Source of the DNA: an uncultured delta proteobacterium
Lineage (GTDB): Bacteria > Myxococcota_A > Polyangia > Polyangiales > B10-G4
Assembly: GCA_963727445.1 (NCBI GenBank)
Contig: CAVSGI010000020.1
Coordinates: 789,396-853,395, forward strand
Direction: 5' to 3'
DNA length: 64,000 bases
A program made the position numbers and the translations under genes. The notes beneath the pieces were generated by a model that was not told the DNA's origin, did no database searches, and worked only from the letters and a program-made list of their open reading frames with translations. Below are positions 1 to 64,000 of this stretch, in pieces. How positions within the stretch are numbered: position 1 is the stretch's first letter; every line of letters begins with the position of its first letter.

Positions 1-466
1 TCACGTCTTCTCCGATCCCATCGACGGTGAGCACCGCCGCCTCTGCGAAGGGTGAGCAGTAGAAGGCGCTCGCCGCGTGGCTCTCGTGGTGGGTGCGGTG
101 GTGCACGCGCGTCCGCGCGATGCCGAGATGGTCGGCCAGCTGGTCGAGGACCCAGAGCTTCTGCCCGAGCTGTGAGGCGATGGCGCGGGGGAACTGACGG
201 ATGGAACGCGGGAAGGTGCCGAGCAGCGACGTGAGGACGCGTTCGACCTTCGCGTAGGGGTCCTCGTAGTAGACCACCGCGTCGAGGGCGCGCGCGTCGA
301 GACCAGCGTGGCGCAGGCAGGCGTCGATCGCTGCACGTGGAAGGGACGCGTCGTTCTTCCACCGGCTCAAACGCTCCTCCTGGATCGCGCAGACGATCTC
401 GGAGTCGACGACCAGCGCGGCGGCGGCGTCGTGGTAGTAGGCGCTGACCCCGAGGACCGCGGCCAT
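1..466 (-). CDS. Carbamoyltransferase (NodU/CmcH/SxtI family), N-terminal part; runs off the window edge
   Basis: Not in the ORF track. My translation from ATG 466 reads MAAVLGVSAYYHDAAAALVVD...QEERLSRWKND...HHESHAASAFYCSPF...VLTVDGIGE, with the classic YHD, EER and HHxSHA motifs. ATGA overlap with the upstream gene. Confidence 0.93.
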   Translation of the reverse strand, partial: MAAVLGVSAYYHDAAAALVVDSEIVCAIQEERLSRWKNDASLPRAAIDACLRHAGLDARALDAVVYYEDPYAKVERVLTSLLGTFPRSIRQFPRAIASQLGQKLWVLDQLADHLGIARTRVHHRTHHESHAASAFYCSPFAEAAVLTVDGIGEDV

Positions 467-1155
467 CAGGCGTCCGGTGGCAAGAAGCCTCGGCGCGGCG
501 GGCGCAGGAGGCGCGTCAGAAGGCCGAGGGGGGCCGACGCGAGGTAGAGCAGCGTCGCCACCAGCGCCCAGAGGAGCTCGGCGGTCGCGCGTCCCTTGCG
601 CCGAAAGGCCCGGCCGGCCTCCCAGAGGGTCACGCGGCGGAGCGCGCGCCTCGCGCCGGCCTCCCCGCCACAGAGCTCGACCAGCAGGGCGCGCGTGTAC
701 CTCTCGTGACGTCGTTCGTCCTCGAGGATCCCCTCGAAGGCGGCGGCCATCGCCTCGTCGCCGCGGTCTTCGAAGTAGCCTCGGTACGCTTCGAACTGCG
801 CGCGCCCGCGCGCCTCCCCCCGATGAGCGAAGGCCACGAAGCCCTCTTCGCCCAGCCGGTCATAGAGCGCCTCGACGTCGGCATCGAAACGGCGCGGGCG
901 CGCCCGTCCGGCGGCGAGGTCGTGCGCGCGACTCTTCGCGGCGAAGAGCTTGGCGTGACGCGCTTCGTCTCCGGCGTGCTTCAGATAGAGCGCAGCGCGT
1001 TTCGGCGACTCGGTGGCGGCCGCCGCGAGGAGGAGATCGCGCCGGCTCCCTTCCTCTGCGCGTGCGAAGGAGGCGAAGGTCGCGGCGGCCCGCCGGTCTC
1101 CAGCGAATGCGAGCGGCGCGAAGAGTCGGGCGAGTCGAGGACGCAGCCCGCTCAT
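466..1155 (-). CDS. Ferritin-like (diiron carboxylate) protein with a C-terminal SxtJ-like membrane segment
   Basis: Motifs AEE...DEARH and GEARG...DERRH, plus hydrophobic tail LLWALVATLLYLASAPLGLLTRL. ATG 1155 overlaps the upstream stop. Confidence 0.75.
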   Translation of the reverse strand: MSGLRPRLARLFAPLAFAGDRRAAATFASFARAEEGSRRDLLLAAAATESPKRAALYLKHAGDEARHAKLFAAKSRAHDLAAGRARPRRFDADVEALYDRLGEEGFVAFAHRGEARGRAQFEAYRGYFEDRGDEAMAAAFEGILEDERRHERYTRALLVELCGGEAGARRALRRVTLWEAGRAFRRKGRATAELLWALVATLLYLASAPLGLLTRLLRPPRRGFLPPDA

Positions 1156-3453
1156 GGCCGACAGATCTCCGCTCCCTGCCAGGGCGTGCATCGGCCGTCC
1201 TCGCACGGGCGCGCGTCGCTGCAGAGCGCGAAGCAGTGCCCGGTGGCGCCCGCGTTCGCGCGGCCCTCACTGCAGGGCGGCATGGTGAGGGGATCGCCCC
1301 GCACGCAGCGCAGGAGATCCGCGCATCGGTCGGCGTACGCCTCGAAACATTCGGCGACCGGGGAGCCGTAAGCGGTCTCGCAGGTCGGCGCGCACTCGCC
1401 CGTCGGCCAGCCCTGTTGCACCTCGCAGATCGACTCTCCGTAGACCTCGAGATGACAGGCGCAGATCCGCTCCGCGCGCTCGTCCTCGGTGAAGGGCCGC
1501 GCGTCCCCGGGGACCGGGTCCTCGAAGTACATCTGCGGTTGCTCCTGGCCCTCGGGCCAGCGCACCACCAGACGCTGCCGCCGGTCCTCCCAGAAGAAGT
1601 CCGCCTCGAGGCCCTGTCCCTCGAAGATGGGGGCGATCAGCGTCGCGGCCTCTGAGGTGGTCAGCGCCAGCGCTTCGCCCAGGCCGCCGTCGACGATCTC
1701 GATCCCGCTCGGCACCTGACGGCGCCCCTCGCGGATGCAGCTCACGCGGAGCCATTCGCGGATGCGCGTCGTCTCGCAATGCGCCGCGCTCGAGCCGCGC
1801 ACGATCGCTTCAGGCGTGTGGATCCACTCCTCCGGCGCGGGGACGCGACTTCGGTCCTCGGGGATGCCCGTGTCGGGCATCCGCAACGGCGCCGGCGCTT
1901 CCATCGCCTCCGCCACCGCGCTCGCTACCGCCCGCTGCCCCTTCGCCGTGAGGTGCAGATCGCCGTCGAGGAAGGCGCCCGGTTCCGCCTCGCGCAGCGC
2001 TTCGGTGGGATCGACGGCGCGCGAGCCCATCCGGCGTGTCGTCGCGACGAGGTCGTCGATCAAGATGCGCGTCGGCTCCATGTCGAGGGGCTCTTCGTCG
2101 TACTTCGCCCACTCCTCGTCGGAGACCATCACGTCCAAAGGCAGCGCGACGACCATCAGCTCGGCGTCGTGGGCGTCGGCGATGGCGCGCGCCTCTTCGA
2201 TGCGGGGGGCGAGCACGCTCGGCACCGGCGCGCGCCCCACCGCTTCCCCGAGGGCCTCCGCGCGCTCGGCCTCGAGTCGATCGCGCTCGTGCACCGCCGA
2301 CTCCGCCTCTCCCGAAGCCTCACCGGCGCGCGTCTGCGCCAGCATGCGCTCGCGGAAGCGCACCGCCTGGCGGATGATGCGCGCGGTCAGGGCGATCTCC
2401 CGCCCCTCCTCCACGTTGTCCTCGCGGACGATGTCGCCCGGTCGTCCGCGCGCGGCCTGGATGCGCAGGAAGTTGTTCCGCCCAGCCTCTTCGTAGTCGA
2501 AGGCGTCCTCGTTGTGCTCGTAGATCAACGTGTCGATCCGACCTTCGACGTCGTCGAGAGACAGGTCGAGGCGCGCGAGGCGCTGGCGCTGATCGACCGC
2601 GGAGGCGAGGAAGACCTCCTCCGACTCTTCGTGCTCCTGACTCGAACGCTCTCCCGAGGAGAGCAGAATCTTGCCACGAGCCCTCGGAGGGGAGCCCGGC
2701 GACCTCCATCGACGTCGCGTGTTCGTCGAGGAAGCGGCGCAGGGCGTAGACCAGATGGCTCTTCTGGAAGAGCAGAGAGCGACCAGGAAAGACGGTGATG
2801 GTCTCGGGCGCCGTCTCGGCGCGGACCGCCCACCCATCCCATACCGCGTGCCGAAGCCGATTGGGACGGTCGGTCTCGAAGAGGTCGTTCGCCATGTTCA
2901 CGACGTAGACCACGGTCGAGACGTGGCGGTCCGCGAGCACCTCTTCGATCACCGCGTTGTACTCGAGGGGGCCGTAGGTCGGCACGCCGCCGTTCAGAAC
3001 GGGCCGCCCGAGGAGCTCTTCGAGCACGGCCGAGAGCGTCTCGTCCTCCTCCACGCCGAGGCCGAAGACCTGCGAGTCGCCCACCACGAGCACCTCGTCG
3101 TCGCCGGAGGCGGGCCACTCCCCGCCGCGATATCCCCGACTATCGATCCGGATGTCGGTGATCGGGTTGTCGCGGAACTGCAGCCGCTCGGAGGCCCCCG
3201 GCTGCATGCGCACACCGAGGTCGGTGTCGGCGACGTAGATGTTCACGTGGGGGAAAGCGCCGTCGTCCCGCAGCCAGAATGCGCCCTCGGCGATGACGAG
3301 ACCCAGCGTGAGGCCGAGCGCCACCGCCAGGAGCGCCCGGCCGACGCGCCGCTTCTTCGGCGGGGGCGGGGTGGAGGAGATGCGCTCGGTCTCGAGCGGC
3401 GGCGCCTTGGGCGGCAGGGTGCGGGGCCGCTGCGGATCGTCCTCGAGGCTCAT
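1152..3453 (-). CDS. Membrane-anchored SGNH/GDSL hydrolase-fold protein with Cys-rich C-terminus (frameshift at ~2667)
   Basis: N-terminal TM helix, GDSQ block I, NGGVPTYG block II, ND block III. The DGDLH catalytic block lies in the 1152..2837 frame. The frames join if one base at GAATC 2666-2670 is removed. Confidence 0.8.
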
Positions 3454-4659
3454 GAACCTTCACTCCCCGAGTCCGCCAATCGCCGGAGCGCGGTGGCGAG
3501 CACCGGCCTGTGGCGAGCCTCCCTCGTTCCGTCCCCGAGCTGACCGTGGGTGTTCTCGCCCCAGCAGGCCACGTCGCCGTCGGCGAGGAGGGCGCAGGCG
3601 TGCATGGCGCCGACCGCGACCGCTCGCGCATCCTCGATGCCCTCCACCGGTGCGGCCGCGCCGTAGACCGGGCCCTCGTCTCCGCGCGCGGACGCAAGGC
3701 TCTGCCGGTAGCAGTGGACGCGCCCGGCGTCGGTGACGGCGCAGACCTCCCATGGCCCGACGCCAATCGAGAATCGCCCGCTCGCCTTCGATTGGAGGGA
3801 GGGTCTCGTGCGTCCCGCCGAGGGGGGTGGTTCCACCCGCGCGCTCCACCCCATAGGAGCCCCAGCAAGAGATCGCACCCTCGCCGCCGAGGGCGCAGGT
3901 CTGCACCGCCAGGTCGTGGCTCGCGATCTGAGTGACGCCTTCGATGGCGGGTACCAATTGGGGAACGGCGCGGGAGCGTTCGGACGCTCCGCCCATCTGT
4001 CCCCGCCGATTGTCACCCCAGCAGGTGACGCGCCCGTCGCGGTGCCGCGCGCAGGTGTGTGTCGCGCCCGTCGCCACTTCGGCGACGTCGGCGACGCCGG
4101 GGACCCACCAGTCGTGACTGCGAAAAGGCGACGCACTCTGTCCCCATCGGTCGTCCCAGATGCAGCGGACATGGCCGTCGGTCAGCAGTGCGCAGAGATG
4201 CTCGCCGCCCAGCGAGGCCTCGGTCACGTGCGGAAGCCCCACGCCCTGGGGGCGATTGCCGCCACCGTAGCGACGTGGCCAACAGGTCAGCGCCTCCCCG
4301 TCGGACCAGGCACACGCGTGATGTTGGGAGAGGGCGAGGCCCTGCTCCGCGGCGAAGCCGTCGATAACCGTCAGGTCGCCGTCCTGCTCTTCGCTTCCGA
4401 ACGCCGCGCGGTTGTCGCCGAAGCAAGCCACGCGCCCGTCGCCGAGGACCGCGCAGGTGTTGTAGTAGCCGGCGGCGAGGGCGATGGGCCTCAATGGCTC
4501 GGGGAGGTCGAGGTCGCCGAGCGGCGGCGCCTCTTCGGTCTCCGCGGTCGTGCTCTCGTCGGCGAGCTCGGAGAGATCGGGGCGCACGCGCACCTCTTCG
4601 CATCCACCCGTCACGAGGACGAGGGCCACCGAGAGACGGGCCGCGGCCGGTGCGCGCAT
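3450..4659 (-). CDS. RCC1-repeat lipoprotein (frameshift at ~3772)
   Basis: Lipobox-like VTGGC and repeats such as GATHTCARHRDGRVTCWGDN and GAMHACALLADGDVACWGENTHGQLG. The frames join at GAATC 3771-3775. Confidence 0.85.
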
Positions 4660-4688
4660 CGGCGGGAGTATGGCACGGTCGTCCGCGA

Positions 4689-5627
4689 TCAGGGCACGAC
4701 GGGCAGGGCCCTCTCGCTCCGCGACCGACGACCTCGAGGTGCGTGCGCCCCTTCGCCGACGAAAAGCGATGCGATCGCGGGGAGCGTTCCGGATGGGGCG
4801 TTGGTGGAACGGAGCTCGCGTCCGCCCAGGCGTTCGACGTAGAGCGCGTCCACACCGGGGCAGCGCGCGCGTGACGGGCACGCGTCGCACACGGCCACGT
4901 ACGCGCGGGGATGCGCCGGCAGCGCGTGTTCGGCGAAGGGGCCGAGCAGACAGAGCGGTGCGCCGGAGAGGAAGCTCGGGAGCGCCGCGCGGCGGGCGCG
5001 CGCGAGCGCGTGGAGCGCGTAGGGGAGCGCGACCGAGAGGCGGGGCAGGATGCGAGGCGCGGCGTCTTCGGCGCGACCGGCGGCGACAGGCAGCGAGATG
5101 CACCAGGCCTTCACCCCGGCCGCCGAGAGCAGGGTCGGCAACTCCGAGAGGACGGCCTGGTTCGAGCGGGTGAGCACCGTCGTACAGACGACGTCGAGGC
5201 CCGCCTGTCGCGCGGTCTCGAGGGCGCGTCCGATGCGGGCGAAGCTCCCGGGGTGGCCCGTGTGATAGTCGTGCACCTCGGGCCGCGCGCCGTGAAGCGA
5301 CAAGTGCACGTCGGTGAGCCCCGCGTCGCGCAGCCGCGCTGCGGCGGTTGGATCGTCGCCGAGGAGCGCACCGTTGCTCTGAACGCCGACGCGAGAGAAG
5401 CCGCTTTTTTTGAGGCGCCCGAGGATCGCTTCGATGTCGCTCACCCCCAGCGGCTCGCCCCCGGTCAACGTGACCGCGTCCTGCTCCGATGCGGCGAGGG
5501 CTTCGATGCGCTCGTCGAGTGACGGGCCCTCGTCTTCGAGCCCGTCCTGGCAGCAGAAGACGCACGCATTGTCGCATTCGAGCGTCAAACGGAGCGTCGG
5601 GCGGGTCGGGGTCGCGCGGGCCAACAC
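4689..5627 (-). CDS. Radical SAM protein, HxsC-like subfamily
   Basis: CDNACVFC, TGGEP, QSNG, PLCLLG and C-terminal CDACPSRARCPG. Start is GTG 5627 or TTG 5624. Confidence 0.9.
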   Translation of the reverse strand: MLARATPTRPTLRLTLECDNACVFCCQDGLEDEGPSLDERIEALAASEQDAVTLTGGEPLGVSDIEAILGRLKKSGFSRVGVQSNGALLGDDPTAAARLRDAGLTDVHLSLHGARPEVHDYHTGHPGSFARIGRALETARQAGLDVVCTTVLTRSNQAVLSELPTLLSAAGVKAWCISLPVAAGRAEDAAPRILPRLSVALPYALHALARARRAALPSFLSGAPLCLLGPFAEHALPAHPRAYVAVCDACPSRARCPGVDALYVERLGGRELRSTNAPSGTLPAIASLFVGEGAHAPRGRRSRSERALPVVP

Positions 5628-5685
5628 GCTGAGGGTAGAGAGCCCCGGGTGGCGGTCAAGCCGAGGCCCCGTAACATACGAGGGC

Positions 5686-6612
5686 TTGCCCCTCCTCGAC
5701 GTCATCCTGGGTTACGACTGCAACCTCGCATGTGACTACTGCACCATCTCGCCGGAGATGCGCGCGCGCGCCATCGATACGCGCGCGGTGGCCTCCGAGC
5801 TCCGGCGCGGGCAGGCGGACGGATACGACCGGGTCTCCTTCACCGGGGGCGAGCCGACCATCCGCGCCGATCTGCTCCCGCTGATCCGCGAGGCGCATCG
5901 CCTCGGCTACGGTGACATCAAGGTTCAGTCCAACGCGCTCCTCTTCACGCCTTCGAACGTCGCCCGGCTCGCCGACGCCGGCGCGAACCGCTTTCACGTA
6001 TCCATCCACACCCACCGGGCGGATCGGTACGACGCCCTGGTTCGCCGTGAGGGCGCGTATCCCGCGATGGTCGCGGGGCTCGACGCGGTGATCGCCGCTG
6101 GCCATCGTCTCACCGTCGATCTCATCATCAAGTCGGACACCCTGGCGGACCTGCCGGACGCGGCGCGCTGGCTCCACGCGCGCGGCGTGCGGAGCATTCA
6201 CCTCTGGTTCGTCTCCCTGACCGACGAAAACCGCGACAACCTGGCGTCGCTCCCCAAGATGAGCGCGGCCATACCCCAGGTGAGCGAGGTGCTTCGGCTG
6301 GCCGAGGCCGAGAGCTTCGAGGTGCTCTCGCTCCACATCCCGCGCTGTCTGTTGGGTCCCGAGAACGTCGCCCACGCCTGGGACCCCGGCAGAGACGACG
6401 TGCGCGTCGTGACGCCCGACGCGACCTTCCAGCTCGAGCGGTCGAAGATCACCGGGCAGCGTCACGTGCCCGCCTGCGACGGGTGCGAGTACCGGGAGAT
6501 CTGCCCGGGCTTGCGCGACGACTACCTCGAGGTGTACGGCGACATCGAGGTCGCCGCGGTTCGAGGCGTGGCCTCCTCGGTGCCGCCCACGCGCGCTCTG
6601 CCGGTCCTCTGA
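5686..6612 (+). CDS. Radical SAM protein, HxsC-like subfamily
   Basis: CNLACDYC, TGGEPT, QSNA, PRCLLG and C-terminal CDGCEYREICPG. Probable TTG start at 5686. Confidence 0.9.
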   Translation: MPLLDVILGYDCNLACDYCTISPEMRARAIDTRAVASELRRGQADGYDRVSFTGGEPTIRADLLPLIREAHRLGYGDIKVQSNALLFTPSNVARLADAGANRFHVSIHTHRADRYDALVRREGAYPAMVAGLDAVIAAGHRLTVDLIIKSDTLADLPDAARWLHARGVRSIHLWFVSLTDENRDNLASLPKMSAAIPQVSEVLRLAEAESFEVLSLHIPRCLLGPENVAHAWDPGRDDVRVVTPDATFQLERSKITGQRHVPACDGCEYREICPGLRDDYLEVYGDIEVAAVRGVASSVPPTRALPVL

Positions 6613-6616
6613 GCGC

Positions 6617-7404
6617 TCAGCGTCGAAACGGTCCACGCGCTGGATGCCAGAGCCGGCCTTCTCTCATCGTCCCGTTCTCCCTGAGGGCGAAGTCCACGAT
6701 CAACACCGTCTCTTCGCATCCACAGGTCGGTCCCTCGGGCGAGCCCAGGTCCTGGCAGTCCGCGGTCCGGGTGCCGCGCCGGTAGCGAATCCGGATGACG
6801 CGGCCCTCCTCGCTCTTCAGCGCCAGTGGGGGCGTGTCGGTCCAATAGCCGTGCGGGCCACACTCGCTGGGCGCCCCGCCGGCCAGGGGGATCCGCGCCC
6901 GAAGGGCGAGGTTGCCCGCCACCGCGCCGAAGGCGAGGAGCTCCTCGTCCACGCCGCGCATGTCACTGCCGGGGCCGCGCTCCAACACGACCACGAGCTC
7001 GCTGTCGCCGTCGCCATCGGTGTCCCACAGATCCCAGTCGAAGCGGACGAAGGGGCGCGGCTCGAGGATCATCTCGAGGCCGCCGGTCAGCCGCGCGAGG
7101 CCGGCGGTGGGCGGGTCCGGCTCGGGTGCGGGGTCGCAGTGAAAGGCCGGGACCGGGCTCTCGCACGGCGCCTCTCGGCGGTCGCCGGCGTCGGCGAAGA
7201 GGACCACGCGCTCTTCCCCCATGCGAAAGACGAAGGCCGCGGTGATCGTGCGATCCGCCCGGGCTTCCTCGAGGGCCCTCACGGCCGCGAGGCGTTCGTC
7301 GTCGCTCCCGCGCGTCACGGGCTGCGCCGCGGCGAGCGCTGGAAAGAGCGCGAGAAGGATCGTGGCGAGCAGCGCCCGGGCCAGGCCTCGGCGCGCGCGC
7401 CGCC

Positions 7405-7408
<4 letters not shown>
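6617..7408 (-). CDS. Hypothetical secreted protein
   Basis: GTG 7408 overlaps the speA stop. Signal peptide (LLATILLALFPALAAAQ) and a DTDGDGDSE Ca-binding-like loop. Confidence 0.6.
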
Positions 7409-9305
<1,897 letters not shown>

Positions 9306-9319
<14 letters not shown>

Positions 9320-9869
9320 TGGCAGGCGCCATGATGGCACGTTCCGCCGAGGCGTCGAATACCTCACGGTGCACCCGAAGGTCGTCGGTGAGCTCCGGGT
9401 GGAAGGTCGTCGCATGGACCGAGCCCCGGACCACCCAGACCGGGTCGCCACGATAGGTCGCGCGGGCGGCGACACCGGGACCGACGCGGCGGATCCGGGG
9501 GGCGCGGATGAGCACCAGTGACAGCGCGGTGTCTGCGTCGGCCTCGCCGATGCAGCTGTGGAGCTGCGAGCCGTAGGCGTTGCGCGTGACCGTCAGGTCG
9601 AGGAGGCCCAGGCGCACGAGGGCGAGCAGACCTGCGCACGTGGCCAGCGTCGGCAGCCCCTCTTCGACGGCGCTTCGCAGTGGCGCCTCGAGGCCGGCCC
9701 GTTTCCAGAGGAGGGCCTGGGTCGTGCTCTCGCCTCCGGGCAGCACCAGACCGCCGAGACCCTCCAGCGCTTCGGGCGTCCGAACCTCGCGAACCGCGTG
9801 CCCCAGGCTCTCGAGGGCGCGGCGGTGCGGGGCGACCGCGCCCTGGAGCGCGACGATACCCACCCGCAC
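9306..9869 (-). CDS. pdxT: PLP synthase glutaminase subunit
   Basis: ALQGA, PGGEST, ATCAG, RNAYG, IRAP, FHPE motifs; next to pdxS. Confidence 0.95.
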
Positions 9870-9870
9870 T

Positions 9871-10752
9871 TCAGGACCCGCGGGCGCTCAGGCGCTCGGC
9901 CTGCGCGAGGTCCATGCTCGCGAGCCCGCGCATGGGGGCGCCGAGGTGAGCGCTGATCGCCAAGAGGCGCTGGGGGTCCTGGCAGTGGGCGACGGCCTCC
10001 ACGATGGCGCGGGCGCGACGCGGGGGGTCGTCGCTGAGGAAGATACCGCTACCCACGAAGACCGCTTCGGCGCCCAGGGCCATGCAGAGGGCGGCGTCTG
10101 CGGGGGTGGCGATGCCGCCGGCGGCGAAGCTCGGCACCGGGAGCTTTCCGCTCTTTGCGGCCGTCTCCACGAGGGCTCGCGGCGCGGCGAGGCGTTTGGC
10201 CTCGGCGGCGAGCTCCGCCGGGTCGAGCACCGTGAGGCGGCGCAGCTGGGCGCGGATCTTCCGCAGGTGGCGCACGGCTTCGACGATGTCGCCGGTGCCG
10301 GCCTCGCCCTTGGTGCGGATCATGGCGGCCCCTTCGGCGACGCGGCGGAGGGCTTCGCCGAGGTCCGTGGCGCCGCAGACGAAGGGGACGGCGAAGGCGT
10401 GCTTGTCGATGTGATGCTCGTCGTCGGCTGGGGTGAGCACCTCGGACTCGTCGACGAAGTCGACCTCGAGGGCCTCGAGAATCTGCGCCTCGACGAAATG
10501 GCCGATGCGGCACTTGGCCATGACCGGGATGGTGACGGCTCTCTGAATCGCCTCGACGAGGGACGGGTCCGCGGCGCGCGCCACGCCACCTTCGCGCCTG
10601 ATCTGTGCGGGCACGCGCTCGAGGGCCATCACCGCAGCGGCGCCCGCCTCTTCGGCGATGCGCGCCTGTTCGACATCGACCACGTCCATGATGACGCCGC
10701 CCGCGAGCATCTCGGCGAGGCCGACCTTGGTCTCGAAGCTGACAACGTTCAT
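9871..10752 (-). CDS. pdxS: PLP synthase lyase subunit
   Basis: [45 protein letters not shown]. Confidence 0.98.
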
Positions 10753-10777
10753 CTCACTCTCCTCTTCTTTCAGTGCC

Positions 10778-12292
10778 TCAGATCACGCTGGGGGAAGGGG
10801 GGCGCGGCGCGTCCCCGTCGGCGAGCACCTCTTCGATGGCCGCGCCGAGGCGGGCGGCGCCTTCGCGGAGCCGGTCCGGAGGCTCGTAGCCGAAGACCAG
10901 ACGGAGGCCGCGCGCGGGGCGACCGTCGACGCGATGGAGCTCGCCCGGGATGACCAGCACGCCCCGCGCCGCGGCGGCGGCGTACACCCGCACGACGTCG
11001 GCGCTGTCGGGGAGCTCCAGCCAGTGGGTGATCCCGCGGTGCGCCGGCGTCCACCGGACGGAGGCGGGGAGGTGCGCGCGCAGGGCCTCCTCCATCGCGT
11101 CGCGGCGTTCGGTGTAGAGGGCGCGGGCGCGGGCGAGGTGGGCCTCGAGGTAGCCGCGCTCCATGAACTCCGCGAGGGCGTACTGGATCAGACCGCTCGA
11201 GCCGAGATCCATCGCGTGCTTGAGGGTCATCAGGTGGGGGCGCAGCCCGGCGGGGCAGACCAGATAGCCCACGCGCAGCGCGGGGATGAGCTTCTTGCTG
11301 TAGGTGCCGATGTGCAGGACGTCGCCGCTCATGGCGCGGAGCGGCGTCGGGGGCGGGGTCTGGTCGAAGCAGAGGTCGGCGGCGTAGTCGTCCTCGACGA
11401 TCGGCACCGACGCGGCGTGTGACCACGCGACGAGCTCGCGGCGGCGCGGCACGGAGATCTCGCGGCCCGTGGGGTTGTGGTGATCGGGCATCACGTAGAG
11501 CAGGCGCGCGCCGCTCTGCGCGGCCTCGAGGCTCTCGAGGGTGGGGCCTTCGTCGTCGGTGGCGACCACCGAGAGGCGCGCGCCGAGGCTGGCGAAGAGG
11601 CGGAGTCCGCCGGCGTAGGTCTGCTCCTGAAGCAGCAGCCGCTCGCCCGGATCGACGAGCGCGCGGACGACGAGGTCGAGCGCCTGCTGGCTGCCGCTGG
11701 TCACCAGGATGTCGTCGGCGGTCGCGGGCACGCCGCGCCGCACCGAATCCTCGGCGATCTGTTCGCGCAGCGCGGGCACCCCTTCGCGGGGCGCGTAGCC
11801 GAGGATGCGCGCGCCCTTGTCGCGCAGGACGTGTCGCAAGCAGCGCGACAGGAGCACGTCGGGCATGAGCTCGGCGGGCGGCTGCATGCGGCTCAGGTCG
11901 ATCATCTGGACGTGGCTCGGTGGGCGCGGCAGGCGCGCGAGTCGCCCGAGGGGCTCGGCGTCGAGGGCCCGAGAGGTGAGGGAGGACCAGCTGAGCCCGC
12001 TTGTGGGCGGCCCGCCTTCGTGAGGGGGCGCGGGCCGCTCGGTGGCGAGGACGAAGGTGCCGCGCCCCACCGTCGAGGCGACGAACCCCGCCGCCTCGAG
12101 CGCCTCGTAGGCGCGCACCACGGTGTTCCGGTGTGCCCCCAGCTCCTCGGCCAGGGCGCGCGTCGGCGGCAGGCGATGCCCGGCCGGCAGCGCCCCATCC
12201 CGGATCCGCCTCACCAGCGCATCGAAGATCTGGCGATAGAGTGGCTCGGCTCGATTTGCGTCGACGACAAGACCAAGGCTCGCAGCAGGCAT
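10778..12292 (-). CDS. MocR/GntR-family PLP-dependent transcription regulator (PdxR-like)
   Basis: N-terminal GntR HTH ([23 protein letters not shown]) plus aminotransferase-like domain (NPTG, EDDY, TYSKKL). Confidence 0.93.
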
Positions 12293-12359
12293 TGGCCTGA
12301 GATTGGGTCAGCAACCGACCGCGAGCAATGGACAAAGGCCCAATCCAAACCATCCATTG

Positions 12360-12389
12360 TGGACCAATGTCTCCGGACGGATTGGTCCA
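12360..12389. promoter_or_regulatory. Inverted repeat, probable MocR operator
   Basis: TGGACCAAT-N12-ATTGGTCCA, plus further ATTGG/CCAAT half-sites at 12291-12355, upstream of the MocR gene. Confidence 0.6.
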
Positions 12390-12420
12390 ATCGGGACGGG
12401 CCCGCCCGAAAGTCAACAGG

Positions 12421-12914
12421 CTAGGACCGTTGTCGTTTTTCCAAGGTCACGAAGCGGATGCCTTCGGTCTCGGCGGGCTCCTCTTCGGTCTCGGCCCATT
12501 CGTCGCCGAGGGGGGGAGGAAGGTGTCGCCGTCGACGTGGCGGTCGACGCGGGTGAGGTGGATCCGGGTGGCGAGGGGGAGGGCGGCCTCGTAGATGGAG
12601 GCGCCGCCGATGACGAAGGGCGCGGGGTCGGTGGTCCAGGCGCGCTCGAGGGCTTCTTCGAGAGAGGCGACGACCTCACAGCCTTCGAAGGCGGCGCCCG
12701 CGCGGCGGGTGATCACGATGTTGCGGCGCTTCGGCAGGGCGCGGCCGATCGATTCGTGGGTCTTGCGGCCCATGATGATGGCGTGGCCCTGGGTCAGGCG
12801 CTTGAAGCGCTTGAGGTCCTCGCCGATGTGCCAGGGCAGGTCGCCATCTTTGCCGATGCACCCGTTCCGCGAGGCGGCGACGATCATCTGGAGCTCGCGA
12901 TCGCCCTCGCTCAT
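12421..12914 (-). CDS. folA: Dihydrofolate reductase (homopolymer frameshift at 12510-12516)
   Basis: [40 protein letters not shown]. One extra base in the G7 run restores ...PPLGDEWAE...[12 protein letters not shown] ending at 12421. Confidence 0.95.
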
Positions 12915-13768
12915 ACGGAGACGGCCGCCTTGATGTGGGGATGCGGGTCGTAGCCCTCGAGCTCGAAGTCCTCGAAGCGGAACGCGTAGAGGTCCTTCAC
13001 CTCGGGGTTGATCTTCATCCGCGGCAGCGAGCGCGGCTCGCGGGCGATCTGCATCATCGCCTGCTCGACGTGGTTCTTGTAGAGGTGAACGTCGCCGAAA
13101 GAGTGGATGAACTCGCCCGGCTTCAGTTCCGTCACGTGCGCGATCATCATCGTGAGCAGCGCGTAGCTCGCGATGTTGAAGGGCACCCCGAGAAAGACGT
13201 CGGCGCTCCGCTGATAGAGCTGGCAGGAGAGCTCACCGTCCTGGACGTAGAGCTGGAAGAGGGTGTGGCAGGGCGGCAGCGCCACCAGCTCGGCCTCTTT
13301 CGGGTTCCATCCGGTGACCAGGATCCGCCGGCTGTTCGGGTTTTCGCGGATCAACCCGAGCGCGCGCTCGATCTGATCCACCCCATCGTTTCGGTACTTG
13401 CCGTCCTCGCCGAGGGTCGCACCGAAGTTCCGCCATTGATGCCCGTAGACCGGGCCCAGGTCTCCCGCCTCGCGCCCGAAGCGCGCGGTCTGCTCGGCCG
13501 TGGCCCACTCGTTCCAGATCCGCACGCCCGCTTCCTGCAGCGGCTCGACCCGCGTCTCCCCCCGCAGAAACCACAAGAGCTCGTGGATGATCGACTTGAG
13601 GTGCAGCTTCTTCGTCGTCAGGAGCGGAAACCCCTCGCTCAGATCGAAGCGCATCTGGTGGCCGAAGAGGCCGAGGGTGCCGGTGCCCGTGCGGTCACCG
13701 CGCTCGCGCCCCTTTTCGAGGAGGAGCTTCAGGAGCGCGAGGTACTGGTCGTCGACGTGCTGCTTCAC
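12911..13768 (-). CDS. thyA: Thymidylate synthase
   Basis: [47 protein letters not shown]. Confidence 0.98.
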
Positions 13769-13818
13769 GGGCAGGTTCGTACAACTCCCACCCGAGTCCC
13801 GCAAGAGCGGGCCCTCGA

Positions 13819-15753
13819 TCAGCGCGCGAAGCGGATGGAGAGCGCCCCCAGGGTCAGACCCACCTCGCGCCGCTCGGTGTAGCTCGCGTCTGCGCTGAGC
13901 GTGTCAATCGCCGTCGCGAGGCGCGCGACGGCGTCGGTTCGATAGGTGAGGCGGCTGCCCGGCCGATGCATCGGGCTTGCCGAGGCCATGGACACGTGGG
14001 CGCGAAGCCGCGCGCTCGCGGCGGCGCCGTCGCCGTAGCGCACGAGGCGTCCCGCCTCCGCGAGGGCCTGCCCCAGATCGCCTTCGACAGCGAGCAGCCC
14101 GCCGGCGCCCGCGCTGACGCGCGCCCGCGCGCCGAAGCCGACCCACGCGTCACCGGACGCCGTTCGCGGTGCGCCGCCCACGCGGTAGTCGACGCTGGCC
14201 GTCGCGACCTGACGGGGGCGTGCGCCCGCGGCGACGTCGAGCCCGACGACGATCCGGCGTTCCTCACCGGCGGCGAGCTTGGGCACGGTGAGCACGACGC
14301 CGCCGTCGGTGCGGACCGCCCCCGCGTCCGCATCGAAGATCGAGGTGACCTCCACCCCGTCGCCGAGGGTGAGGGACACGCGGACGTCGCGGGCGGCCAC
14401 GTTGGCGTGCGCCTCGATCTCCGCCGACAGCGCCGGCGCGAGCTCGGCCGCCGACCGGGCGAGGTAGTAGCCGCCGCGTCCGCCGCGGGCGACCGCCGAG
14501 AGGACCCCCGGGTCGAACTCGTCGCCGAGGCCGATGACGGTGGTGGTGCACGCGTAGCCGGTGCGGGCGTGATCGGCCATCACCCCCAGGCCCTCCGCGC
14601 CGAGCTCGCCTTCGTTGGGGACGCCGTCGGAGACGAGGATCACCAGCGAGCGGCCGCGGAAGCTCGGCGCGGCCCGACCGACCTCGCGATAGGCGATGTC
14701 GAGGCCCGCCTCGATGTTGGTCCCGCCGCCGACCCGGATGCGATCGAGGGCGCGACGGACGACGGCGCCGTCTCCGACGACGCGGGGCGGCAGGATCTCT
14801 TCGCCGCGGGTGCCGTAGGCGACGATGTGGATGCGATCGGTGGGGGCGAGGCGCGCCACCAGCAGCTTGGCGGCGTCGATGGCCGCCGCCCAGCTCGGCT
14901 GCATGGAGGAGGAGCGGTCGAGGACCAGGTGCACGTCGAGGGGCGCGCGCGCCTCGCTGTCCTGGCCGCCGCGCACGCGCACCACCATGTGCGTCTGTCC
15001 ACCATCGCGGGGCAGCGTCTCGTGCTCGAGGGAGGCCCACGCGTCGATGGAGCCGTCGCCGGCAAAGCGTCCGTCGCCCTCGGACTCCGCCGAGATGGCG
15101 AGAGGGCCGAGTTGATCGAGGGTCAGCAGCGTGCCATCGACGTCGAGACCCGCCGCGAGGAGCCCGCCGAAGTGCGCGCGCCCGCCGCCGGTTCCACGCA
15201 CGCCGGCTCCCCGCCCCGTGGTCGCCGGGGCGCTTCCCGCGACCGATGCGTCCAGGCTCACGGGGCCGGAGGGCAGGGGGGCGGAGGCGGAGGCGGAGGC
15301 GAAGGTGGAGACCGAGCCAGAGCCAGAGACAGAGGCGGAGTCGGAGACCGCGGAGTCGGAGACCGCGGAGTCGGAGACGGCGCCGGAGCTGGCGACGGCG
15401 CCAGAGCCGGCGACGGCGCCAGAGCCGGCGACGGCGCCAGAGCCGGCGACGGCGTCAGAGCCGGCCGCGGGGACGGACACGTCGCCACCACCCGAAACGG
15501 ATCCACTGCCCGAAGCGCCACCACCGGCCACCGAGACCGAAGGACCGGATGCCGCCGCCTCGATGCCGGCGCCGCCCAGCGCGCGTGCCCAGCCGACCAT
15601 CGCCGGGTCCGCCTGGGCGCTGGCCCCGGCGCTCACGCTTCCGGGGCGCACCTTCGCCTCGGCGCTCAGGCGGAAGGTGGGCCGGCCAGCGACCCCGATG
15701 GTGCCGCAGGCGGAGAGGAGGGTGAGCAGGGTGAGGTAGGTGGCGCTTCGCAT
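13819..15753 (-). CDS. vWA-domain lipoprotein with low-complexity Ala/Ser/Gly linker
   Basis: Lipobox LSAC; MIDAS motifs DRSSSM, GGTN and SDG. Confidence 0.85.
15335..15465. repeat. In-frame coding tandem repeats (3 x 15 bp, then 5 x 18 bp)
   Basis: GCGGAGTCGGAGACC x3 and GACGGCGCCAGAGCCGGC x5 (3 perfect copies), encoding SDSAV and AVAGSG repeats. Confidence 0.9.
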
Positions 15754-15940
15754 GACGCCTTGGGCCTCTGGAACGACCATGCCAAGACCGAAAAGCAGCG
15801 GAAATGGGGGTTCGACACCTACACCCGCGAACCCTGGTTCACGCGCGCCTCCAGCATCGTGAACCCCCATGAACAACAGCGCTTATTCGAAATTCGGGCC
15901 GAAAAAAACACGGCGTCCTCGCAGCTGCTACCTTCCTTCC

Positions 15941-17335
15941 ATGCGCAGACGTCCCCCCGCGCGGCGCCTCCTCCTTCCCTTTCTCTTCGTCCTCTTCGCC
16001 GCCTGCGGCGACGACGGTCGCCCCGATCCGACGATGACGATGTCGATCGCCGGCATCCCCGATCCCACGGCGGGTCCCTCCACCGACGGCGACATCGATG
16101 GGGACGGTGTCGCCAACGACGCCGACAACTGCCCGTCGATCGCCAACGCCGATCAGCGCGCCGCGTGCACCTATCCCTCGCGACCGCCGGCCACCGGCGA
16201 CGTCGGGCCCGACGCCGTCGCCCGCCTCAACTGGCACCGCACGGTGCTGGGCCTCGAGACGGTCACCGAGGACGCGGCCCTGAGCGCGGGATGCGCGACT
16301 CACCTCGACTACCTCGTCCAGGTGAGCCAGGAGCTCGGCGCGCCGCAGCTGAGTCACGGCGAGGATCTCTCCAAGCCTTACGCATCGGAACAGGGCGCGC
16401 AGGCGGGAACCGATTCCGTCCTCTCGCTCAATCAGGCGGACATCGCGCTCGCGGTGGACGGCTGGATGGACACGCTCTACCACCGCCTGCCCCTCATCCA
16501 TCCCGGCCTCATGCGGATCGGCGCCGACTTTCGGACCGCGAGCGTCGGCGGCCGCGACAACACCTGGGCCTGCGTTCAATACCGCCCCGGCACCGACGGC
16601 AGCGTGGTCACGCCACATCCCGTGCTCTGGCCGCCCGCCGACATCGTCGGCACCGCGCGCGCCTTCGACGGCAACGAGTCCCCGTGCCCCACCGCCGCCG
16701 ATCCCCTCGCGCCACCATCGTGTCCTTCCAGCGCCGCGATCCCTTCGGTGGGCTTGATGGGGCTCGGCCCCATCACCGCCGCGAGCGGCACCTTCACCAA
16801 CCTCGACAGCGGCGCCGCCGTTCCCCTCTTCGCCACCTACTACGATGGCGGGCCGAGCCCGCACGAGATGATGGGATACGTCGAAGGCACCGTCGCCCTG
16901 GTGCCCGAGCCAGACTCCCGCCTCGACAATGCCCTCTACGAGGTCCGGGTCGACGCGACCGTCGGCGGCGTCGCCGAGATCTACCGCTGGCGCTTCCGCA
17001 CCGGCCGACCGCTCCCCGACGTGGGCTGTGACGACCTCGGCGAGAACCGCGACTTCGCGAGCGCCATCGAGATCGAGACCGGGACCCTCGAAGGACGGGT
17101 TTGCGATTTCGCGGACATGTACCTCCTCACGGGCGAGGGGACCCGGGTCGTGCGCATCGACTTCGATCACGGCGAAGGCGATCTCGACATGGTCGCCCTC
17201 GACCCGAGCGGCATGGAGATCAGCCGTAGCGAGGGCGTCAGCGACAGCGAAGAGCTCAGCGTGAACGCGGGGCTCTACGTCCAGGTCTACGGAGCGGGCG
17301 GCGCGATGGGCCCCTACATCCTGACCGTCGAGTAG
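15941..17335 (+). CDS. CAP/SCP-domain lipoprotein with a TSP3-like repeat and C-terminal PPC-like domain
   Basis: Lipobox FAAC, DGDGVANDADNCP, and CAP motifs LNWHR...H...SHGE...WMDTLYHR. Confidence 0.75.
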   Translation: MRRRPPARRLLLPFLFVLFAACGDDGRPDPTMTMSIAGIPDPTAGPSTDGDIDGDGVANDADNCPSIANADQRAACTYPSRPPATGDVGPDAVARLNWHRTVLGLETVTEDAALSAGCATHLDYLVQVSQELGAPQLSHGEDLSKPYASEQGAQAGTDSVLSLNQADIALAVDGWMDTLYHRLPLIHPGLMRIGADFRTASVGGRDNTWACVQYRPGTDGSVVTPHPVLWPPADIVGTARAFDGNESPCPTAADPLAPPSCPSSAAIPSVGLMGLGPITAASGTFTNLDSGAAVPLFATYYDGGPSPHEMMGYVEGTVALVPEPDSRLDNALYEVRVDATVGGVAEIYRWRFRTGRPLPDVGCDDLGENRDFASAIEIETGTLEGRVCDFADMYLLTGEGTRVVRIDFDHGEGDLDMVALDPSGMEISRSEGVSDSEELSVNAGLYVQVYGAGGAMGPYILTVE

Positions 17336-17343
17336 CGCCTCCG

Positions 17344-17371
17344 TTGACGGAGGTTTCCATGCGAATACATT
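17344..17371 (+). promoter_or_regulatory. Sigma70-type promoter for a probably leaderless CBS gene transcript
   Basis: TTGACG-N16-TACATT, ending 6 nt before ATG 17378. Confidence 0.55.
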
Positions 17372-17377
17372 GAGGGC

Positions 17378-17803
17378 ATGGCTGACCGCTACACCACAGT
17401 CGCGGACATCATGACCGCCGACGTCACCACCATCTCGCCCCGCGACACGCTCGAGTTCGTCGAGGAGGCGATGGAGATGTTCCACCTGCGCCACCTCCCG
17501 GTCGAGGAGGACGGACGGCTGCTCGGCGTCCTCACCCACCGCGACATTTTGAGGACCGCGGCCAGCGTCTTCGCGGCCGGTCACGAGAAGTCGACCGAGA
17601 AGCTCCGCCGAAAGCATCCGGTGGCGGACATCATGACCCGGCAGGTCCGTACGGTCGCGCCGACCACGTCCCTGCGCGAGGCGGCCGACATCCTGCTCGG
17701 GGAGAAGATCGGGTGCTTGCCCGTGGTCGAGGACGGCAAGATCGTCGGCATCGTCACCGAGCACGACTTCGTCGCCCTCTCCGCGAAGCTCCTGCCGGCC
17801 TGA
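17378..17803 (+). CDS. CBS-domain pair protein
   Basis: Two CBS repeats (VADIMT...HLPV...GVLT; VADIMT...CLPVV...GIVT). Confidence 0.93.
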   Translation: MADRYTTVADIMTADVTTISPRDTLEFVEEAMEMFHLRHLPVEEDGRLLGVLTHRDILRTAASVFAAGHEKSTEKLRRKHPVADIMTRQVRTVAPTTSLREAADILLGEKIGCLPVVEDGKIVGIVTEHDFVALSAKLLPA

Positions 17804-17828
17804 GCCCCCCCGGTGTTACCCTCGGGAC

Positions 17829-18365
17829 GTGCGTCTCGAGACCGGCCTCCCCATTCCAGACTTCGAGCTGATGGACATCGAAGGCGCGCCCGCTGGCAGT
17901 GCCTCCTTCGAAGGCCACAAGCTCTGGCTGATCCTCGGACGCTTCGCCGCTTGCCCCTTCTGTTCGCTGCGGCTTCAGGATGTGGCGGAGCGACATTCGC
18001 TCGTCGCGGAGCTCGGGGTCGAGGTGCTGGTGATCTTCCCGTCGTCGGAGAAGCGCGCCAAGCAGTACGTCCGGAAGTATCAGCCTCCGTTCCGCGTCGC
18101 CGCCGATCCCGAGCAGGAGGTGTTCGAGAAGTTCGGCAGCGAGACCAGCTGGGCTGGCGAGCTGCGCACCGCCGTGAACCTACCCAAGATGATGAAGGCG
18201 CTCGCTCAAGCGAAGATGAACCCGCTGGGGATCGACGACATGCCGCACCGGATGCCGTCCGAGTATCTGATCGATCCCGACGGCCTCGTCGCGCGCGTCC
18301 ACTACGGCCGGGAATTCGACGACGGCTTCCCGATTCAGGAAGTGCTGGAGTGGGCGAAGGGCTGA
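17829..18365 (+). CDS. AhpC/TSA-like redoxin
   Basis: PDFEL, RFAACPFC, ADP and MPSEYLID thioredoxin-fold motifs. Confidence 0.85.
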   Translation: MRLETGLPIPDFELMDIEGAPAGSASFEGHKLWLILGRFAACPFCSLRLQDVAERHSLVAELGVEVLVIFPSSEKRAKQYVRKYQPPFRVAADPEQEVFEKFGSETSWAGELRTAVNLPKMMKALAQAKMNPLGIDDMPHRMPSEYLIDPDGLVARVHYGREFDDGFPIQEVLEWAKG

Positions 18366-18369
18366 ACCT

Positions 18370-19587
18370 TCAGGGACCGTAGCTGCCCCACGCGGGGTCG
18401 TCCTCGATGGCCAGGCGCACCCAGTCCTCGAGGCTGATGCCGCCCGCCTGCGTCGCGGAGATGTCGCGCTCCAGGTAGGTGTGGGTTCGCTCGTCCAGGT
18501 AGAAGGTGCCGAAGCCGGGTGAGTCGCCGAAACGGTCGCGGAGGTCGTTCAAGCCGGCCTCGAAATCGGAAGCCGGCATCCCGCCGACCACAGGCGTCGA
18601 GCAGCTCGGGCTGTAGCCGTAGCCGAAGAAGGTGCGGATGGTGTCGTCGCCGGTCGACGAGATCAGCCCGATCCGCCGATCGGGATACTTGGCGAGGACG
18701 TAGCTGAAGTAGTTGATGATGCCGCCGCCGTCGGCTCCTCGGCACGCGGAGCAGTCCGCGGGGAGCGTGTCGTTCAAGCCCCACTGGTCCCGCCAGGTCT
18801 GCTGCAGACACGGCTTGAGGTATTCGTCCGCCATGGGCGGCCCCGCATCGTCCACCAGGACGACGTCCACGTCGCAGCCGAAGGCGGTCTGCACCTGATC
18901 GTAGTTGTACGCCGCGCCGAAGCCGCCCGCGCTCGAGCCCGAGAGCAGGACCTGGGTCGCATCGGCGAAGGTGGGAACGAGGCGCATGAGGTACTGGCGG
19001 ACGTTCTCGAATCCGACGAACTCGCGGCCGCCGGCGCCGTCGGGCTCGTTGCCCCCGTGGATGTCGCCGGTGCAGTAGGGGACGAAGACGAAGCTCCAGT
19101 CCTTGATGGGATTGTCTGCGTTGGTCCGGTCGAAGAGGTTCGAGCTTCCGTTGGTGCTGGCCCAACCCGCCAGCTTGGCGGCACCGTAGCCGTCCTGGTT
19201 CGCCACCGAGCCGCAGGAGATGAAGTCGAAGCACGCGCCGCCGCCCTGCATGTAGATGGCGACGTTGCTCGAGGCGCTGCTCGGGTTGATGCCGATGCCG
19301 GTGGAGGTGCCGTTCATGCAATGCGCATCGGGGAAGTCGATGAAGGTCCACTCGCCCTCGGGAGCGTCGATCACGTCACCGGCGACGAAGCCGGGATCCG
19401 GCGCGCAGGTGGGGGCAGACCCCGTGTCCGCCACCGTCGAGTCCGCCGCCGTGGAGTCCGGCGCCGCGTCGGAGATGGTGCCGTCCGGGGTGGCGTCCAT
19501 GGCGGAAGCGTCCGGAGCCGAGTCGTCGCCGCCGCAGCCGACGAAGAAGATGACGAGGGCCCCCGCGAGGATGCGTTGGGCGTTCAA
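18370..19587 (-). CDS. Pectinacetylesterase-family lipoprotein hydrolase
   Basis: CMNG, QGGGAC, VPYCTGDIH, GSSAGG nucleophile motif; lipobox FVGC. Confidence 0.88.
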   Translation of the reverse strand: MNAQRILAGALVIFFVGCGGDDSAPDASAMDATPDGTISDAAPDSTAADSTVADTGSAPTCAPDPGFVAGDVIDAPEGEWTFIDFPDAHCMNGTSTGIGINPSSASSNVAIYMQGGGACFDFISCGSVANQDGYGAAKLAGWASTNGSSNLFDRTNADNPIKDWSFVFVPYCTGDIHGGNEPDGAGGREFVGFENVRQYLMRLVPTFADATQVLLSGSSAGGFGAAYNYDQVQTAFGCDVDVVLVDDAGPPMADEYLKPCLQQTWRDQWGLNDTLPADCSACRGADGGGIINYFSYVLAKYPDRRIGLISSTGDDTIRTFFGYGYSPSCSTPVVGGMPASDFEAGLNDLRDRFGDSPGFGTFYLDERTHTYLERDISATQAGGISLEDWVRLAIEDDPAWGSYGP

Positions 19588-20084
19588 GCGAGGGGTACCG
19601 AATAAGCTTCGCCAGGATGACGTTCGTGACGCTGGGCGAAGGTCAAGAGATCGTTCGGCACCGTGACCTGGCCGTCATCGATCGCTTTCGCGAGGGCGAG
19701 CGCACCCAGCCCGTGCTCTTCGTGCGTCACCTTCCCACCGTTGCCGCGGTTCGAGAGGTAGACGCTGAGCGTGTCGGTATGACCGATGCCGTCGGGCACG
19801 TCGGGTCGAGTGTCGCGCCTCAAGACGTCGAGCTGAAAACGCTCGCCATCGGCGCCCTCGAGCACCACCGGGATCGCACCGAAGCGCACCGGGTGGATGG
19901 CGACGATCGTCCAGCGGCCGACCCGTTGCGACACCGCGAGGCCCAGCGGGCCGCGCGACTCGGAAGCGAGGGAGCCCACCCGCTCTGCCAACGCCGTTCG
20001 TGGGGCGAGAGCGGCGACCGCGCCCGCCGCGACTCCGACGCGGGAGAGAAAGCTTCGACGCCCCGACCGATCGTCTTTGCTCAT
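19584..20084 (-). CDS. Tat-exported hypothetical protein
   Basis: MSKDDRSGRRSFLSRVGVAAGAVAALAPRTALA twin-arginine signal; overlaps the start of the downstream gene. Confidence 0.75.
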   Translation of the reverse strand: MSKDDRSGRRSFLSRVGVAAGAVAALAPRTALAERVGSLASESRGPLGLAVSQRVGRWTIVAIHPVRFGAIPVVLEGADGERFQLDVLRRDTRPDVPDGIGHTDTLSVYLSNRGNGGKVTHEEHGLGALALAKAIDDGQVTVPNDLLTFAQRHERHPGEAYSVPLA

Positions 20085-20210
20085 AAAAAGCTCTAGAGGA
20101 GAGTTTACGAGGGGCTGCCTTTGGGCGTCAAGGCGGCCGCCTTCGGCGGGGCCCGTGGCGCGAGGGGGCGTCGCGTGCGAGGATGGCCGACCTTTTTCGA
20201 GAGGAGCCGA

Positions 20211-23200
20211 ATGCGAAGTCGCCGCATCGTCATTGTCGGCCTTACGGGGGCCCTTTTCGCGTGGGTCGCGCCCGAGGTCGACGCTGAGAACCCGGACTGG
20301 CCTCCCCCTCCGGGCTCTACCCCGGAAGATCTGATGGACCCTGCCACCTGGCCGGACGACCACAGCTACGGCTACGACATCGAAGGGGACGGCGAGTCTT
20401 GCACGGGCGGCGGGCTCTGCTGGGACGGCCGCTCGGGCGGGCTCTGGAACATGTGGTCGTGGATACCGCCGACCTCGGCGAGCCGCGACACCTTTCGAGA
20501 GGAGGAGCTGGCGACCGGCGCGGGGACGTGGACCGACATGGCCTGGCAGCACACCACCGGCGACAAGTCCGTGGTGATCGCGATCCTCGACAGCGGCATC
20601 AAGTGGGATCAGCGCGACACCGTCGAGCAGTACTACATCAACCAGACCGAGCTCGAGGCCTCCGGCCTGGACACGAACTGCCTCCCCGTCCCACCACCGA
20701 TGCACTCGGGAGACCCCATCGACATCGATGGGGACGGCTACCTGACGCTGCGCGACTGGTTCGAGGGGAAAGACGCGGCCGAGGTCGAGGCCCTCACCAT
20801 GACGCTCGACGACGCTGGCAACCACAACGGCATCGCCGATCCGGGCGACCTGATCACGCTCTGCAGTGATGGGGTCGACGACGACGACAACGGCTACGTC
20901 GACGACATCTCGGGTTGGGACATGTACATGGACGACAACGACCCGCACGACGACCCGCGCTTCTATCACGGCAGTACGCAGGCTCGGATCAGCGTCGCGT
21001 CCGCCAACGACGGCGGCACCATCGGCCACTGCCCCGGCTGCCGGGTCATGATCGTCCGCACCGGCGACAGCTTCATCGTCGACGCGCAAGACTACGCCCA
21101 GAGCGTGATCTTCGCGGTCGACTCGGGGGCGAGCATCGTCCAGGCCGCGGCAGGCGCCCTCAACAACACGACCTACATGCGGCGCGCGCACCGCTACGCC
21201 CACGACAACGGCGTGCTCCTCGTGACGAGCGCCGCCGACGAGAACAGCTTCCACCAGAACTATCCCGGGACCTCCAACCACACGCTCTACACGAACTGTC
21301 TGATCTACGGCGGCGGCAACCCGCAGGCGGCCGACAGCTACCTCGCCCAGAACAACTGCACCAACCACGGTGGGCAGGCGACGGTGAACGCGCCGGGCAC
21401 GGGTTGCTCGTCGGAGGCTACGGCGATCACGGCGGGGGTCGCCGGGCTGATGTTCTCGGCGGCCGTCGATCCCGACCGGCCGGGCGGCCCTCTCGACCCG
21501 CCCCTGTCGTCCGAAGAGGCGCGCCAGATCCTGATCGCGACGGCACAGGACATCGACATCCCCGAGAGCCGACCCGGCAACGACGTCTTCGACCGCCGCT
21601 GGTACCCGAGCCGTCCCGGCTGGGACGAGCGTTTCGGCTACGGGCGCGTCAACGCGTTCCGCGCGGTGGAGACGGTGCGGGCCGGCGCCATCCCACCCGA
21701 GGTCGACGTCATCTATCCCGACTGGTTTCGTGTGGTCTATCCCGACCAGGAGCCGACCGTTTCCATTCGCGGCTCCATCGACGCCCGGCGAGCGGAGAGC
21801 TTCGACTACGTGATCGAGTGGGCGGCCGGCATCGAGCCCGAAGAGGGAGACTTTTCGACCCTCGCGATGGGCGTGGACGAGAGCGAGGCGATCAGCGGCG
21901 AGCTGGCCACCTGGGACGTGTCGACCCTCGAGATCGACAACGGCGACGCGGGCGGCATCCACAACCGCTACACCGTCACCGTGCGCATCCGCGTCACCGC
22001 GCATTACGGAGGCGCCATCGGCGACGTGGCCGGCGAGGCCCGGCGCGCCTTCAACATCCATCGCGACCCGGACCTCTTGCCAGGCTTCCCCGTGGCGCTC
22101 GGCGTGAGGAACGACGTGGACGAGTACGCCGCGGCGAGCGGCGAGTCCTCTCCGAAGCTCGCCGACATCGACAACGACGATCGGCTCGAGATCCTCTACG
22201 TCGATTCGGACGGCCTGTTGCACGCCTTCAACGACGACGGCTCCGAGGTCGACGGCTACCCGATCCCGCTCGGCGTGCTGCGCGGCTTCCGGGCGGAGGA
22301 CGCCTACAACATCCTGGGCGCCCCGGCGTACGCCACCGGCGCCATCCCGACCGAGGACATCCACCCCTCGGTGGTGCTCAACGCTCCGGCCATCGGCGAC
22401 CTCGACTCGGACGGGACGCTGGAGATCGTCGTGACCACCATCGAAGGTGACATCCACGCTTTCCACGGGCCGGACGGCTCGCCGGTCGACGGCTTCCCCA
22501 TCCCATTGCCCGAGGTCCCGAGCGGCGATCCCCTGCGGATGGGTCCGCCCAACCCCAAGTCCTCGATCGAACGTGGGGCGCTCGCCGCCGTGACCCTCGT
22601 CGACCTCGATGGCGACGACGCCCTCGAGCTGGTGCTGCCCGCCTTCGACGGACACGTGTACGCCTTCCGCGGGGACGGCACCCCCCAGCCCGGCTTTCCG
22701 GTCGAGGTGAAGGCGCCGCAGCTGTGGATGGGATCCAGCCGACGCGCAGCCCGGGCGCATCGTCACCCCAGCGACGGTCGGTGACGCCGACGGCGACGGC
22801 ATCGTCGACATCGCGGTGGGCTCGAACGAGCTCGGCGACGACATGAGCAGCGGGGCGGTTCACCTGATCCACGGGGACGGCAATCTCCACGCGGGCGGCC
22901 CCTTCCACGACAACTGGCCCATCACCATCGGCAGCGTTCCCTTCTACCCCTTCGTGGGTGAGGGCATCACGTCCCCGATGGCCATGGCCGACATCAACGG
23001 CGACGGCCGGCCGGACATCACCGCGGCGGGTCAGGCTGGCAACATCTACGTCTGGGACGCGGTTCAGCCTCCGCGCGAGAGCGGCTTCGACGGGATGCCG
23101 ATCCTGCTCATGAACTCGAGCTCCCGCGGCGGGCTGAGCGACGTCACCGATCCGAACGACAAGCCGCTGCTGGCCACCTTCGCCGCCGCGTCCTTCGGGG

Positions 23201-23919
23201 ACCTCGATCAGGACGGACGCCCCGAGCTCGTCACGGGGGGCGCTGGCCTCGGGCTCGGGCTGAACCTGGCGGGTGGGTTCGTCAATCGGCCCTTCGCTCA
23301 TCAGGTCGGCGCCTGGGAGACGCAGACCGGGGCGCAGGTCGCGGGTTTTCCACGCCAGATCGAGGACTACCTCTTCTTCGTCAATCCTACGGTGGCAAAC
23401 GTCGACTCGGACCCCTACCCGGAGGTCGTGGTCGGCTCGGGTGGCTATTACGTCCACGCGTGGAACGCGTGCGGCGTGGAGGCCGAGGGCTTCCCGAAGT
23501 TCACGGGCGGATGGATCACCGCGTCGGTCGCGGCGGGTGACATCGACGGAGATGATCTGATCGAGGTCGTCGTGAGCACGCGCGCCGGATACCTCTTCGC
23601 GTGGAACACGACCGCGCCGGTCGATTCGCCCCAGCCCTGGCCCGAGTACCGGCACGACAACCACAACACGGGCAACCTGGAGATGCCGAACTCGAACCCC
23701 AGCGGGGACACCCTGCCCGAACCGATCGATTGCCCGCTGCCCCCCATGCCCGACGCCGGCGCCGACGGAGGAGACGCGGGGACGGACAGCGGACCTTCGG
23801 GCGAGCTCGGCGGCGGCGGTTGCACGTGCCGCGTGGCGTCGCCCGGCGCTCCGGCCTCGCCGCTGGCTCTCGGTCTCGGTGCCCTGCTCGTCGGGCTCGC
23901 CGCCCGGCGCCGGCGCTGA
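20211..23919 (+). CDS. S8 (subtilisin-like) peptidase with FG-GAP/VCBS repeats and MYXO-CTERM tail (frameshift at ~22731)
   Basis: ILDSG, DDDDNGYVDD, HGS, CSSEATAITAGVAGL, FGYGRVNA, DxDxDG repeats, C-terminal GGGGCTC...hydrophobic...RRRR. Removing one G at 22730-22732 joins the two ORFs. Confidence 0.85.
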
Positions 23920-23928
23920 GCTCGAGCT

Positions 23929-26220
23929 TCAACGCACGTCGAGATCCGGCGAGACCGGGCGCACCAACGATTCGGCGCTGACGAGCCATTCCGGCTCGGG
24001 GGCGTCCTCGAGGTCGTAGAAGCCGCCGCAGAAGCAGCGATGAGGGCAGGGGCCGCACTCGGCTTTGTGCACGCGGCGCTCGGCGAGATAGTCCGCGAGG
24101 TTCACCGTCTCGTTGTTCACGAAGATCATGTGGCGGGAGAGCTTGTTCAGATCACCCGTCATGTGCGCTTCGTAGCCGGGCATGAAGCAGAAGGGGAGGT
24201 TGATGACCTCGAGCTTCATGCGGTTCTTCCACGCGTCGATCACGCGCATGGCGATGTCCGCGGCGTGCTGAGTGTCTGGGGCGACCCACTTGGTGGCGCG
24301 GCCGAAGGGCGTGAGGAACTGAATGTTCAGCCATTTCAGACCCAGGTCCCACGCCAGCTGCGCGACCTCGGGGAGCTTTTCGTGATTGCCCTTGGTGATG
24401 GTGATGTTCATCCCGAGCTCCACGCCCTCGGGAGCGAGACGCACGCAGTTTCGAATGCCGTCGACGGTCTGCTCGAAGGCCTCGGCCACTCCCACCTGCT
24501 GCGCGTGGCTCTTCGCGTCGGGTCCGTGGACGCTGAAGAGGAGCGTGGTGAGGCCCGAGGTGACGAGGTCCTTCGCGAACTTCTCGTAGGCGCAGAGCCT
24601 GCCGTTGGTGGTGACGTTCACCCGGTCGTACCCGAGCTTGCGCGCGTAGCGCACCAGGGGGATCAGCTCCGGGTTCAGGGTCGGCTCGCCGCCGTCGAAG
24701 TCGACCATGCGCACGCCGTGCCGCCGGTACTTGGTCAGGTGCTCCCGCTGGCGCGTGGGGTGGCCGTCGATCTGCGTCCGGGTGCCCACCGCGCAGAAGG
24801 TGCAGTGGTTGTTGCAGACGTAGGTCACGTTGACGATCAGCTTCTGGGGGCCGCTCGACGCGGCGAGGCGACCCTGAAAGGTCGACATGAAGCGCTCGAG
24901 GCTGGCCGCGTCGACGGACGCGTCGGGCTGGGAAGGCGCCTTCTGAAAGTGTGGCCCCCAGTCCTCCACGAGAGGGAGCTTCCTGCCCTTGGCGAGCCTC
25001 GTGCCGGGGAGCGGCGTGGCGAACTGCACAGCGGGGAAAGCTCCGAAGCGGTCCCAGAGGTCGAGCGCCATCTCCAGGGTGTCGTTGATCTCCTCGGCGC
25101 TCTCCCCCGGCATGCCGATGATCCAGTGAATCATCAGCGGGACGGTGCTCTTGTGCGCGTTCATCGCGGCGCGCTCGATGGCGCCGAGGTCGAGCTTCTT
25201 GCCGACCACCTCGCTCACCACGCGCTGCGAGCCGCTCTCGGCGCTCACGCTGACGGTGGTCACTCTGCCGAGCATGCGCGCGAAGTGACGGGGCTCCAGA
25301 TAGTCAGCGCGCATCCCGTTCGGGACGTCGAAGCGCACGTCCAGCGCCGCGACGTGCGCGAGGAACGCGTCGAAGTGGCGCTCGCTCACGTTGATCAGCT
25401 CGTCGAGGGCCTCCAGCCGCGTGACGCCGTGCTCCTTCACCATCACGTCGAGGTACGCACGGAGCCGGTCTTCCGAGTAGCGGCGCTGGGTCTTCGGCGC
25501 GCCGGCGGCGAGCCCGGGGTTGCTCGAGCAGTGCGCGCAGCGGAAGGGACATCCGCGCGAGGTCACGAGCGGCAGGGTGCGGCCGTCGATGGGGAAGGCC
25601 CACGCGCCGCGACCCAGGTTTCGCACCACCCGGGCGCGGAAGCGATCGTGCGCCTCGAGATCGACGAGGTCCCAGGCGGGGAAAGCGAGGGCGTCGAGCG
25701 CCGGCGAGGTGCCGGCGTGGACGCCTTCGAGGCGGCCTTCCTCGATGAACGAGGGAACGGTCTCTTCCGCCTCGTACTTCACCCAGCACGCGACCTCGGG
25801 ATACGCGGCGAGGACGGCTTCTCCCGGGGCTTCGACGTAGTGCTGCCCCGACTGGTAGGCGTCGGCGAGGACGATGGGCGCGCCGAGCGCGGCGAGCCCT
25901 TCGAGGAGCTCCGCCAGCACGTCGTCCCGGTGGGGGGGGCGATGAAACGGCGTGTAGGCGCAGACCACGACGTCCGGGCGGGGGGCGGCGTGCGCAGCTG
26001 TCAGGACTTCCCTGATCGGCGCGCCGAGATGCAGTCGTCCATCGTCCCGCCATCGAAGATCGGAGCCGGGGAGCGCGTAGGCGTTCACCAGAGACGCCTC
26101 GTGTCCGCGCGCGCGCAGCACCGCCGCGAGCTGAACGGCACCCAGGTCCGCAAAGTACGGATAGTCGATGAAGTCCTCCGCGATCGACACCGGCGGATGG
26201 ACGATCAGGACCCGAGCCAT
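23929..26220 (-). CDS. Double radical SAM protein: B12-binding-like domain + rSAM + second HxsC-like rSAM
   Basis: MARVLIVHPP N-terminus, TSRGCPFRCAHC, ESGSQ and GMPGES, then CNNHCTFC, DGGEPT, PFC and CGPCPHRCFCGGF. Confidence 0.88.
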   Translation of the reverse strand: MARVLIVHPPVSIAEDFIDYPYFADLGAVQLAAVLRARGHEASLVNAYALPGSDLRWRDDGRLHLGAPIREVLTAAHAAPRPDVVVCAYTPFHRPPHRDDVLAELLEGLAALGAPIVLADAYQSGQHYVEAPGEAVLAAYPEVACWVKYEAEETVPSFIEEGRLEGVHAGTSPALDALAFPAWDLVDLEAHDRFRARVVRNLGRGAWAFPIDGRTLPLVTSRGCPFRCAHCSSNPGLAAGAPKTQRRYSEDRLRAYLDVMVKEHGVTRLEALDELINVSERHFDAFLAHVAALDVRFDVPNGMRADYLEPRHFARMLGRVTTVSVSAESGSQRVVSEVVGKKLDLGAIERAAMNAHKSTVPLMIHWIIGMPGESAEEINDTLEMALDLWDRFGAFPAVQFATPLPGTRLAKGRKLPLVEDWGPHFQKAPSQPDASVDAASLERFMSTFQGRLAASSGPQKLIVNVTYVCNNHCTFCAVGTRTQIDGHPTRQREHLTKYRRHGVRMVDFDGGEPTLNPELIPLVRYARKLGYDRVNVTTNGRLCAYEKFAKDLVTSGLTTLLFSVHGPDAKSHAQQVGVAEAFEQTVDGIRNCVRLAPEGVELGMNITITKGNHEKLPEVAQLAWDLGLKWLNIQFLTPFGRATKWVAPDTQHAADIAMRVIDAWKNRMKLEVINLPFCFMPGYEAHMTGDLNKLSRHMIFVNNETVNLADYLAERRVHKAECGPCPHRCFCGGFYDLEDAPEPEWLVSAESLVRPVSPDLDVR

Positions 26221-26310
26221 CGGGCGATCATAACAGCCGAGAGGTCCCGAGGCCCGCGGGCTCGAGGCGACCCTTGCCAACCGTCGAAGCGGGCGCCAGG
26301 CTCTGCGCCC

Positions 26311-26952
26311 ATGGGGGAGCGAATCTCCGTCTACCAGGGCAAGCACCTGGACATCACTTACGACCGCGGTCGGTGCATTCACGCCTCCGAGTGCGGGCGT
26401 GGCTCGAAGGTGCTCTTCGACGTCTCGAAGGACCCCTGGTGCGATCCCGACCTGGTCACCCCCGACACCGCCGTGCGGGTGGTGCGCCGATGTCCGAGCG
26501 GCGCGCTCACCTACGAGCCGAAAGGAGAGCTCGAAGCGGAGCAGCCCGATGAGCAGAACGCCATCTGGGTCACCCCCCACGGTCCGCTCTACGTCCGGGG
26601 CGACATCAATCTCGAGACCAAGGAAGGCCGGGTGCGGCACACCCGGGTGGCGCTCTGTCGATGCGGGCAGTCGTCGATCAAGCCCTACTGTGACGGCAGC
26701 CACGAGAAGGAGAAGTTCAGGGACTCGGGTCCGGTGAACTCGGATCCAGAGGGCGAGCCCGCCGGCACGGGCACGCTCGAGATCACGCCCGCGGAGCGTG
26801 GCCCCCTTCTCCTCAGAGGCCCTCACACCCTGCACGCCGCGAGCGGGCGGGTGGCTCAGCACGCCGAGAAGAACGCCTTCTGTCGCTGCGGGAACTCGAA
26901 GAACAAGCCGTTCTGCGACGGTTCGCACAAAGAAGCCGGCTTTCAGGGTTGA
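26311..26952 (+). CDS. Divergent ferredoxin (Fer4_19-like) + two CDGSH iron-sulfur domains
   Basis: CIHASEC...CPSGAL; CRCGQSSIKPYCDGSH; CRCGNSKNKPFCDGSH. Confidence 0.93.
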   Translation: MGERISVYQGKHLDITYDRGRCIHASECGRGSKVLFDVSKDPWCDPDLVTPDTAVRVVRRCPSGALTYEPKGELEAEQPDEQNAIWVTPHGPLYVRGDINLETKEGRVRHTRVALCRCGQSSIKPYCDGSHEKEKFRDSGPVNSDPEGEPAGTGTLEITPAERGPLLLRGPHTLHAASGRVAQHAEKNAFCRCGNSKNKPFCDGSHKEAGFQG

Positions 26953-26960
26953 AAGCCGGC
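26935..26960. terminator. Hairpin between convergent genes, probable terminator
   Basis: GCCGGCTTTCA-GGGT-TGAAAGCCGGC, a perfect 11-bp stem spanning the stop codon. Confidence 0.6.
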
Positions 26961-26985
26961 CTCTTCGAGTGAGCGTCGTCGGACG

Positions 26986-27777
26986 TCAGCGCTTGGTCGC
27001 GGTGTAGCCCGTCGTGAACTCGACGGTCGCGCCGACCACCAGCGCCTCGATGGTCCCGTCGTCGGTCGCGTCGCCGGCCCACAGACACGCGCCCGCGTAG
27101 CCGACCTTCACCTGGCCGTTCTCCATGTCGGTCGACTCCCAGCCGGCTTCCATCGGGGTGCCGGTGTTGACCAGGTCGGCGCTCGTGGTGGAGACGCCGA
27201 GGAGCGCGCAGTTGACGCCGTTGGTGGCCACGCCCGCGCCCAACAGGACGTCGTAGTGATCGCCGGCCTCGTTGATCACGCCGAAGTGCTCGGTCGTCTC
27301 CGTGACGAGCTCGCCCATGCAGATGTCTTCGCAGTCGGGGTTCGAGGTGTTCTCACCGCACGTGGTGGGATCGGCGGCGACGGTGTCGCCGTTGCAGGTC
27401 TGCTTCGGCAGGAGCATCCACATGCGGTGCGGGTATTCCGCGCTCCGCTGCTCGAGGGACACGGTGGCCGGCCACACCTCGCTCGGACAGACGATCTCGG
27501 GCCTCGTGCAGTCCAGGTCGAAGCTGATGGGCGTCCCGTCGTGATCGATGTCGATGGTTCCACCCTCGAGGCCGATGGTGTCTTCGTAGACCGCGCCTCC
27601 CAGCGTGATCCGAACCCCGAGGCTGTCATCGTAGGTGACGTCCCAGTCGCCCTGGACGTCGGGCGCGGCCGTCATGGAGAAAGCAGCGCCACCGCAGCCC
27701 CCTCCCTTGGCGCCCATCAACGCAGGGGCGAGGGTGGCGAGGGCGAGAGCGACGAGCAGTGTGCGGCGTGAAGTCAT
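26986..27777 (-). CDS. Hypothetical secreted or lipoprotein, Cys-rich
   Basis: AGGAGG RBS upstream, signal peptide ending in GGGCGG, GC3-rich codons. Confidence 0.75.
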   Translation of the reverse strand: MTSRRTLLVALALATLAPALMGAKGGGCGGAAFSMTAAPDVQGDWDVTYDDSLGVRITLGGAVYEDTIGLEGGTIDIDHDGTPISFDLDCTRPEIVCPSEVWPATVSLEQRSAEYPHRMWMLLPKQTCNGDTVAADPTTCGENTSNPDCEDICMGELVTETTEHFGVINEAGDHYDVLLGAGVATNGVNCALLGVSTTSADLVNTGTPMEAGWESTDMENGQVKVGYAGACLWAGDATDDGTIEALVVGATVEFTTGYTATKR

Positions 27778-27819
27778 GACCGAAGTTCCTCCTGATTCGG
27801 GGTGCGCCACGGGCTTTTC

Positions 27820-27833
27820 GCAAAGGCCATGCC
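27820..27833 (-). promoter_or_regulatory. Sigma54 (-24/-12) promoter
   Basis: Minus strand GGCATGGCCTTTGC (GG-N10-GC), 42 nt before ATG 27777. Confidence 0.6.
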
Positions 27834-27987
27834 GCCAGCCGAAATCCCACGATCCCCGAGATATCTCGTGATCATCGCAGAGCGTCGCCCCGCCGTCATG
27901 CGATCGACGAGTCACAGTGGTGAGACCGCGCCGTCTCAGCAAACGCCTACCCGCACCCACATCGACGCCCTGCTACGATCCGAGACG

Positions 27988-29772
27988 ATGCTGTCGGAAG
28001 AGGCGCGCGAAGAAGGAGTTCAGGAAGGGCGGCACGCCGAGCACGAGGCCGCAGCCCACGACAAACGCAACTGGGTCCGCCTGACCTACGAGTGCAACGA
28101 CCGCTGCATCTTCTGCCTCGACTCCGACACCCACGACGGGGAGATGCGCGACCCCCAGGAGGTGAAGGCGCAGATCCTGGACGGGCGGCGCAAGGGCGCG
28201 ACGCGCCTCATCCTCTCCGGCGGTGAGCCGACCATCCATCCGCGCTACGTCGACTTCATCAAGCTCGGGCGTCTCGCGGGCTATCCGAAGGTCCAGACCG
28301 TCACCAACGGACGGATGTTCCGCTATCCGGACTTCCTGAAGCGCTGCGTGGACGCGGGGCTCGGCGAGATCACCTTTTCGATCCACGGCCCGAACGCGCG
28401 CGTGCACGACGCGCTGGTCGGGGTGAAGGGCGCCTTCGAGGAGGAGGTTCAGGGCCTCAGAAACGCGCTCGACGACGGCCGGGTGATCGTCAACATCGAC
28501 GTCTGCGTCAACCGCGGCAACGTCAAGGTGCTGCCGGAGATCATCGAGACCTTCGTCGCGATGGGCGTGCGCGAATACGACCTCTTGCACGTGATCCCCT
28601 TCGGGCGCGCATGGCGCGAGGGGCAGCACACCCTCTTCTACGACCTCGAAGAGGCGGCGCCCCATCTTTCGAAGGCGTTCTCGTGGAGCCGCGAGCCGGA
28701 CATGCACATCTGGCTGAACCGCTTCCCGCCGGAGCACTGCGAGGGCTTCGAGGACCTGATTCAGGACCCCTACAAGCTCAACGACGAGGTGCGCGGCCGC
28801 AAGGAGGAGTACGAGCGGCTGCTCTCGAAGGGTGAGCCGCTCGACTGCCGCGCGCCGGAGCGCTGCCGCTACTGCTACCTGTCGCGGCTCTGCGACACCC
28901 TCGACGACGTGCGGGAGACGGTGCACGAAGAGCGCTTCGAAGCGGTGCGCGTCGACGCCGGATGGGAGGCGAAGCAGGGGCCGATCTACGGCGGCGACCC
29001 CGCGAGCGCGCGGCGGGCCAAGCAGGAAGCGGCGGAAGGCGCCGAGGCGGCGGACGACCGCGTGCGCCTGCCCCTGATGAAGCAGGCCGCTCCGCTGCCC
29101 ATCGTCTCCGCTCCGGAGCGTGCGCGCAGCGCGGGTGCACGCACGCTGGTGGTGGTGGCGACGGATGTCGCCGAGGCGCTGGCAGCGGCCGAGCCTTACG
29201 ACGCCGTTGAAGAGCTCGCCATCGAGCTCGACGACTACGAAGGTCTCGGCGAGAGGCTCGGGCGCTTTCAGGTCGTGCAGGCGGTGGCCAAGGACGTCGC
29301 CCAAGCCGAGGCGCTCCTGTCGATCGACGCGCCCTTCGAGGTGGTGGTTCTGCTGACCCGCGAGACCGCAGCGTGGCTGCTTCAGGGGCCGGTGCCTCTG
29401 CGGATCGTCGTGCGCCAGCCGACCTACGAGCGGCTCACCGAGGCGGCGTCGAAGGACGTGGACCTCCCCGCTTTCTTCGCCGCGCTCGACCGGGAGGTGC
29501 CGGTCGAGGGCGTGCCAGCCTGCATCGCCGGACGCACGCCCCGTCCCCAAAGACGCACCCTCGACACCGCCATGTTGCGGCCTGATGGGCGTCTTGAAAT
29601 CTTTCGCTACGCCAAGCGCTTCATCGTGGACCGCTACTTCGTCCAGTCCCTGCGCTGCAAGGAGTGCATTCACCAGGCGGATTGCCCCGGTCTTCACGTG
29701 AACCAGGTCCGGGCGCACGGCTTGGGGTGGATCACGCCGGTGAAGGACCCTTCGGAGGCGGCGGCGGAGTAG
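27988..29772 (+). CDS. HxsC-like radical SAM protein with long C-terminal extension
   Basis: CNDRCIFC, SGGEPT, VTNG, internal CRYCYLSRLC and terminal CKECIHQADCPG. The start could instead be 27898. Confidence 0.88.
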   Translation: MLSEEAREEGVQEGRHAEHEAAAHDKRNWVRLTYECNDRCIFCLDSDTHDGEMRDPQEVKAQILDGRRKGATRLILSGGEPTIHPRYVDFIKLGRLAGYPKVQTVTNGRMFRYPDFLKRCVDAGLGEITFSIHGPNARVHDALVGVKGAFEEEVQGLRNALDDGRVIVNIDVCVNRGNVKVLPEIIETFVAMGVREYDLLHVIPFGRAWREGQHTLFYDLEEAAPHLSKAFSWSREPDMHIWLNRFPPEHCEGFEDLIQDPYKLNDEVRGRKEEYERLLSKGEPLDCRAPERCRYCYLSRLCDTLDDVRETVHEERFEAVRVDAGWEAKQGPIYGGDPASARRAKQEAAEGAEAADDRVRLPLMKQAAPLPIVSAPERARSAGARTLVVVATDVAEALAAAEPYDAVEELAIELDDYEGLGERLGRFQVVQAVAKDVAQAEALLSIDAPFEVVVLLTRETAAWLLQGPVPLRIVVRQPTYERLTEAASKDVDLPAFFAALDREVPVEGVPACIAGRTPRPQRRTLDTAMLRPDGRLEIFRYAKRFIVDRYFVQSLRCKECIHQADCPGLHVNQVRAHGLGWITPVKDPSEAAAE

Positions 29773-29871
29773 CGCGCGGACGCCCGTTTGGCTTTTGCCT
29801 TCCGGCGAGAGCCGAGGCAATGTGTGCGGCGTGGTCGGCCTTGGGGATGGGGTCGACGGGCAGGGAGCTTC

Positions 29872-31632
29872 ATGAACGAACGAGTCGCCGTCGCCACCGT
29901 CGCCATCCTCGTCCTCTCTGCCTGCGGCTCCAAGACCGCGCTCAGCACCGACCCGCCCCGCGACTCCGGCGTGACGGACGGTTTCGTGGTCGACTCGGAC
30001 GTTCCCGACACGACCATGCCCGGCCTCGCGGTCGAGTGCCCGCGAATGGACCAGTACACCACCGTCCGCCTGGGCATCGATCTGGCGGCCACGGTGAATT
30101 CGACCAGCCCGGTCGTCTCGAGCGGCTGGACGCTGACGAGCGCGCCGACCGGCTCGATGTCGATGAACGCGCCCGTGATGGGCGAGCGCACCAGCCTCGT
30201 CCCCGACATGGTGGGCGAATACGCGCTGTCGTTTTCGGCGACGAACGAAGAGGGGCTCAGCGGGAGCTGCGACGTGTTCGTCCATTCGGTGGTGGGCCCG
30301 CCGGTCGCCATCTGTCCCGAGGGGATGCTGACCACCGGCGCGGGCGAGCCCCTCGAGCTGATGGGCGACGCCTTCGACGACGTGGGCGTGATCGACCAGT
30401 GGTGGGATGTGGTGAGCGGGCCTGGGATGGCCTCGATCGATCCCTACAATTCCCTCGACGCGACCTTCATCGCGGACGTCCCCGGCGATTACGTCGTCAG
30501 CCTCACGGTGTTGGACGGCGACATGGCCATGGACACCTGCTCCTTCCCGATCCGGGTCACGGCGCCGCCGATGGTCTTCTGTCCCATGTCCCCCATCATG
30601 GCGCCGACACGTCAATCCGTGACCATCACCGCGCGGGCCGATGACGAGACGGGGATCGATCACGTCAGCTGGGAGCTCATGTCGCGCCCCGATGGGAGCA
30701 GCGCCCGGCTTCGGCCCACGGATGCGCCGTCGACGCGCATGACCCCCGACCGCCAGGGAAGCTACCTCCTGGTCTTCACCGCCTTCGATACGGATGGGCT
30801 GAGCGCGTCATGCGAGGTCGAAGTGATCGGCACGCCGACGCCGCCCGAGTGCTCGGACACCACCGTCGACACCCATCCGCTCACCGAGACCGAGGTCACC
30901 GGGATGGGCGTCGACGACGGGAGCATCGTCGGCTGGCGGTGGCGCCTGGTGGGCACGCCCGACGGCTCGGCGGTCAGAGAGCCCTCTCCGCGGGACGCCA
31001 TGACCACGCGCTTCACCCCGGACATCGCCGGCGAGTATCGCCTCGAGCTCACGGTCACCGACGACGACGGCGAGAGCGGCACCTGTGTCTACCTGGTCCG
31101 CGCCATCGCCTCCGAGGGCCTGAGGATCGAGATGAACTGGGAGACCGACGGCACCGACATGGATACGCACCTGCTCCGGCCGCTCCCCGAGGGGATGTTC
31201 TGGTTCCAGGAGGCGGACTGTCACTGGCAGAACTGCAACGAGATGAGCGGCGACGTCCTCGAGTGGGGCGCCCCGGGCCCGGACGACAACCCGCGCCTCG
31301 ACCTCGACGACACCGACGGCCTCGGGCCCGAGAACATCAACATCGACGTGCCCCAGCCCGGCGTCTATCGCGTGGGCGTGCACGCGTGGGGCGGCGTGGG
31401 CCGCGGCGTGCGTGTGCGCATCTACTGTGGCGGCTCGACCACCATGCCGCGCCAGACATTCGGGCCGGTCACCATCAGTGAGCGCCGCGGCATGCCCTTC
31501 GAGGCCAACGACTTCTGGCGCGTCGCTGACGTCGAGATCACCGCCGCCGGGACCTGCCGCATCACCGAGCTGCTCAACGCCTCCGGCGATCCGGACATCG
31601 TGCGATCGAGCGTCGTGGCGAGCTCGCGCTGA
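29872..31632 (+). CDS. Lipoprotein with tandem PKD/REJ-like Ig repeats and C-terminal YfaP-like domain
   Basis: Lipobox LSAC, repeated W-x-L...P-x-GS...F-x-PD-x-x-G-x-Y units, DMDTHL and GLGPENINI. Confidence 0.8.
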   Translation: MNERVAVATVAILVLSACGSKTALSTDPPRDSGVTDGFVVDSDVPDTTMPGLAVECPRMDQYTTVRLGIDLAATVNSTSPVVSSGWTLTSAPTGSMSMNAPVMGERTSLVPDMVGEYALSFSATNEEGLSGSCDVFVHSVVGPPVAICPEGMLTTGAGEPLELMGDAFDDVGVIDQWWDVVSGPGMASIDPYNSLDATFIADVPGDYVVSLTVLDGDMAMDTCSFPIRVTAPPMVFCPMSPIMAPTRQSVTITARADDETGIDHVSWELMSRPDGSSARLRPTDAPSTRMTPDRQGSYLLVFTAFDTDGLSASCEVEVIGTPTPPECSDTTVDTHPLTETEVTGMGVDDGSIVGWRWRLVGTPDGSAVREPSPRDAMTTRFTPDIAGEYRLELTVTDDDGESGTCVYLVRAIASEGLRIEMNWETDGTDMDTHLLRPLPEGMFWFQEADCHWQNCNEMSGDVLEWGAPGPDDNPRLDLDDTDGLGPENINIDVPQPGVYRVGVHAWGGVGRGVRVRIYCGGSTTMPRQTFGPVTISERRGMPFEANDFWRVADVEITAAGTCRITELLNASGDPDIVRSSVVASSR

Positions 31633-31644
31633 GCGCGCCTGCGA

Positions 31645-32715
31645 TCACATCGTGTCGTAGTAGCCGTTGCTGATCTCGATCACGTACGGCTCGCAGGCGA
31701 GCGGCGCGGCAGGATCGCGCTTCACGCGGACGAAGTAGTCGGCCGTGTCATCCTCGCAACCCGAGACGTTGTCCGGTCGCGAGGCGAACGAGGCGTTGGT
31801 ACAGGGACACTGCCCGGTGAGCCTCCCCATGATCGCTTGGCGCGTGTCCGTCGCCCAGGTGTACTCCTGATAGCCCATGGTTTCGTCGCACTCGGTGCCG
31901 TCGCATGCGCCGCGGAACACGTTGATGAAGTAAGCAGCGCCAGGGTTGGCGTTGATCTGAACGCGGACGTGGAGGTTGTCGCAGCTCGTGTCCGGTGTGT
32001 CGATGCCGCGAAAGCGATACCAGACCTCGCGACCTTCCGGCAGCAGGTTCCCCATGACGGTCATCATGTCCCCGGCGTCCGAGAAGTCGCCCAGATCGAT
32101 CGGCGCCATGCAGGCGTCGCCCATGCCGATGTCCGGCGTGGCCGCGCATTCGCAGCCGTTCAGCGGATCGCCGTCGATGTCGAAGACACCGTCCGGGCAT
32201 CCGCAGACGCCGTCGATGCAGATGCCGCCCGCCGGATCCATGGCGCACATCAGGCCCGGGTCGCCATCGTCGGCCGTACCGCTGCAGTTGTCGTCGATGA
32301 GATTGCAGATCTCGTCCGCGCCAGGGTTGATGTCGGGATTGGTCTCGTCGCAGTCCTCGGCGGCCACGAAGCCGTCGCCGTCGACGTCGCGGGTGGCGGG
32401 GATGCAGAAGCGGTGCAGACAGATGCGACCCTCGGCGCACTCGCTGTCGGCGACGCAGGACGGATAGTCCGTGCATGCGCCGGAGATGCACTCCTGGAAG
32501 GCGGTGCACATCACCCCGCCGCACATGTCCCCCGGCAGCATGGTGTCGGGAGCATCGACCCCGCTGTCCCTCGGACCGGAGTCGACGCCGCCGTCCGAGC
32601 TGCTGTCGACGACGATGGCGTCGCCGCCGCCGCCGTCGCCGCCGCCGCTGCCCTGGGCGCACGCGGCAGCGAGCGGGACGAGCAAGGCGAGCAAGGAAGG
32701 GAACAGCCGACTCAT
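31645..32715 (-). CDS. Cys-rich lipoprotein with a MopE-like putative metal-binding motif
   Basis: Lipobox AAAC; DVDGDGF...DCDETNPDINPGADEICNLIDDNC. Confidence 0.82.
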   Translation of the reverse strand: MSRLFPSLLALLVPLAAACAQGSGGGDGGGGDAIVVDSSSDGGVDSGPRDSGVDAPDTMLPGDMCGGVMCTAFQECISGACTDYPSCVADSECAEGRICLHRFCIPATRDVDGDGFVAAEDCDETNPDINPGADEICNLIDDNCSGTADDGDPGLMCAMDPAGGICIDGVCGCPDGVFDIDGDPLNGCECAATPDIGMGDACMAPIDLGDFSDAGDMMTVMGNLLPEGREVWYRFRGIDTPDTSCDNLHVRVQINANPGAAYFINVFRGACDGTECDETMGYQEYTWATDTRQAIMGRLTGQCPCTNASFASRPDNVSGCEDDTADYFVRVKRDPAAPLACEPYVIEISNGYYDTM

Positions 32716-32823
32716 CCGTGTCAGCTTATCCCGAAAGCCCTCGGTCCACCATCGAGTGGCACGAATCCGGGACCGCCCGCCCTTGGTGTTGTAAGAGCGG
32801 GGCGCGGCGAGTATCCCCGGGGC

Positions 32824-34869
32824 GTGGTCCGGGCTGCGATGCTCATCTTCCTCTGGGCGGCCGTCTTCGTCAGCGGGGCTGCCGCGCAGGCCGGACGGGT
32901 TCCCATCATCGAAGCGGGACGCGAGGCGGAGATCCTCGCGCTCTTCGAGCCCTATCAGCTGGGGGAGGAGCTGCCCGGCGGCTATCGACTGATGAACGTT
33001 CAGGTCGACGTGTCGTCGATCCAGATCGGCCTGGTCGGGCCCGAAGACCGTCGCGTCTCCCTTCGCCTGACGCCGCCCGAGTTGGCTCCGGACGCGCCGG
33101 AACAGACGGAGAGCTTCGCGATCGTCCACGAGAGCGGCGAGGAGGACGCGGACGCCCAAAGAGCGGTCCGTGCGTTGCTCGCGCGGGTTCGGGCGAACGA
33201 CGACGGCCACTTCTACCGGCGGCGCGCCCTGCCACCGGACCCGACGCTGAACCAGGCCGCGCAGCGGGAGGGGCCCTGGTATGTCGACGGGCTCGCTCTG
33301 TGCGCGCTCGCGCTCGTCTTCTTCCTCTTCGTGCTGGGGAGGGACGTCGCGAGGTCGAAGCGCTCGGCCCTGATCCCGGTGCTCGCGCTCACCGCGCTGG
33401 GCGCGCTCCTGCGTGTCGCCATGTCGCCGGCGACGATGATGGGCGCGTGGCCCTTCAGCCGCACCAGCATCCTGATGCGCTTTGTGTGGAACAGCCCACT
33501 GCTCGCCTCCATCATCGAGAGGTCGCACGGCACGCTCTACTTCTTCGATCTGGTCACCACGGTGAACCTGATGTTCGCGTTCTTCACGCCCGCCGCGGTG
33601 TACCTGCACGCGAAGAAGCTCCTCGAAGATCAGCGCGTCGCGCTGCTGGCGGCCCTGCTGGTGACGCTCTTGCCGTTGCACGTCCGATTCTCCCAATCGG
33701 AAGTGGCGTTCATCCCCTCGATCGCCCTCAGCTCCTACACCTTCGTCCTCGTTCACACCGCGCTCAAGGATCGCTCGAAGTGGGTCCGCCTCGCGGCCCT
33801 CGCGTTCCTTCCCCTGGTCGCGTCGGCGATGTTCGTCGCCCGACCCCTCAATCAGATCTTCCTACCGCTCCTCCTCTGGACCGCGCTCTACCTCTCCCGG
33901 CGCGCCGCGCCGCTCTCACGTCGACTGATTGTGAGCGGGCTGGTCACCGTCGTCGGCATCCTGACCTTCGTCTACGTGACGGTGCCGCTCTATCGGGGTC
34001 AGATCGTGGAAGGCGCGAGCATCTCGACCGTGGTCAACGGCCTCGTCACCTTCCTCTCGCCGGCGAAGAACACGCTGCTCTACCCGTGGATCACTCCGCC
34101 GGGGGTCATGCTCCTCGCCCTCGGGGGCGCGTGGACCTCGACGCATCGGCGAGGCCCGGAGCGCGATCGGGCGGTCTTCCTCATGGGCTGGCTGCTGCTC
34201 TTCTTCGTGGCGCATGCGTACGTCGTGCCGCGCGCGATCGCCATGCAGGCCCGCTACCACCTGCACCTGGTGGTCCCCTTCGTGATGCTCGCCGCGATGG
34301 CGATGGCCAAGCTCTACACCCGGCGGCGCGCGATCTTCTGGCTCACCTTCGTGTATGTCTTGTCGATCCCCCTGCTGCACCGAGGGTTCATCGAGGACGT
34401 CGCCTTCGACGACATGCGGGAGTACGCCTTCGTCCGGAGCGCGGCCCACGACGTGCCGGTGGGCTGCACCGTGATGGAGTACACGGGCGCCGGCGACTTC
34501 GACGCGGACGTGCGCTTCGACCGGGCGGGCGAGGTCCTCGAGGATGGGGCCGAACGCCGACTCTACGCGGCCGTTCCCATCGGCGCCGCCGTGCCCGGGG
34601 GAGGGAGCGAGCTGACCGCCGCCGCCCGCGACCTCCTCGCGGAGCCCCCAGAATGCCTCTATTACTACGAGGGGCTCTTCTGTTACGGCCGCAAGGAGCC
34701 GGGAGAGCCCATCGCCGGGGCCTGCGCCGAGATGCACCGGGCGGCACACTTGGAAGAGGTGACGCGGACGCGCTTCGAGCATCGACTCTACGATGGAAAC
34801 CTCAGCGGCGGCCTCGAAGGCCGAGAGCGAGCGCCGATCGTTCTCCGGCTCTACCGCGTGGTTCCGTAG
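32824..34869 (+). CDS. Polytopic membrane protein, GT-C (PMT/ArnT-like) glycosyltransferase with N-terminal soluble module
   Basis: Many TM helices, PLHVRFSQSE, ARP and QARY motifs; heads an operon with GT2 and NDP-sugar genes. Confidence 0.7.
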   Translation: MVRAAMLIFLWAAVFVSGAAAQAGRVPIIEAGREAEILALFEPYQLGEELPGGYRLMNVQVDVSSIQIGLVGPEDRRVSLRLTPPELAPDAPEQTESFAIVHESGEEDADAQRAVRALLARVRANDDGHFYRRRALPPDPTLNQAAQREGPWYVDGLALCALALVFFLFVLGRDVARSKRSALIPVLALTALGALLRVAMSPATMMGAWPFSRTSILMRFVWNSPLLASIIERSHGTLYFFDLVTTVNLMFAFFTPAAVYLHAKKLLEDQRVALLAALLVTLLPLHVRFSQSEVAFIPSIALSSYTFVLVHTALKDRSKWVRLAALAFLPLVASAMFVARPLNQIFLPLLLWTALYLSRRAAPLSRRLIVSGLVTVVGILTFVYVTVPLYRGQIVEGASISTVVNGLVTFLSPAKNTLLYPWITPPGVMLLALGGAWTSTHRRGPERDRAVFLMGWLLLFFVAHAYVVPRAIAMQARYHLHLVVPFVMLAAMAMAKLYTRRRAIFWLTFVYVLSIPLLHRGFIEDVAFDDMREYAFVRSAAHDVPVGCTVMEYTGAGDFDADVRFDRAGEVLEDGAERRLYAAVPIGAAVPGGGSELTAAARDLLAEPPECLYYYEGLFCYGRKEPGEPIAGACAEMHRAAHLEEVTRTRFEHRLYDGNLSGGLEGRERAPIVLRLYRVVP

Positions 34870-36789
34870 ATGGCCCGCTTCCCCTTCGCTGGCGTCCTCT
34901 TGATCGCATCTTCTGCGGTGGCTTCACCAGCGGCTGCGCAGCAGTGCGAGGACGCCGAGGACTGGGTGCGCGCTTGCGGATCGGAAGACGTGGACGTCGC
35001 GCTCGTGCGCTGCCTGCCCGGGGGCCTGGTCGTCTCCGCGCGGAGCGGCGACACCGCCCTCGAAGTCGAGATCGCGCGGGACCGTCCGGGCGCGTTCCAA
35101 CAGGTCGCCGACTTCGGCGTCTCCCCCATCGCCGAGTACGCGGATTGGTCCCTGGCGCCCGAGCCGGTGCATCGCGCCTTCGAGACGGTCGCGGCCTGCG
35201 TCGCCCGCGACCCCTCGCTCGCGGTTCCCGAGGGGCGCCTGTCCGCCGGCGAACGCGGCGTCGCGATCCCCGCGCCGCCCGTCCCCTGGCTCCCATTGTC
35301 CGCGTTGCTCCTTCTGATGGCGGCCCTCGCGCTCCATCTCTTCCGCGCCCGCCCTTCGCTCCGGGCCGCGGCGCTCGCCGTCGCGCCGCCCCTCGGGCTG
35401 GCGCTGGTCGCCTACGTGGGCCGCACGCTGATCGCCAGCCCCTCCTTCGTCCACCAGAACGGGCAGGGTCCTCTCTGGGTGAGCCATGCCCTCTGCGTCA
35501 CCCCCGTGTACGGGCCGGGCTACTTCGAGGTCTTCGGCTCGCTGGTCCGGATGATCGGCGGCGAGCCGAGCGCGGCGGTCTTCACGGTGCAGGCTTTGCT
35601 GGGGGCGCTCGCCGTCGGGGCGGTGTGGGTGCTCGCCCGCGGCGCGTGGATCGGGCGTCCCCTGGCCCTCGCCCTCTCCCTCGCGGTCGCCTTCGAGCCA
35701 GGCCTCGTGCGCATCGCGCAGAGTGAGAGCTACTTCGGAACCATCTCGTCCCTGCTCCTGATCGCCGGCGCGGCCCTCTCCATCGGCGCCCGGCGCCGCG
35801 GGCCCGCGGACCCCGAGTTCCTTCTCTGCGCGGGGGCGGCCGGGCTCCTCGTGGCCGAGGCCGCGCGCATCCATCCGGTCGCCTGGGTCGCTTCGGCCAC
35901 GCTCCCGCTCGTGGTCGCGGTGGGTGGCGGGCAGCTTCGCCGGCGCCTCTTGGATACGGCCGTGGCCACGCTGGTGGTGGGCGTCCTCGCCGCGGCTTTC
36001 GCTTTTGGTGTCATCGGTAGCGTCACCACGGGCGGCGTGGGCGACGATTGGCTGCCCGACTTCTTCTCGCGGATCCCCAGAAGTCGCCTGCACTGGGGGC
36101 TCCTCTTCGCGACGGTCGGGGCGCTCGCCATCGCCTTCGGTGCCTCGCAACGGCGACGGGGGATCCTGCGCGCGGTCGTCTTGTTCGCCGTGATCGCGGT
36201 CGCCTTCGGCACGCACGTGATCGGGGCCGTCGGGCCGCTGATCGTCACCGGCTATCTCCTGCTCTTCCTGCCGGCCTTCGTCGCGGCGCTCGGCACCGGG
36301 CTCGCCGGGCTCAGGGCCGGGCGCTCGCCCTGGCTCCTCGCCGGGGGGCTCTTGCTGGTGTCCCTCGGCTACGCCGCTACGCGCGCGGGAGCGCTCTTCG
36401 AGCTCCCCACCGACGCGGCAGAACAGGCCTGGATCCTGACGCAGCGCTCGGAGTTGCCCGAGGACGCCACCGTATCGTTCCTGGGAGCGGCGGGGCCGCG
36501 CCGCCGTCTCCACCTCCCGCTCTACGGTGAATGCGGGACCGGGGAAGGGCCCGTCGCTTCGCCTCTCTCCGAGCAGAATGTCGGGCGCGACCTCCACGGG
36601 ATCTGGTACCGCTCGTCTCTGTGCGCCACCGACGATGGACGGGCTCTGTGTGACGCGGTGGAGCGGCGCCTGTCGCTGAGGCCTCTCCAGACGACCGACC
36701 TCGTCGCGAAGGAGAGCATGGAAGGCCTCGGCTACGATGACGGAACCGTTCACGTGGGGTTCTACGCCATCGAGGAGCGCGCGCGATGA
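34870..36789 (+). CDS. Second GT-C-like polytopic membrane protein
   Basis: Many TM helices, HQNGQG, YGPGY and PGLVRIAQSESY (matches the SQSE motif of its neighbour). Confidence 0.65.
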   Translation: MARFPFAGVLLIASSAVASPAAAQQCEDAEDWVRACGSEDVDVALVRCLPGGLVVSARSGDTALEVEIARDRPGAFQQVADFGVSPIAEYADWSLAPEPVHRAFETVAACVARDPSLAVPEGRLSAGERGVAIPAPPVPWLPLSALLLLMAALALHLFRARPSLRAAALAVAPPLGLALVAYVGRTLIASPSFVHQNGQGPLWVSHALCVTPVYGPGYFEVFGSLVRMIGGEPSAAVFTVQALLGALAVGAVWVLARGAWIGRPLALALSLAVAFEPGLVRIAQSESYFGTISSLLLIAGAALSIGARRRGPADPEFLLCAGAAGLLVAEAARIHPVAWVASATLPLVVAVGGGQLRRRLLDTAVATLVVGVLAAAFAFGVIGSVTTGGVGDDWLPDFFSRIPRSRLHWGLLFATVGALAIAFGASQRRRGILRAVVLFAVIAVAFGTHVIGAVGPLIVTGYLLLFLPAFVAALGTGLAGLRAGRSPWLLAGGLLLVSLGYAATRAGALFELPTDAAEQAWILTQRSELPEDATVSFLGAAGPRRRLHLPLYGECGTGEGPVASPLSEQNVGRDLHGIWYRSSLCATDDGRALCDAVERRLSLRPLQTTDLVAKESMEGLGYDDGTVHVGFYAIEERAR

Positions 36790-37475
36790 CGCAGCTCTCC
36801 ATCTGCGCACCGGCCTTCGACGAGGAGGGATGCATCGAGGAGGTCGTGCGCGGCTTTCTCGCGATGCTCGACCGCGAAGGGATCGACGGCGAGGTCGTCA
36901 TCACCGACGACGGAAGCCGCGACCGCACCCCGGAGATCCTCGCGCGCGTCGCCGACGAGGACCCTCGCCTGCGCGTGGTCACGCCCGGACGAAATCAGGG
37001 CTACGGGCGCGCGCTCCGGGCGGCCATCGCGGCGGCTGAGGGCGAGCTGGTGGTCACCATCGACTCGGACGGCCAGTTCGACCCCGACGACATCCCGCGC
37101 CTGCTCTCGCGCCAGCGCGCGGGGAACTTCGATCTGGTCACCGGGCACCGCGTGCGCAAGCGCGACACGCCGCTGCGGGTCGGCGCCGATCTCGGGCTCC
37201 GGGCGCTGGTCCGAACGCTCTTCGGATTGCGCGTGCGCGATCCGAATTGCGCGCTCAAGCTCGTGCGCCGCGAATGGGTGCAGAACGCCCCCCTCGAAGC
37301 GGACGGCTACCCGACGCCCACCGAGATCGTCGTTCGCGCGCATCACGACGGCCTGAAGATCGCCGACGTCCCCGTCGCCCACCTCCCGCGCGTGGCCGGC
37401 ACCACCAAGCTCCGCCTCCTTCGGACGGCAGCGAACGCCGGCCGTTTCCTCCTCGCCCTGCGGATGTCGTTGTGA
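36786..37475 (+). CDS. GT2 glycosyltransferase (polyprenol-phosphate hexose synthase-like)
   Basis: PAFDEE, DDGSRD, NQGYG, DSDGQ, DPNCALKL. Confidence 0.93.
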   Translation: MTQLSICAPAFDEEGCIEEVVRGFLAMLDREGIDGEVVITDDGSRDRTPEILARVADEDPRLRVVTPGRNQGYGRALRAAIAAAEGELVVTIDSDGQFDPDDIPRLLSRQRAGNFDLVTGHRVRKRDTPLRVGADLGLRALVRTLFGLRVRDPNCALKLVRREWVQNAPLEADGYPTPTEIVVRAHHDGLKIADVPVAHLPRVAGTTKLRLLRTAANAGRFLLALRMSL

Positions 37476-37505
37476 GAGGTGCTCTGGATGTAGACTTCTC
37501 AGAAG

Positions 37506-38437
37506 ATGACGACTCCGATCGGAGTGATCCTCGCGGCGGGTGAAGGCGTTCGGATGGTGCCGCTCTCCGCGGAGCGTCCGAAGCCCCTGCTGCCGGTCCT
37601 CGGACGGCCGGTGATCGTCCACCAGCTCGCTTCGATGCGCGAGGTCGGGATCGACGAAGCGATCGTCGTGGTGGGGAAGGGCGCGACGGAGATCCGCTCG
37701 CGGCTCGGCGACGGGACGGCGCACGGCGTCCGCATCCGCTATGCCGAGCAAGAGGAGCCTCAGGGGATCGCGCACGCGGTGAGCGTGGTCGAGCCGCTGG
37801 TGGGCGACCGGCCCTTGTTGCTGATGCTCGGCGACGTCTTCTTTTCGGCGCCGCGCTTCGGCGAGCTCCTCGCCATGAGAGAGCGCGGATTCGCGGCGGT
37901 GCTCGCCGCGAAGGACGAGGAGGACCCCGCCGCCATCCAGCGGAACTTCGCGATCGTCCTCGCGGCGGACGGGAGCGTGAAGCGGGTCATCGAGAAGCCG
38001 CGCCATCCGCCCACGCGGCTCAAGGGATGCGGCGTGTACCTCTTCGAGCCCGTCTTCTTCGACGCCATCCGTAGGACGCCGCGCTCGGTCCTGCGCGACG
38101 AGTACGAGCTCACCGACGCCATCCAGGTCTTCATCGACGACGGCCAGCGTGTCGGCGTGGCCGAAGTCGTCGAGCGGGACGTGAACCTGACCTATCCGCG
38201 GGACTTGTGGGCGCTGAACCTCGCCGAGCTCGCGCGGACCGGCGAGAGCGTCTTCGTCGATCCCAGCGCCGAGGTCTCCTCTCGCGCCGTCCTAAAACAG
38301 GCCGTGGTGGGGGCGAACGCGCGCATCGAGGACGTGCGCGTCGAGCGCGCCCTGGTGTTCTCGGGCGCACGCGTGGATCGCGACGCCATCGATTGCATCG
38401 TGACCGAGACCGAGCGCGTCGCCTTCGAGGGCGAGGC

Positions 38438-38441
<4 letters not shown>
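37506..38441 (+). CDS. Sugar-1-phosphate nucleotidyltransferase (RmlA-like)
   Basis: ILAAGEGVRM, PKPLL, QEEPQGIAHA, LGD, EKP, YELTDA. Confidence 0.92.
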
Positions 38442-39353
<912 letters not shown>

Positions 39354-39373
<20 letters not shown>

Positions 39374-40712
39374 CGGGGAGGCGCCTCTTGGATCGCCTTC
39401 GCACCGCCTCGGGGCCGGTGGGCCCCTTTCTGAGATCGAGGAGCATGCCGCCCGGGTCGCTCTCGCGCACGGCATCCACACAGGCGGCGATGATGGCCTC
39501 GAGCACCGCGGTGTCACCGCTCTGATTGCGATAGTGCATGTTGAAGGACGCGCTCCGCGCGAGGGCGCGCGCGCCTTCGTCGCGGCCGGTCAGGACGAAG
39601 TCGACCCGCGACCCCTCCTGAACGAAGCGGTAGAGGCACGCGCGGCGCTGGAGCACGATGTCGTCGAGGGTCGCGCCCGTTCGCTCCTCCACGCCCTCGA
39701 TCAGCGCGGCCCACAGGGGCTGATCGGTCTTGGGCGCCGTGCCTCTGCCCGGCTGATCCGAGCCCACCCACAGCCCGTCCTCGGGCTCTTCCCAGGGGGT
39801 CGTGCGGGGATAGGGCGTGAGCAGATCCTGCTCCCAGCCGTGCTTGGAGATGTACGGGTGGGTGAGACCCAGGCAGCTCTCGCTGTGTTCGCACTTGGCC
39901 TCGTAGAGACAGGCGAACTTCGGATAGGTCTCGTAGAACTCCTCGACCACGATCACGTCCGGCTGGGTGTTGTCCTGGAGCTTTTCGTGCTCGCCGAGCA
40001 GGCATCGCGGCACGTACTTCACCGCCGCTTCGATCCCGTATTCGCCGCAGCGCGTGAGGGCGCGGCGGAGTGAAGGCGCGAGCTCGGCCATGGGCGACAG
40101 GAGCCCCCGCTCGTCGGCGTAGTCCTCCATGGGGAGGTAGTTCCACCACTCCATCCGCACCGGCGACAGATCGCGGACGGTGTCCACGATCTCCGCGAGG
40201 TGCGGCTGGTTCAGGGTGGTGAGCACGGTATTGGTCATCAAACACACGCCGAGGGCCCGGAGGTTCTCCATCCCCGCCATCGCCTCGTCGAAGCTCCCTT
40301 CGCGCTGCGAGATGTAGTCCTGGGTCGCGGCGTCGTGTCCGTGGAGCGACACGAAGTACTCGTCAATCCCCGCCTTCACCAGCTTCTCGGCAAACGCCGG
40401 GTCGGCCATCAGCCTTCCGTTCGTCTGCAGCCGAATGTGCTCGAAGCTCCCCGAGGCGTGCGCGTAGTCGACGTAGTCGAAGAGCTTCTTTTCGAGGGTG
40501 ACCTCGCCGCCGGTGAAGGTCACGCGCCGGTAGCGCCGGCTCTCGGTGTTGTCATCGACGGTCTTGATGAACTTCTCGAAGGGGATGCCTTTGAAGTAGT
40601 TCATCCCCTCCTGGACGATGCAGAAGCGGCACGCGCTGTGGCAGTGGAAGTCCACCGTGATGGTGAGGTCCTCGAAGCGCGTCGGCTCGAACCGTCCCTT
40701 GTAGCTCTGCAT
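39354..40712 (-). CDS. HxsC-like radical SAM protein with extra C-terminal module
   Basis: CHSACRFC, TGGE, QTNG, PRCLLG and CLYEAKCEHSESCLG. The start overlaps the upstream stop. Confidence 0.9.
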
Positions 40713-41575
40713 CAGACGGTCCCGTAGTAGCTCGTCTTGCGGTAGACGAGCTCGCCCTTTTCGTCGTGGAGGTAGTCGATCCCCACGTCGAAGTAGAGGT
40801 GCTCGAAGGAAGCGCGGTGCTGGCTCACGAAGCCGGTGATGGCCTCCGGGTAGTCGAAGCGCTTCAGGAACCACTGGAGCTGACCCACGTCGATGCCCGA
40901 GTAGTAGATCGCGTCGCAGTAACGCTTCTTGGCGACGCAGACCTTCTTGCAGGCGAAGAGCTCCGGGATCAGCACCTTCGAGAGGGTCCGCGGATCCGAG
41001 AAGTCGACGTAGAGGCTGGCCTGAATCAGCGAGAGCACCTCGTCGATCTCGGGCTTGGGTGCCATGAACTTGTAAGTGTTCTCGAGCTGGATGGCGTCGG
41101 CGCGCACCTCGTAGCTGCGGCCGGCGTGGGCGTCCTCGCCGGCGAGGTAGAGATTGAATTCGTCGACCGTGCCGCCGGCGGCCGCGGCCGTCAGATCGAA
41201 GCTGACCATCATGTAGGGGATCGACTCGCGGATACGGGGCACGACGCGAATCCAGGGCGACAGGGCCTCGGTGAGCGAGGTGATCGTCGCCTCGGGCGAC
41301 TCCTTCTGCGGGTCGTAGAAGTAGAGCTCCCACCAGAGCCGCTCGCCGTCCCACTTCACGCCCCACACCGTGAGATCGCGCCCTACGTGTGCCTGGATCG
41401 CCTCGACGGGCTCGCGAAGCGCGTCGTACCCGCCGCCGGTGCAGAGAGAGCTCCACAGGAGGTTCTCGCTCCGCAGCTTGCCCTGCCAGGGTCGCCGCGG
41501 CCGATAGGGCTCGAGGCAGTAGTCGAAATAGCGGTCGTGCTCGCTCGAGGGCAGGAGCTGTGAGGACGCGAGCAT
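40712..41575 (-). CDS. Hypothetical protein, possible ABBA (PT-barrel) fold
   Basis: Repeated hairpin-like motifs WGVK...WELYF, VSFDL...NLYL and VGIDY...KTSYYG; coupled to the rSAM gene. Confidence 0.55.
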   Translation of the reverse strand: MLASSQLLPSSEHDRYFDYCLEPYRPRRPWQGKLRSENLLWSSLCTGGGYDALREPVEAIQAHVGRDLTVWGVKWDGERLWWELYFYDPQKESPEATITSLTEALSPWIRVVPRIRESIPYMMVSFDLTAAAAGGTVDEFNLYLAGEDAHAGRSYEVRADAIQLENTYKFMAPKPEIDEVLSLIQASLYVDFSDPRTLSKVLIPELFACKKVCVAKKRYCDAIYYSGIDVGQLQWFLKRFDYPEAITGFVSQHRASFEHLYFDVGIDYLHDEKGELVYRKTSYYGTV

Positions 41576-41655
41576 CAAACGGATCTTAGTGCCTGGTCCA
41601 ATGACACGGAAGGGTTGTCGCTCGTTCGTCGGCCGCCTCGCGGCGTCGACGAACC

Positions 41656-42442
41656 TCAGAGCGCCTGCACCAGCGCCTCGAGGAAGTCCTTCACGCCCTC
41701 GGGTCCCTCGACCGCGAGCGTGGTCTCCTCTGGACGGGTCGGCTGCTCCGGGGAGGCGACGAAGATCCCGACGCCGCCCATCGCGACCGCGCGCTCGATG
41801 GCTGGCAGGTCCGTGAGGTCGTCCCCCGCGTAGATCACGCTTCGGCACTGGGTCTCTTCGAGGATCGAGGCCAGGGCCTCGCCTTTGTCGCCGGCCTGTG
41901 ACTCGGCCTCCACCACGTGCCGCCCGTCCCGCGCGTGGAGCCCGAGTCGTCGGGCTTCTCTACGCGCGCCGTTCAAGAATCGTCCGCGCTACGCGCGGGT
42001 CGCGCTCGGCGAGCTCTCGAACGTGGATGGCGCGCGCGCCGTGCTTCACCTCCACCCGCGCGCCCTTCGGCACGGCGTGCGCGTGGCCCCACGCCGCGAA
42101 GGAGTCGAGGAAGACGCGCTCCTTGGCCCGCTCCTTCGGCGTGCGCACCGATTCGCCGGGGGCAACGAGGAGGCGGCCGTGGGAGAGCGCGCGATAGGCC
42201 TCGGGGACGCGGACCATCCGCGCGAGCTGCGACGCGTCGCGGCCCGTCACCAGCGCCACGCGCACGTCGTCGTGATTCGCGAGCGCCCGGAGCAGGTCCT
42301 GCGTCTCGTCGGGGACGCGCGCCGCTTTCGGGTCACTGACGATGGGGGCCAGCGTCCCGTCCACGTCGAGGGCGACGAGAATCGGTCGGGGTAGGACCGC
42401 TGCCTCCATCGCCACCACCTGCGCGCTCACGCCCTCACTCAC
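41656..42442 (-). CDS. otsB: Trehalose-6-phosphate phosphatase (frameshift at ~41978)
   Basis: LDVDGTLAPI, VTGR, EVK, DKG, GDDLTD; downstream of otsA. Confidence 0.9.
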
Positions 42443-43832
42443 CTTCCAGCCTCTTCAGATATTCGTCCGCCCATCGATGGACGTCCAGCTTCCTGGCCGC
42501 CGCCCGCAGCTTCTTCATCCGCCGGGTCTTCTCCGCCTCGCTCATGGTGGTCGCCGTCTGAAGCGCGTCGGCGATGCCCTCCACGTCGTAGGGGTTCACC
42601 TCGATGGCGTCCCGCAGGTAGCTCGCGGCGCCGGCGAACTCGCTCAGGATCAGCGCGCCGGTGTTCTCGAAGCGCGACATGACGTACTCGTGCGCCACCA
42701 GGTTCATCCCGTCCCGGAGCGGCGTCACCAGGGCCACCTGGGCGGCGAGGTAGTGTGCGTAGAGCTGGACGCGGTCGAGGTTCCTGTAGAAATAGTGGAT
42801 CGGAACGCGTCCGGTCATCGAGAAGCGACCGTTGACGTTGCCCACCATCCGGTCGATCTCCTCCTTGAGATCGGCGTAGGCCTTCACGCCGGTGCGGCTC
42901 GGCACCATCACCTGCACGAGCACGAATTTCTCGTGCGCGTTCTTGTGTCGCTTCAGGAACGCTTCCCACGCGAGGATTCGCTCGGGGATGCCCTTGGTGT
43001 AGTCGAGGCGGTCGACCCCGAGGACCAGCGTCCGGCGGTTGGTCATCTCCCGGATGCGCTCGGCTTCGCGCACCACCTCGGGCGCGACCGCCAGCGCTTC
43101 GATCTCCTTGGTGGGCACGCCGATGGGCGCCGAGATCACCTTCGTCGTCCACTTGCCCATCTTCACGAGGCGCCTTCGGCGGTCCACCCGATGGTCGGTG
43201 AGGCGCTCGACGCAGGACAGGAAGTTGTCCACGTATTGCGGCGTGTGGAAGCCGAGGAGGTCGGCCCCGAGAAGTCCGTCGAGGACCCGCTTCCGCCACG
43301 GCAGGATCTCCACCATGTCGGGGTTGGGCCACGGGACGTGGCAGAACCAACCCACTCGGGCGCGTGGCCGCTTCGCCCGCAACATCCCCGGCACCAACAT
43401 CAGGTGGTAGTCCTGCACCCAGATGAGGTCCCGCGCCTTCGAGTGCGTCAGGGTGGCTTCGGCGAAGCGGCGGTTCGCGGTCTCGTAACTCGCCCAGGGC
43501 GCCTCGGCCATGCGCATCGTGGGCGGAAAGCTGTGGAGCAGCGGCCAGAAGAGGGCGTTCGAGACCCCCCGGTAGAACCCGTCGGCCACCGACCGCTTCA
43601 GCTTCACCGATGCGGTCTCGTAGCCCAGATCCGGGCCATCCACCTCCAGTTCGTGAGGGTCGTCGTGCTCGTCGGCACTCACCCAGACGCCACCGCGACC
43701 CCGAAGCACCGGGTCGAGGGCGGTCACCAATCCGCCGGCCGAACGAACCCACCGACGCTTGCCGGACACGACCTGCGAGCGGAGTGGACCGCGATTCGAC
43801 ACGACGACGAGCTTTCGTCGCGCAGCTGCCAT
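42435..43832 (-). CDS. otsA: Trehalose-6-phosphate synthase
   Basis: [50 protein letters not shown]. Confidence 0.96.
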
Positions 43833-43940
43833 GTGGGCCGACAGGGTAGTCGCCGGGGCGGAGGTCGCAAATCCGAGCGCTTTCTGGATCCTCGACATGG
43901 GCCTCCCGAAGCACTAGAGCAGTGCGAGGGATTCTCGCTC

Positions 43941-45110
43941 ATGGGCGCCCATCACACCGCTCGCAGCTCCGGCGTCGTCTTGCTCGTCGCAACGCTCTGT
44001 GCGGCCGGCGCCTCGGCTTGCGATGAGGAAGAGGCCGCTCCGTCGGGCCACGGTGGCTCGCGCCCGGCGCCCGTCGAGGTCGCCGAGGCCGGCCCCGGCG
44101 ATCTCCTGGTGGAGAATCGGTTTCTCGGTGAGGTGCGGGCCCTGTCGAGCGCGGAGCTCTCGGTCGGCGCGTCGGGCGAGGTGCGCACCGTGTCCGTTCG
44201 CGAAGGGGATCGGGTGCATCGGGGCCAGGTGCTCCTCGAGATCGATCCCAGCCTCGCGCGCGCGCAGGTTCGCCGCGCCGAAGCCACCCACACCCTCGCA
44301 GGCGAGGAGCAGGAGCTGGCTTCGTGGCAGGCGGAGCAGGTCGTACAGGCCGGTCCGCGCGCCGTGGCGCAGGCGGAGATCCAGCGCAGCCAGACGGCGG
44401 CCGAGGCGGCCCAGGCCCGGCGCGCCGCCAGCGCCGCGGAGCTCGCCGAGGCGCGCAACGTCCTGTCTCGTCACCGCATCGTCGCGCCTTTCGACGGGGT
44501 GCTCCTCCGTCGCTCGGTCGATCCTGGCGATTGGGTCGACCCCGGGACGCCCGCGCTCGCGCTGGTCAGCGATGGCGACGTCGAGGTGATGGTCGCTGCG
44601 CCAGCGGAGCTGGTGCTGCACGTGGAGCCGGGGATGCCGGCGACCATCTTCCCTAGCTCCTCGCTCTCCAACGCGCTCGCCGAGGAAGAGTTCGTCGTCC
44701 AGGCCGAGATCGCCGGCGTGGTGTCCGCCCTCGACGACCAGACGCGGACCGTCACCCTCCGCCTGGTCCCCGCCGAGTCGCGGCGCTGGCTCCTGGCCGG
44801 CGCGACCGTCCGCGTGGGGCTCGCCATTCAGCGGCACGACAGTGAGGCGGTGCGGGTGCCGCGAGACGCGCTCGTCCGGGGGGCGGTGGGCTATCGCGTG
44901 ATCGAGGTGGCGGACGGCAAGGCCGTCTCTCACGCGGTCGACGTGGTCGCCACTTCGGCCGACGCGGCGTTGGTGCGGGCCGAGGGCCTCTCGACGGGTG
45001 ACGCGGTGGTCACGCGCGGTAACGAGCGCCTCCGGCCCGACCAGGAGGTCACGGTGCAGTCGCCCGCCGCCGCCGAGAGCCCCAGCGAGTCGCCGGCCGA
45101 GGGAAGCTAG
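43941..45110 (+). CDS. RND efflux periplasmic adaptor (MFP)
   Basis: SGEV...VREGDRV..GQVL lipoyl halves, APFDG, VPRDAL. Confidence 0.92.
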   Translation: MGAHHTARSSGVVLLVATLCAAGASACDEEEAAPSGHGGSRPAPVEVAEAGPGDLLVENRFLGEVRALSSAELSVGASGEVRTVSVREGDRVHRGQVLLEIDPSLARAQVRRAEATHTLAGEEQELASWQAEQVVQAGPRAVAQAEIQRSQTAAEAAQARRAASAAELAEARNVLSRHRIVAPFDGVLLRRSVDPGDWVDPGTPALALVSDGDVEVMVAAPAELVLHVEPGMPATIFPSSSLSNALAEEEFVVQAEIAGVVSALDDQTRTVTLRLVPAESRRWLLAGATVRVGLAIQRHDSEAVRVPRDALVRGAVGYRVIEVADGKAVSHAVDVVATSADAALVRAEGLSTGDAVVTRGNERLRPDQEVTVQSPAAAESPSESPAEGS

Positions 45111-45114
45111 CGCC

Positions 45115-48100
45115 ATGGCGACCGAGCCTGCGCGCGACCCGCTCGAGGGGCACGGCGGCGCGCCGATCCGCTTCGCGATCCGGCGCCCGGTGACCATCTC
45201 GGTCTTCGTCACGGTGGTGGTGCTCTTCGGCGATCCTCTCGGTCCGGAACCTGCCGATTCAGCTCACCCCCGACGTGTCGATCCCGACGCTCACCGTGAG
45301 CACCGCCTGGCCCGGCGCCGCGCCCACCGAGGTGGAGGCCGAGATCCTCCTCGAACAGGAAGAAGCGCTCAAGGGTATCGACGGGCTCGAACGGATGGAG
45401 TCGACCGCCAGCTCCGACCAGGGGCGCATCCGCCTCGAGTTCTCGGTGGAGACGGATATCGAAGAGGCGCTGGTGAGGGTGACGAATCGCCTGAGCCAGG
45501 TCTCCGGTTATCCCGAGGCCGCGCGCGAGCCGGTGGTCGCGACCTCCGACAGCACCGGTCCGCCCCTGGCGGTGATCGCGGTGCGAAGCCCCACCGGCGA
45601 CGATCCCGCCCCTTACCGAACCTGGGTGGACGACACCATCCTGCCGCAGCTCGAGCGCATCCCCGGCGTCTCCGACGTCCGTTTGATCGGCGGGCGCGCG
45701 CGGGAGATCCACGTCGACTTCGACCCGGTGGCCCTCGCCGCGCGCGGTCTGACCCTCGCGGACGTGGCCCGCCGCACGAGCGGCGAGCTTCGCGACGTCT
45801 CCGGCGGTGACCTCACCCTCGGCAAGCGCCGCTATCTGGTCCGCACGCCCATCTCCCCGTCCAACCCCGACGAGCTCGAGCAGATGGTGCTCGGCGCGGA
45901 CGCGGAGGGCACGCCGATCCTCCTCGGCGACGTGGCCGACGTGCGCATGGGGCTGCGCAAGGCCACGGGCCTCGCCTTCAGCGACGACCGGCCTTCGATG
46001 GTCCTGCTCCTGTCGCGCGAGGCGGGCACCAACGTCCTCGAGGTGACGCGGGACCTGCGCGCCGCCGTCGACCGCCTCCAGCGGGACTACTTCGCGCCCG
46101 AAGGTCTCGAGATCGAAGTGCTCTCGGATCAGGTCGACTACATCGAGGGCTCCCTCGCGCTGGTCGAGCAGAACCTCCTCCTGGGCGCATGCCTGGCGGT
46201 GGTGGTGCTGATGCTCTTCCTCCGGAGCTTCGGCGCCTCGGCCATCATCAGCCTCTCCATCCCCTTCTGTGTCTTCGGGACGGCCCTCGGGATGAGCCTC
46301 CTCGGCCGCACGGTGAACGTGGTGTCCCTCGCAGGCGTCACCTTCGCGGTCGGCATGGTGCTCGACAACTCCATCGTCGCCCTCGAGAACATCGACACCT
46401 GGAGAGCGAAGGCGAAGTCCGCCGACGAAGCGGCCTTCTTCGGCGTGAAAGAGGTGTGGGGAGCGCTCCTGGCTTCCACGCTCACCACCGCGGTGGTCTT
46501 CGTGCCCATCATCCTGTGGGAGGGTGAGGTCGGGCAGCTGCTTCGCGACGTGGCGATCGCCATGTGCCTCGCCGTCGGCTCGAGCCTGGTGGTCTCGGTC
46601 CTGGTGATCCCCAGCCTCTCGGCGAAGTTCCTCGCCACGCGCGACCCGTCGAAGGAGCGGCACGGTCCACTCGCGCGCCTCGGACAGCGCTTTCGCGCGA
46701 GCGTCCGCCGCCACGCGCGGTGGCTCTCGACGGGAACACTGCGTCCTCTGACAGTGACGATCCTCGCGGTGGTGCTCTCCCTCGGCACGGCCTTTGCGCT
46801 GCTGCCGCCCCTCGAGTACCTGCCCACTGGCAACCGCAACCTCATCTTCGCGATCATCGTTCCTCCGCCCGGCTACTCGGTCGACGAGCTGAAGCAGATC
46901 GGCGCCGCGAACCAGGCGGAGATGACGCGCCACGCTGGGCGCGAGGTGGACGGCGTCCCCTCCATCCACCGCAGCTTCTTCGTCGGTGGCCCAGACCGCA
47001 TCTTCGCCGGCGCGGTGGCCTCGGAGCCGGAGGGCATCGAGGGGATCCTCGGATATCTGCGACGCCTTCACGGATCGATCCCCGGAATGATCGCCTTCGC
47101 GACCCAGGCGTCGCTCTTCGGGCGCGACATCGGCGGCGGGCGGGCCATCGAGCTGGAGATCGGCGGTGGGGATCCGGCGACCCTCACGGAGACGGGGCGG
47201 GCGCTCATGGGCCTCACCCAGGAGGCGCTGCCCGATGCGCAGGTGCGTCCGGTGCCGAGCCTCGATTCCGGGGCGCCCGAGATCCACACCGTCCCGCGGC
47301 GCGACGAGGCCGCCGCCCTCGGCATGCCCGCGGCGGACGTGGGGCTGGTGGTCGACGCCCTCGTCGACGGAGCGATCGTGGGGGAGCTGGGCCGCGAGGG
47401 GCAGCCGCGGGTCGACGTGGTCCTGCGGGCGGCGCGGGGCGAGGACGAGCTCGTGAGCACGCCGGCCGAGCTGGCGAGCGCGCCGGTGGCCACGCCCGCG
47501 GGCCGGGTGGTTCCCCTCGCGCAGCTCGCCGACATCATCGAGACCATCGGCCCCACCAGCATCCAGCGCATCGAGCGCCGTCGCGCCATCTCGCTGCTCA
47601 TCGCGCCCTCGGAGGCGATCCCCCTCGAAGTCGCCATCGCGCGCGTCCGCAAGGACGTGATCCAGCGCGCGGAAGACGAAGGTCTCTTGCCCGCCGGGAT
47701 CGATCTCAAGATCAGCGGGACCGCAGGCAAGCTCGAGGTCGCCAAGGAGCAGTTCGCCGGCGTCCTGGCCCTCGCGGTGCTCATCACCTTCCTTCTCCTG
47801 TCCGCGCTCTTCGAGGACTTCCTCGCGCCGGTCGCGGTGATGGTCACTGTTCCCCTCGCCGCCGCCGGGGGGGTCGCCGGGCTTCGTCTGGTCGACTCGT
47901 TTCTCTCGGAGCAGTCGCTGGACCTGATGACCGCTCTCGGCTTTCTGATCCTGATCGGCGTCGTCGTGAACAACGCCATCCTCATCGTGGACGGCGCCCT
48001 CGCGCGGCTGAGAGAGGGCGAAGCGCTGGACGACGCGGTGCCCGCCGCCGTGGAGTCCCGGGTGCGCCCGATCTTCATGAGCACCCTGACCTCCCTCGCA

Positions 48101-48307
48101 GGCCTCTTCCCGATGGTGGTCTTCTCCGGCGCCGGCTCCGAGCTCTACCGGGGCGTCGGCGCGATCGTCCTCGGCGGCCTCGCGCTCTCCTCGGTGCTGA
48201 CGCTCTACGTCGTTCCGAGCCTCTTCACTCTCTTGTGGCGTTTGAGGAGCGCATTCAGTAGAGCACGGGGGAAGGTCCCCCTTGTCGACGACGCCCCCGC
48301 CGAGTGA
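45115..48307 (+). CDS. RND efflux permease, AcrB/CusA superfamily (frameshift at ~45231)
   Basis: FAIRRPV, LPIQLTPDV, GMVLDNSIVALENI, GVVVNNAILIVD, RVRPIFMS. Confidence 0.93.
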
Positions 48308-48335
48308 CCGCCCGCCGAAGGAGTCGGAGGCGCCC

Positions 48336-49907
48336 ATGGCCGACGCCGTGGTGGCGGCGAAGCTCCTGCGCCGCACGGCGCGCGGTCTGGTGCGCAAGAA
48401 CGCCTTCCTCGATCTCCGGGCCTACGACGGCCCCATGCCGAACGCGGCCTTCTCCGCGATCATCACGGTGCTGCTCGCCCTTCGCCTCTACAGCCTCGCG
48501 TGCATGGTGCTCGCCTGGGACGGCGCCTATCTCGATCCGAGCACCTGGGCCACCGGCGAGCCCATCGTCACCGAGCTCGTCACTCCATTCCACGGCCATC
48601 AAAACCCTTTCGGTGGTGTCTTCCAGGTCTTCGTCGGGCTCCACAACCTGACCGGGCTCGCGCTCTTCGCGGTCTGCCTGGTGCCGCTCGTCGTCAAGAA
48701 AGGCGGCCGCGTACACAAGGCCTTCGGGCGCGCCTTCGTCGTCCTGTGGCTCTTCCATCTCATCGACGGTCTCGCCAACAGCGGCACCATCCTCATCGCC
48801 CGCGGCTTCGACCCCACCCGCTACTACGACGTCACGGGCCAGGGCTTCTCACTCTATCTCTACATCCAGTTCGCCTTCATCTCGTCGATGGTGATCGACT
48901 TCCTGGCGAACGGCCTCGCCGCCATCCACTACAAGAACCGCGCACCTTCCCCGGCGATGCGCGCGGTGATGCTCTTCTTGCCGATCACCAGCGCCCTCTT
49001 CGGCGTCGGCATCGCGATCTGGGGCGCGCTCCGGCTCGCGAGCAGCGTACCTCCAGAGACGCCCAACACCATCCCCTTCGCCGTGATCTTCGTGGTGCAG
49101 GTGCCCGTCTACCTCTACCTGCTCTACCGCAACATCCGATACTGGGCGCGCCCCACGCCGCAAGCGTGGCTCCACGGCTGGACGATGGAGCACCAGCGCA
49201 ACCTGATGTTCTGCGTGCAGGTCACGCTCTATACCGGCATCGCCAACGTGGGCGATCGCTTCGCGCCGATCGTCACGCCCTTCCTCTTCGGGCTCATCGA
49301 CATCGGCTTCATCGTGTGGATCCTGACCAAGGAGCGCTCGCTCAAGCGGCACGTCGCCAGGTCGCGCCTGGGCCTGGCGTTGGTCTCGGCGCTGCACGGC
49401 GAAGAGAGCCCCGAGCGCGCCGCCGAGCTCACGAAGGGCGAAGAGGCCTGGATCAAGAAGCTCTTCGACCTCGACGACGATGGAAAGGTCGATGTCGCCG
49501 ACGTCCGTGCGCTCCTCGAATCGCAGGGAGTCGCGCCCACCGCGGACGAGATCGCGCGCCTCGAGAGCCAGCTCGATCATGACGGCGACGGCCGGATCGA
49601 CAGCGCGGAGCTCGCCCATTTCCTCGCGGCGTGGTTCACGGGTGCACCGAGTAGCGAGGACGAGATCCGCCTCGCATTTCGCACCCTCGACACGGACGGT
49701 GATGGGCGCATCAGCGCCGGGGACCTCTCGCGCACCCTCCAGGAAGGCGACGAGCCGCTCAGCGACGACGAGATCGCCTGGCTCATGCGGCTCACCGATC
49801 TCGACGGCAGCGGCGCCATCGAGTGGGAGGAATTCCTCCGCGCCATCCACATGCGGGCCGATCGGGATCAGGGCGCGTACCTCGCGCGCGAAACGATGAT
49901 CGGCTGA
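48336..49907 (+). CDS. DUF2306-like polytopic membrane protein fused to a four-EF-hand calmodulin-like domain
   Basis: GGAGG RBS; KKGGRVHKAFGR; EF loops DLDDDGKVDVAD, DHDGDGRIDSAE, DTDGDGRISAGD and DLDGSGAIEWEE. Confidence 0.85.
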   Translation: MADAVVAAKLLRRTARGLVRKNAFLDLRAYDGPMPNAAFSAIITVLLALRLYSLACMVLAWDGAYLDPSTWATGEPIVTELVTPFHGHQNPFGGVFQVFVGLHNLTGLALFAVCLVPLVVKKGGRVHKAFGRAFVVLWLFHLIDGLANSGTILIARGFDPTRYYDVTGQGFSLYLYIQFAFISSMVIDFLANGLAAIHYKNRAPSPAMRAVMLFLPITSALFGVGIAIWGALRLASSVPPETPNTIPFAVIFVVQVPVYLYLLYRNIRYWARPTPQAWLHGWTMEHQRNLMFCVQVTLYTGIANVGDRFAPIVTPFLFGLIDIGFIVWILTKERSLKRHVARSRLGLALVSALHGEESPERAAELTKGEEAWIKKLFDLDDDGKVDVADVRALLESQGVAPTADEIARLESQLDHDGDGRIDSAELAHFLAAWFTGAPSSEDEIRLAFRTLDTDGDGRISAGDLSRTLQEGDEPLSDDEIAWLMRLTDLDGSGAIEWEEFLRAIHMRADRDQGAYLARETMIG

Positions 49908-49913
49908 CGGCGC

Positions 49914-50315
49914 TCAGACGATCTGCAGAAGGACGCCGAAGGCGCCGAGGATCGCGCCGCCGATGGTGATCCACAAGACGTGGTGATCCGCGGTGGGGCG
50001 CTCCGCCGGGGGCGGATACTCCGTCGCGGCGACAACCATCTTGGCGACGTCCGAGCGGTGGATACCGCTCGGCATCGTTCGGCGCGCGGCCAGCTCGCAT
50101 TCGACCACCCCGCGGATCAACGCCGCCGCCTCCTCGGGGTCATCCACCGCGCCCCGGGCAGCGAGTCGGGTGGCGAGGCTCACGGCGGCGTCGAGAGCCT
50201 CGACGCGGTCGAGCTCCACCGCCGCGTTGGCGATCAATGCGTTGCGTGTCGCTTCGTCGATCCCCAGGGCCTCGAGCCGCGCACTGAGGTCGAGGTCGGT
50301 TGCGTCGTGTTCCAT
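49914..50315 (-). CDS. Hypothetical protein with C-terminal membrane anchor
   Basis: ORF with TM tail VLWITIGGAILGAFGVLLQIV, just downstream of a sigma54 promoter. Confidence 0.6.
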   Translation of the reverse strand: MEHDATDLDLSARLEALGIDEATRNALIANAAVELDRVEALDAAVSLATRLAARGAVDDPEEAAALIRGVVECELAARRTMPSGIHRSDVAKMVVAATEYPPPAERPTADHHVLWITIGGAILGAFGVLLQIV

Positions 50316-50328
50316 GCCACCGACCATC

Positions 50329-50343
50329 GCAAGGCTGGTGCCA
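50329..50343 (-). promoter_or_regulatory. Sigma54 (-24/-12) promoter
   Basis: Minus strand TGGCACCAGCCTTGC, a perfect TGGCAC-N5-TTGC match. Confidence 0.75.
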
Positions 50344-50449
50344 CGTCAGACCCCGGAGAATCGCGGGACAATTCGGCACCACACCCCTGGACCAGCTGGA
50401 CCACCTGGACCGCGCCCACCCCTGCCCGTGCCCGAACCCCGCTGCCCGC

Positions 50450-51480
50450 CTAGACCTCCCCCCGCGACACCAAGGCCCAGCCGATCATCCGATACAGCAC
50501 GCGCGCGCCCACGTTGGCGTCCCACTCGTCACCGTCGGGGCCGGGCGCCACCTCGTTCAAATCGAAGCCCACGATCCGCCGGCCGCTCCGGGCGACGGCT
50601 TCGAGGAGCATCGAAGAGCTGGACAAAGGAGAGGCCGCCGGGCACGGGGGTGCCGGTGTGCGGGCAGAGCGAGGGGTCGAGCCCGTCGATGTCGATGGAG
50701 AGGTAGACCTCGTCCGGCAGGTCCCGGACGATCGCCGCGCACTGCGCCGCCCAGGTCTCGCCGCTGAGGCGCCGCTCGGCCGAGGGTGGTGTCGTGGTGG
50801 GTGATGATGCGGCCGCCGGAGCGGCGGGCCCGCGTCATCTCCTCGTCGCAGAGATCGCGGACGCCCACCTGCACCAGCCGGGCGACGCCCTCGAGGCGCG
50901 CCATCACGTTGTGCATGATCGACGCGTGGGACCAGGTGAAGCCTTCGAAGGCCGCACGCAGATCCGCGTGGGCGTCGACGTGGAGGATGCCCACGCCCGG
51001 ATGCCGCTGGGCGATCGCCTCGATGAGGCCGAAGGGGCTCGCGTGATCGCCGCCCACCACCCCGACCAGGCGACCCTGATCGAGCCACTCGTCGGCGCGC
51101 GCACGCACCCACTGGTTGAGCTCGCCACAGAGTCGGTTGACCTGGTCGAGCTCGGGGCTGTCCTCCGCGCCGCCGGCGGCGATGATCGGCGCGGCCAGGG
51201 CGCGCCCGCGCGCGTTGTCGGCCACGATCTCGGGATCCTCCTCGAGCATCGCGATCCCCACTCGGTAGGGGCGTCCGGTCTCGGTGTCGTAGAGGTCGAT
51301 CTGATGCGACGCTCGGACGATCGCGGCGGGACCTTTCGAGGTCCCGGGGCGATAGGAGGTGGTCACGTCCCAAGGGACGGGGATGAGGACCACGTGGCAT
51401 TCATCGACGGGGAAGGGCAGGCCGAAGATCCCCCCCTCCGGTGAGGCCGCAGCGCTCTCGTCGAGCTCGTGAAGCTTCAT
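50450..51480 (-). CDS. speB: Agmatinase/ureohydrolase (frameshifts at ~50780 and ~50613)
   Basis: PWDVTTSY, GGDH, HVDAHAD, QVGVRD, SIDIDGLDP...TGTPVPGG, GFDLNEV, spread over three frames. Confidence 0.85.
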
Positions 51481-51543
51481 CGACGCCGAGATAGCACGGC
51501 GCCCGATCGGTCACCATTCGAAGCGAGGGGTGACCGGTCGCCT

Positions 51544-51819
51544 TCAGCCCGCGAGGCCGGCAGCCTGGCAGGCGTGGGTGAGCGAGAGGTGACTCGGCAT
51601 CACGTCGAAGTAGCCGGTCCGCGCGGCGAGCTCGCGGGCCACGTTGGTGACGGCGCGGGGGGTCGGAATCCGCCCGGCGTTGCGGGCGCGGGCCACACGG
51701 TAGGCGGCGATCGCCAGGTCGCCGCTCTCTTCCACCAGGCGGGACATCCCATCACGCGTTTGCTCGAGGCTGTCGAGCCACTTCATCGGATCCGTCGTCT
51801 CGGTCGTCTGGCTGCTCAT
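51544..51819 (-). CDS. Small hypothetical protein (91 aa)
   Basis: GGGAGG RBS, GC3-rich codons, upstream sigma54-like promoter. Confidence 0.7.
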   Translation of the reverse strand: MSSQTTETTDPMKWLDSLEQTRDGMSRLVEESGDLAIAAYRVARARNAGRIPTPRAVTNVARELAARTGYFDVMPSHLSLTHACQAAGLAG

Positions 51820-51870
51820 GGTCGGCCTCCCATTGGGAACGAAGCTCCAGTAAGTACGTCTCGATCGAGA

Positions 51871-51884
51871 GCAAGTCCCATGCC
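51871..51884 (-). promoter_or_regulatory. Sigma54 (-24/-12) promoter
   Basis: Minus strand GGCATGGGACTTGC(T), GG-N10-GC. Confidence 0.6.
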
Positions 51885-52053
51885 CAAGGTGAATGACGAA
51901 AAGGCGTGTGTTGTCGATCCGGCCAAGGATCTCCTTCGGTGCCTCGGTGGCACCCCTCGTGGCCGTGTATCGTGGTTGATCTGCGTGGAGATCGCGTGAC
52001 GACGCCGATCCATTCATGCTGCGAAAGGGACGATGGAGATAGGATCGCCACCC

Positions 52054-53076
52054 ATGGACGAGACGGCGCGTCTGCTCGCGGAGTCTCTGTCGGGACCGTC
52101 GGAGGCGATCGCCTCGGTCCAGGCGATCGCCCGAGCGATCGCCCCCGACGCGCACGATCTCGAAGCGTCCGTGCGGATCGATGCCAAGGGGGTGGTGCGG
52201 GGCGGTCGCATGATGCTGGAGCGCGCGCGGGCGGCCACCGGAGAGGCGATCGCCGCGGGGCTGGGGCTGCCCTGGACCGACGAGGCCCGCGCCCTCACGG
52301 CGTGCTGCGCGTCGCTCGGGCTGCCCCTCATCGTCGGCTGGGACGTCAGCGGCGCGGCGCCGCTCTACAAGCTCTACGCAAACGCCTCGGATGCCTCGGC
52401 GGCGCAGAGGGAAACGCTCCACGCGCGTCTGGGGATCGCCGGCGCGCCCCTGCGCGGTCAGATCTTGGGGCTGAACGTGGGCGAAGCGTCGGCGATCAAG
52501 CTCTACGTCCAGCGGCCGACCGCCGCTGAGCTTCCCGAAGGAGCGCCCATGCCCGCGGCCCTGCGCGACGCGGTCGGGGCGGCCTGGGTCGCGTCCTTCG
52601 ACGTCGCTGGCGCCGAGGTCACGCCACGGGCGATCTTCGTGGCCACTTTGCACGACCAGGAGCGCTCCGTGCTCGAGGCGCTCGAAGCGCTCTCGGGGCG
52701 GCGCTGGCCCGAGCTTCGCCCCGCCTTCCCCTTCGAGCCGGGCCCGCTGAGGCAGCTGGGTTGGTCGACGGAGGGGAGCGTCACCGCCTACGCCAAGCGT
52801 CGCGGTGCAGCGGCGCCGGTTCATGCCCTCGCCCCGATGGCGATCTTCCGCCGCGGCGAAGTGGAGGTGGGTCTCTACGTGACGCCGAGCGTCGACACCC
52901 CGCGCGCGTTCCTCCGCACTGCTGCGCAGGCTCTGACCTTTCGGACGCGTCAGGGCACGCCCGAGGAGGCGTCGCTCGAGGCGCTCGGGCGCTGGGCCGC
53001 GGCGCGGCTCGAGGCCGAGGAGCCGCTCGACGCGCCCCCGGCGGGTTGGACGCGCATCGAGGACGCGAACGGTTGA
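52054..53076 (+). CDS. Hypothetical protein, ABBA prenyltransferase-like barrel with C-terminal module
   Basis: Repeated motifs IVGWD...YKLY, ILGLN...IKLY, VASFD...RAIF and QLGWS...TAY. Confidence 0.55.
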   Translation: MDETARLLAESLSGPSEAIASVQAIARAIAPDAHDLEASVRIDAKGVVRGGRMMLERARAATGEAIAAGLGLPWTDEARALTACCASLGLPLIVGWDVSGAAPLYKLYANASDASAAQRETLHARLGIAGAPLRGQILGLNVGEASAIKLYVQRPTAAELPEGAPMPAALRDAVGAAWVASFDVAGAEVTPRAIFVATLHDQERSVLEALEALSGRRWPELRPAFPFEPGPLRQLGWSTEGSVTAYAKRRGAAAPVHALAPMAIFRRGEVEVGLYVTPSVDTPRAFLRTAAQALTFRTRQGTPEEASLEALGRWAAARLEAEEPLDAPPAGWTRIEDANG

Positions 53077-53454
53077 TCAGAGCCGGCTGGTGACCACGGC
53101 CGGGATCTTCGAGAGCGTGCCCGCCCGATCGATACAGACCATCTCAATCCGGCCTTCCACCAGGAGCTCGTCCTTGCGGTGAACGTTCTGGGCGAAGACC
53201 AGGCGGTAGTCGCTCTCCTTGTCGACGGTGGTGCGGATCTCGATGGTGTCGCCGAAGACGGCGCCCTTGAGGAAGGTGAGCTCGGCCTTGTAGACGACGA
53301 AGCCAATCCCGTCCTCGTTCAGCAGCCGAACCAGCTCCTCGACGCCGAGGAGATGCTCGCGCGCCCGCTCGAAGTACTTGAGGTAATTCGCGTGGTAGAC
53401 GAGGCCCGAGTGGTCCGTGTCTTCGTAGTAGATCTGAACCAGGTGCTTGAACAC
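53077..53454 (-). CDS. YbgC/FadM-family acyl-CoA thioesterase (hot-dog fold)
   Basis: IYYEDTDHSGLVYHANYLKYFERARE. Confidence 0.92.
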   Translation of the reverse strand: MFKHLVQIYYEDTDHSGLVYHANYLKYFERAREHLLGVEELVRLLNEDGIGFVVYKAELTFLKGAVFGDTIEIRTTVDKESDYRLVFAQNVHRKDELLVEGRIEMVCIDRAGTLSKIPAVVTSRL

Positions 53455-53498
53455 CGGCGGAGGCTACCTGCGCCGATGGCTCCTCCGCCACCGAAGAC

Positions 53499-54881
53499 TC
53501 ACTCGCCGTCGCGGTGCCTCAGCTCTTCGCGCAGCCGCTCCGACTCGCGCTCCCGGCGCATTTCGGCGCGCTCGCGCTCCCGGCGAAGGCGCTCCCCGCG
53601 CCGCAGCAGCTCCTGCGCGCGCCGGCAATCGGCGTCCTGTTGTGCCTGGGCCCGCATCTCGAGCCTCGCCGCGCGCTGTGCTTGACGCCGAAGCGCGGCG
53701 GCGCGCCGCCGCTCGTCCGCCTCCTGGCGCCTTTGCGTCTCGCGCAGCCTCGCGGCGCGGCGACGCTCCGCCGCGCGCCACCTCCGCTCTTCGGCGATGA
53801 GCGAGGCGGCGCGTCCCTGCTCCGACGCCGCGGCGCGCCGTCGGTCCGCCTCCGCTTCCCGTTCCAGCCGCTGGAGCTCGCGCAGCGCGAGGCGCTCGTC
53901 GTGGGAGAGCCTGGCGGCGCGCGCGCGCTCGCGCTGCTCCTGGCGCGTCGGTTCCCGCGCGAGCTCGCGGGCCCGCGCCGCTTCGAGCGCGGCCTGCCGC
54001 TCCTCGGCGCGCTGGAGCTGCTCCTCGGCGCGCTGCGCCTGCTCCTGCATCCGGCGCAGCGCGGCGGCGCGCTGCAGATCGGCGACGCGCGCGGCGGCCA
54101 CCGCGTCGGGGCTCGGCGTTCCGTAGTACCAGGGGTGGAGCGGAGGGCGATCGAGGCACTGGGGGCGGTCGCCGACGGAGCAGTAGATCCGCACGTGGAA
54201 GTGATCGTCGTGGCCCTCGCTGCCCCGCATCTGCTGGGTCACCAGGCCGATGCGGCGGATCTGATCCTCGCTCGCGCCGATGCTCTGGCCATAGGCGATG
54301 AGGCGATCGCGCAGGTGCGGCGCCAGGATGACGTACTGAGTCTCGGCCATCGGGTCGTCGGTGAAGGCGACGAGCAGGGCCCAGTTGCGCGCATCGTCGA
54401 ATCGGAAGTGCCGATCGCCGCGGCGCGCGCTCCCGTCACCGCGCACGCGGACGAAGAGCGCTCGAGGGATGGGCTCGCCGCGCTCGTCGAGCATGTAGTA
54501 GCCGACGTCGGCGTCGCGGCCGCTCTGATGCGATTCGTGCGGCGTCAGGTGGCCGCCGGTCTCGGAGGAGAGGTCGCCCACCGCGAGACGCGAGCCGGGC
54601 GCGCTCCGGGCGACGGCCGCGGCCGCGCGCCCCAGAAGGCCTACCAGCTCGCGCGTTCCGTAGCGGTTGGGGCGCACGGCGTCGATCACGTCGCTGTCGA
54701 CCACGGCGAAGGGGTTCTCGAGGCGGCCTTCGTCGGCGTGCCCGATGGAGAGGCTGTCGGCCGGGGCCTCGTAGATCTCGTCCTGGGAGCGAACCTGCTG
54801 CTCCTGAGCCCGCGCCACCGACGTGGCGCCGAGGGCCAGCGTCAGCGCGACGATCGGACGGGTCCTCACGGCCGTGATCAT
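53499..54881 (-). CDS. Penicillin-insensitive murein endopeptidase (MepA-like) with long charged coiled-coil tail
   Basis: Signal peptide, SIG...GRL, RYGT, GDLS, HESHQSGRDAD, HDDHFHVR; R/E/A-rich C-terminus. Confidence 0.88.
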   Translation of the reverse strand: MITAVRTRPIVALTLALGATSVARAQEQQVRSQDEIYEAPADSLSIGHADEGRLENPFAVVDSDVIDAVRPNRYGTRELVGLLGRAAAAVARSAPGSRLAVGDLSSETGGHLTPHESHQSGRDADVGYYMLDERGEPIPRALFVRVRGDGSARRGDRHFRFDDARNWALLVAFTDDPMAETQYVILAPHLRDRLIAYGQSIGASEDQIRRIGLVTQQMRGSEGHDDHFHVRIYCSVGDRPQCLDRPPLHPWYYGTPSPDAVAAARVADLQRAAALRRMQEQAQRAEEQLQRAEERQAALEAARARELAREPTRQEQRERARAARLSHDERLALRELQRLEREAEADRRRAAASEQGRAASLIAEERRWRAAERRRAARLRETQRRQEADERRRAAALRRQAQRAARLEMRAQAQQDADCRRAQELLRRGERLRRERERAEMRRERESERLREELRHRDGE

Positions 54882-54944
54882 GTCACATGGACGAGCGAAG
54901 CTCTGTTTCATTCCCTCTCGCCGCCATGAGCCGCCAAAGGCCGC

Positions 54945-55697
54945 TCATATCGCGAGCGAACGAAGCTCTTTGTAGCGCTCGAGGGTGCGGGCGACGAAGG
55001 CGACGGGGCCGCGCGCGAACCAGAGGTTGTGAGAGAGCGAGTGCCCTTCGGTGCGGACCCAATGCCACCAGAGCGCCGGCACGAAGAGCACGTCGCCGGG
55101 CGCGAGGCGGGCGACGTGGGGGACGGCGCGGGCGAAGCGCCGGTGAGCGGCGAGGTCCGGATCGTGCGCCGCGACGCGGCTCACGTGCGGCATCCGCGAC
55201 CATGGCGGGTGCGGGTACATGGCGCGCCGCTCGGACGGGGAATAGAGGGTCACGACCTTGTCGCCCTCGAGCTGCGCGAGGAGGTTGTGCGTCACCTCGT
55301 GATGCAGGGGCGTGATGGTGTCGGTCGGTGAGATCCAGATGCGGTCACGACGGAACGGATAGGCCGCGCCCGGGTCGATGGCGGGCAAGATCGCGTGCGC
55401 GCCGGGGAGGTGATCGTCGGGGCGGCAGGTCACCATGCCGCGCTCGTCGCCATCGAGGCTTTCGACGACGCGCGCGAGTCGCTCCTGTCGATAGGGGATG
55501 CCGCGCTCCGCGGAGTAGCTCACGACGCCGCGCACGATCGGCGCCACCGGGACCCGTGCGTCGGGGTATCGCTCGGCGAGCCCCGAGAGCGTGAGCCCGT
55601 CGAAATCGCGGAGGAGCCCTTCGACCACGGCGGGCCGGCGCTCCGCGACCACGCGAAAGAGCTCGCCTGCCCTGACTCTCGGGACCACGCGCGTCAT
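54945..55697 (-). CDS. JmjC/cupin_8 Fe(II)/2OG oxygenase
   Basis: IWI...TPLHHE, NLLAQLEGDK, LAPGDVLFVPALWWH. Confidence 0.92.
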   Translation of the reverse strand: MTRVVPRVRAGELFRVVAERRPAVVEGLLRDFDGLTLSGLAERYPDARVPVAPIVRGVVSYSAERGIPYRQERLARVVESLDGDERGMVTCRPDDHLPGAHAILPAIDPGAAYPFRRDRIWISPTDTITPLHHEVTHNLLAQLEGDKVVTLYSPSERRAMYPHPPWSRMPHVSRVAAHDPDLAAHRRFARAVPHVARLAPGDVLFVPALWWHWVRTEGHSLSHNLWFARGPVAFVARTLERYKELRSLAI

Positions 55698-55803
55698 GCG
55701 CGCGGAGTATTTCACGATGGGACCGCCCGTCGAGTTGGCCGTGGGGGCCGGGCTGGAGGCTCCCCGATGTTGGTGCGTGATAGAGTCGCCTCCGGAGGCG
55801 ACG

Positions 55804-57594
55804 ATGAAGATACCGAGCCGTATCCACGGGCTCGCCTGCGCTCTGCTCGTCGTGCTCGGCAGCGCATGCGGCGACGATGAGGCGGCCACCAGCACGCCTC
55901 CGGTGGTGACGGTCCCCGAGATCCCGCCGGTGGCGCCGGACCCGGAGCGGCAGCCGACGTGCACCTATCACGGGATCTGCTGGGTCAATCCCCTGCCGCA
56001 AGGCAACTCCCTGAACGGCGTCTGGGCCGCGCGGCCTGGCCTGGTCTTCGCCGTGGGGGAGCGAGGAACGATCCTCCGCGTCGATGCGGGCGAGAGCGCC
56101 ATCGAAGACAGCCCGACGCGCGAGATCCTCCACGACGTCTGGGGCACGGACGAATCGCACGTGGTCGCCGTGGGCGAGCGGGGCGCGATCCTCAGTCGCG
56201 GCGCCGATGGCTGGGTGCAGGCACCGGCCGTGACCGAGGCGGCGCTCTTCGCCGTCTGGGGCACGTCGCCTCAGGAGGCCTACGCCGTGGGCGCTGCCGG
56301 CACCGCGCTTCGATGGGATGGCTCGACCTGGACGGCGGAGACCGTGCCGACGGAGCTGTCGTTGGTCTCGGTCTTCGGGACCGCGGACGGAACCAAGGTC
56401 TACGCGCTCGCCGTCCAGAGTGACGAGGAGAGCCGGCGCGGCGTCGTCTTCGCGCGCGAAGGCGGCACTTGGAGTGAAGCGCGCTCCGTCGACGAGGACG
56501 TCGCCGACTTCTTCCTCGACGCGTCCGGGGCGCCCTACCTGGTGGGCGCCGACGGATGGCCGAGCTCGGGACGGCGCGGGGACCTCCGCATCACCCGGCC
56601 GGTGAACGCGATCTGGGCGGCGGCCGATGACGATGTCTTCGCCGTCGCCTACGACGGGCAGGTCGCGCGCCTCGAGGGGGATCGCTGGTCCGCGATGGTC
56701 ACGAACGTGACCGGCGACCTCAGCGGCGTGTCGGGCACCTCCGACACCGACGTCTGGGCGGTGGGCGCGGACGGGTTGATCATCCACTGGGACGGAACCG
56801 CCTGGCAGCGCCACGGCTCGGGCGTCACCAGTCATCTGAAGGCCATCTGGGGCTTCGGTGACCAGGACATCTGGGTCGTCGGAGAGAACGTCGGCCTGCA
56901 TTGGAACGGCGCGACCTGGACCGAGGACGGACCGAGCGATCGGGATCTGCGGGCGCTCTTCGGCGTCGGGGACACCCTGATCGCCGCGGGTGACGACGGC
57001 GCGCTCTACAGACACGTCGGCGGAGAGTGGGTCGCCGATCACCAGGATGGCGACTACGAGCTCAACGCCATCTTCGGCACCGACGCCGACCACGTCTTCG
57101 CCGTGGGCAGGAGCACCTGGCTCGAGAGTGACGGCGGACAGTGGCGCGAGCACACGGAGCGCCCCGACGCCGCGGGCGTGTGGGGAAGCCGAGCCGACGA
57201 TGTCTGGGTCGCCGGTGACGAAGGTCTGCACCACTGGGACGGCGCGAGCTGGACGCCGGTCGCGAGCACCGCGGGGACGGCGCTCTTCGACGTCTGGGGT
57301 GCGGCGCCGAACGACGTCTGGGCGGCCGGGGCCGACGGCCGGCTCCTTCACTACGACGGAAGCGAATGGACGGAGGAGGGCGCACCGACCTCGCAGTCTC
57401 TGTTCGCGATCTGGGGTCGCGGCGCTGACGACGTGTGGGCCATCGGTGACCACGGAACCATCCTGCACTTCGACGGGACCGAGTGGCGCTGGCGGGACAG
57501 CGGCACCGACAACGTGCTGCACTCGGTGTGGGGCACCAGCGTTGGTGTCTGGTTCGTCGGCCACGGCGGAACCATCCTCCGATATGGTGGCTGA
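55804..57594 (+). CDS. Beta-propeller repeat lipoprotein (DVWAVG-type repeats)
   Basis: Lipobox GSAC and many L-x-x-VWG...DVWAVG..G.ILH[WYF]DG..W repeats. Confidence 0.88.
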   Translation: MKIPSRIHGLACALLVVLGSACGDDEAATSTPPVVTVPEIPPVAPDPERQPTCTYHGICWVNPLPQGNSLNGVWAARPGLVFAVGERGTILRVDAGESAIEDSPTREILHDVWGTDESHVVAVGERGAILSRGADGWVQAPAVTEAALFAVWGTSPQEAYAVGAAGTALRWDGSTWTAETVPTELSLVSVFGTADGTKVYALAVQSDEESRRGVVFAREGGTWSEARSVDEDVADFFLDASGAPYLVGADGWPSSGRRGDLRITRPVNAIWAAADDDVFAVAYDGQVARLEGDRWSAMVTNVTGDLSGVSGTSDTDVWAVGADGLIIHWDGTAWQRHGSGVTSHLKAIWGFGDQDIWVVGENVGLHWNGATWTEDGPSDRDLRALFGVGDTLIAAGDDGALYRHVGGEWVADHQDGDYELNAIFGTDADHVFAVGRSTWLESDGGQWREHTERPDAAGVWGSRADDVWVAGDEGLHHWDGASWTPVASTAGTALFDVWGAAPNDVWAAGADGRLLHYDGSEWTEEGAPTSQSLFAIWGRGADDVWAIGDHGTILHFDGTEWRWRDSGTDNVLHSVWGTSVGVWFVGHGGTILRYGG

Positions 57595-59713
57595 GCGACG
57601 CATCCACGTCGGGCTCAACCTCTCGCCCACCGAGGACCTTCGCGTCGCGGCGCTGCCGCTCCTCGAGGCGAGCGAGGTCGACGTCCTCGAGCTCTCGGTC
57701 GACATGGCCTTCGTGCCGCTGCCGGAGTGGGCCGACGCCCTGCTCGAATTCTTCGGTTACGAAGGCCGGCTCGTCGGTCACGGCGTCGAGATGTCGCTCT
57801 TCACCGCCGGCCAGGACGAGCGGCGCGCTCGTTGGCTCGCCAACCTAGACCAGGTCCTCGCGCGTTATCGGATGAGCCATCTGAGCGAGCACTTCGGCTT
57901 CATGACGGGCGGCGACTTCACCGGCGGAACGCCCATGCCGCTGCCCTTCACCCGCGCGTCCTTCGACGTCGGAAAGCGTCACCTACAGGAGCTGAAGGCT
58001 CATCTGAAGGGCGCGCCGGTGGGGCTCGAGAACCTCGCGCTCGCCCTGTCCCCGCGCGACGTCGACGAGCAGCCCGACTTTCTCGCGGCGCTCCTCGAGG
58101 AGGTGGACGGCTTCCTCCACCTCGACCTGCACAACCTCTATTGTCAGGCAGAGAACTACGACCGCAATCCCTCCGCGCTCCTGAGGCGCTACCCGCTCGA
58201 CCGCGTCCTCAAGATCCACATGGCGGGCGGAAACTACTTCACCTCCGAGAGCGCGCCGGGTCGCCCCTTCCGGCGCGACGACCACGAGCGGGAGGTCCCG
58301 GCGGATTGCTTCGCGCTCCTCGAAGAGGCGCTCGCGCTCTGCCCGAAGCTCGAGACCATCGTCTTCGAGCACGCCGATCACGCGCTTCACACCCAGGAGC
58401 AGCTCGACGCGTTTCGCGCGAGCTACCGGCGCGTCCGGGCGATGGTGGCGGATGCGCCGCCACAGGCCGAGGCACCCGAGGTCGGTGAGCGCGGCGGGCC
58501 CGCCGCGAGCGAAGCGGACATCGCGCCCCTTCAGGCGGCCCTCCTCGAATCGCTCGACCAGACCCGCGACGAAGAGGAGGCGCGGGCGCGGCTCGCCTCG
58601 GACGCCCGCCTCGAGCCCTTCCGCGCGTGGGTCGAGAGCTTCGATCCGCGCGCGCTGTCCCTGGCGCGTGTCCTGGTCGACCGCTGGGGAGAGCGCACGC
58701 TGCTGGCGCCCGAGGGCGAGATGCGGGCGGCGGTGCTCGAAGGCCCACGACTTCTTCGGTACCGGACGCTGGCTCTGCCGGTGCCGGCGGCGGGGCAGGT
58801 TCGCATGCGGATCCTCGCGAGCGGGGTCTGCGGCACCGACGTCCACTTCTTCCGCGGGCGCTACGCGCTGCCCACGCCGCTGGTGCTCGGACACGAAGCG
58901 GTGGGCGTCGTGGAAGAGGTCGGTCCGGGGGTGAAGGCGCCGCGCGTCGGGGATCGCGTCGGCGTTCCGTGGGCGCAGCAGAGTTGCGGCCGCTGCCCCG
59001 AGTGTCTCGCGAACAAGCCCCGCTTCTGCCGTGCGCTCACGAGCTGGGTCACGAATGGGGGCTTCTTCGCGGAGCAGGCGCGGGTCCAGGCCGCCGCGTG
59101 CGTGCAGGTTCCGGACACGCTCGATCCGATCCTGGCCGCGCCGCTGTTCTGCGCGGGTCACACCGCCTTCGCTGCGCTCGAAGCCGTGGACGCGAAAGCG
59201 AAAGACCGCGTCGCCATCCTCGGCGTCGGCGGCATCGGCCATCTGGCGATCCAGCTCGCGGCCCAGCGCGGATGCGAGGTCTTCGCCCTCACTACCGATC
59301 CCACGAAGGCCGAGCAGGCGGCGCGCCTCGGCGCGCATCACGTCGTCGTCGGTAGGCACGGCGCCGAAGCTCTCGCGCGCGCGGGCGGCGTCGATGCGAT
59401 CCTGAGCACCACCAGCGATCCTGCCGCGGCCGGACCACTGGTCGCGGCCCTGCGGCCCGAAGGACGCCTCGCCGTCGCTGGGCTCGGCGACGCGCCTCTC
59501 TGCATCGACGCCGCCGCGCTCGTGCAGCGCGGCGCCTCCGTCGTGCCGGTGATCCCCGGTGGCCCTTCGCAGCTGGCAAAGGTCGTGGCCCTCGCCGCGG
59601 AGGGCCGGGTGACGCCGGTGGTCGAACGCTACGGCCTGGCCCAGCTCCGCCGGGCCCTCTATCGCCTCGCGGACTCCCGGGTCCGCTATCGGGCCGTCTG
59701 CACCCTCGATTGA
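57584..59713 (+). CDS. DUF692 multinuclear non-heme iron oxidase (MNIO) fused to a Zn-dependent alcohol dehydrogenase
   Basis: HGV, SEHFG, LENL, LDLHNLYC, IHMAGG, DDH and FEH, then GVCGTD, GHE, CGRCPEC...C, FCAG and GVGGIG in one continuous frame. Confidence 0.88.
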   Translation: MVAERRIHVGLNLSPTEDLRVAALPLLEASEVDVLELSVDMAFVPLPEWADALLEFFGYEGRLVGHGVEMSLFTAGQDERRARWLANLDQVLARYRMSHLSEHFGFMTGGDFTGGTPMPLPFTRASFDVGKRHLQELKAHLKGAPVGLENLALALSPRDVDEQPDFLAALLEEVDGFLHLDLHNLYCQAENYDRNPSALLRRYPLDRVLKIHMAGGNYFTSESAPGRPFRRDDHEREVPADCFALLEEALALCPKLETIVFEHADHALHTQEQLDAFRASYRRVRAMVADAPPQAEAPEVGERGGPAASEADIAPLQAALLESLDQTRDEEEARARLASDARLEPFRAWVESFDPRALSLARVLVDRWGERTLLAPEGEMRAAVLEGPRLLRYRTLALPVPAAGQVRMRILASGVCGTDVHFFRGRYALPTPLVLGHEAVGVVEEVGPGVKAPRVGDRVGVPWAQQSCGRCPECLANKPRFCRALTSWVTNGGFFAEQARVQAAACVQVPDTLDPILAAPLFCAGHTAFAALEAVDAKAKDRVAILGVGGIGHLAIQLAAQRGCEVFALTTDPTKAEQAARLGAHHVVVGRHGAEALARAGGVDAILSTTSDPAAAGPLVAALRPEGRLAVAGLGDAPLCIDAAALVQRGASVVPVIPGGPSQLAKVVALAAEGRVTPVVERYGLAQLRRALYRLADSRVRYRAVCTLD

Positions 59714-59775
59714 GCCCTGCGCTCGCCTGGATCTCTCAATGATCTCAGGCGTGAACGAATTTCCTCTTGCAGAAG

Positions 59776-59792
59776 AGTAAATACCATTTACT
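59776..59792. promoter_or_regulatory. Palindromic TetR operator overlapping the promoter
   Basis: AGTAAAT-acc-ATTTACT lies between TTGCAG (-35, 59767) and TACTTT (-10, 59789). Confidence 0.75.
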
Positions 59793-59800
59793 TTGTGACC

Positions 59801-60493
59801 ATGGTTGACGGCGCGACGCTCAGCCCCCGCGCGCGAAGGCGAGAAGCCAACCTCTCGCGCATCCTCGACGAGGCCATGGCGATGGTGACGTCGGAGGGCT
59901 TCGCGGCCCTCTCCATGAACAAGCTCGCCGGCGCTTGCGACTACACGCCCGGCGCTCTGTACCGATACTTCGACTCCAAGGACGCCCTCTACTCCGCGCT
60001 CGTCGACCAGGTGCTCGCCGAGATCCAACAGGCGCTCACAGCCGCCGTCTCCGCCGAGCCCGCGGAACGACCCTTCGTGCGCCTCTTCGCGCTGACGCAC
60101 GCGTACCGCCGCTTCTCGGTCGACCATCCCAACAAGTTCGGCCTGATCGCGATGTCGATGGCGGCGCCGCAGATCATCCTCGAGAGCGCACAGAGCACCG
60201 ACCCGGTGGTGTCCCGTATCATCTCGCTGCTCTCGCCCATCGCCGAAGCGCTCGCCACGGCGATGAGCAGCGGCGCCCTTCACGAGGGACCGGTGCAGGA
60301 GCGGACGATCGTCTTCTTCAGCGCGGTGCAGGGGATCCTGCTCCTCCGGAAACAGTCGCGCGTCGCGCCCGACCTCCTCGATCTCGATCGCCTCAGCACC
60401 CTCGCCACTCGCACGCTGCTCCTCGGTTGGGGAGCCGACTCGGCGGCCGTCGACGCTGCCCTCGAAGAAGCTCGTTCAGGAGGTCCCTCATGA
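59801..60493 (+). CDS. TetR/AcrR-family regulator
   Basis: ILDEAMAM...GFAALSMNKLA...TPGALYRYFDSKDAL HTH. Confidence 0.93.
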   Translation: MVDGATLSPRARRREANLSRILDEAMAMVTSEGFAALSMNKLAGACDYTPGALYRYFDSKDALYSALVDQVLAEIQQALTAAVSAEPAERPFVRLFALTHAYRRFSVDHPNKFGLIAMSMAAPQIILESAQSTDPVVSRIISLLSPIAEALATAMSSGALHEGPVQERTIVFFSAVQGILLLRKQSRVAPDLLDLDRLSTLATRTLLLGWGADSAAVDAALEEARSGGPS

Positions 60494-61047
60494 TCGCGAA
60501 GATCGTCATCGCATTCGCTCTCGGCTGTTTCACCTGGACCTTCCTCGAGTACTGCATCCATCGCTGGCTCGGGCACGGTCGCCGATTTCGGCGCAACGTC
60601 TTCGACCGGGAGCACACCCGGCATCACACCGAAGGCGACTACTTCGCGCCCTGGTACAAGAAGGCGTTCGCGGCGCTCCTGGCGATGGCGATCCTGATCG
60701 GCCCGGCCGTCCTCGTCTCCGACCTTCCGACGGGAGCGGCGTACACCTCGGGCCTGGTGGGCTTCTACCTCTACTACGAGATCCTCCACCGCCTGCTCCA
60801 CGTCTTTCGCGGGCTGCCCGGTTACGGTCGCTGGGCGCGCCGGCATCACTTCTATCACCACTTCGTCGACGCCCGCTTCAACCACGGCGTCACCTCGCCG
60901 CTCTGGGACCACGTCTTCGGCACCTACAGGAAGCCCGAGATGATCACCGTCCCGAGGAAGCTCATCATGCCCTGGCTGGGCGATGCCGAGCACGGCGTCC
61001 GCCCCGAGTTCTCGGACACCTTCACTTTGAAGCGCCGGCCCGCCTGA
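60490..61047 (+). CDS. Fatty acid hydroxylase / sterol desaturase family protein
   Basis: His boxes EYCIHRWLGH, HTRHH, HRLLH and HHFYHH; NHGVTSPLWDHVFGT. Confidence 0.92.
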   Translation: MIAKIVIAFALGCFTWTFLEYCIHRWLGHGRRFRRNVFDREHTRHHTEGDYFAPWYKKAFAALLAMAILIGPAVLVSDLPTGAAYTSGLVGFYLYYEILHRLLHVFRGLPGYGRWARRHHFYHHFVDARFNHGVTSPLWDHVFGTYRKPEMITVPRKLIMPWLGDAEHGVRPEFSDTFTLKRRPA

Positions 61048-61108
61048 GCGCGCAGCCGCCGCGAGCGGTCGGCGATCCTGTATGCTCGCAGGGGCTTCGG
61101 CCCGTTTC

Positions 61109-62134
61109 ATGCGAATCGACAACACCAAGGCCCGTCGCCGCACCCGACCAGGGGCCCGCACGCTCGGCTCCCTCGCACGCTTCCTCGCGGCGCGCGCCCG
61201 AGGCGACAAGCACCCGCTGGCGGTGACCCTGTGCCTCACCAACCGCTGCAACTTCCGATGCGTCTACTGCCACATGCCCGAGACGCGGCGGCAGGAGCTG
61301 TCCACCGAGGAGTGGCTCTCGGCGATCGATCAGTTTCGCGCGGGCGGCATGATCCGCTGCAGCCTGATGGGCGGCGAGCCGCTGATCCGTCGTGACGTCG
61401 GCGAGATCATCCAGCATCTTGTGGATCGGGGCGTCCACTCGGCGATGAACACCAACGGCTGGTTGGTCGAGGATCGCCTCGAGGACGTGGCGAAGCTGAA
61501 CCTGGTGTGCGTCGGTCTGGACGGGCCGAAGGAGATCCACGACGCCCAGCGCAAGCGCGAGGGCTCCTTCGAACGGGCGGTGCGCGCCATCGAGCTCCTC
61601 CTCGGTCGCGGGGTCGAGGTGGTCACCATGTCTCCCGTGACTCCCCGGAGCATCGACCACGTGGACGACATGGTCGCCATGGCGAAGGAGATGGGCTTTC
61701 GGGCGGGGTTTCAGATCGAGCACGACGCCGACTGCGACGTGCGCAAGCCCATCGGCCCGGGCCTCGCCGACCAGCGCCTCGTCGCCCTCGCCGACCAGCT
61801 CCTCGCCTACAAGAAGGCCGGCGCGCCGATCGCGATGTCGCGCACCTTCCTCGAGAGCTTCCGTGCGCGAGGCCGGAGGATGCTCTCCTCCTGCGCCGAG
61901 TGCCGGGTGCATCGCTACTCCTGCATGGTCCGCCCGGACGGCGAGGTGGTGCCGTGCTTTCTCACCCAGCATCAGGGGCCGATGATGTCGGGGTCGCGCC
62001 TCGGGTATCTGCGGGCCTTCCACGACATCGCCGCGCCCGCTGACGAGAGCTGCGCCTCGCAGCCGCTGATGGAGATGAACCTCCTCCTCGGGCTTCGCCC
62101 CGGCGCCGTCGCCAACGCTTTGAGCCTCACGTGA
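61109..62134 (+). CDS. Radical SAM protein with SPASM/twitch-like C-terminus (paralog A)
   Basis: CNFRCVYC, MGGEPL, TNG, LDG, C...DGEVVPC. Confidence 0.92.
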   Translation: MRIDNTKARRRTRPGARTLGSLARFLAARARGDKHPLAVTLCLTNRCNFRCVYCHMPETRRQELSTEEWLSAIDQFRAGGMIRCSLMGGEPLIRRDVGEIIQHLVDRGVHSAMNTNGWLVEDRLEDVAKLNLVCVGLDGPKEIHDAQRKREGSFERAVRAIELLLGRGVEVVTMSPVTPRSIDHVDDMVAMAKEMGFRAGFQIEHDADCDVRKPIGPGLADQRLVALADQLLAYKKAGAPIAMSRTFLESFRARGRRMLSSCAECRVHRYSCMVRPDGEVVPCFLTQHQGPMMSGSRLGYLRAFHDIAAPADESCASQPLMEMNLLLGLRPGAVANALSLT

Positions 62135-63147
62135 GAACCCACCTCAAGACCCTGTCGGAGATGACGCGCATGGCGGTGCCCTTCGGCCGCTACATCGCCT
62201 CGCGCTCGCGCCGCGGCAAGCTGCCCCTGGCGGTGACCCTCTCGCTCACGAACCGCTGCAACTTCCGTTGCGTCTACTGCAACGTGCCGGACCTCGCGCA
62301 CGGCGAGATGGACACCGACGCGTGGCGAGACGCCATCGACGAGCTCGCCGCCGCCGGCATGATCCGCGCGAGCGTGATGGGGGGCGAGCCGCTGCTCCGC
62401 AAGGACGCCGGCGAGATCATCCGGCACCTCAAGGACCGCGGCGTGCACGCGTCGATGAACAGCAACGGCTGGCTGGTGGAAGACCGCATCGGCGACGTGG
62501 CCGCCCTCGACGTGCTGTGCATCAGCATCGACGGGCCGCGCGAGGTGCACGACCAACAGCGCCGCAAGGGCTCCTTCGACCGCGCCGTTCGCGCCATCGA
62601 GCTCGCGCTCTCGCGCGGCGTTCAGGTCGTGACCATGACGGTGGTCACGCCCAAGAGCCGCGAGACCATCGACGTCGTCCTCGGCATGGCCAAAGAGATG
62701 GGCTTCCGCGCGCATTTCCATCTCGAGCACGACGCGGACTGCGACACGAACCTACCCATCTCGCCGGAGATCGACGACGACTCGGTGCGCGGCCTCGCCG
62801 AGCTGCTGATGGCGCGCAAGCGCGAGGGATGGCCGGTCGGTCCTTCGTGGACGTTCCTCAAAGCGCTTCGCGACCGCGGGCGGCGCCTGCACGGCTGTGA
62901 CGAGTGCTTCGCCTCCCGCTATTTCTGTCACGTGATGCCCGACGGGGTGGTCGTGCCCTGCCTCCTCACGCACCGGACCGCGGGCGCGCTCTCGGGCCGG
63001 GAGCTGGGCTACGTCGAAGCGCTCGAGCGCCTCCCCCAACCGACAGACGCGGGCTGCTCCTGCGAGCCGCTTCAAGAGATGAACATGATGCTGAGGCTCC
63101 GTCCCGAGGTCGTCCTGAACGCCTTCGGCCTGGCGTCGCGTTCGTGA
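62131..63147 (+). CDS. Radical SAM protein with SPASM/twitch-like C-terminus (paralog B)
   Basis: CNFRCVYC, MGGEPL, SNG, SIDG, C...DGVVVPC...CSC. Confidence 0.92.
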   Translation: MRTHLKTLSEMTRMAVPFGRYIASRSRRGKLPLAVTLSLTNRCNFRCVYCNVPDLAHGEMDTDAWRDAIDELAAAGMIRASVMGGEPLLRKDAGEIIRHLKDRGVHASMNSNGWLVEDRIGDVAALDVLCISIDGPREVHDQQRRKGSFDRAVRAIELALSRGVQVVTMTVVTPKSRETIDVVLGMAKEMGFRAHFHLEHDADCDTNLPISPEIDDDSVRGLAELLMARKREGWPVGPSWTFLKALRDRGRRLHGCDECFASRYFCHVMPDGVVVPCLLTHRTAGALSGRELGYVEALERLPQPTDAGCSCEPLQEMNMMLRLRPEVVLNAFGLASRS

Positions 63148-63148
63148 G

Positions 63149-63979
63149 TCAGATGTTCAAGCCGCGAAGTCGCTTGTAGGCGTCGGAGGCGATCGTGAGC
63201 GGCAGCATGGTCAGGGGCGGCCACCAGTGGTTGACGGTGACCGAGGGCGTCAGCGACCGCGCGTAATGCCACATGCGGCTCGGCACCAGGAGCAGGTCGC
63301 CGGGGGCGAGGTCCGCGTGATAGCCGCGCGCGAGGGGCAAGCGCGGAAAGCGCCGAAAGTCGGGGTCGCCCACGTCGACGCGCGCCAGATGGGGGACCGC
63401 CGACCAGGGCGGGAAGGGGTAGAGGTTCCGGTACTCGGACGCCGGGTAGAGGATGAAGCGCTTTTCACCCGTGAGCTGCGCGATCAGATTGTGGGGGAGG
63501 TCGAAGTGGAGGCGACTGATGGTCTCGCGGCCGCTGAACCAGAGGTTCTTCCGGAGACGGAGCGCGCCCCGCACGTAGCGCGGCTCGCCGATCTCGGACG
63601 CGAGCGCTGGGGGCAGGGCGGCCAGCGGCGTGCGGAAGTAGTGCTCGGGCGTCCGGCCTTCGAGGACCTCCTGCGCGTAGGCGGCGAGGGTCGTCGAGAC
63701 CAGCTGGAACCCGGTCCTGTCGTCGATGCGGATCTGTCCCCTGGGCTGCACGTAGACGCGCGCCTCGAGGGGCCCGGCCTGCTCGAGGAGGTAGCGCGGC
63801 GTCCACTTGCCGACGGCCTCGAAGCGATCGAGCTCGCCGCAGACGACCAGCGGCAGACCCGCCCGTGCGAAGCGATGGAGCGCGCTAGGGGTCGGACGGT
63901 GGAGCCTTCGAACGGGCCTGAGCGGCAGCTCGGGCAGCGGCGGCTTCGCCTCACCGGCTTCCTCGCCCGCGTTGTCCAC
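63149..63979 (-). CDS. JmjC/cupin_8 Fe(II)/2OG oxygenase
   Basis: NLWF...SRLHFD, NLIAQLTGEK, LAPGDLLLVPSRMWH. Start uncertain near the window edge. Confidence 0.92.
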   Translation of the reverse strand: MDNAGEEAGEAKPPLPELPLRPVRRLHRPTPSALHRFARAGLPLVVCGELDRFEAVGKWTPRYLLEQAGPLEARVYVQPRGQIRIDDRTGFQLVSTTLAAYAQEVLEGRTPEHYFRTPLAALPPALASEIGEPRYVRGALRLRKNLWFSGRETISRLHFDLPHNLIAQLTGEKRFILYPASEYRNLYPFPPWSAVPHLARVDVGDPDFRRFPRLPLARGYHADLAPGDLLLVPSRMWHYARSLTPSVTVNHWWPPLTMLPLTIASDAYKRLRGLNI

Positions 63980-64000
63980 GCGCTCCGGCGCTCGGATCGG

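Follow-up and report, generated by a model that had tools for sequence, protein, structure and literature searches.

An unnamed domain on cytoplasmic and exported proteins that almost always occurs with the His-Xaa-Ser type-4 system

RiPP recognition elements (RREs, PqqD-like domains) are cytoplasmic, bind leaders and consist of three strands followed by three helices. The four-gene HXS system of E. coli blocks the entry of phage DNA (PMC13128918). According to the main text of that report, its HxsA carries a signal peptide and a peptidoglycan-binding domain, HxsC binds HxsD, the effector is matured in the cytoplasm and acts in the periplasm, and the step by which it is exported and held is still open.

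The His-Xaa-Ser type-4 system (HxsA4, HxsB, HxsC4 and HxsD) is catalogued but unstudied. A full-text search, which mostly does not cover subscription journals, found no paper on HxsA4, HxsC4 or the domain described here, and a term search of the main text of PMC13128918 found no mention of Myxococc- or HxsA4. The type-4 system resembles the E. coli system, as the latter is presented there, in its HxsB, HxsC-type and HxsD proteins and its His-x-Ser repeat substrate; the passage of the E. coli effector from cytoplasm to periplasm is counted as a further likeness. HxsA4 consists of an acidic leader followed by (HGS)n-W, with 11-64 His-x-Ser units. Unlike E. coli HxsA, it has, judging from its sequence, neither a signal peptide nor a peptidoglycan-binding domain, and no hydrophobic export signal was seen in it by eye. 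The myxobacterial system also differs in having many extra enzymes plus the domain. If the peptide is exported, export and anchoring would thus be supplied in trans. By analogy with the E. coli system, a role in phage defence is possible.

In the genome studied here, HxsA4 is present in two copies of 91.7 and 85.8 bits (NF038313, NCBIfam cut-off 55) and HxsB scores 550 bits (TIGR03978, cut-off 370). A tblastn search located HxsC4 (NF038332), HxsD (TIGR03976) and an HxsD-like protein (NF038315); their matches, to proteins passing the respective cut-offs, are at 69%, 58% and 32%. The core Hxs locus lies 2-25 kb upstream of the window, the 64,000-nucleotide stretch of DNA that was analyzed, with these genes at C20:767068-769937 and 786430-787440, 2-22 kb ahead of it. 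In relatives the Hxs genes adjoin genes for the domain. No model of NCBIfam or Pfam accounts for the domain, for A, B, C and E, which are among its hosts (Table 1), or for the conserved trio of genes encoding E, a 287-residue protein and D.

Table 1. Domain copies, their host proteins and Hxs-linked genes in the window
Feature	Position	Strand	Description	Support
Protein A	19584..20084	-	166 aa; twin-arginine signal (SGRRSFL ... TALA), then almost stand-alone domain copy	
Domain copy in A	19665..19973	-	Residues 38-140	hhalign to B family and small membrane-anchored copies
Double radical SAM protein	23929..26220	-	Without domain; orthologues (~70% identical) in relatives' HxsA4 loci	
HxsC-like radical SAM protein	27988..29772	+	Without domain; orthologues in relatives' HxsA4 loci	
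Protein B	32839..34869	+	676 aa; N-terminal signal-like segment, domain, ~8 more hydrophobic segments, C-terminal soluble part; GT-C-like (weak support)	
Domain copy in B	32902..33222	+	Residues 22-128; predicted outside cytoplasm	
Protein C	34870..36789	+	639 aa; tandem full-length paralogue of B	
Domain copy in C	34942..35223	+	Residues 25-118; divergent, two conserved N-terminal cysteines	
GT2, nucleotidyl transferase and epimerase genes	36786-39373		Follow protein C	
Protein D	39354..40712	-	452 aa; HxsC-like radical SAM enzyme with C-terminal domain copy	
Domain copy in D	39429..39737	-	Residues 326-428; cytoplasmic	B-only HMM; hhalign B-D P96
287-aa protein	40712..41575	-	Conserved, unannotated, without domain	
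Protein E	52054..53076	+	340 aa; unannotated N-terminal part, C-terminal truncated domain copy	
Domain copy in E	52813..53028	+	Residues 254-325; without first helix and strand	hhalign
Motif stretches, re-translated	39450-39617 (-); 33043-33207 (+); 35047-35217 (+); 52855-52941 (+); 19758-19850 (-)			

The initial annotation, made by eye, had described an unannotated module of about 70-90 residues on five otherwise unrelated proteins. The five segments lie where it placed them, and all ten of the motifs it quoted translate at their positions and on their strands. On profile comparison the segments are copies of a single unnamed domain family of about 100 residues. The domain is longer than had been proposed because it has an additional N-terminal helix and strand, E (about 72 residues) being the exception. 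The proposed V-R-x-x-D-x-G ending is found in B and D and is absent from the rest. Since C is a full-length paralogue of B, the hosts belong to four unrelated families, not five.

In single-sequence phmmer searches of about 13,000 GC3-filtered open reading frames of the genome, a set without the frame of protein A, the five segments gave no cross-matches up to E 10; the pattern seen by eye thus required profiles. Family profiles, each built separately per protein, were compared with hhalign. The highest score among 280 decoy pairs was 19.5, and among 100 reversed pairs it was 28.7 (a profile against its own reverse), followed by 22.4. A was linked to B (P91, score 43), B to D (P93-96, score 43-58) and D to E (P71-86, score 30-35), all above both controls. 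The A domain also matched small membrane-anchored copies (P97), and E matched the PhyH type (P89) and the SPL type (P79) besides D (P86), exceeding all 280 decoy pairs against four subfamilies. No direct profile match joined A to D, E or C; these are connected via B and other subfamilies. The profile of C scored 22-25 against single subfamilies, level with the best reversed controls, and rose to 29 against a merged cytoplasmic profile (P60, E 9e-5; reversed, 8.7). When whole proteins of the B and C families are aligned (P99.7, 544 columns), the C domain falls in register with that of B. All alignments leave out the loci of an unpublished genome (G334); that of the D family also leaves out L010, judged spurious, and that of the C family two misaligned rows (L038 and L059).

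An HMM of B alone retrieved the D domain at E 7e-5, and iteration seeded from B alone pulled in the domain of A. Iterations from B, C, E or a broad merged set never included protein C, and in them E-family members reached only E 0.006-0.06. The C profile found no linking intermediates in 151 genomes. With a profile built without E and without rows from its own genome, the E copy ranked sixth of 13,008 open reading frames, after five true copies (E 0.12). Homology is graded as firm for A, B and D, good for E and likely for C. The subfamilies are about 15-25% identical to each other, no residue is invariant, and the motifs differ between cytoplasmic and exported subfamilies.

The AlphaFold2 models of the B and C domains (pLDDT 92.5 and 93.8), the two that were compared, have the same order of elements, a helix, four strands and a helix, so that an alpha-beta4-alpha fold is predicted for the domain. 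The two models share 22 of their 50 top structural neighbours, including 9 of each top 10. The wide VIA structure search reached at best Z 5.7 and 6.2 for the two models. The top rows of both are filled by KA1/TBP-like (helix-grip) structures, namely AMPK, MARK1, Chk1, the METTL16 KA1, the Aha1 N-domain and TULIP, which have a similar two-layer arrangement (Z 4.4-6.2, rmsd 3-5 Å, identity up to 16%) and no sequence link to the domain. The KA1 matches themselves (Z 4.4-5.6) are level with unrelated folds. KA1 domains use a basic surface to bind acidic lipids or RNA; the net charge of the families studied here, counted from sequence, is on average negative. In accordance with the description of the module as unannotated, it had no match in Pfam, NCBIfam, PADLOC or the PDB sequences, and Foldseek found nothing in the PDB at E 0.001. 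A search of the ESM Atlas gave just leads below 0.9, to unnamed clusters and to clusters bearing DUF4367.

The domain would resemble an RRE in being small and in occurring either as a fusion to unrelated peptide-tailoring enzymes or on its own next to them. It differs in its order of elements and in its presence on exported and membrane proteins too. Identity with RRE/PqqD was rejected on the helix-strands-helix models and because none of 49 members matched the PqqD or RRE models of Pfam and NCBIfam; nor was a PqqD-type entry among the best 50 structure matches listed for either model. Homology to HxsD was likewise rejected: windows of HxsD, included in the set of 28 decoys, stayed at or below a score of 19.5.

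The host proteins differ in how well they can be named. Hydrophobic segments number 9 in B and 11 in C, the N-terminal one included. The matches behind the earlier GT-C label are weak: the B-family profile matched STT3A at E 0.007, the C profile gave no such match, and one of 29 members of the B family and two of 20 members of the C family hit Pfam PMT below its cut-off. The best NCBIfam match of D is HxsC4, at 94.8 bits, far under the cut-off of 500. The 287-residue protein, whose family matched a LynF/TruF/PatF prenyltransferase (9vtd) at a non-significant E of 0.47, is encoded immediately upstream of D, both in this genome and in 13 of 14 related loci. Protein E had been called 'ABBA-like', a label that found no backing in Pfam, NCBIfam or the PDB. 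Of the 14 other genomes examined, 13 have an orthologue of E no more than 15 kb from D. Copies of the PhyH type, like that of E, lack the first helix and strand. Protein A is nearly all domain, as had been proposed; NCBI titles a member of its family 'twin-arginine translocation signal domain-containing protein'.

The domain matches 1,959 protein clusters. Its fusion partners are of at least 10 kinds and occur on either side of the inner membrane; among the best matches, the GT-C-like protein is the commonest host. It may be N- or C-terminal, single or repeated, or stand-alone, on hosts of unrelated chemistry, a fusion pattern typical of recruitment domains. Tandem repeats of two or three copies occur (P0030, P0079, P0081, P0113, P0134 and L161), and copy number rises to 17 in some genomes, many of these copies lying in long reading frames. 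Single-sequence tblastn, which has low sensitivity, found no match to the A domain in plasmids or to the B domain in phages.

The domain almost always occurs with the His-Xaa-Ser type-4 system. In the phylum sample, HxsB was found in 82 of 84 domain-bearing genomes and the domain in 82 of 94 genomes with HxsB, 155 of the 251 genomes having neither; in the order sample, 51 of the 53 genomes whose HxsA4 passes the cut-off carry the domain, against 12 of the 98 others, counts that include kin genomes and are thus not independent. A neighbouring subtilase gene, used as a control, was present in 29 of the 53 and 22 of the 98. Within mixed families the domain and HxsB were found largely in the same genomes (5 and 6 of 18 in f2, 3 and 3 of 17 in f3). 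The C family occurs in 29 genomes, 27 of them with HxsA4, and the E family in 16, 14 of them with HxsA4. Using 146 of 237 domain matches, at least 14 of 58 HxsA4 genes have a listed match within 10 kb and at least 20 within 50 kb, the rough chance figure being 2% for 25 kb on each side. Twenty stretches around HxsA4 genes, partly picked for nearby domain matches, include 10 with an orthologue of A. The window also contains Hxs-linked enzymes without the domain (at 4689, 5410, 23929 and 27988). The idea of a shuffled module marking one dispersed pathway on cytoplasmic tailoring enzymes and exported or membrane proteins is supported by the fusions and the co-occurrence. That pathway is, however, not undescribed, given the type-4 core in NCBIfam and the HXS system as presented in the main text of PMC13128918.

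The occurrence of the domain on many enzymes and exported proteins, together with its near-constant association with Hxs genes, suggests a handle to the peptide. The domain would be a non-RRE recognition module through which many different proteins reach HxsA4, the (His-Gly-Ser)n peptide, or the product of its modification, a putative binding to which we give about an even chance. HxsB, HxsC4 and HxsD would act on HxsA4 in the cytoplasm and start its maturation, like their E. coli relatives with HxsA. The domain would then recruit further tailoring enzymes to the peptide, in an RRE-like role with a different fold: the HxsC-like, B12-dependent and SPL-like radical SAM enzymes, the PhyH-type dioxygenase, a WelO5-like enzyme and protein E. 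As the domain is also on the outer face of the GT-C-like proteins and on small exported proteins, the feature that it reads would have to survive export, which points to the repeat core rather than the leader. The exported peptide might then be glycosylated or held at the membrane. In a more elaborate version, which we think unlikely as a whole, the domain reads the (His-Gly-Ser)n core itself along an assembly line across the inner membrane. Modification by radical SAM, dioxygenase and halogenase-like enzymes would take place inside, Tat protein A would carry the peptide out as a folded hitch-hiker complex, and domain-bearing GT-C enzymes would glycosylate and anchor it outside, the heavily decorated product forming a myxobacterial version of the HXS barrier to phage DNA entry. 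Complex prediction for the D domain with HxsA4 of its own genome scored 0.00 in two runs; the controls were not folded, and this result has no weight either way.

The association with Hxs genes fits any role in the system equally well, the lack of an invariant residue and the differing motifs are hard to square with one tightly defined ligand, and the highest copy numbers exceed what one peptide seems to need. The domain might instead be a protein-protein docking module that builds enzyme complexes on each side of the membrane, its copies pairing either among themselves or with a shared Hxs scaffold and leaving the peptide untouched. We regard this as somewhat unlikely. It would suit the tandem repeats, the stand-alone and membrane-anchored copies and the binding of HxsC to HxsD reported from E. 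coli (PMC13128918, main text). HxsD, however, has a predicted cytoplasmic location, out of reach of the exported copies. Interaction domains (KA1, the AMPK C-terminal domain and the IntS9-IntS11 CTD, Z 4.6-5.6) are among the structural neighbours, but every structural match is below Z 8 and none shows function.

KA1 and TULIP/BPI-type folds bind lipids. Their presence among the top neighbours could mean that the ligand of the domain is a lipid, a membrane surface or a lipid-linked sugar, the product of the gene set being, beside the peptide, a modified lipid or glycan of the envelope; the GT-C-like protein as commonest host and the nearby GT2, epimerase, DegT and UbiA genes would agree. We find this improbable. 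Unlike the basic surface of KA1, the domains are neutral to acidic, the A, B, C and E families having mean net charges of -1.7 to -4.0; at about 100 residues they are much smaller than the TULIP matches, and their distribution follows a peptide system. Very doubtful, too, is that the family, although real, no longer has a single function, its subfamilies having turned into structural parts private to each host, with the segments in C and E perhaps look-alikes of a common fold. The low identity between subfamilies, the common arrangement of the fold, the shortened E and PhyH-type copies and the failure of an HMM of other members to find C, or E except at E 0.1-1, point that way. Every subfamily tested, however, co-occurs tightly with Hxs genes, the C copy is positionally homologous within the B-C paralogy, and the margin of E over the decoys also argues against it.

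The domain offers a sequence marker with which to gather the scattered accessory genes of a peptide system that is unstudied and present in about a third of the sampled genomes of the phylum (HxsB in 94 of 251). Through it a dozen unannotated protein families, a large GT-C-like family among them, are tied to one pathway. Should it bind the peptide, as the recognition reading proposes, it would be a second kind of RiPP recognition domain, working on both sides of the membrane, and might explain how the signal-less HxsA4 could be exported and held.

The Tat protein A, protein B, the radical SAM protein D and protein E, and likely also C, in tandem with B, share a domain of about 100 residues (predicted in B and C to run helix, four strands, helix), truncated to about 72 residues in E. 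The motifs that the initial annotation quoted for the five segments are each present at the place it stated. The module lacks a known name, as claimed: A, B, C and E have no Pfam or NCBIfam match, the sole such match in D is Radical_SAM (residues 24-177), and none of 49 aligned members matches a meaningful family in either library. When the five segments are compared as single sequences, none retrieves another. With the B sequence alone one further copy, the sixth, is retrieved (E 5e-5); it is N-terminal in an SPL-like radical SAM protein encoded on a different contig. The D segment alone retrieves, from other genomes, GT-C-like membrane proteins that carry the domain N-terminally.

Relatives were gathered separately for each of the five proteins, and the segments were then excised for profiles. 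The first profile-profile comparisons gave hhalign probabilities (P) of 91 for A-B, 93 for B-D, 71 for D-E, 31 for C-E and 9 for B-C. An HMM built from B relatives found D in round one (E 7e-5) and included A by round 3; on iteration it never took in C or E. Among ten subfamily profiles, B is linked to D (96), the SPL type (96), small membrane-anchored copies (92) and A (91), and E to the PhyH type (89), D (86), the SPL type (79) and the B12 type (66). The E-PhyH pair is not independent, because the PhyH type was originally found with the E profile; the D-E pair is independent. The network of ten profiles is connected, in agreement with the proposal of one domain family. A, B and D almost certainly belong to one homologous family, and E very probably belongs to it too.

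The C copy is the weak case. Compared with individual subfamilies its profile reaches 22-25, and compared with a merged profile of the cytoplasmic copies it reaches 29 (P60); the top control scores are 19.5 among 280 decoy pairs and 22.4 for a non-self reversed pair. HMMs of the other members do not retrieve C. The alignment of the B and C families covers 544 columns (P99.7); it starts within the domain's second half, with the two copies in register, and shows that B and C are tandem paralogues, which corrects the view that the five hosts are otherwise unrelated. In the AlphaFold2 models (domain pLDDT 92.5 for B and 93.8 for C) both domains are predicted to run helix, three strands, short strand, strand, helix, and 22 structural neighbours appear in the top 50 of both. 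The in-register alignment and the like models favor homology, so that C is likely a member. On the expectation of a shared fold, the B and C models agree in element order. The PDB yielded neither a sequence match nor a Foldseek match to the domain. The best Z values of a wide structural search, 5.7 and 6.2, to KA1, Aha1 and TULIP-type folds, are at the level expected of a common structural arrangement.

The domain profile matches 1,959 of 1.84 billion 50%-identity representatives (E 0.001). Radical SAM, GT-C-like and E-type hosts are present, as anticipated, among many others. In the cytoplasm the domain is C-terminal in D-type radical SAM proteins and three B12-type radical SAM families, and N-terminal in SPL-like and other HxsC-like radical SAM proteins; it is also carried by a PhyH-amidohydrolase fusion, a WelO5-like enzyme, a DUF483-like protein and E, and occurs as a free 113-residue domain. 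The exported and membrane hosts are A, small N-anchored proteins, TPR proteins, an SGNH protein, RnfD-like and LMF1-like membrane proteins, and GT-C-like proteins with the domain at either end. A chain has up to three copies. About 12 copies are encoded in this genome: five lie in the window, contig C6 has three, C12 has two, C23 has one, and C13 has a weak one. The domain is real, constitutes a new family and marks an expanded variant of the His-Xaa-Ser (HXS) system.

Coordinates of the features discussed
Feature	Location	Positions	Strand
A, Tat protein	window	19584-20084	-
B	window	32839-34869	+
C	window	34870-36789	+
D, radical SAM	window	39354-40712	-
287-aa protein	window	40712-41575	-
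E	window	52054-53076	+
91-aa unannotated ORF, divergent from E	window	51544-51819	-
Relative of 91-aa ORF near E-D cluster	G255, L135	8318-8581	
Two B12 radical SAM enzymes and PhyH-amidohydrolase fusion, all domain-bearing (second, separate cluster)	this genome, C6 (L141)	608602-615335	
HxsA4, long-repeat family	G333, L152	14646-15419	
HxsA4, long-repeat family	G357, L153	5077-5751	
HxsA4, long-repeat family	G302, L158	6110-6643	
Subtilase/FG-GAP gene	window	20121-23919	+
MNIO/DUF692-type enzyme and zinc alcohol dehydrogenase, single fused reading frame	window	56990-59713	+
Multi-pass membrane protein with C-terminal EF-hand block	window	48282-49907	+
Carbamoyltransferase, ferritin-like and SGNH genes at the Hxs-proximal window end, and apparently frameshifted genes farther on	window	1-2837, 6617-9006, 41656-42442, 50450-51480	-

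The Hxs core of this genome, with two HxsA4 peptides, lies 2-25 kb ahead of the window. For the other radical SAM genes of the window (4689, 5410, 23929 and 27988), orthologues are present in 13 of 20 stretches around HxsA4 genes; many of these stretches were picked for a nearby domain match. The order and phylum samples give the unbiased counts, and the domain profile predates discovery of the Hxs link. In the order sample the domain is found in 51 of 53 HxsA4 genomes (50 of 52 without the unpublished G334) versus 12 of 98 others; the corresponding values for a control subtilase gene are 29 of 53 and 22 of 98. In the phylum sample HxsB is present in 82 of 84 domain genomes and the domain in 82 of 94 HxsB genomes, 155 of 251 genomes having neither. 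No p-value is given, because the samples partly overlap and kin genomes are not independent.

Apart from this genome, a strong E match occurs in 14 genomes when G334 and one weak match are set aside. In 13 of the 14, E and D are no more than 15 kb apart, and in 13 the gene of the highly conserved, unannotated 287-aa protein (49-66% identity across 13 relatives) directly adjoins D. By eye the end of the 287-aa protein resembles cyanobactin LynF-type prenyltransferases, but its sole match is non-significant (E 0.47); at locus L120 the gene stands beside UbiA and polyprenyl synthase genes. E-D loci also hold B12 radical SAM, PhyH, WelO5 and HExxH hydroxylase genes, and several contain HxsA4, HxsB, HxsC4, HxsD and HxsD-like genes, every one above its NCBIfam cut-off. 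The 91-aa ORF has a paralogue on contig C10.

The G+C content of the window is about 70%, and the genome measures 9.5 Mb. Its gene content, an Atlas lead and the NCBI name of a relative point to a myxobacterium. Two ORFs make up the subtilase/FG-GAP gene, one ending at 22784 and the next starting at 22816. Its frame is open in relatives and in two paralogues of the same genome (about 1,200-1,400 aa), and the split is probably a frameshift or assembly error. Farther into the window the decarboxylase-like 7405, trehalose phosphatase and agmatinase-like 50557 genes also appear frameshifted, with two ORFs each.

The domain is small and non-catalytic, and occurs free or at either end of unrelated tailoring enzymes of a peptide system, as recruitment domains do. 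By its predicted fold it is not an RRE. Beyond the co-occurrence with Hxs genes, each step is an inference. The domain is also on predicted outward-facing proteins, so its partner would have to be available at either face of the membrane or pass through it. In HxsA4 an acidic leader precedes 11-64 His-x-Ser units, the last residue is Trp, and no signal is evident; matured E. coli HxsA acts in the periplasm, its export being termed non-canonical in PMC13128918. On these grounds the favored reading, at about even odds, is that the domain recognizes the peptide, probably at its repeat core. HxsA4 of one family has 32-64 units versus 11-17 elsewhere. In the Hxs loci L152, L153 and L158 of that family, two small ORFs resemble TatA/TatB-type genes by eye and directly adjoin the C-type GT-C gene, which makes them relevant to the idea of Tat export.

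Against peptide recognition stand the absence of an invariant residue in the domain, the different motifs of inner and outer subfamilies, the Hxs-linked enzymes that have no domain and the large copy-number expansions. The domain might instead dock proteins, a distinctly less probable reading. Binding of a lipid or glycan is unlikely, and loss of a common function across the subfamilies is marginally more so.

The claim of an undescribed pathway does not fully hold. The Hxs core is already catalogued. HxsB and HxsC are named putative maturases in PMC9062424, and PMC13128918 describes the E. coli HXS system as a defence. Full-text literature searches turned up no study of HxsA4, HxsC4 or the shared domain. 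What is new is the domain, which widens the system to take in many additional enzymes as well as exported and GT-C-like proteins.
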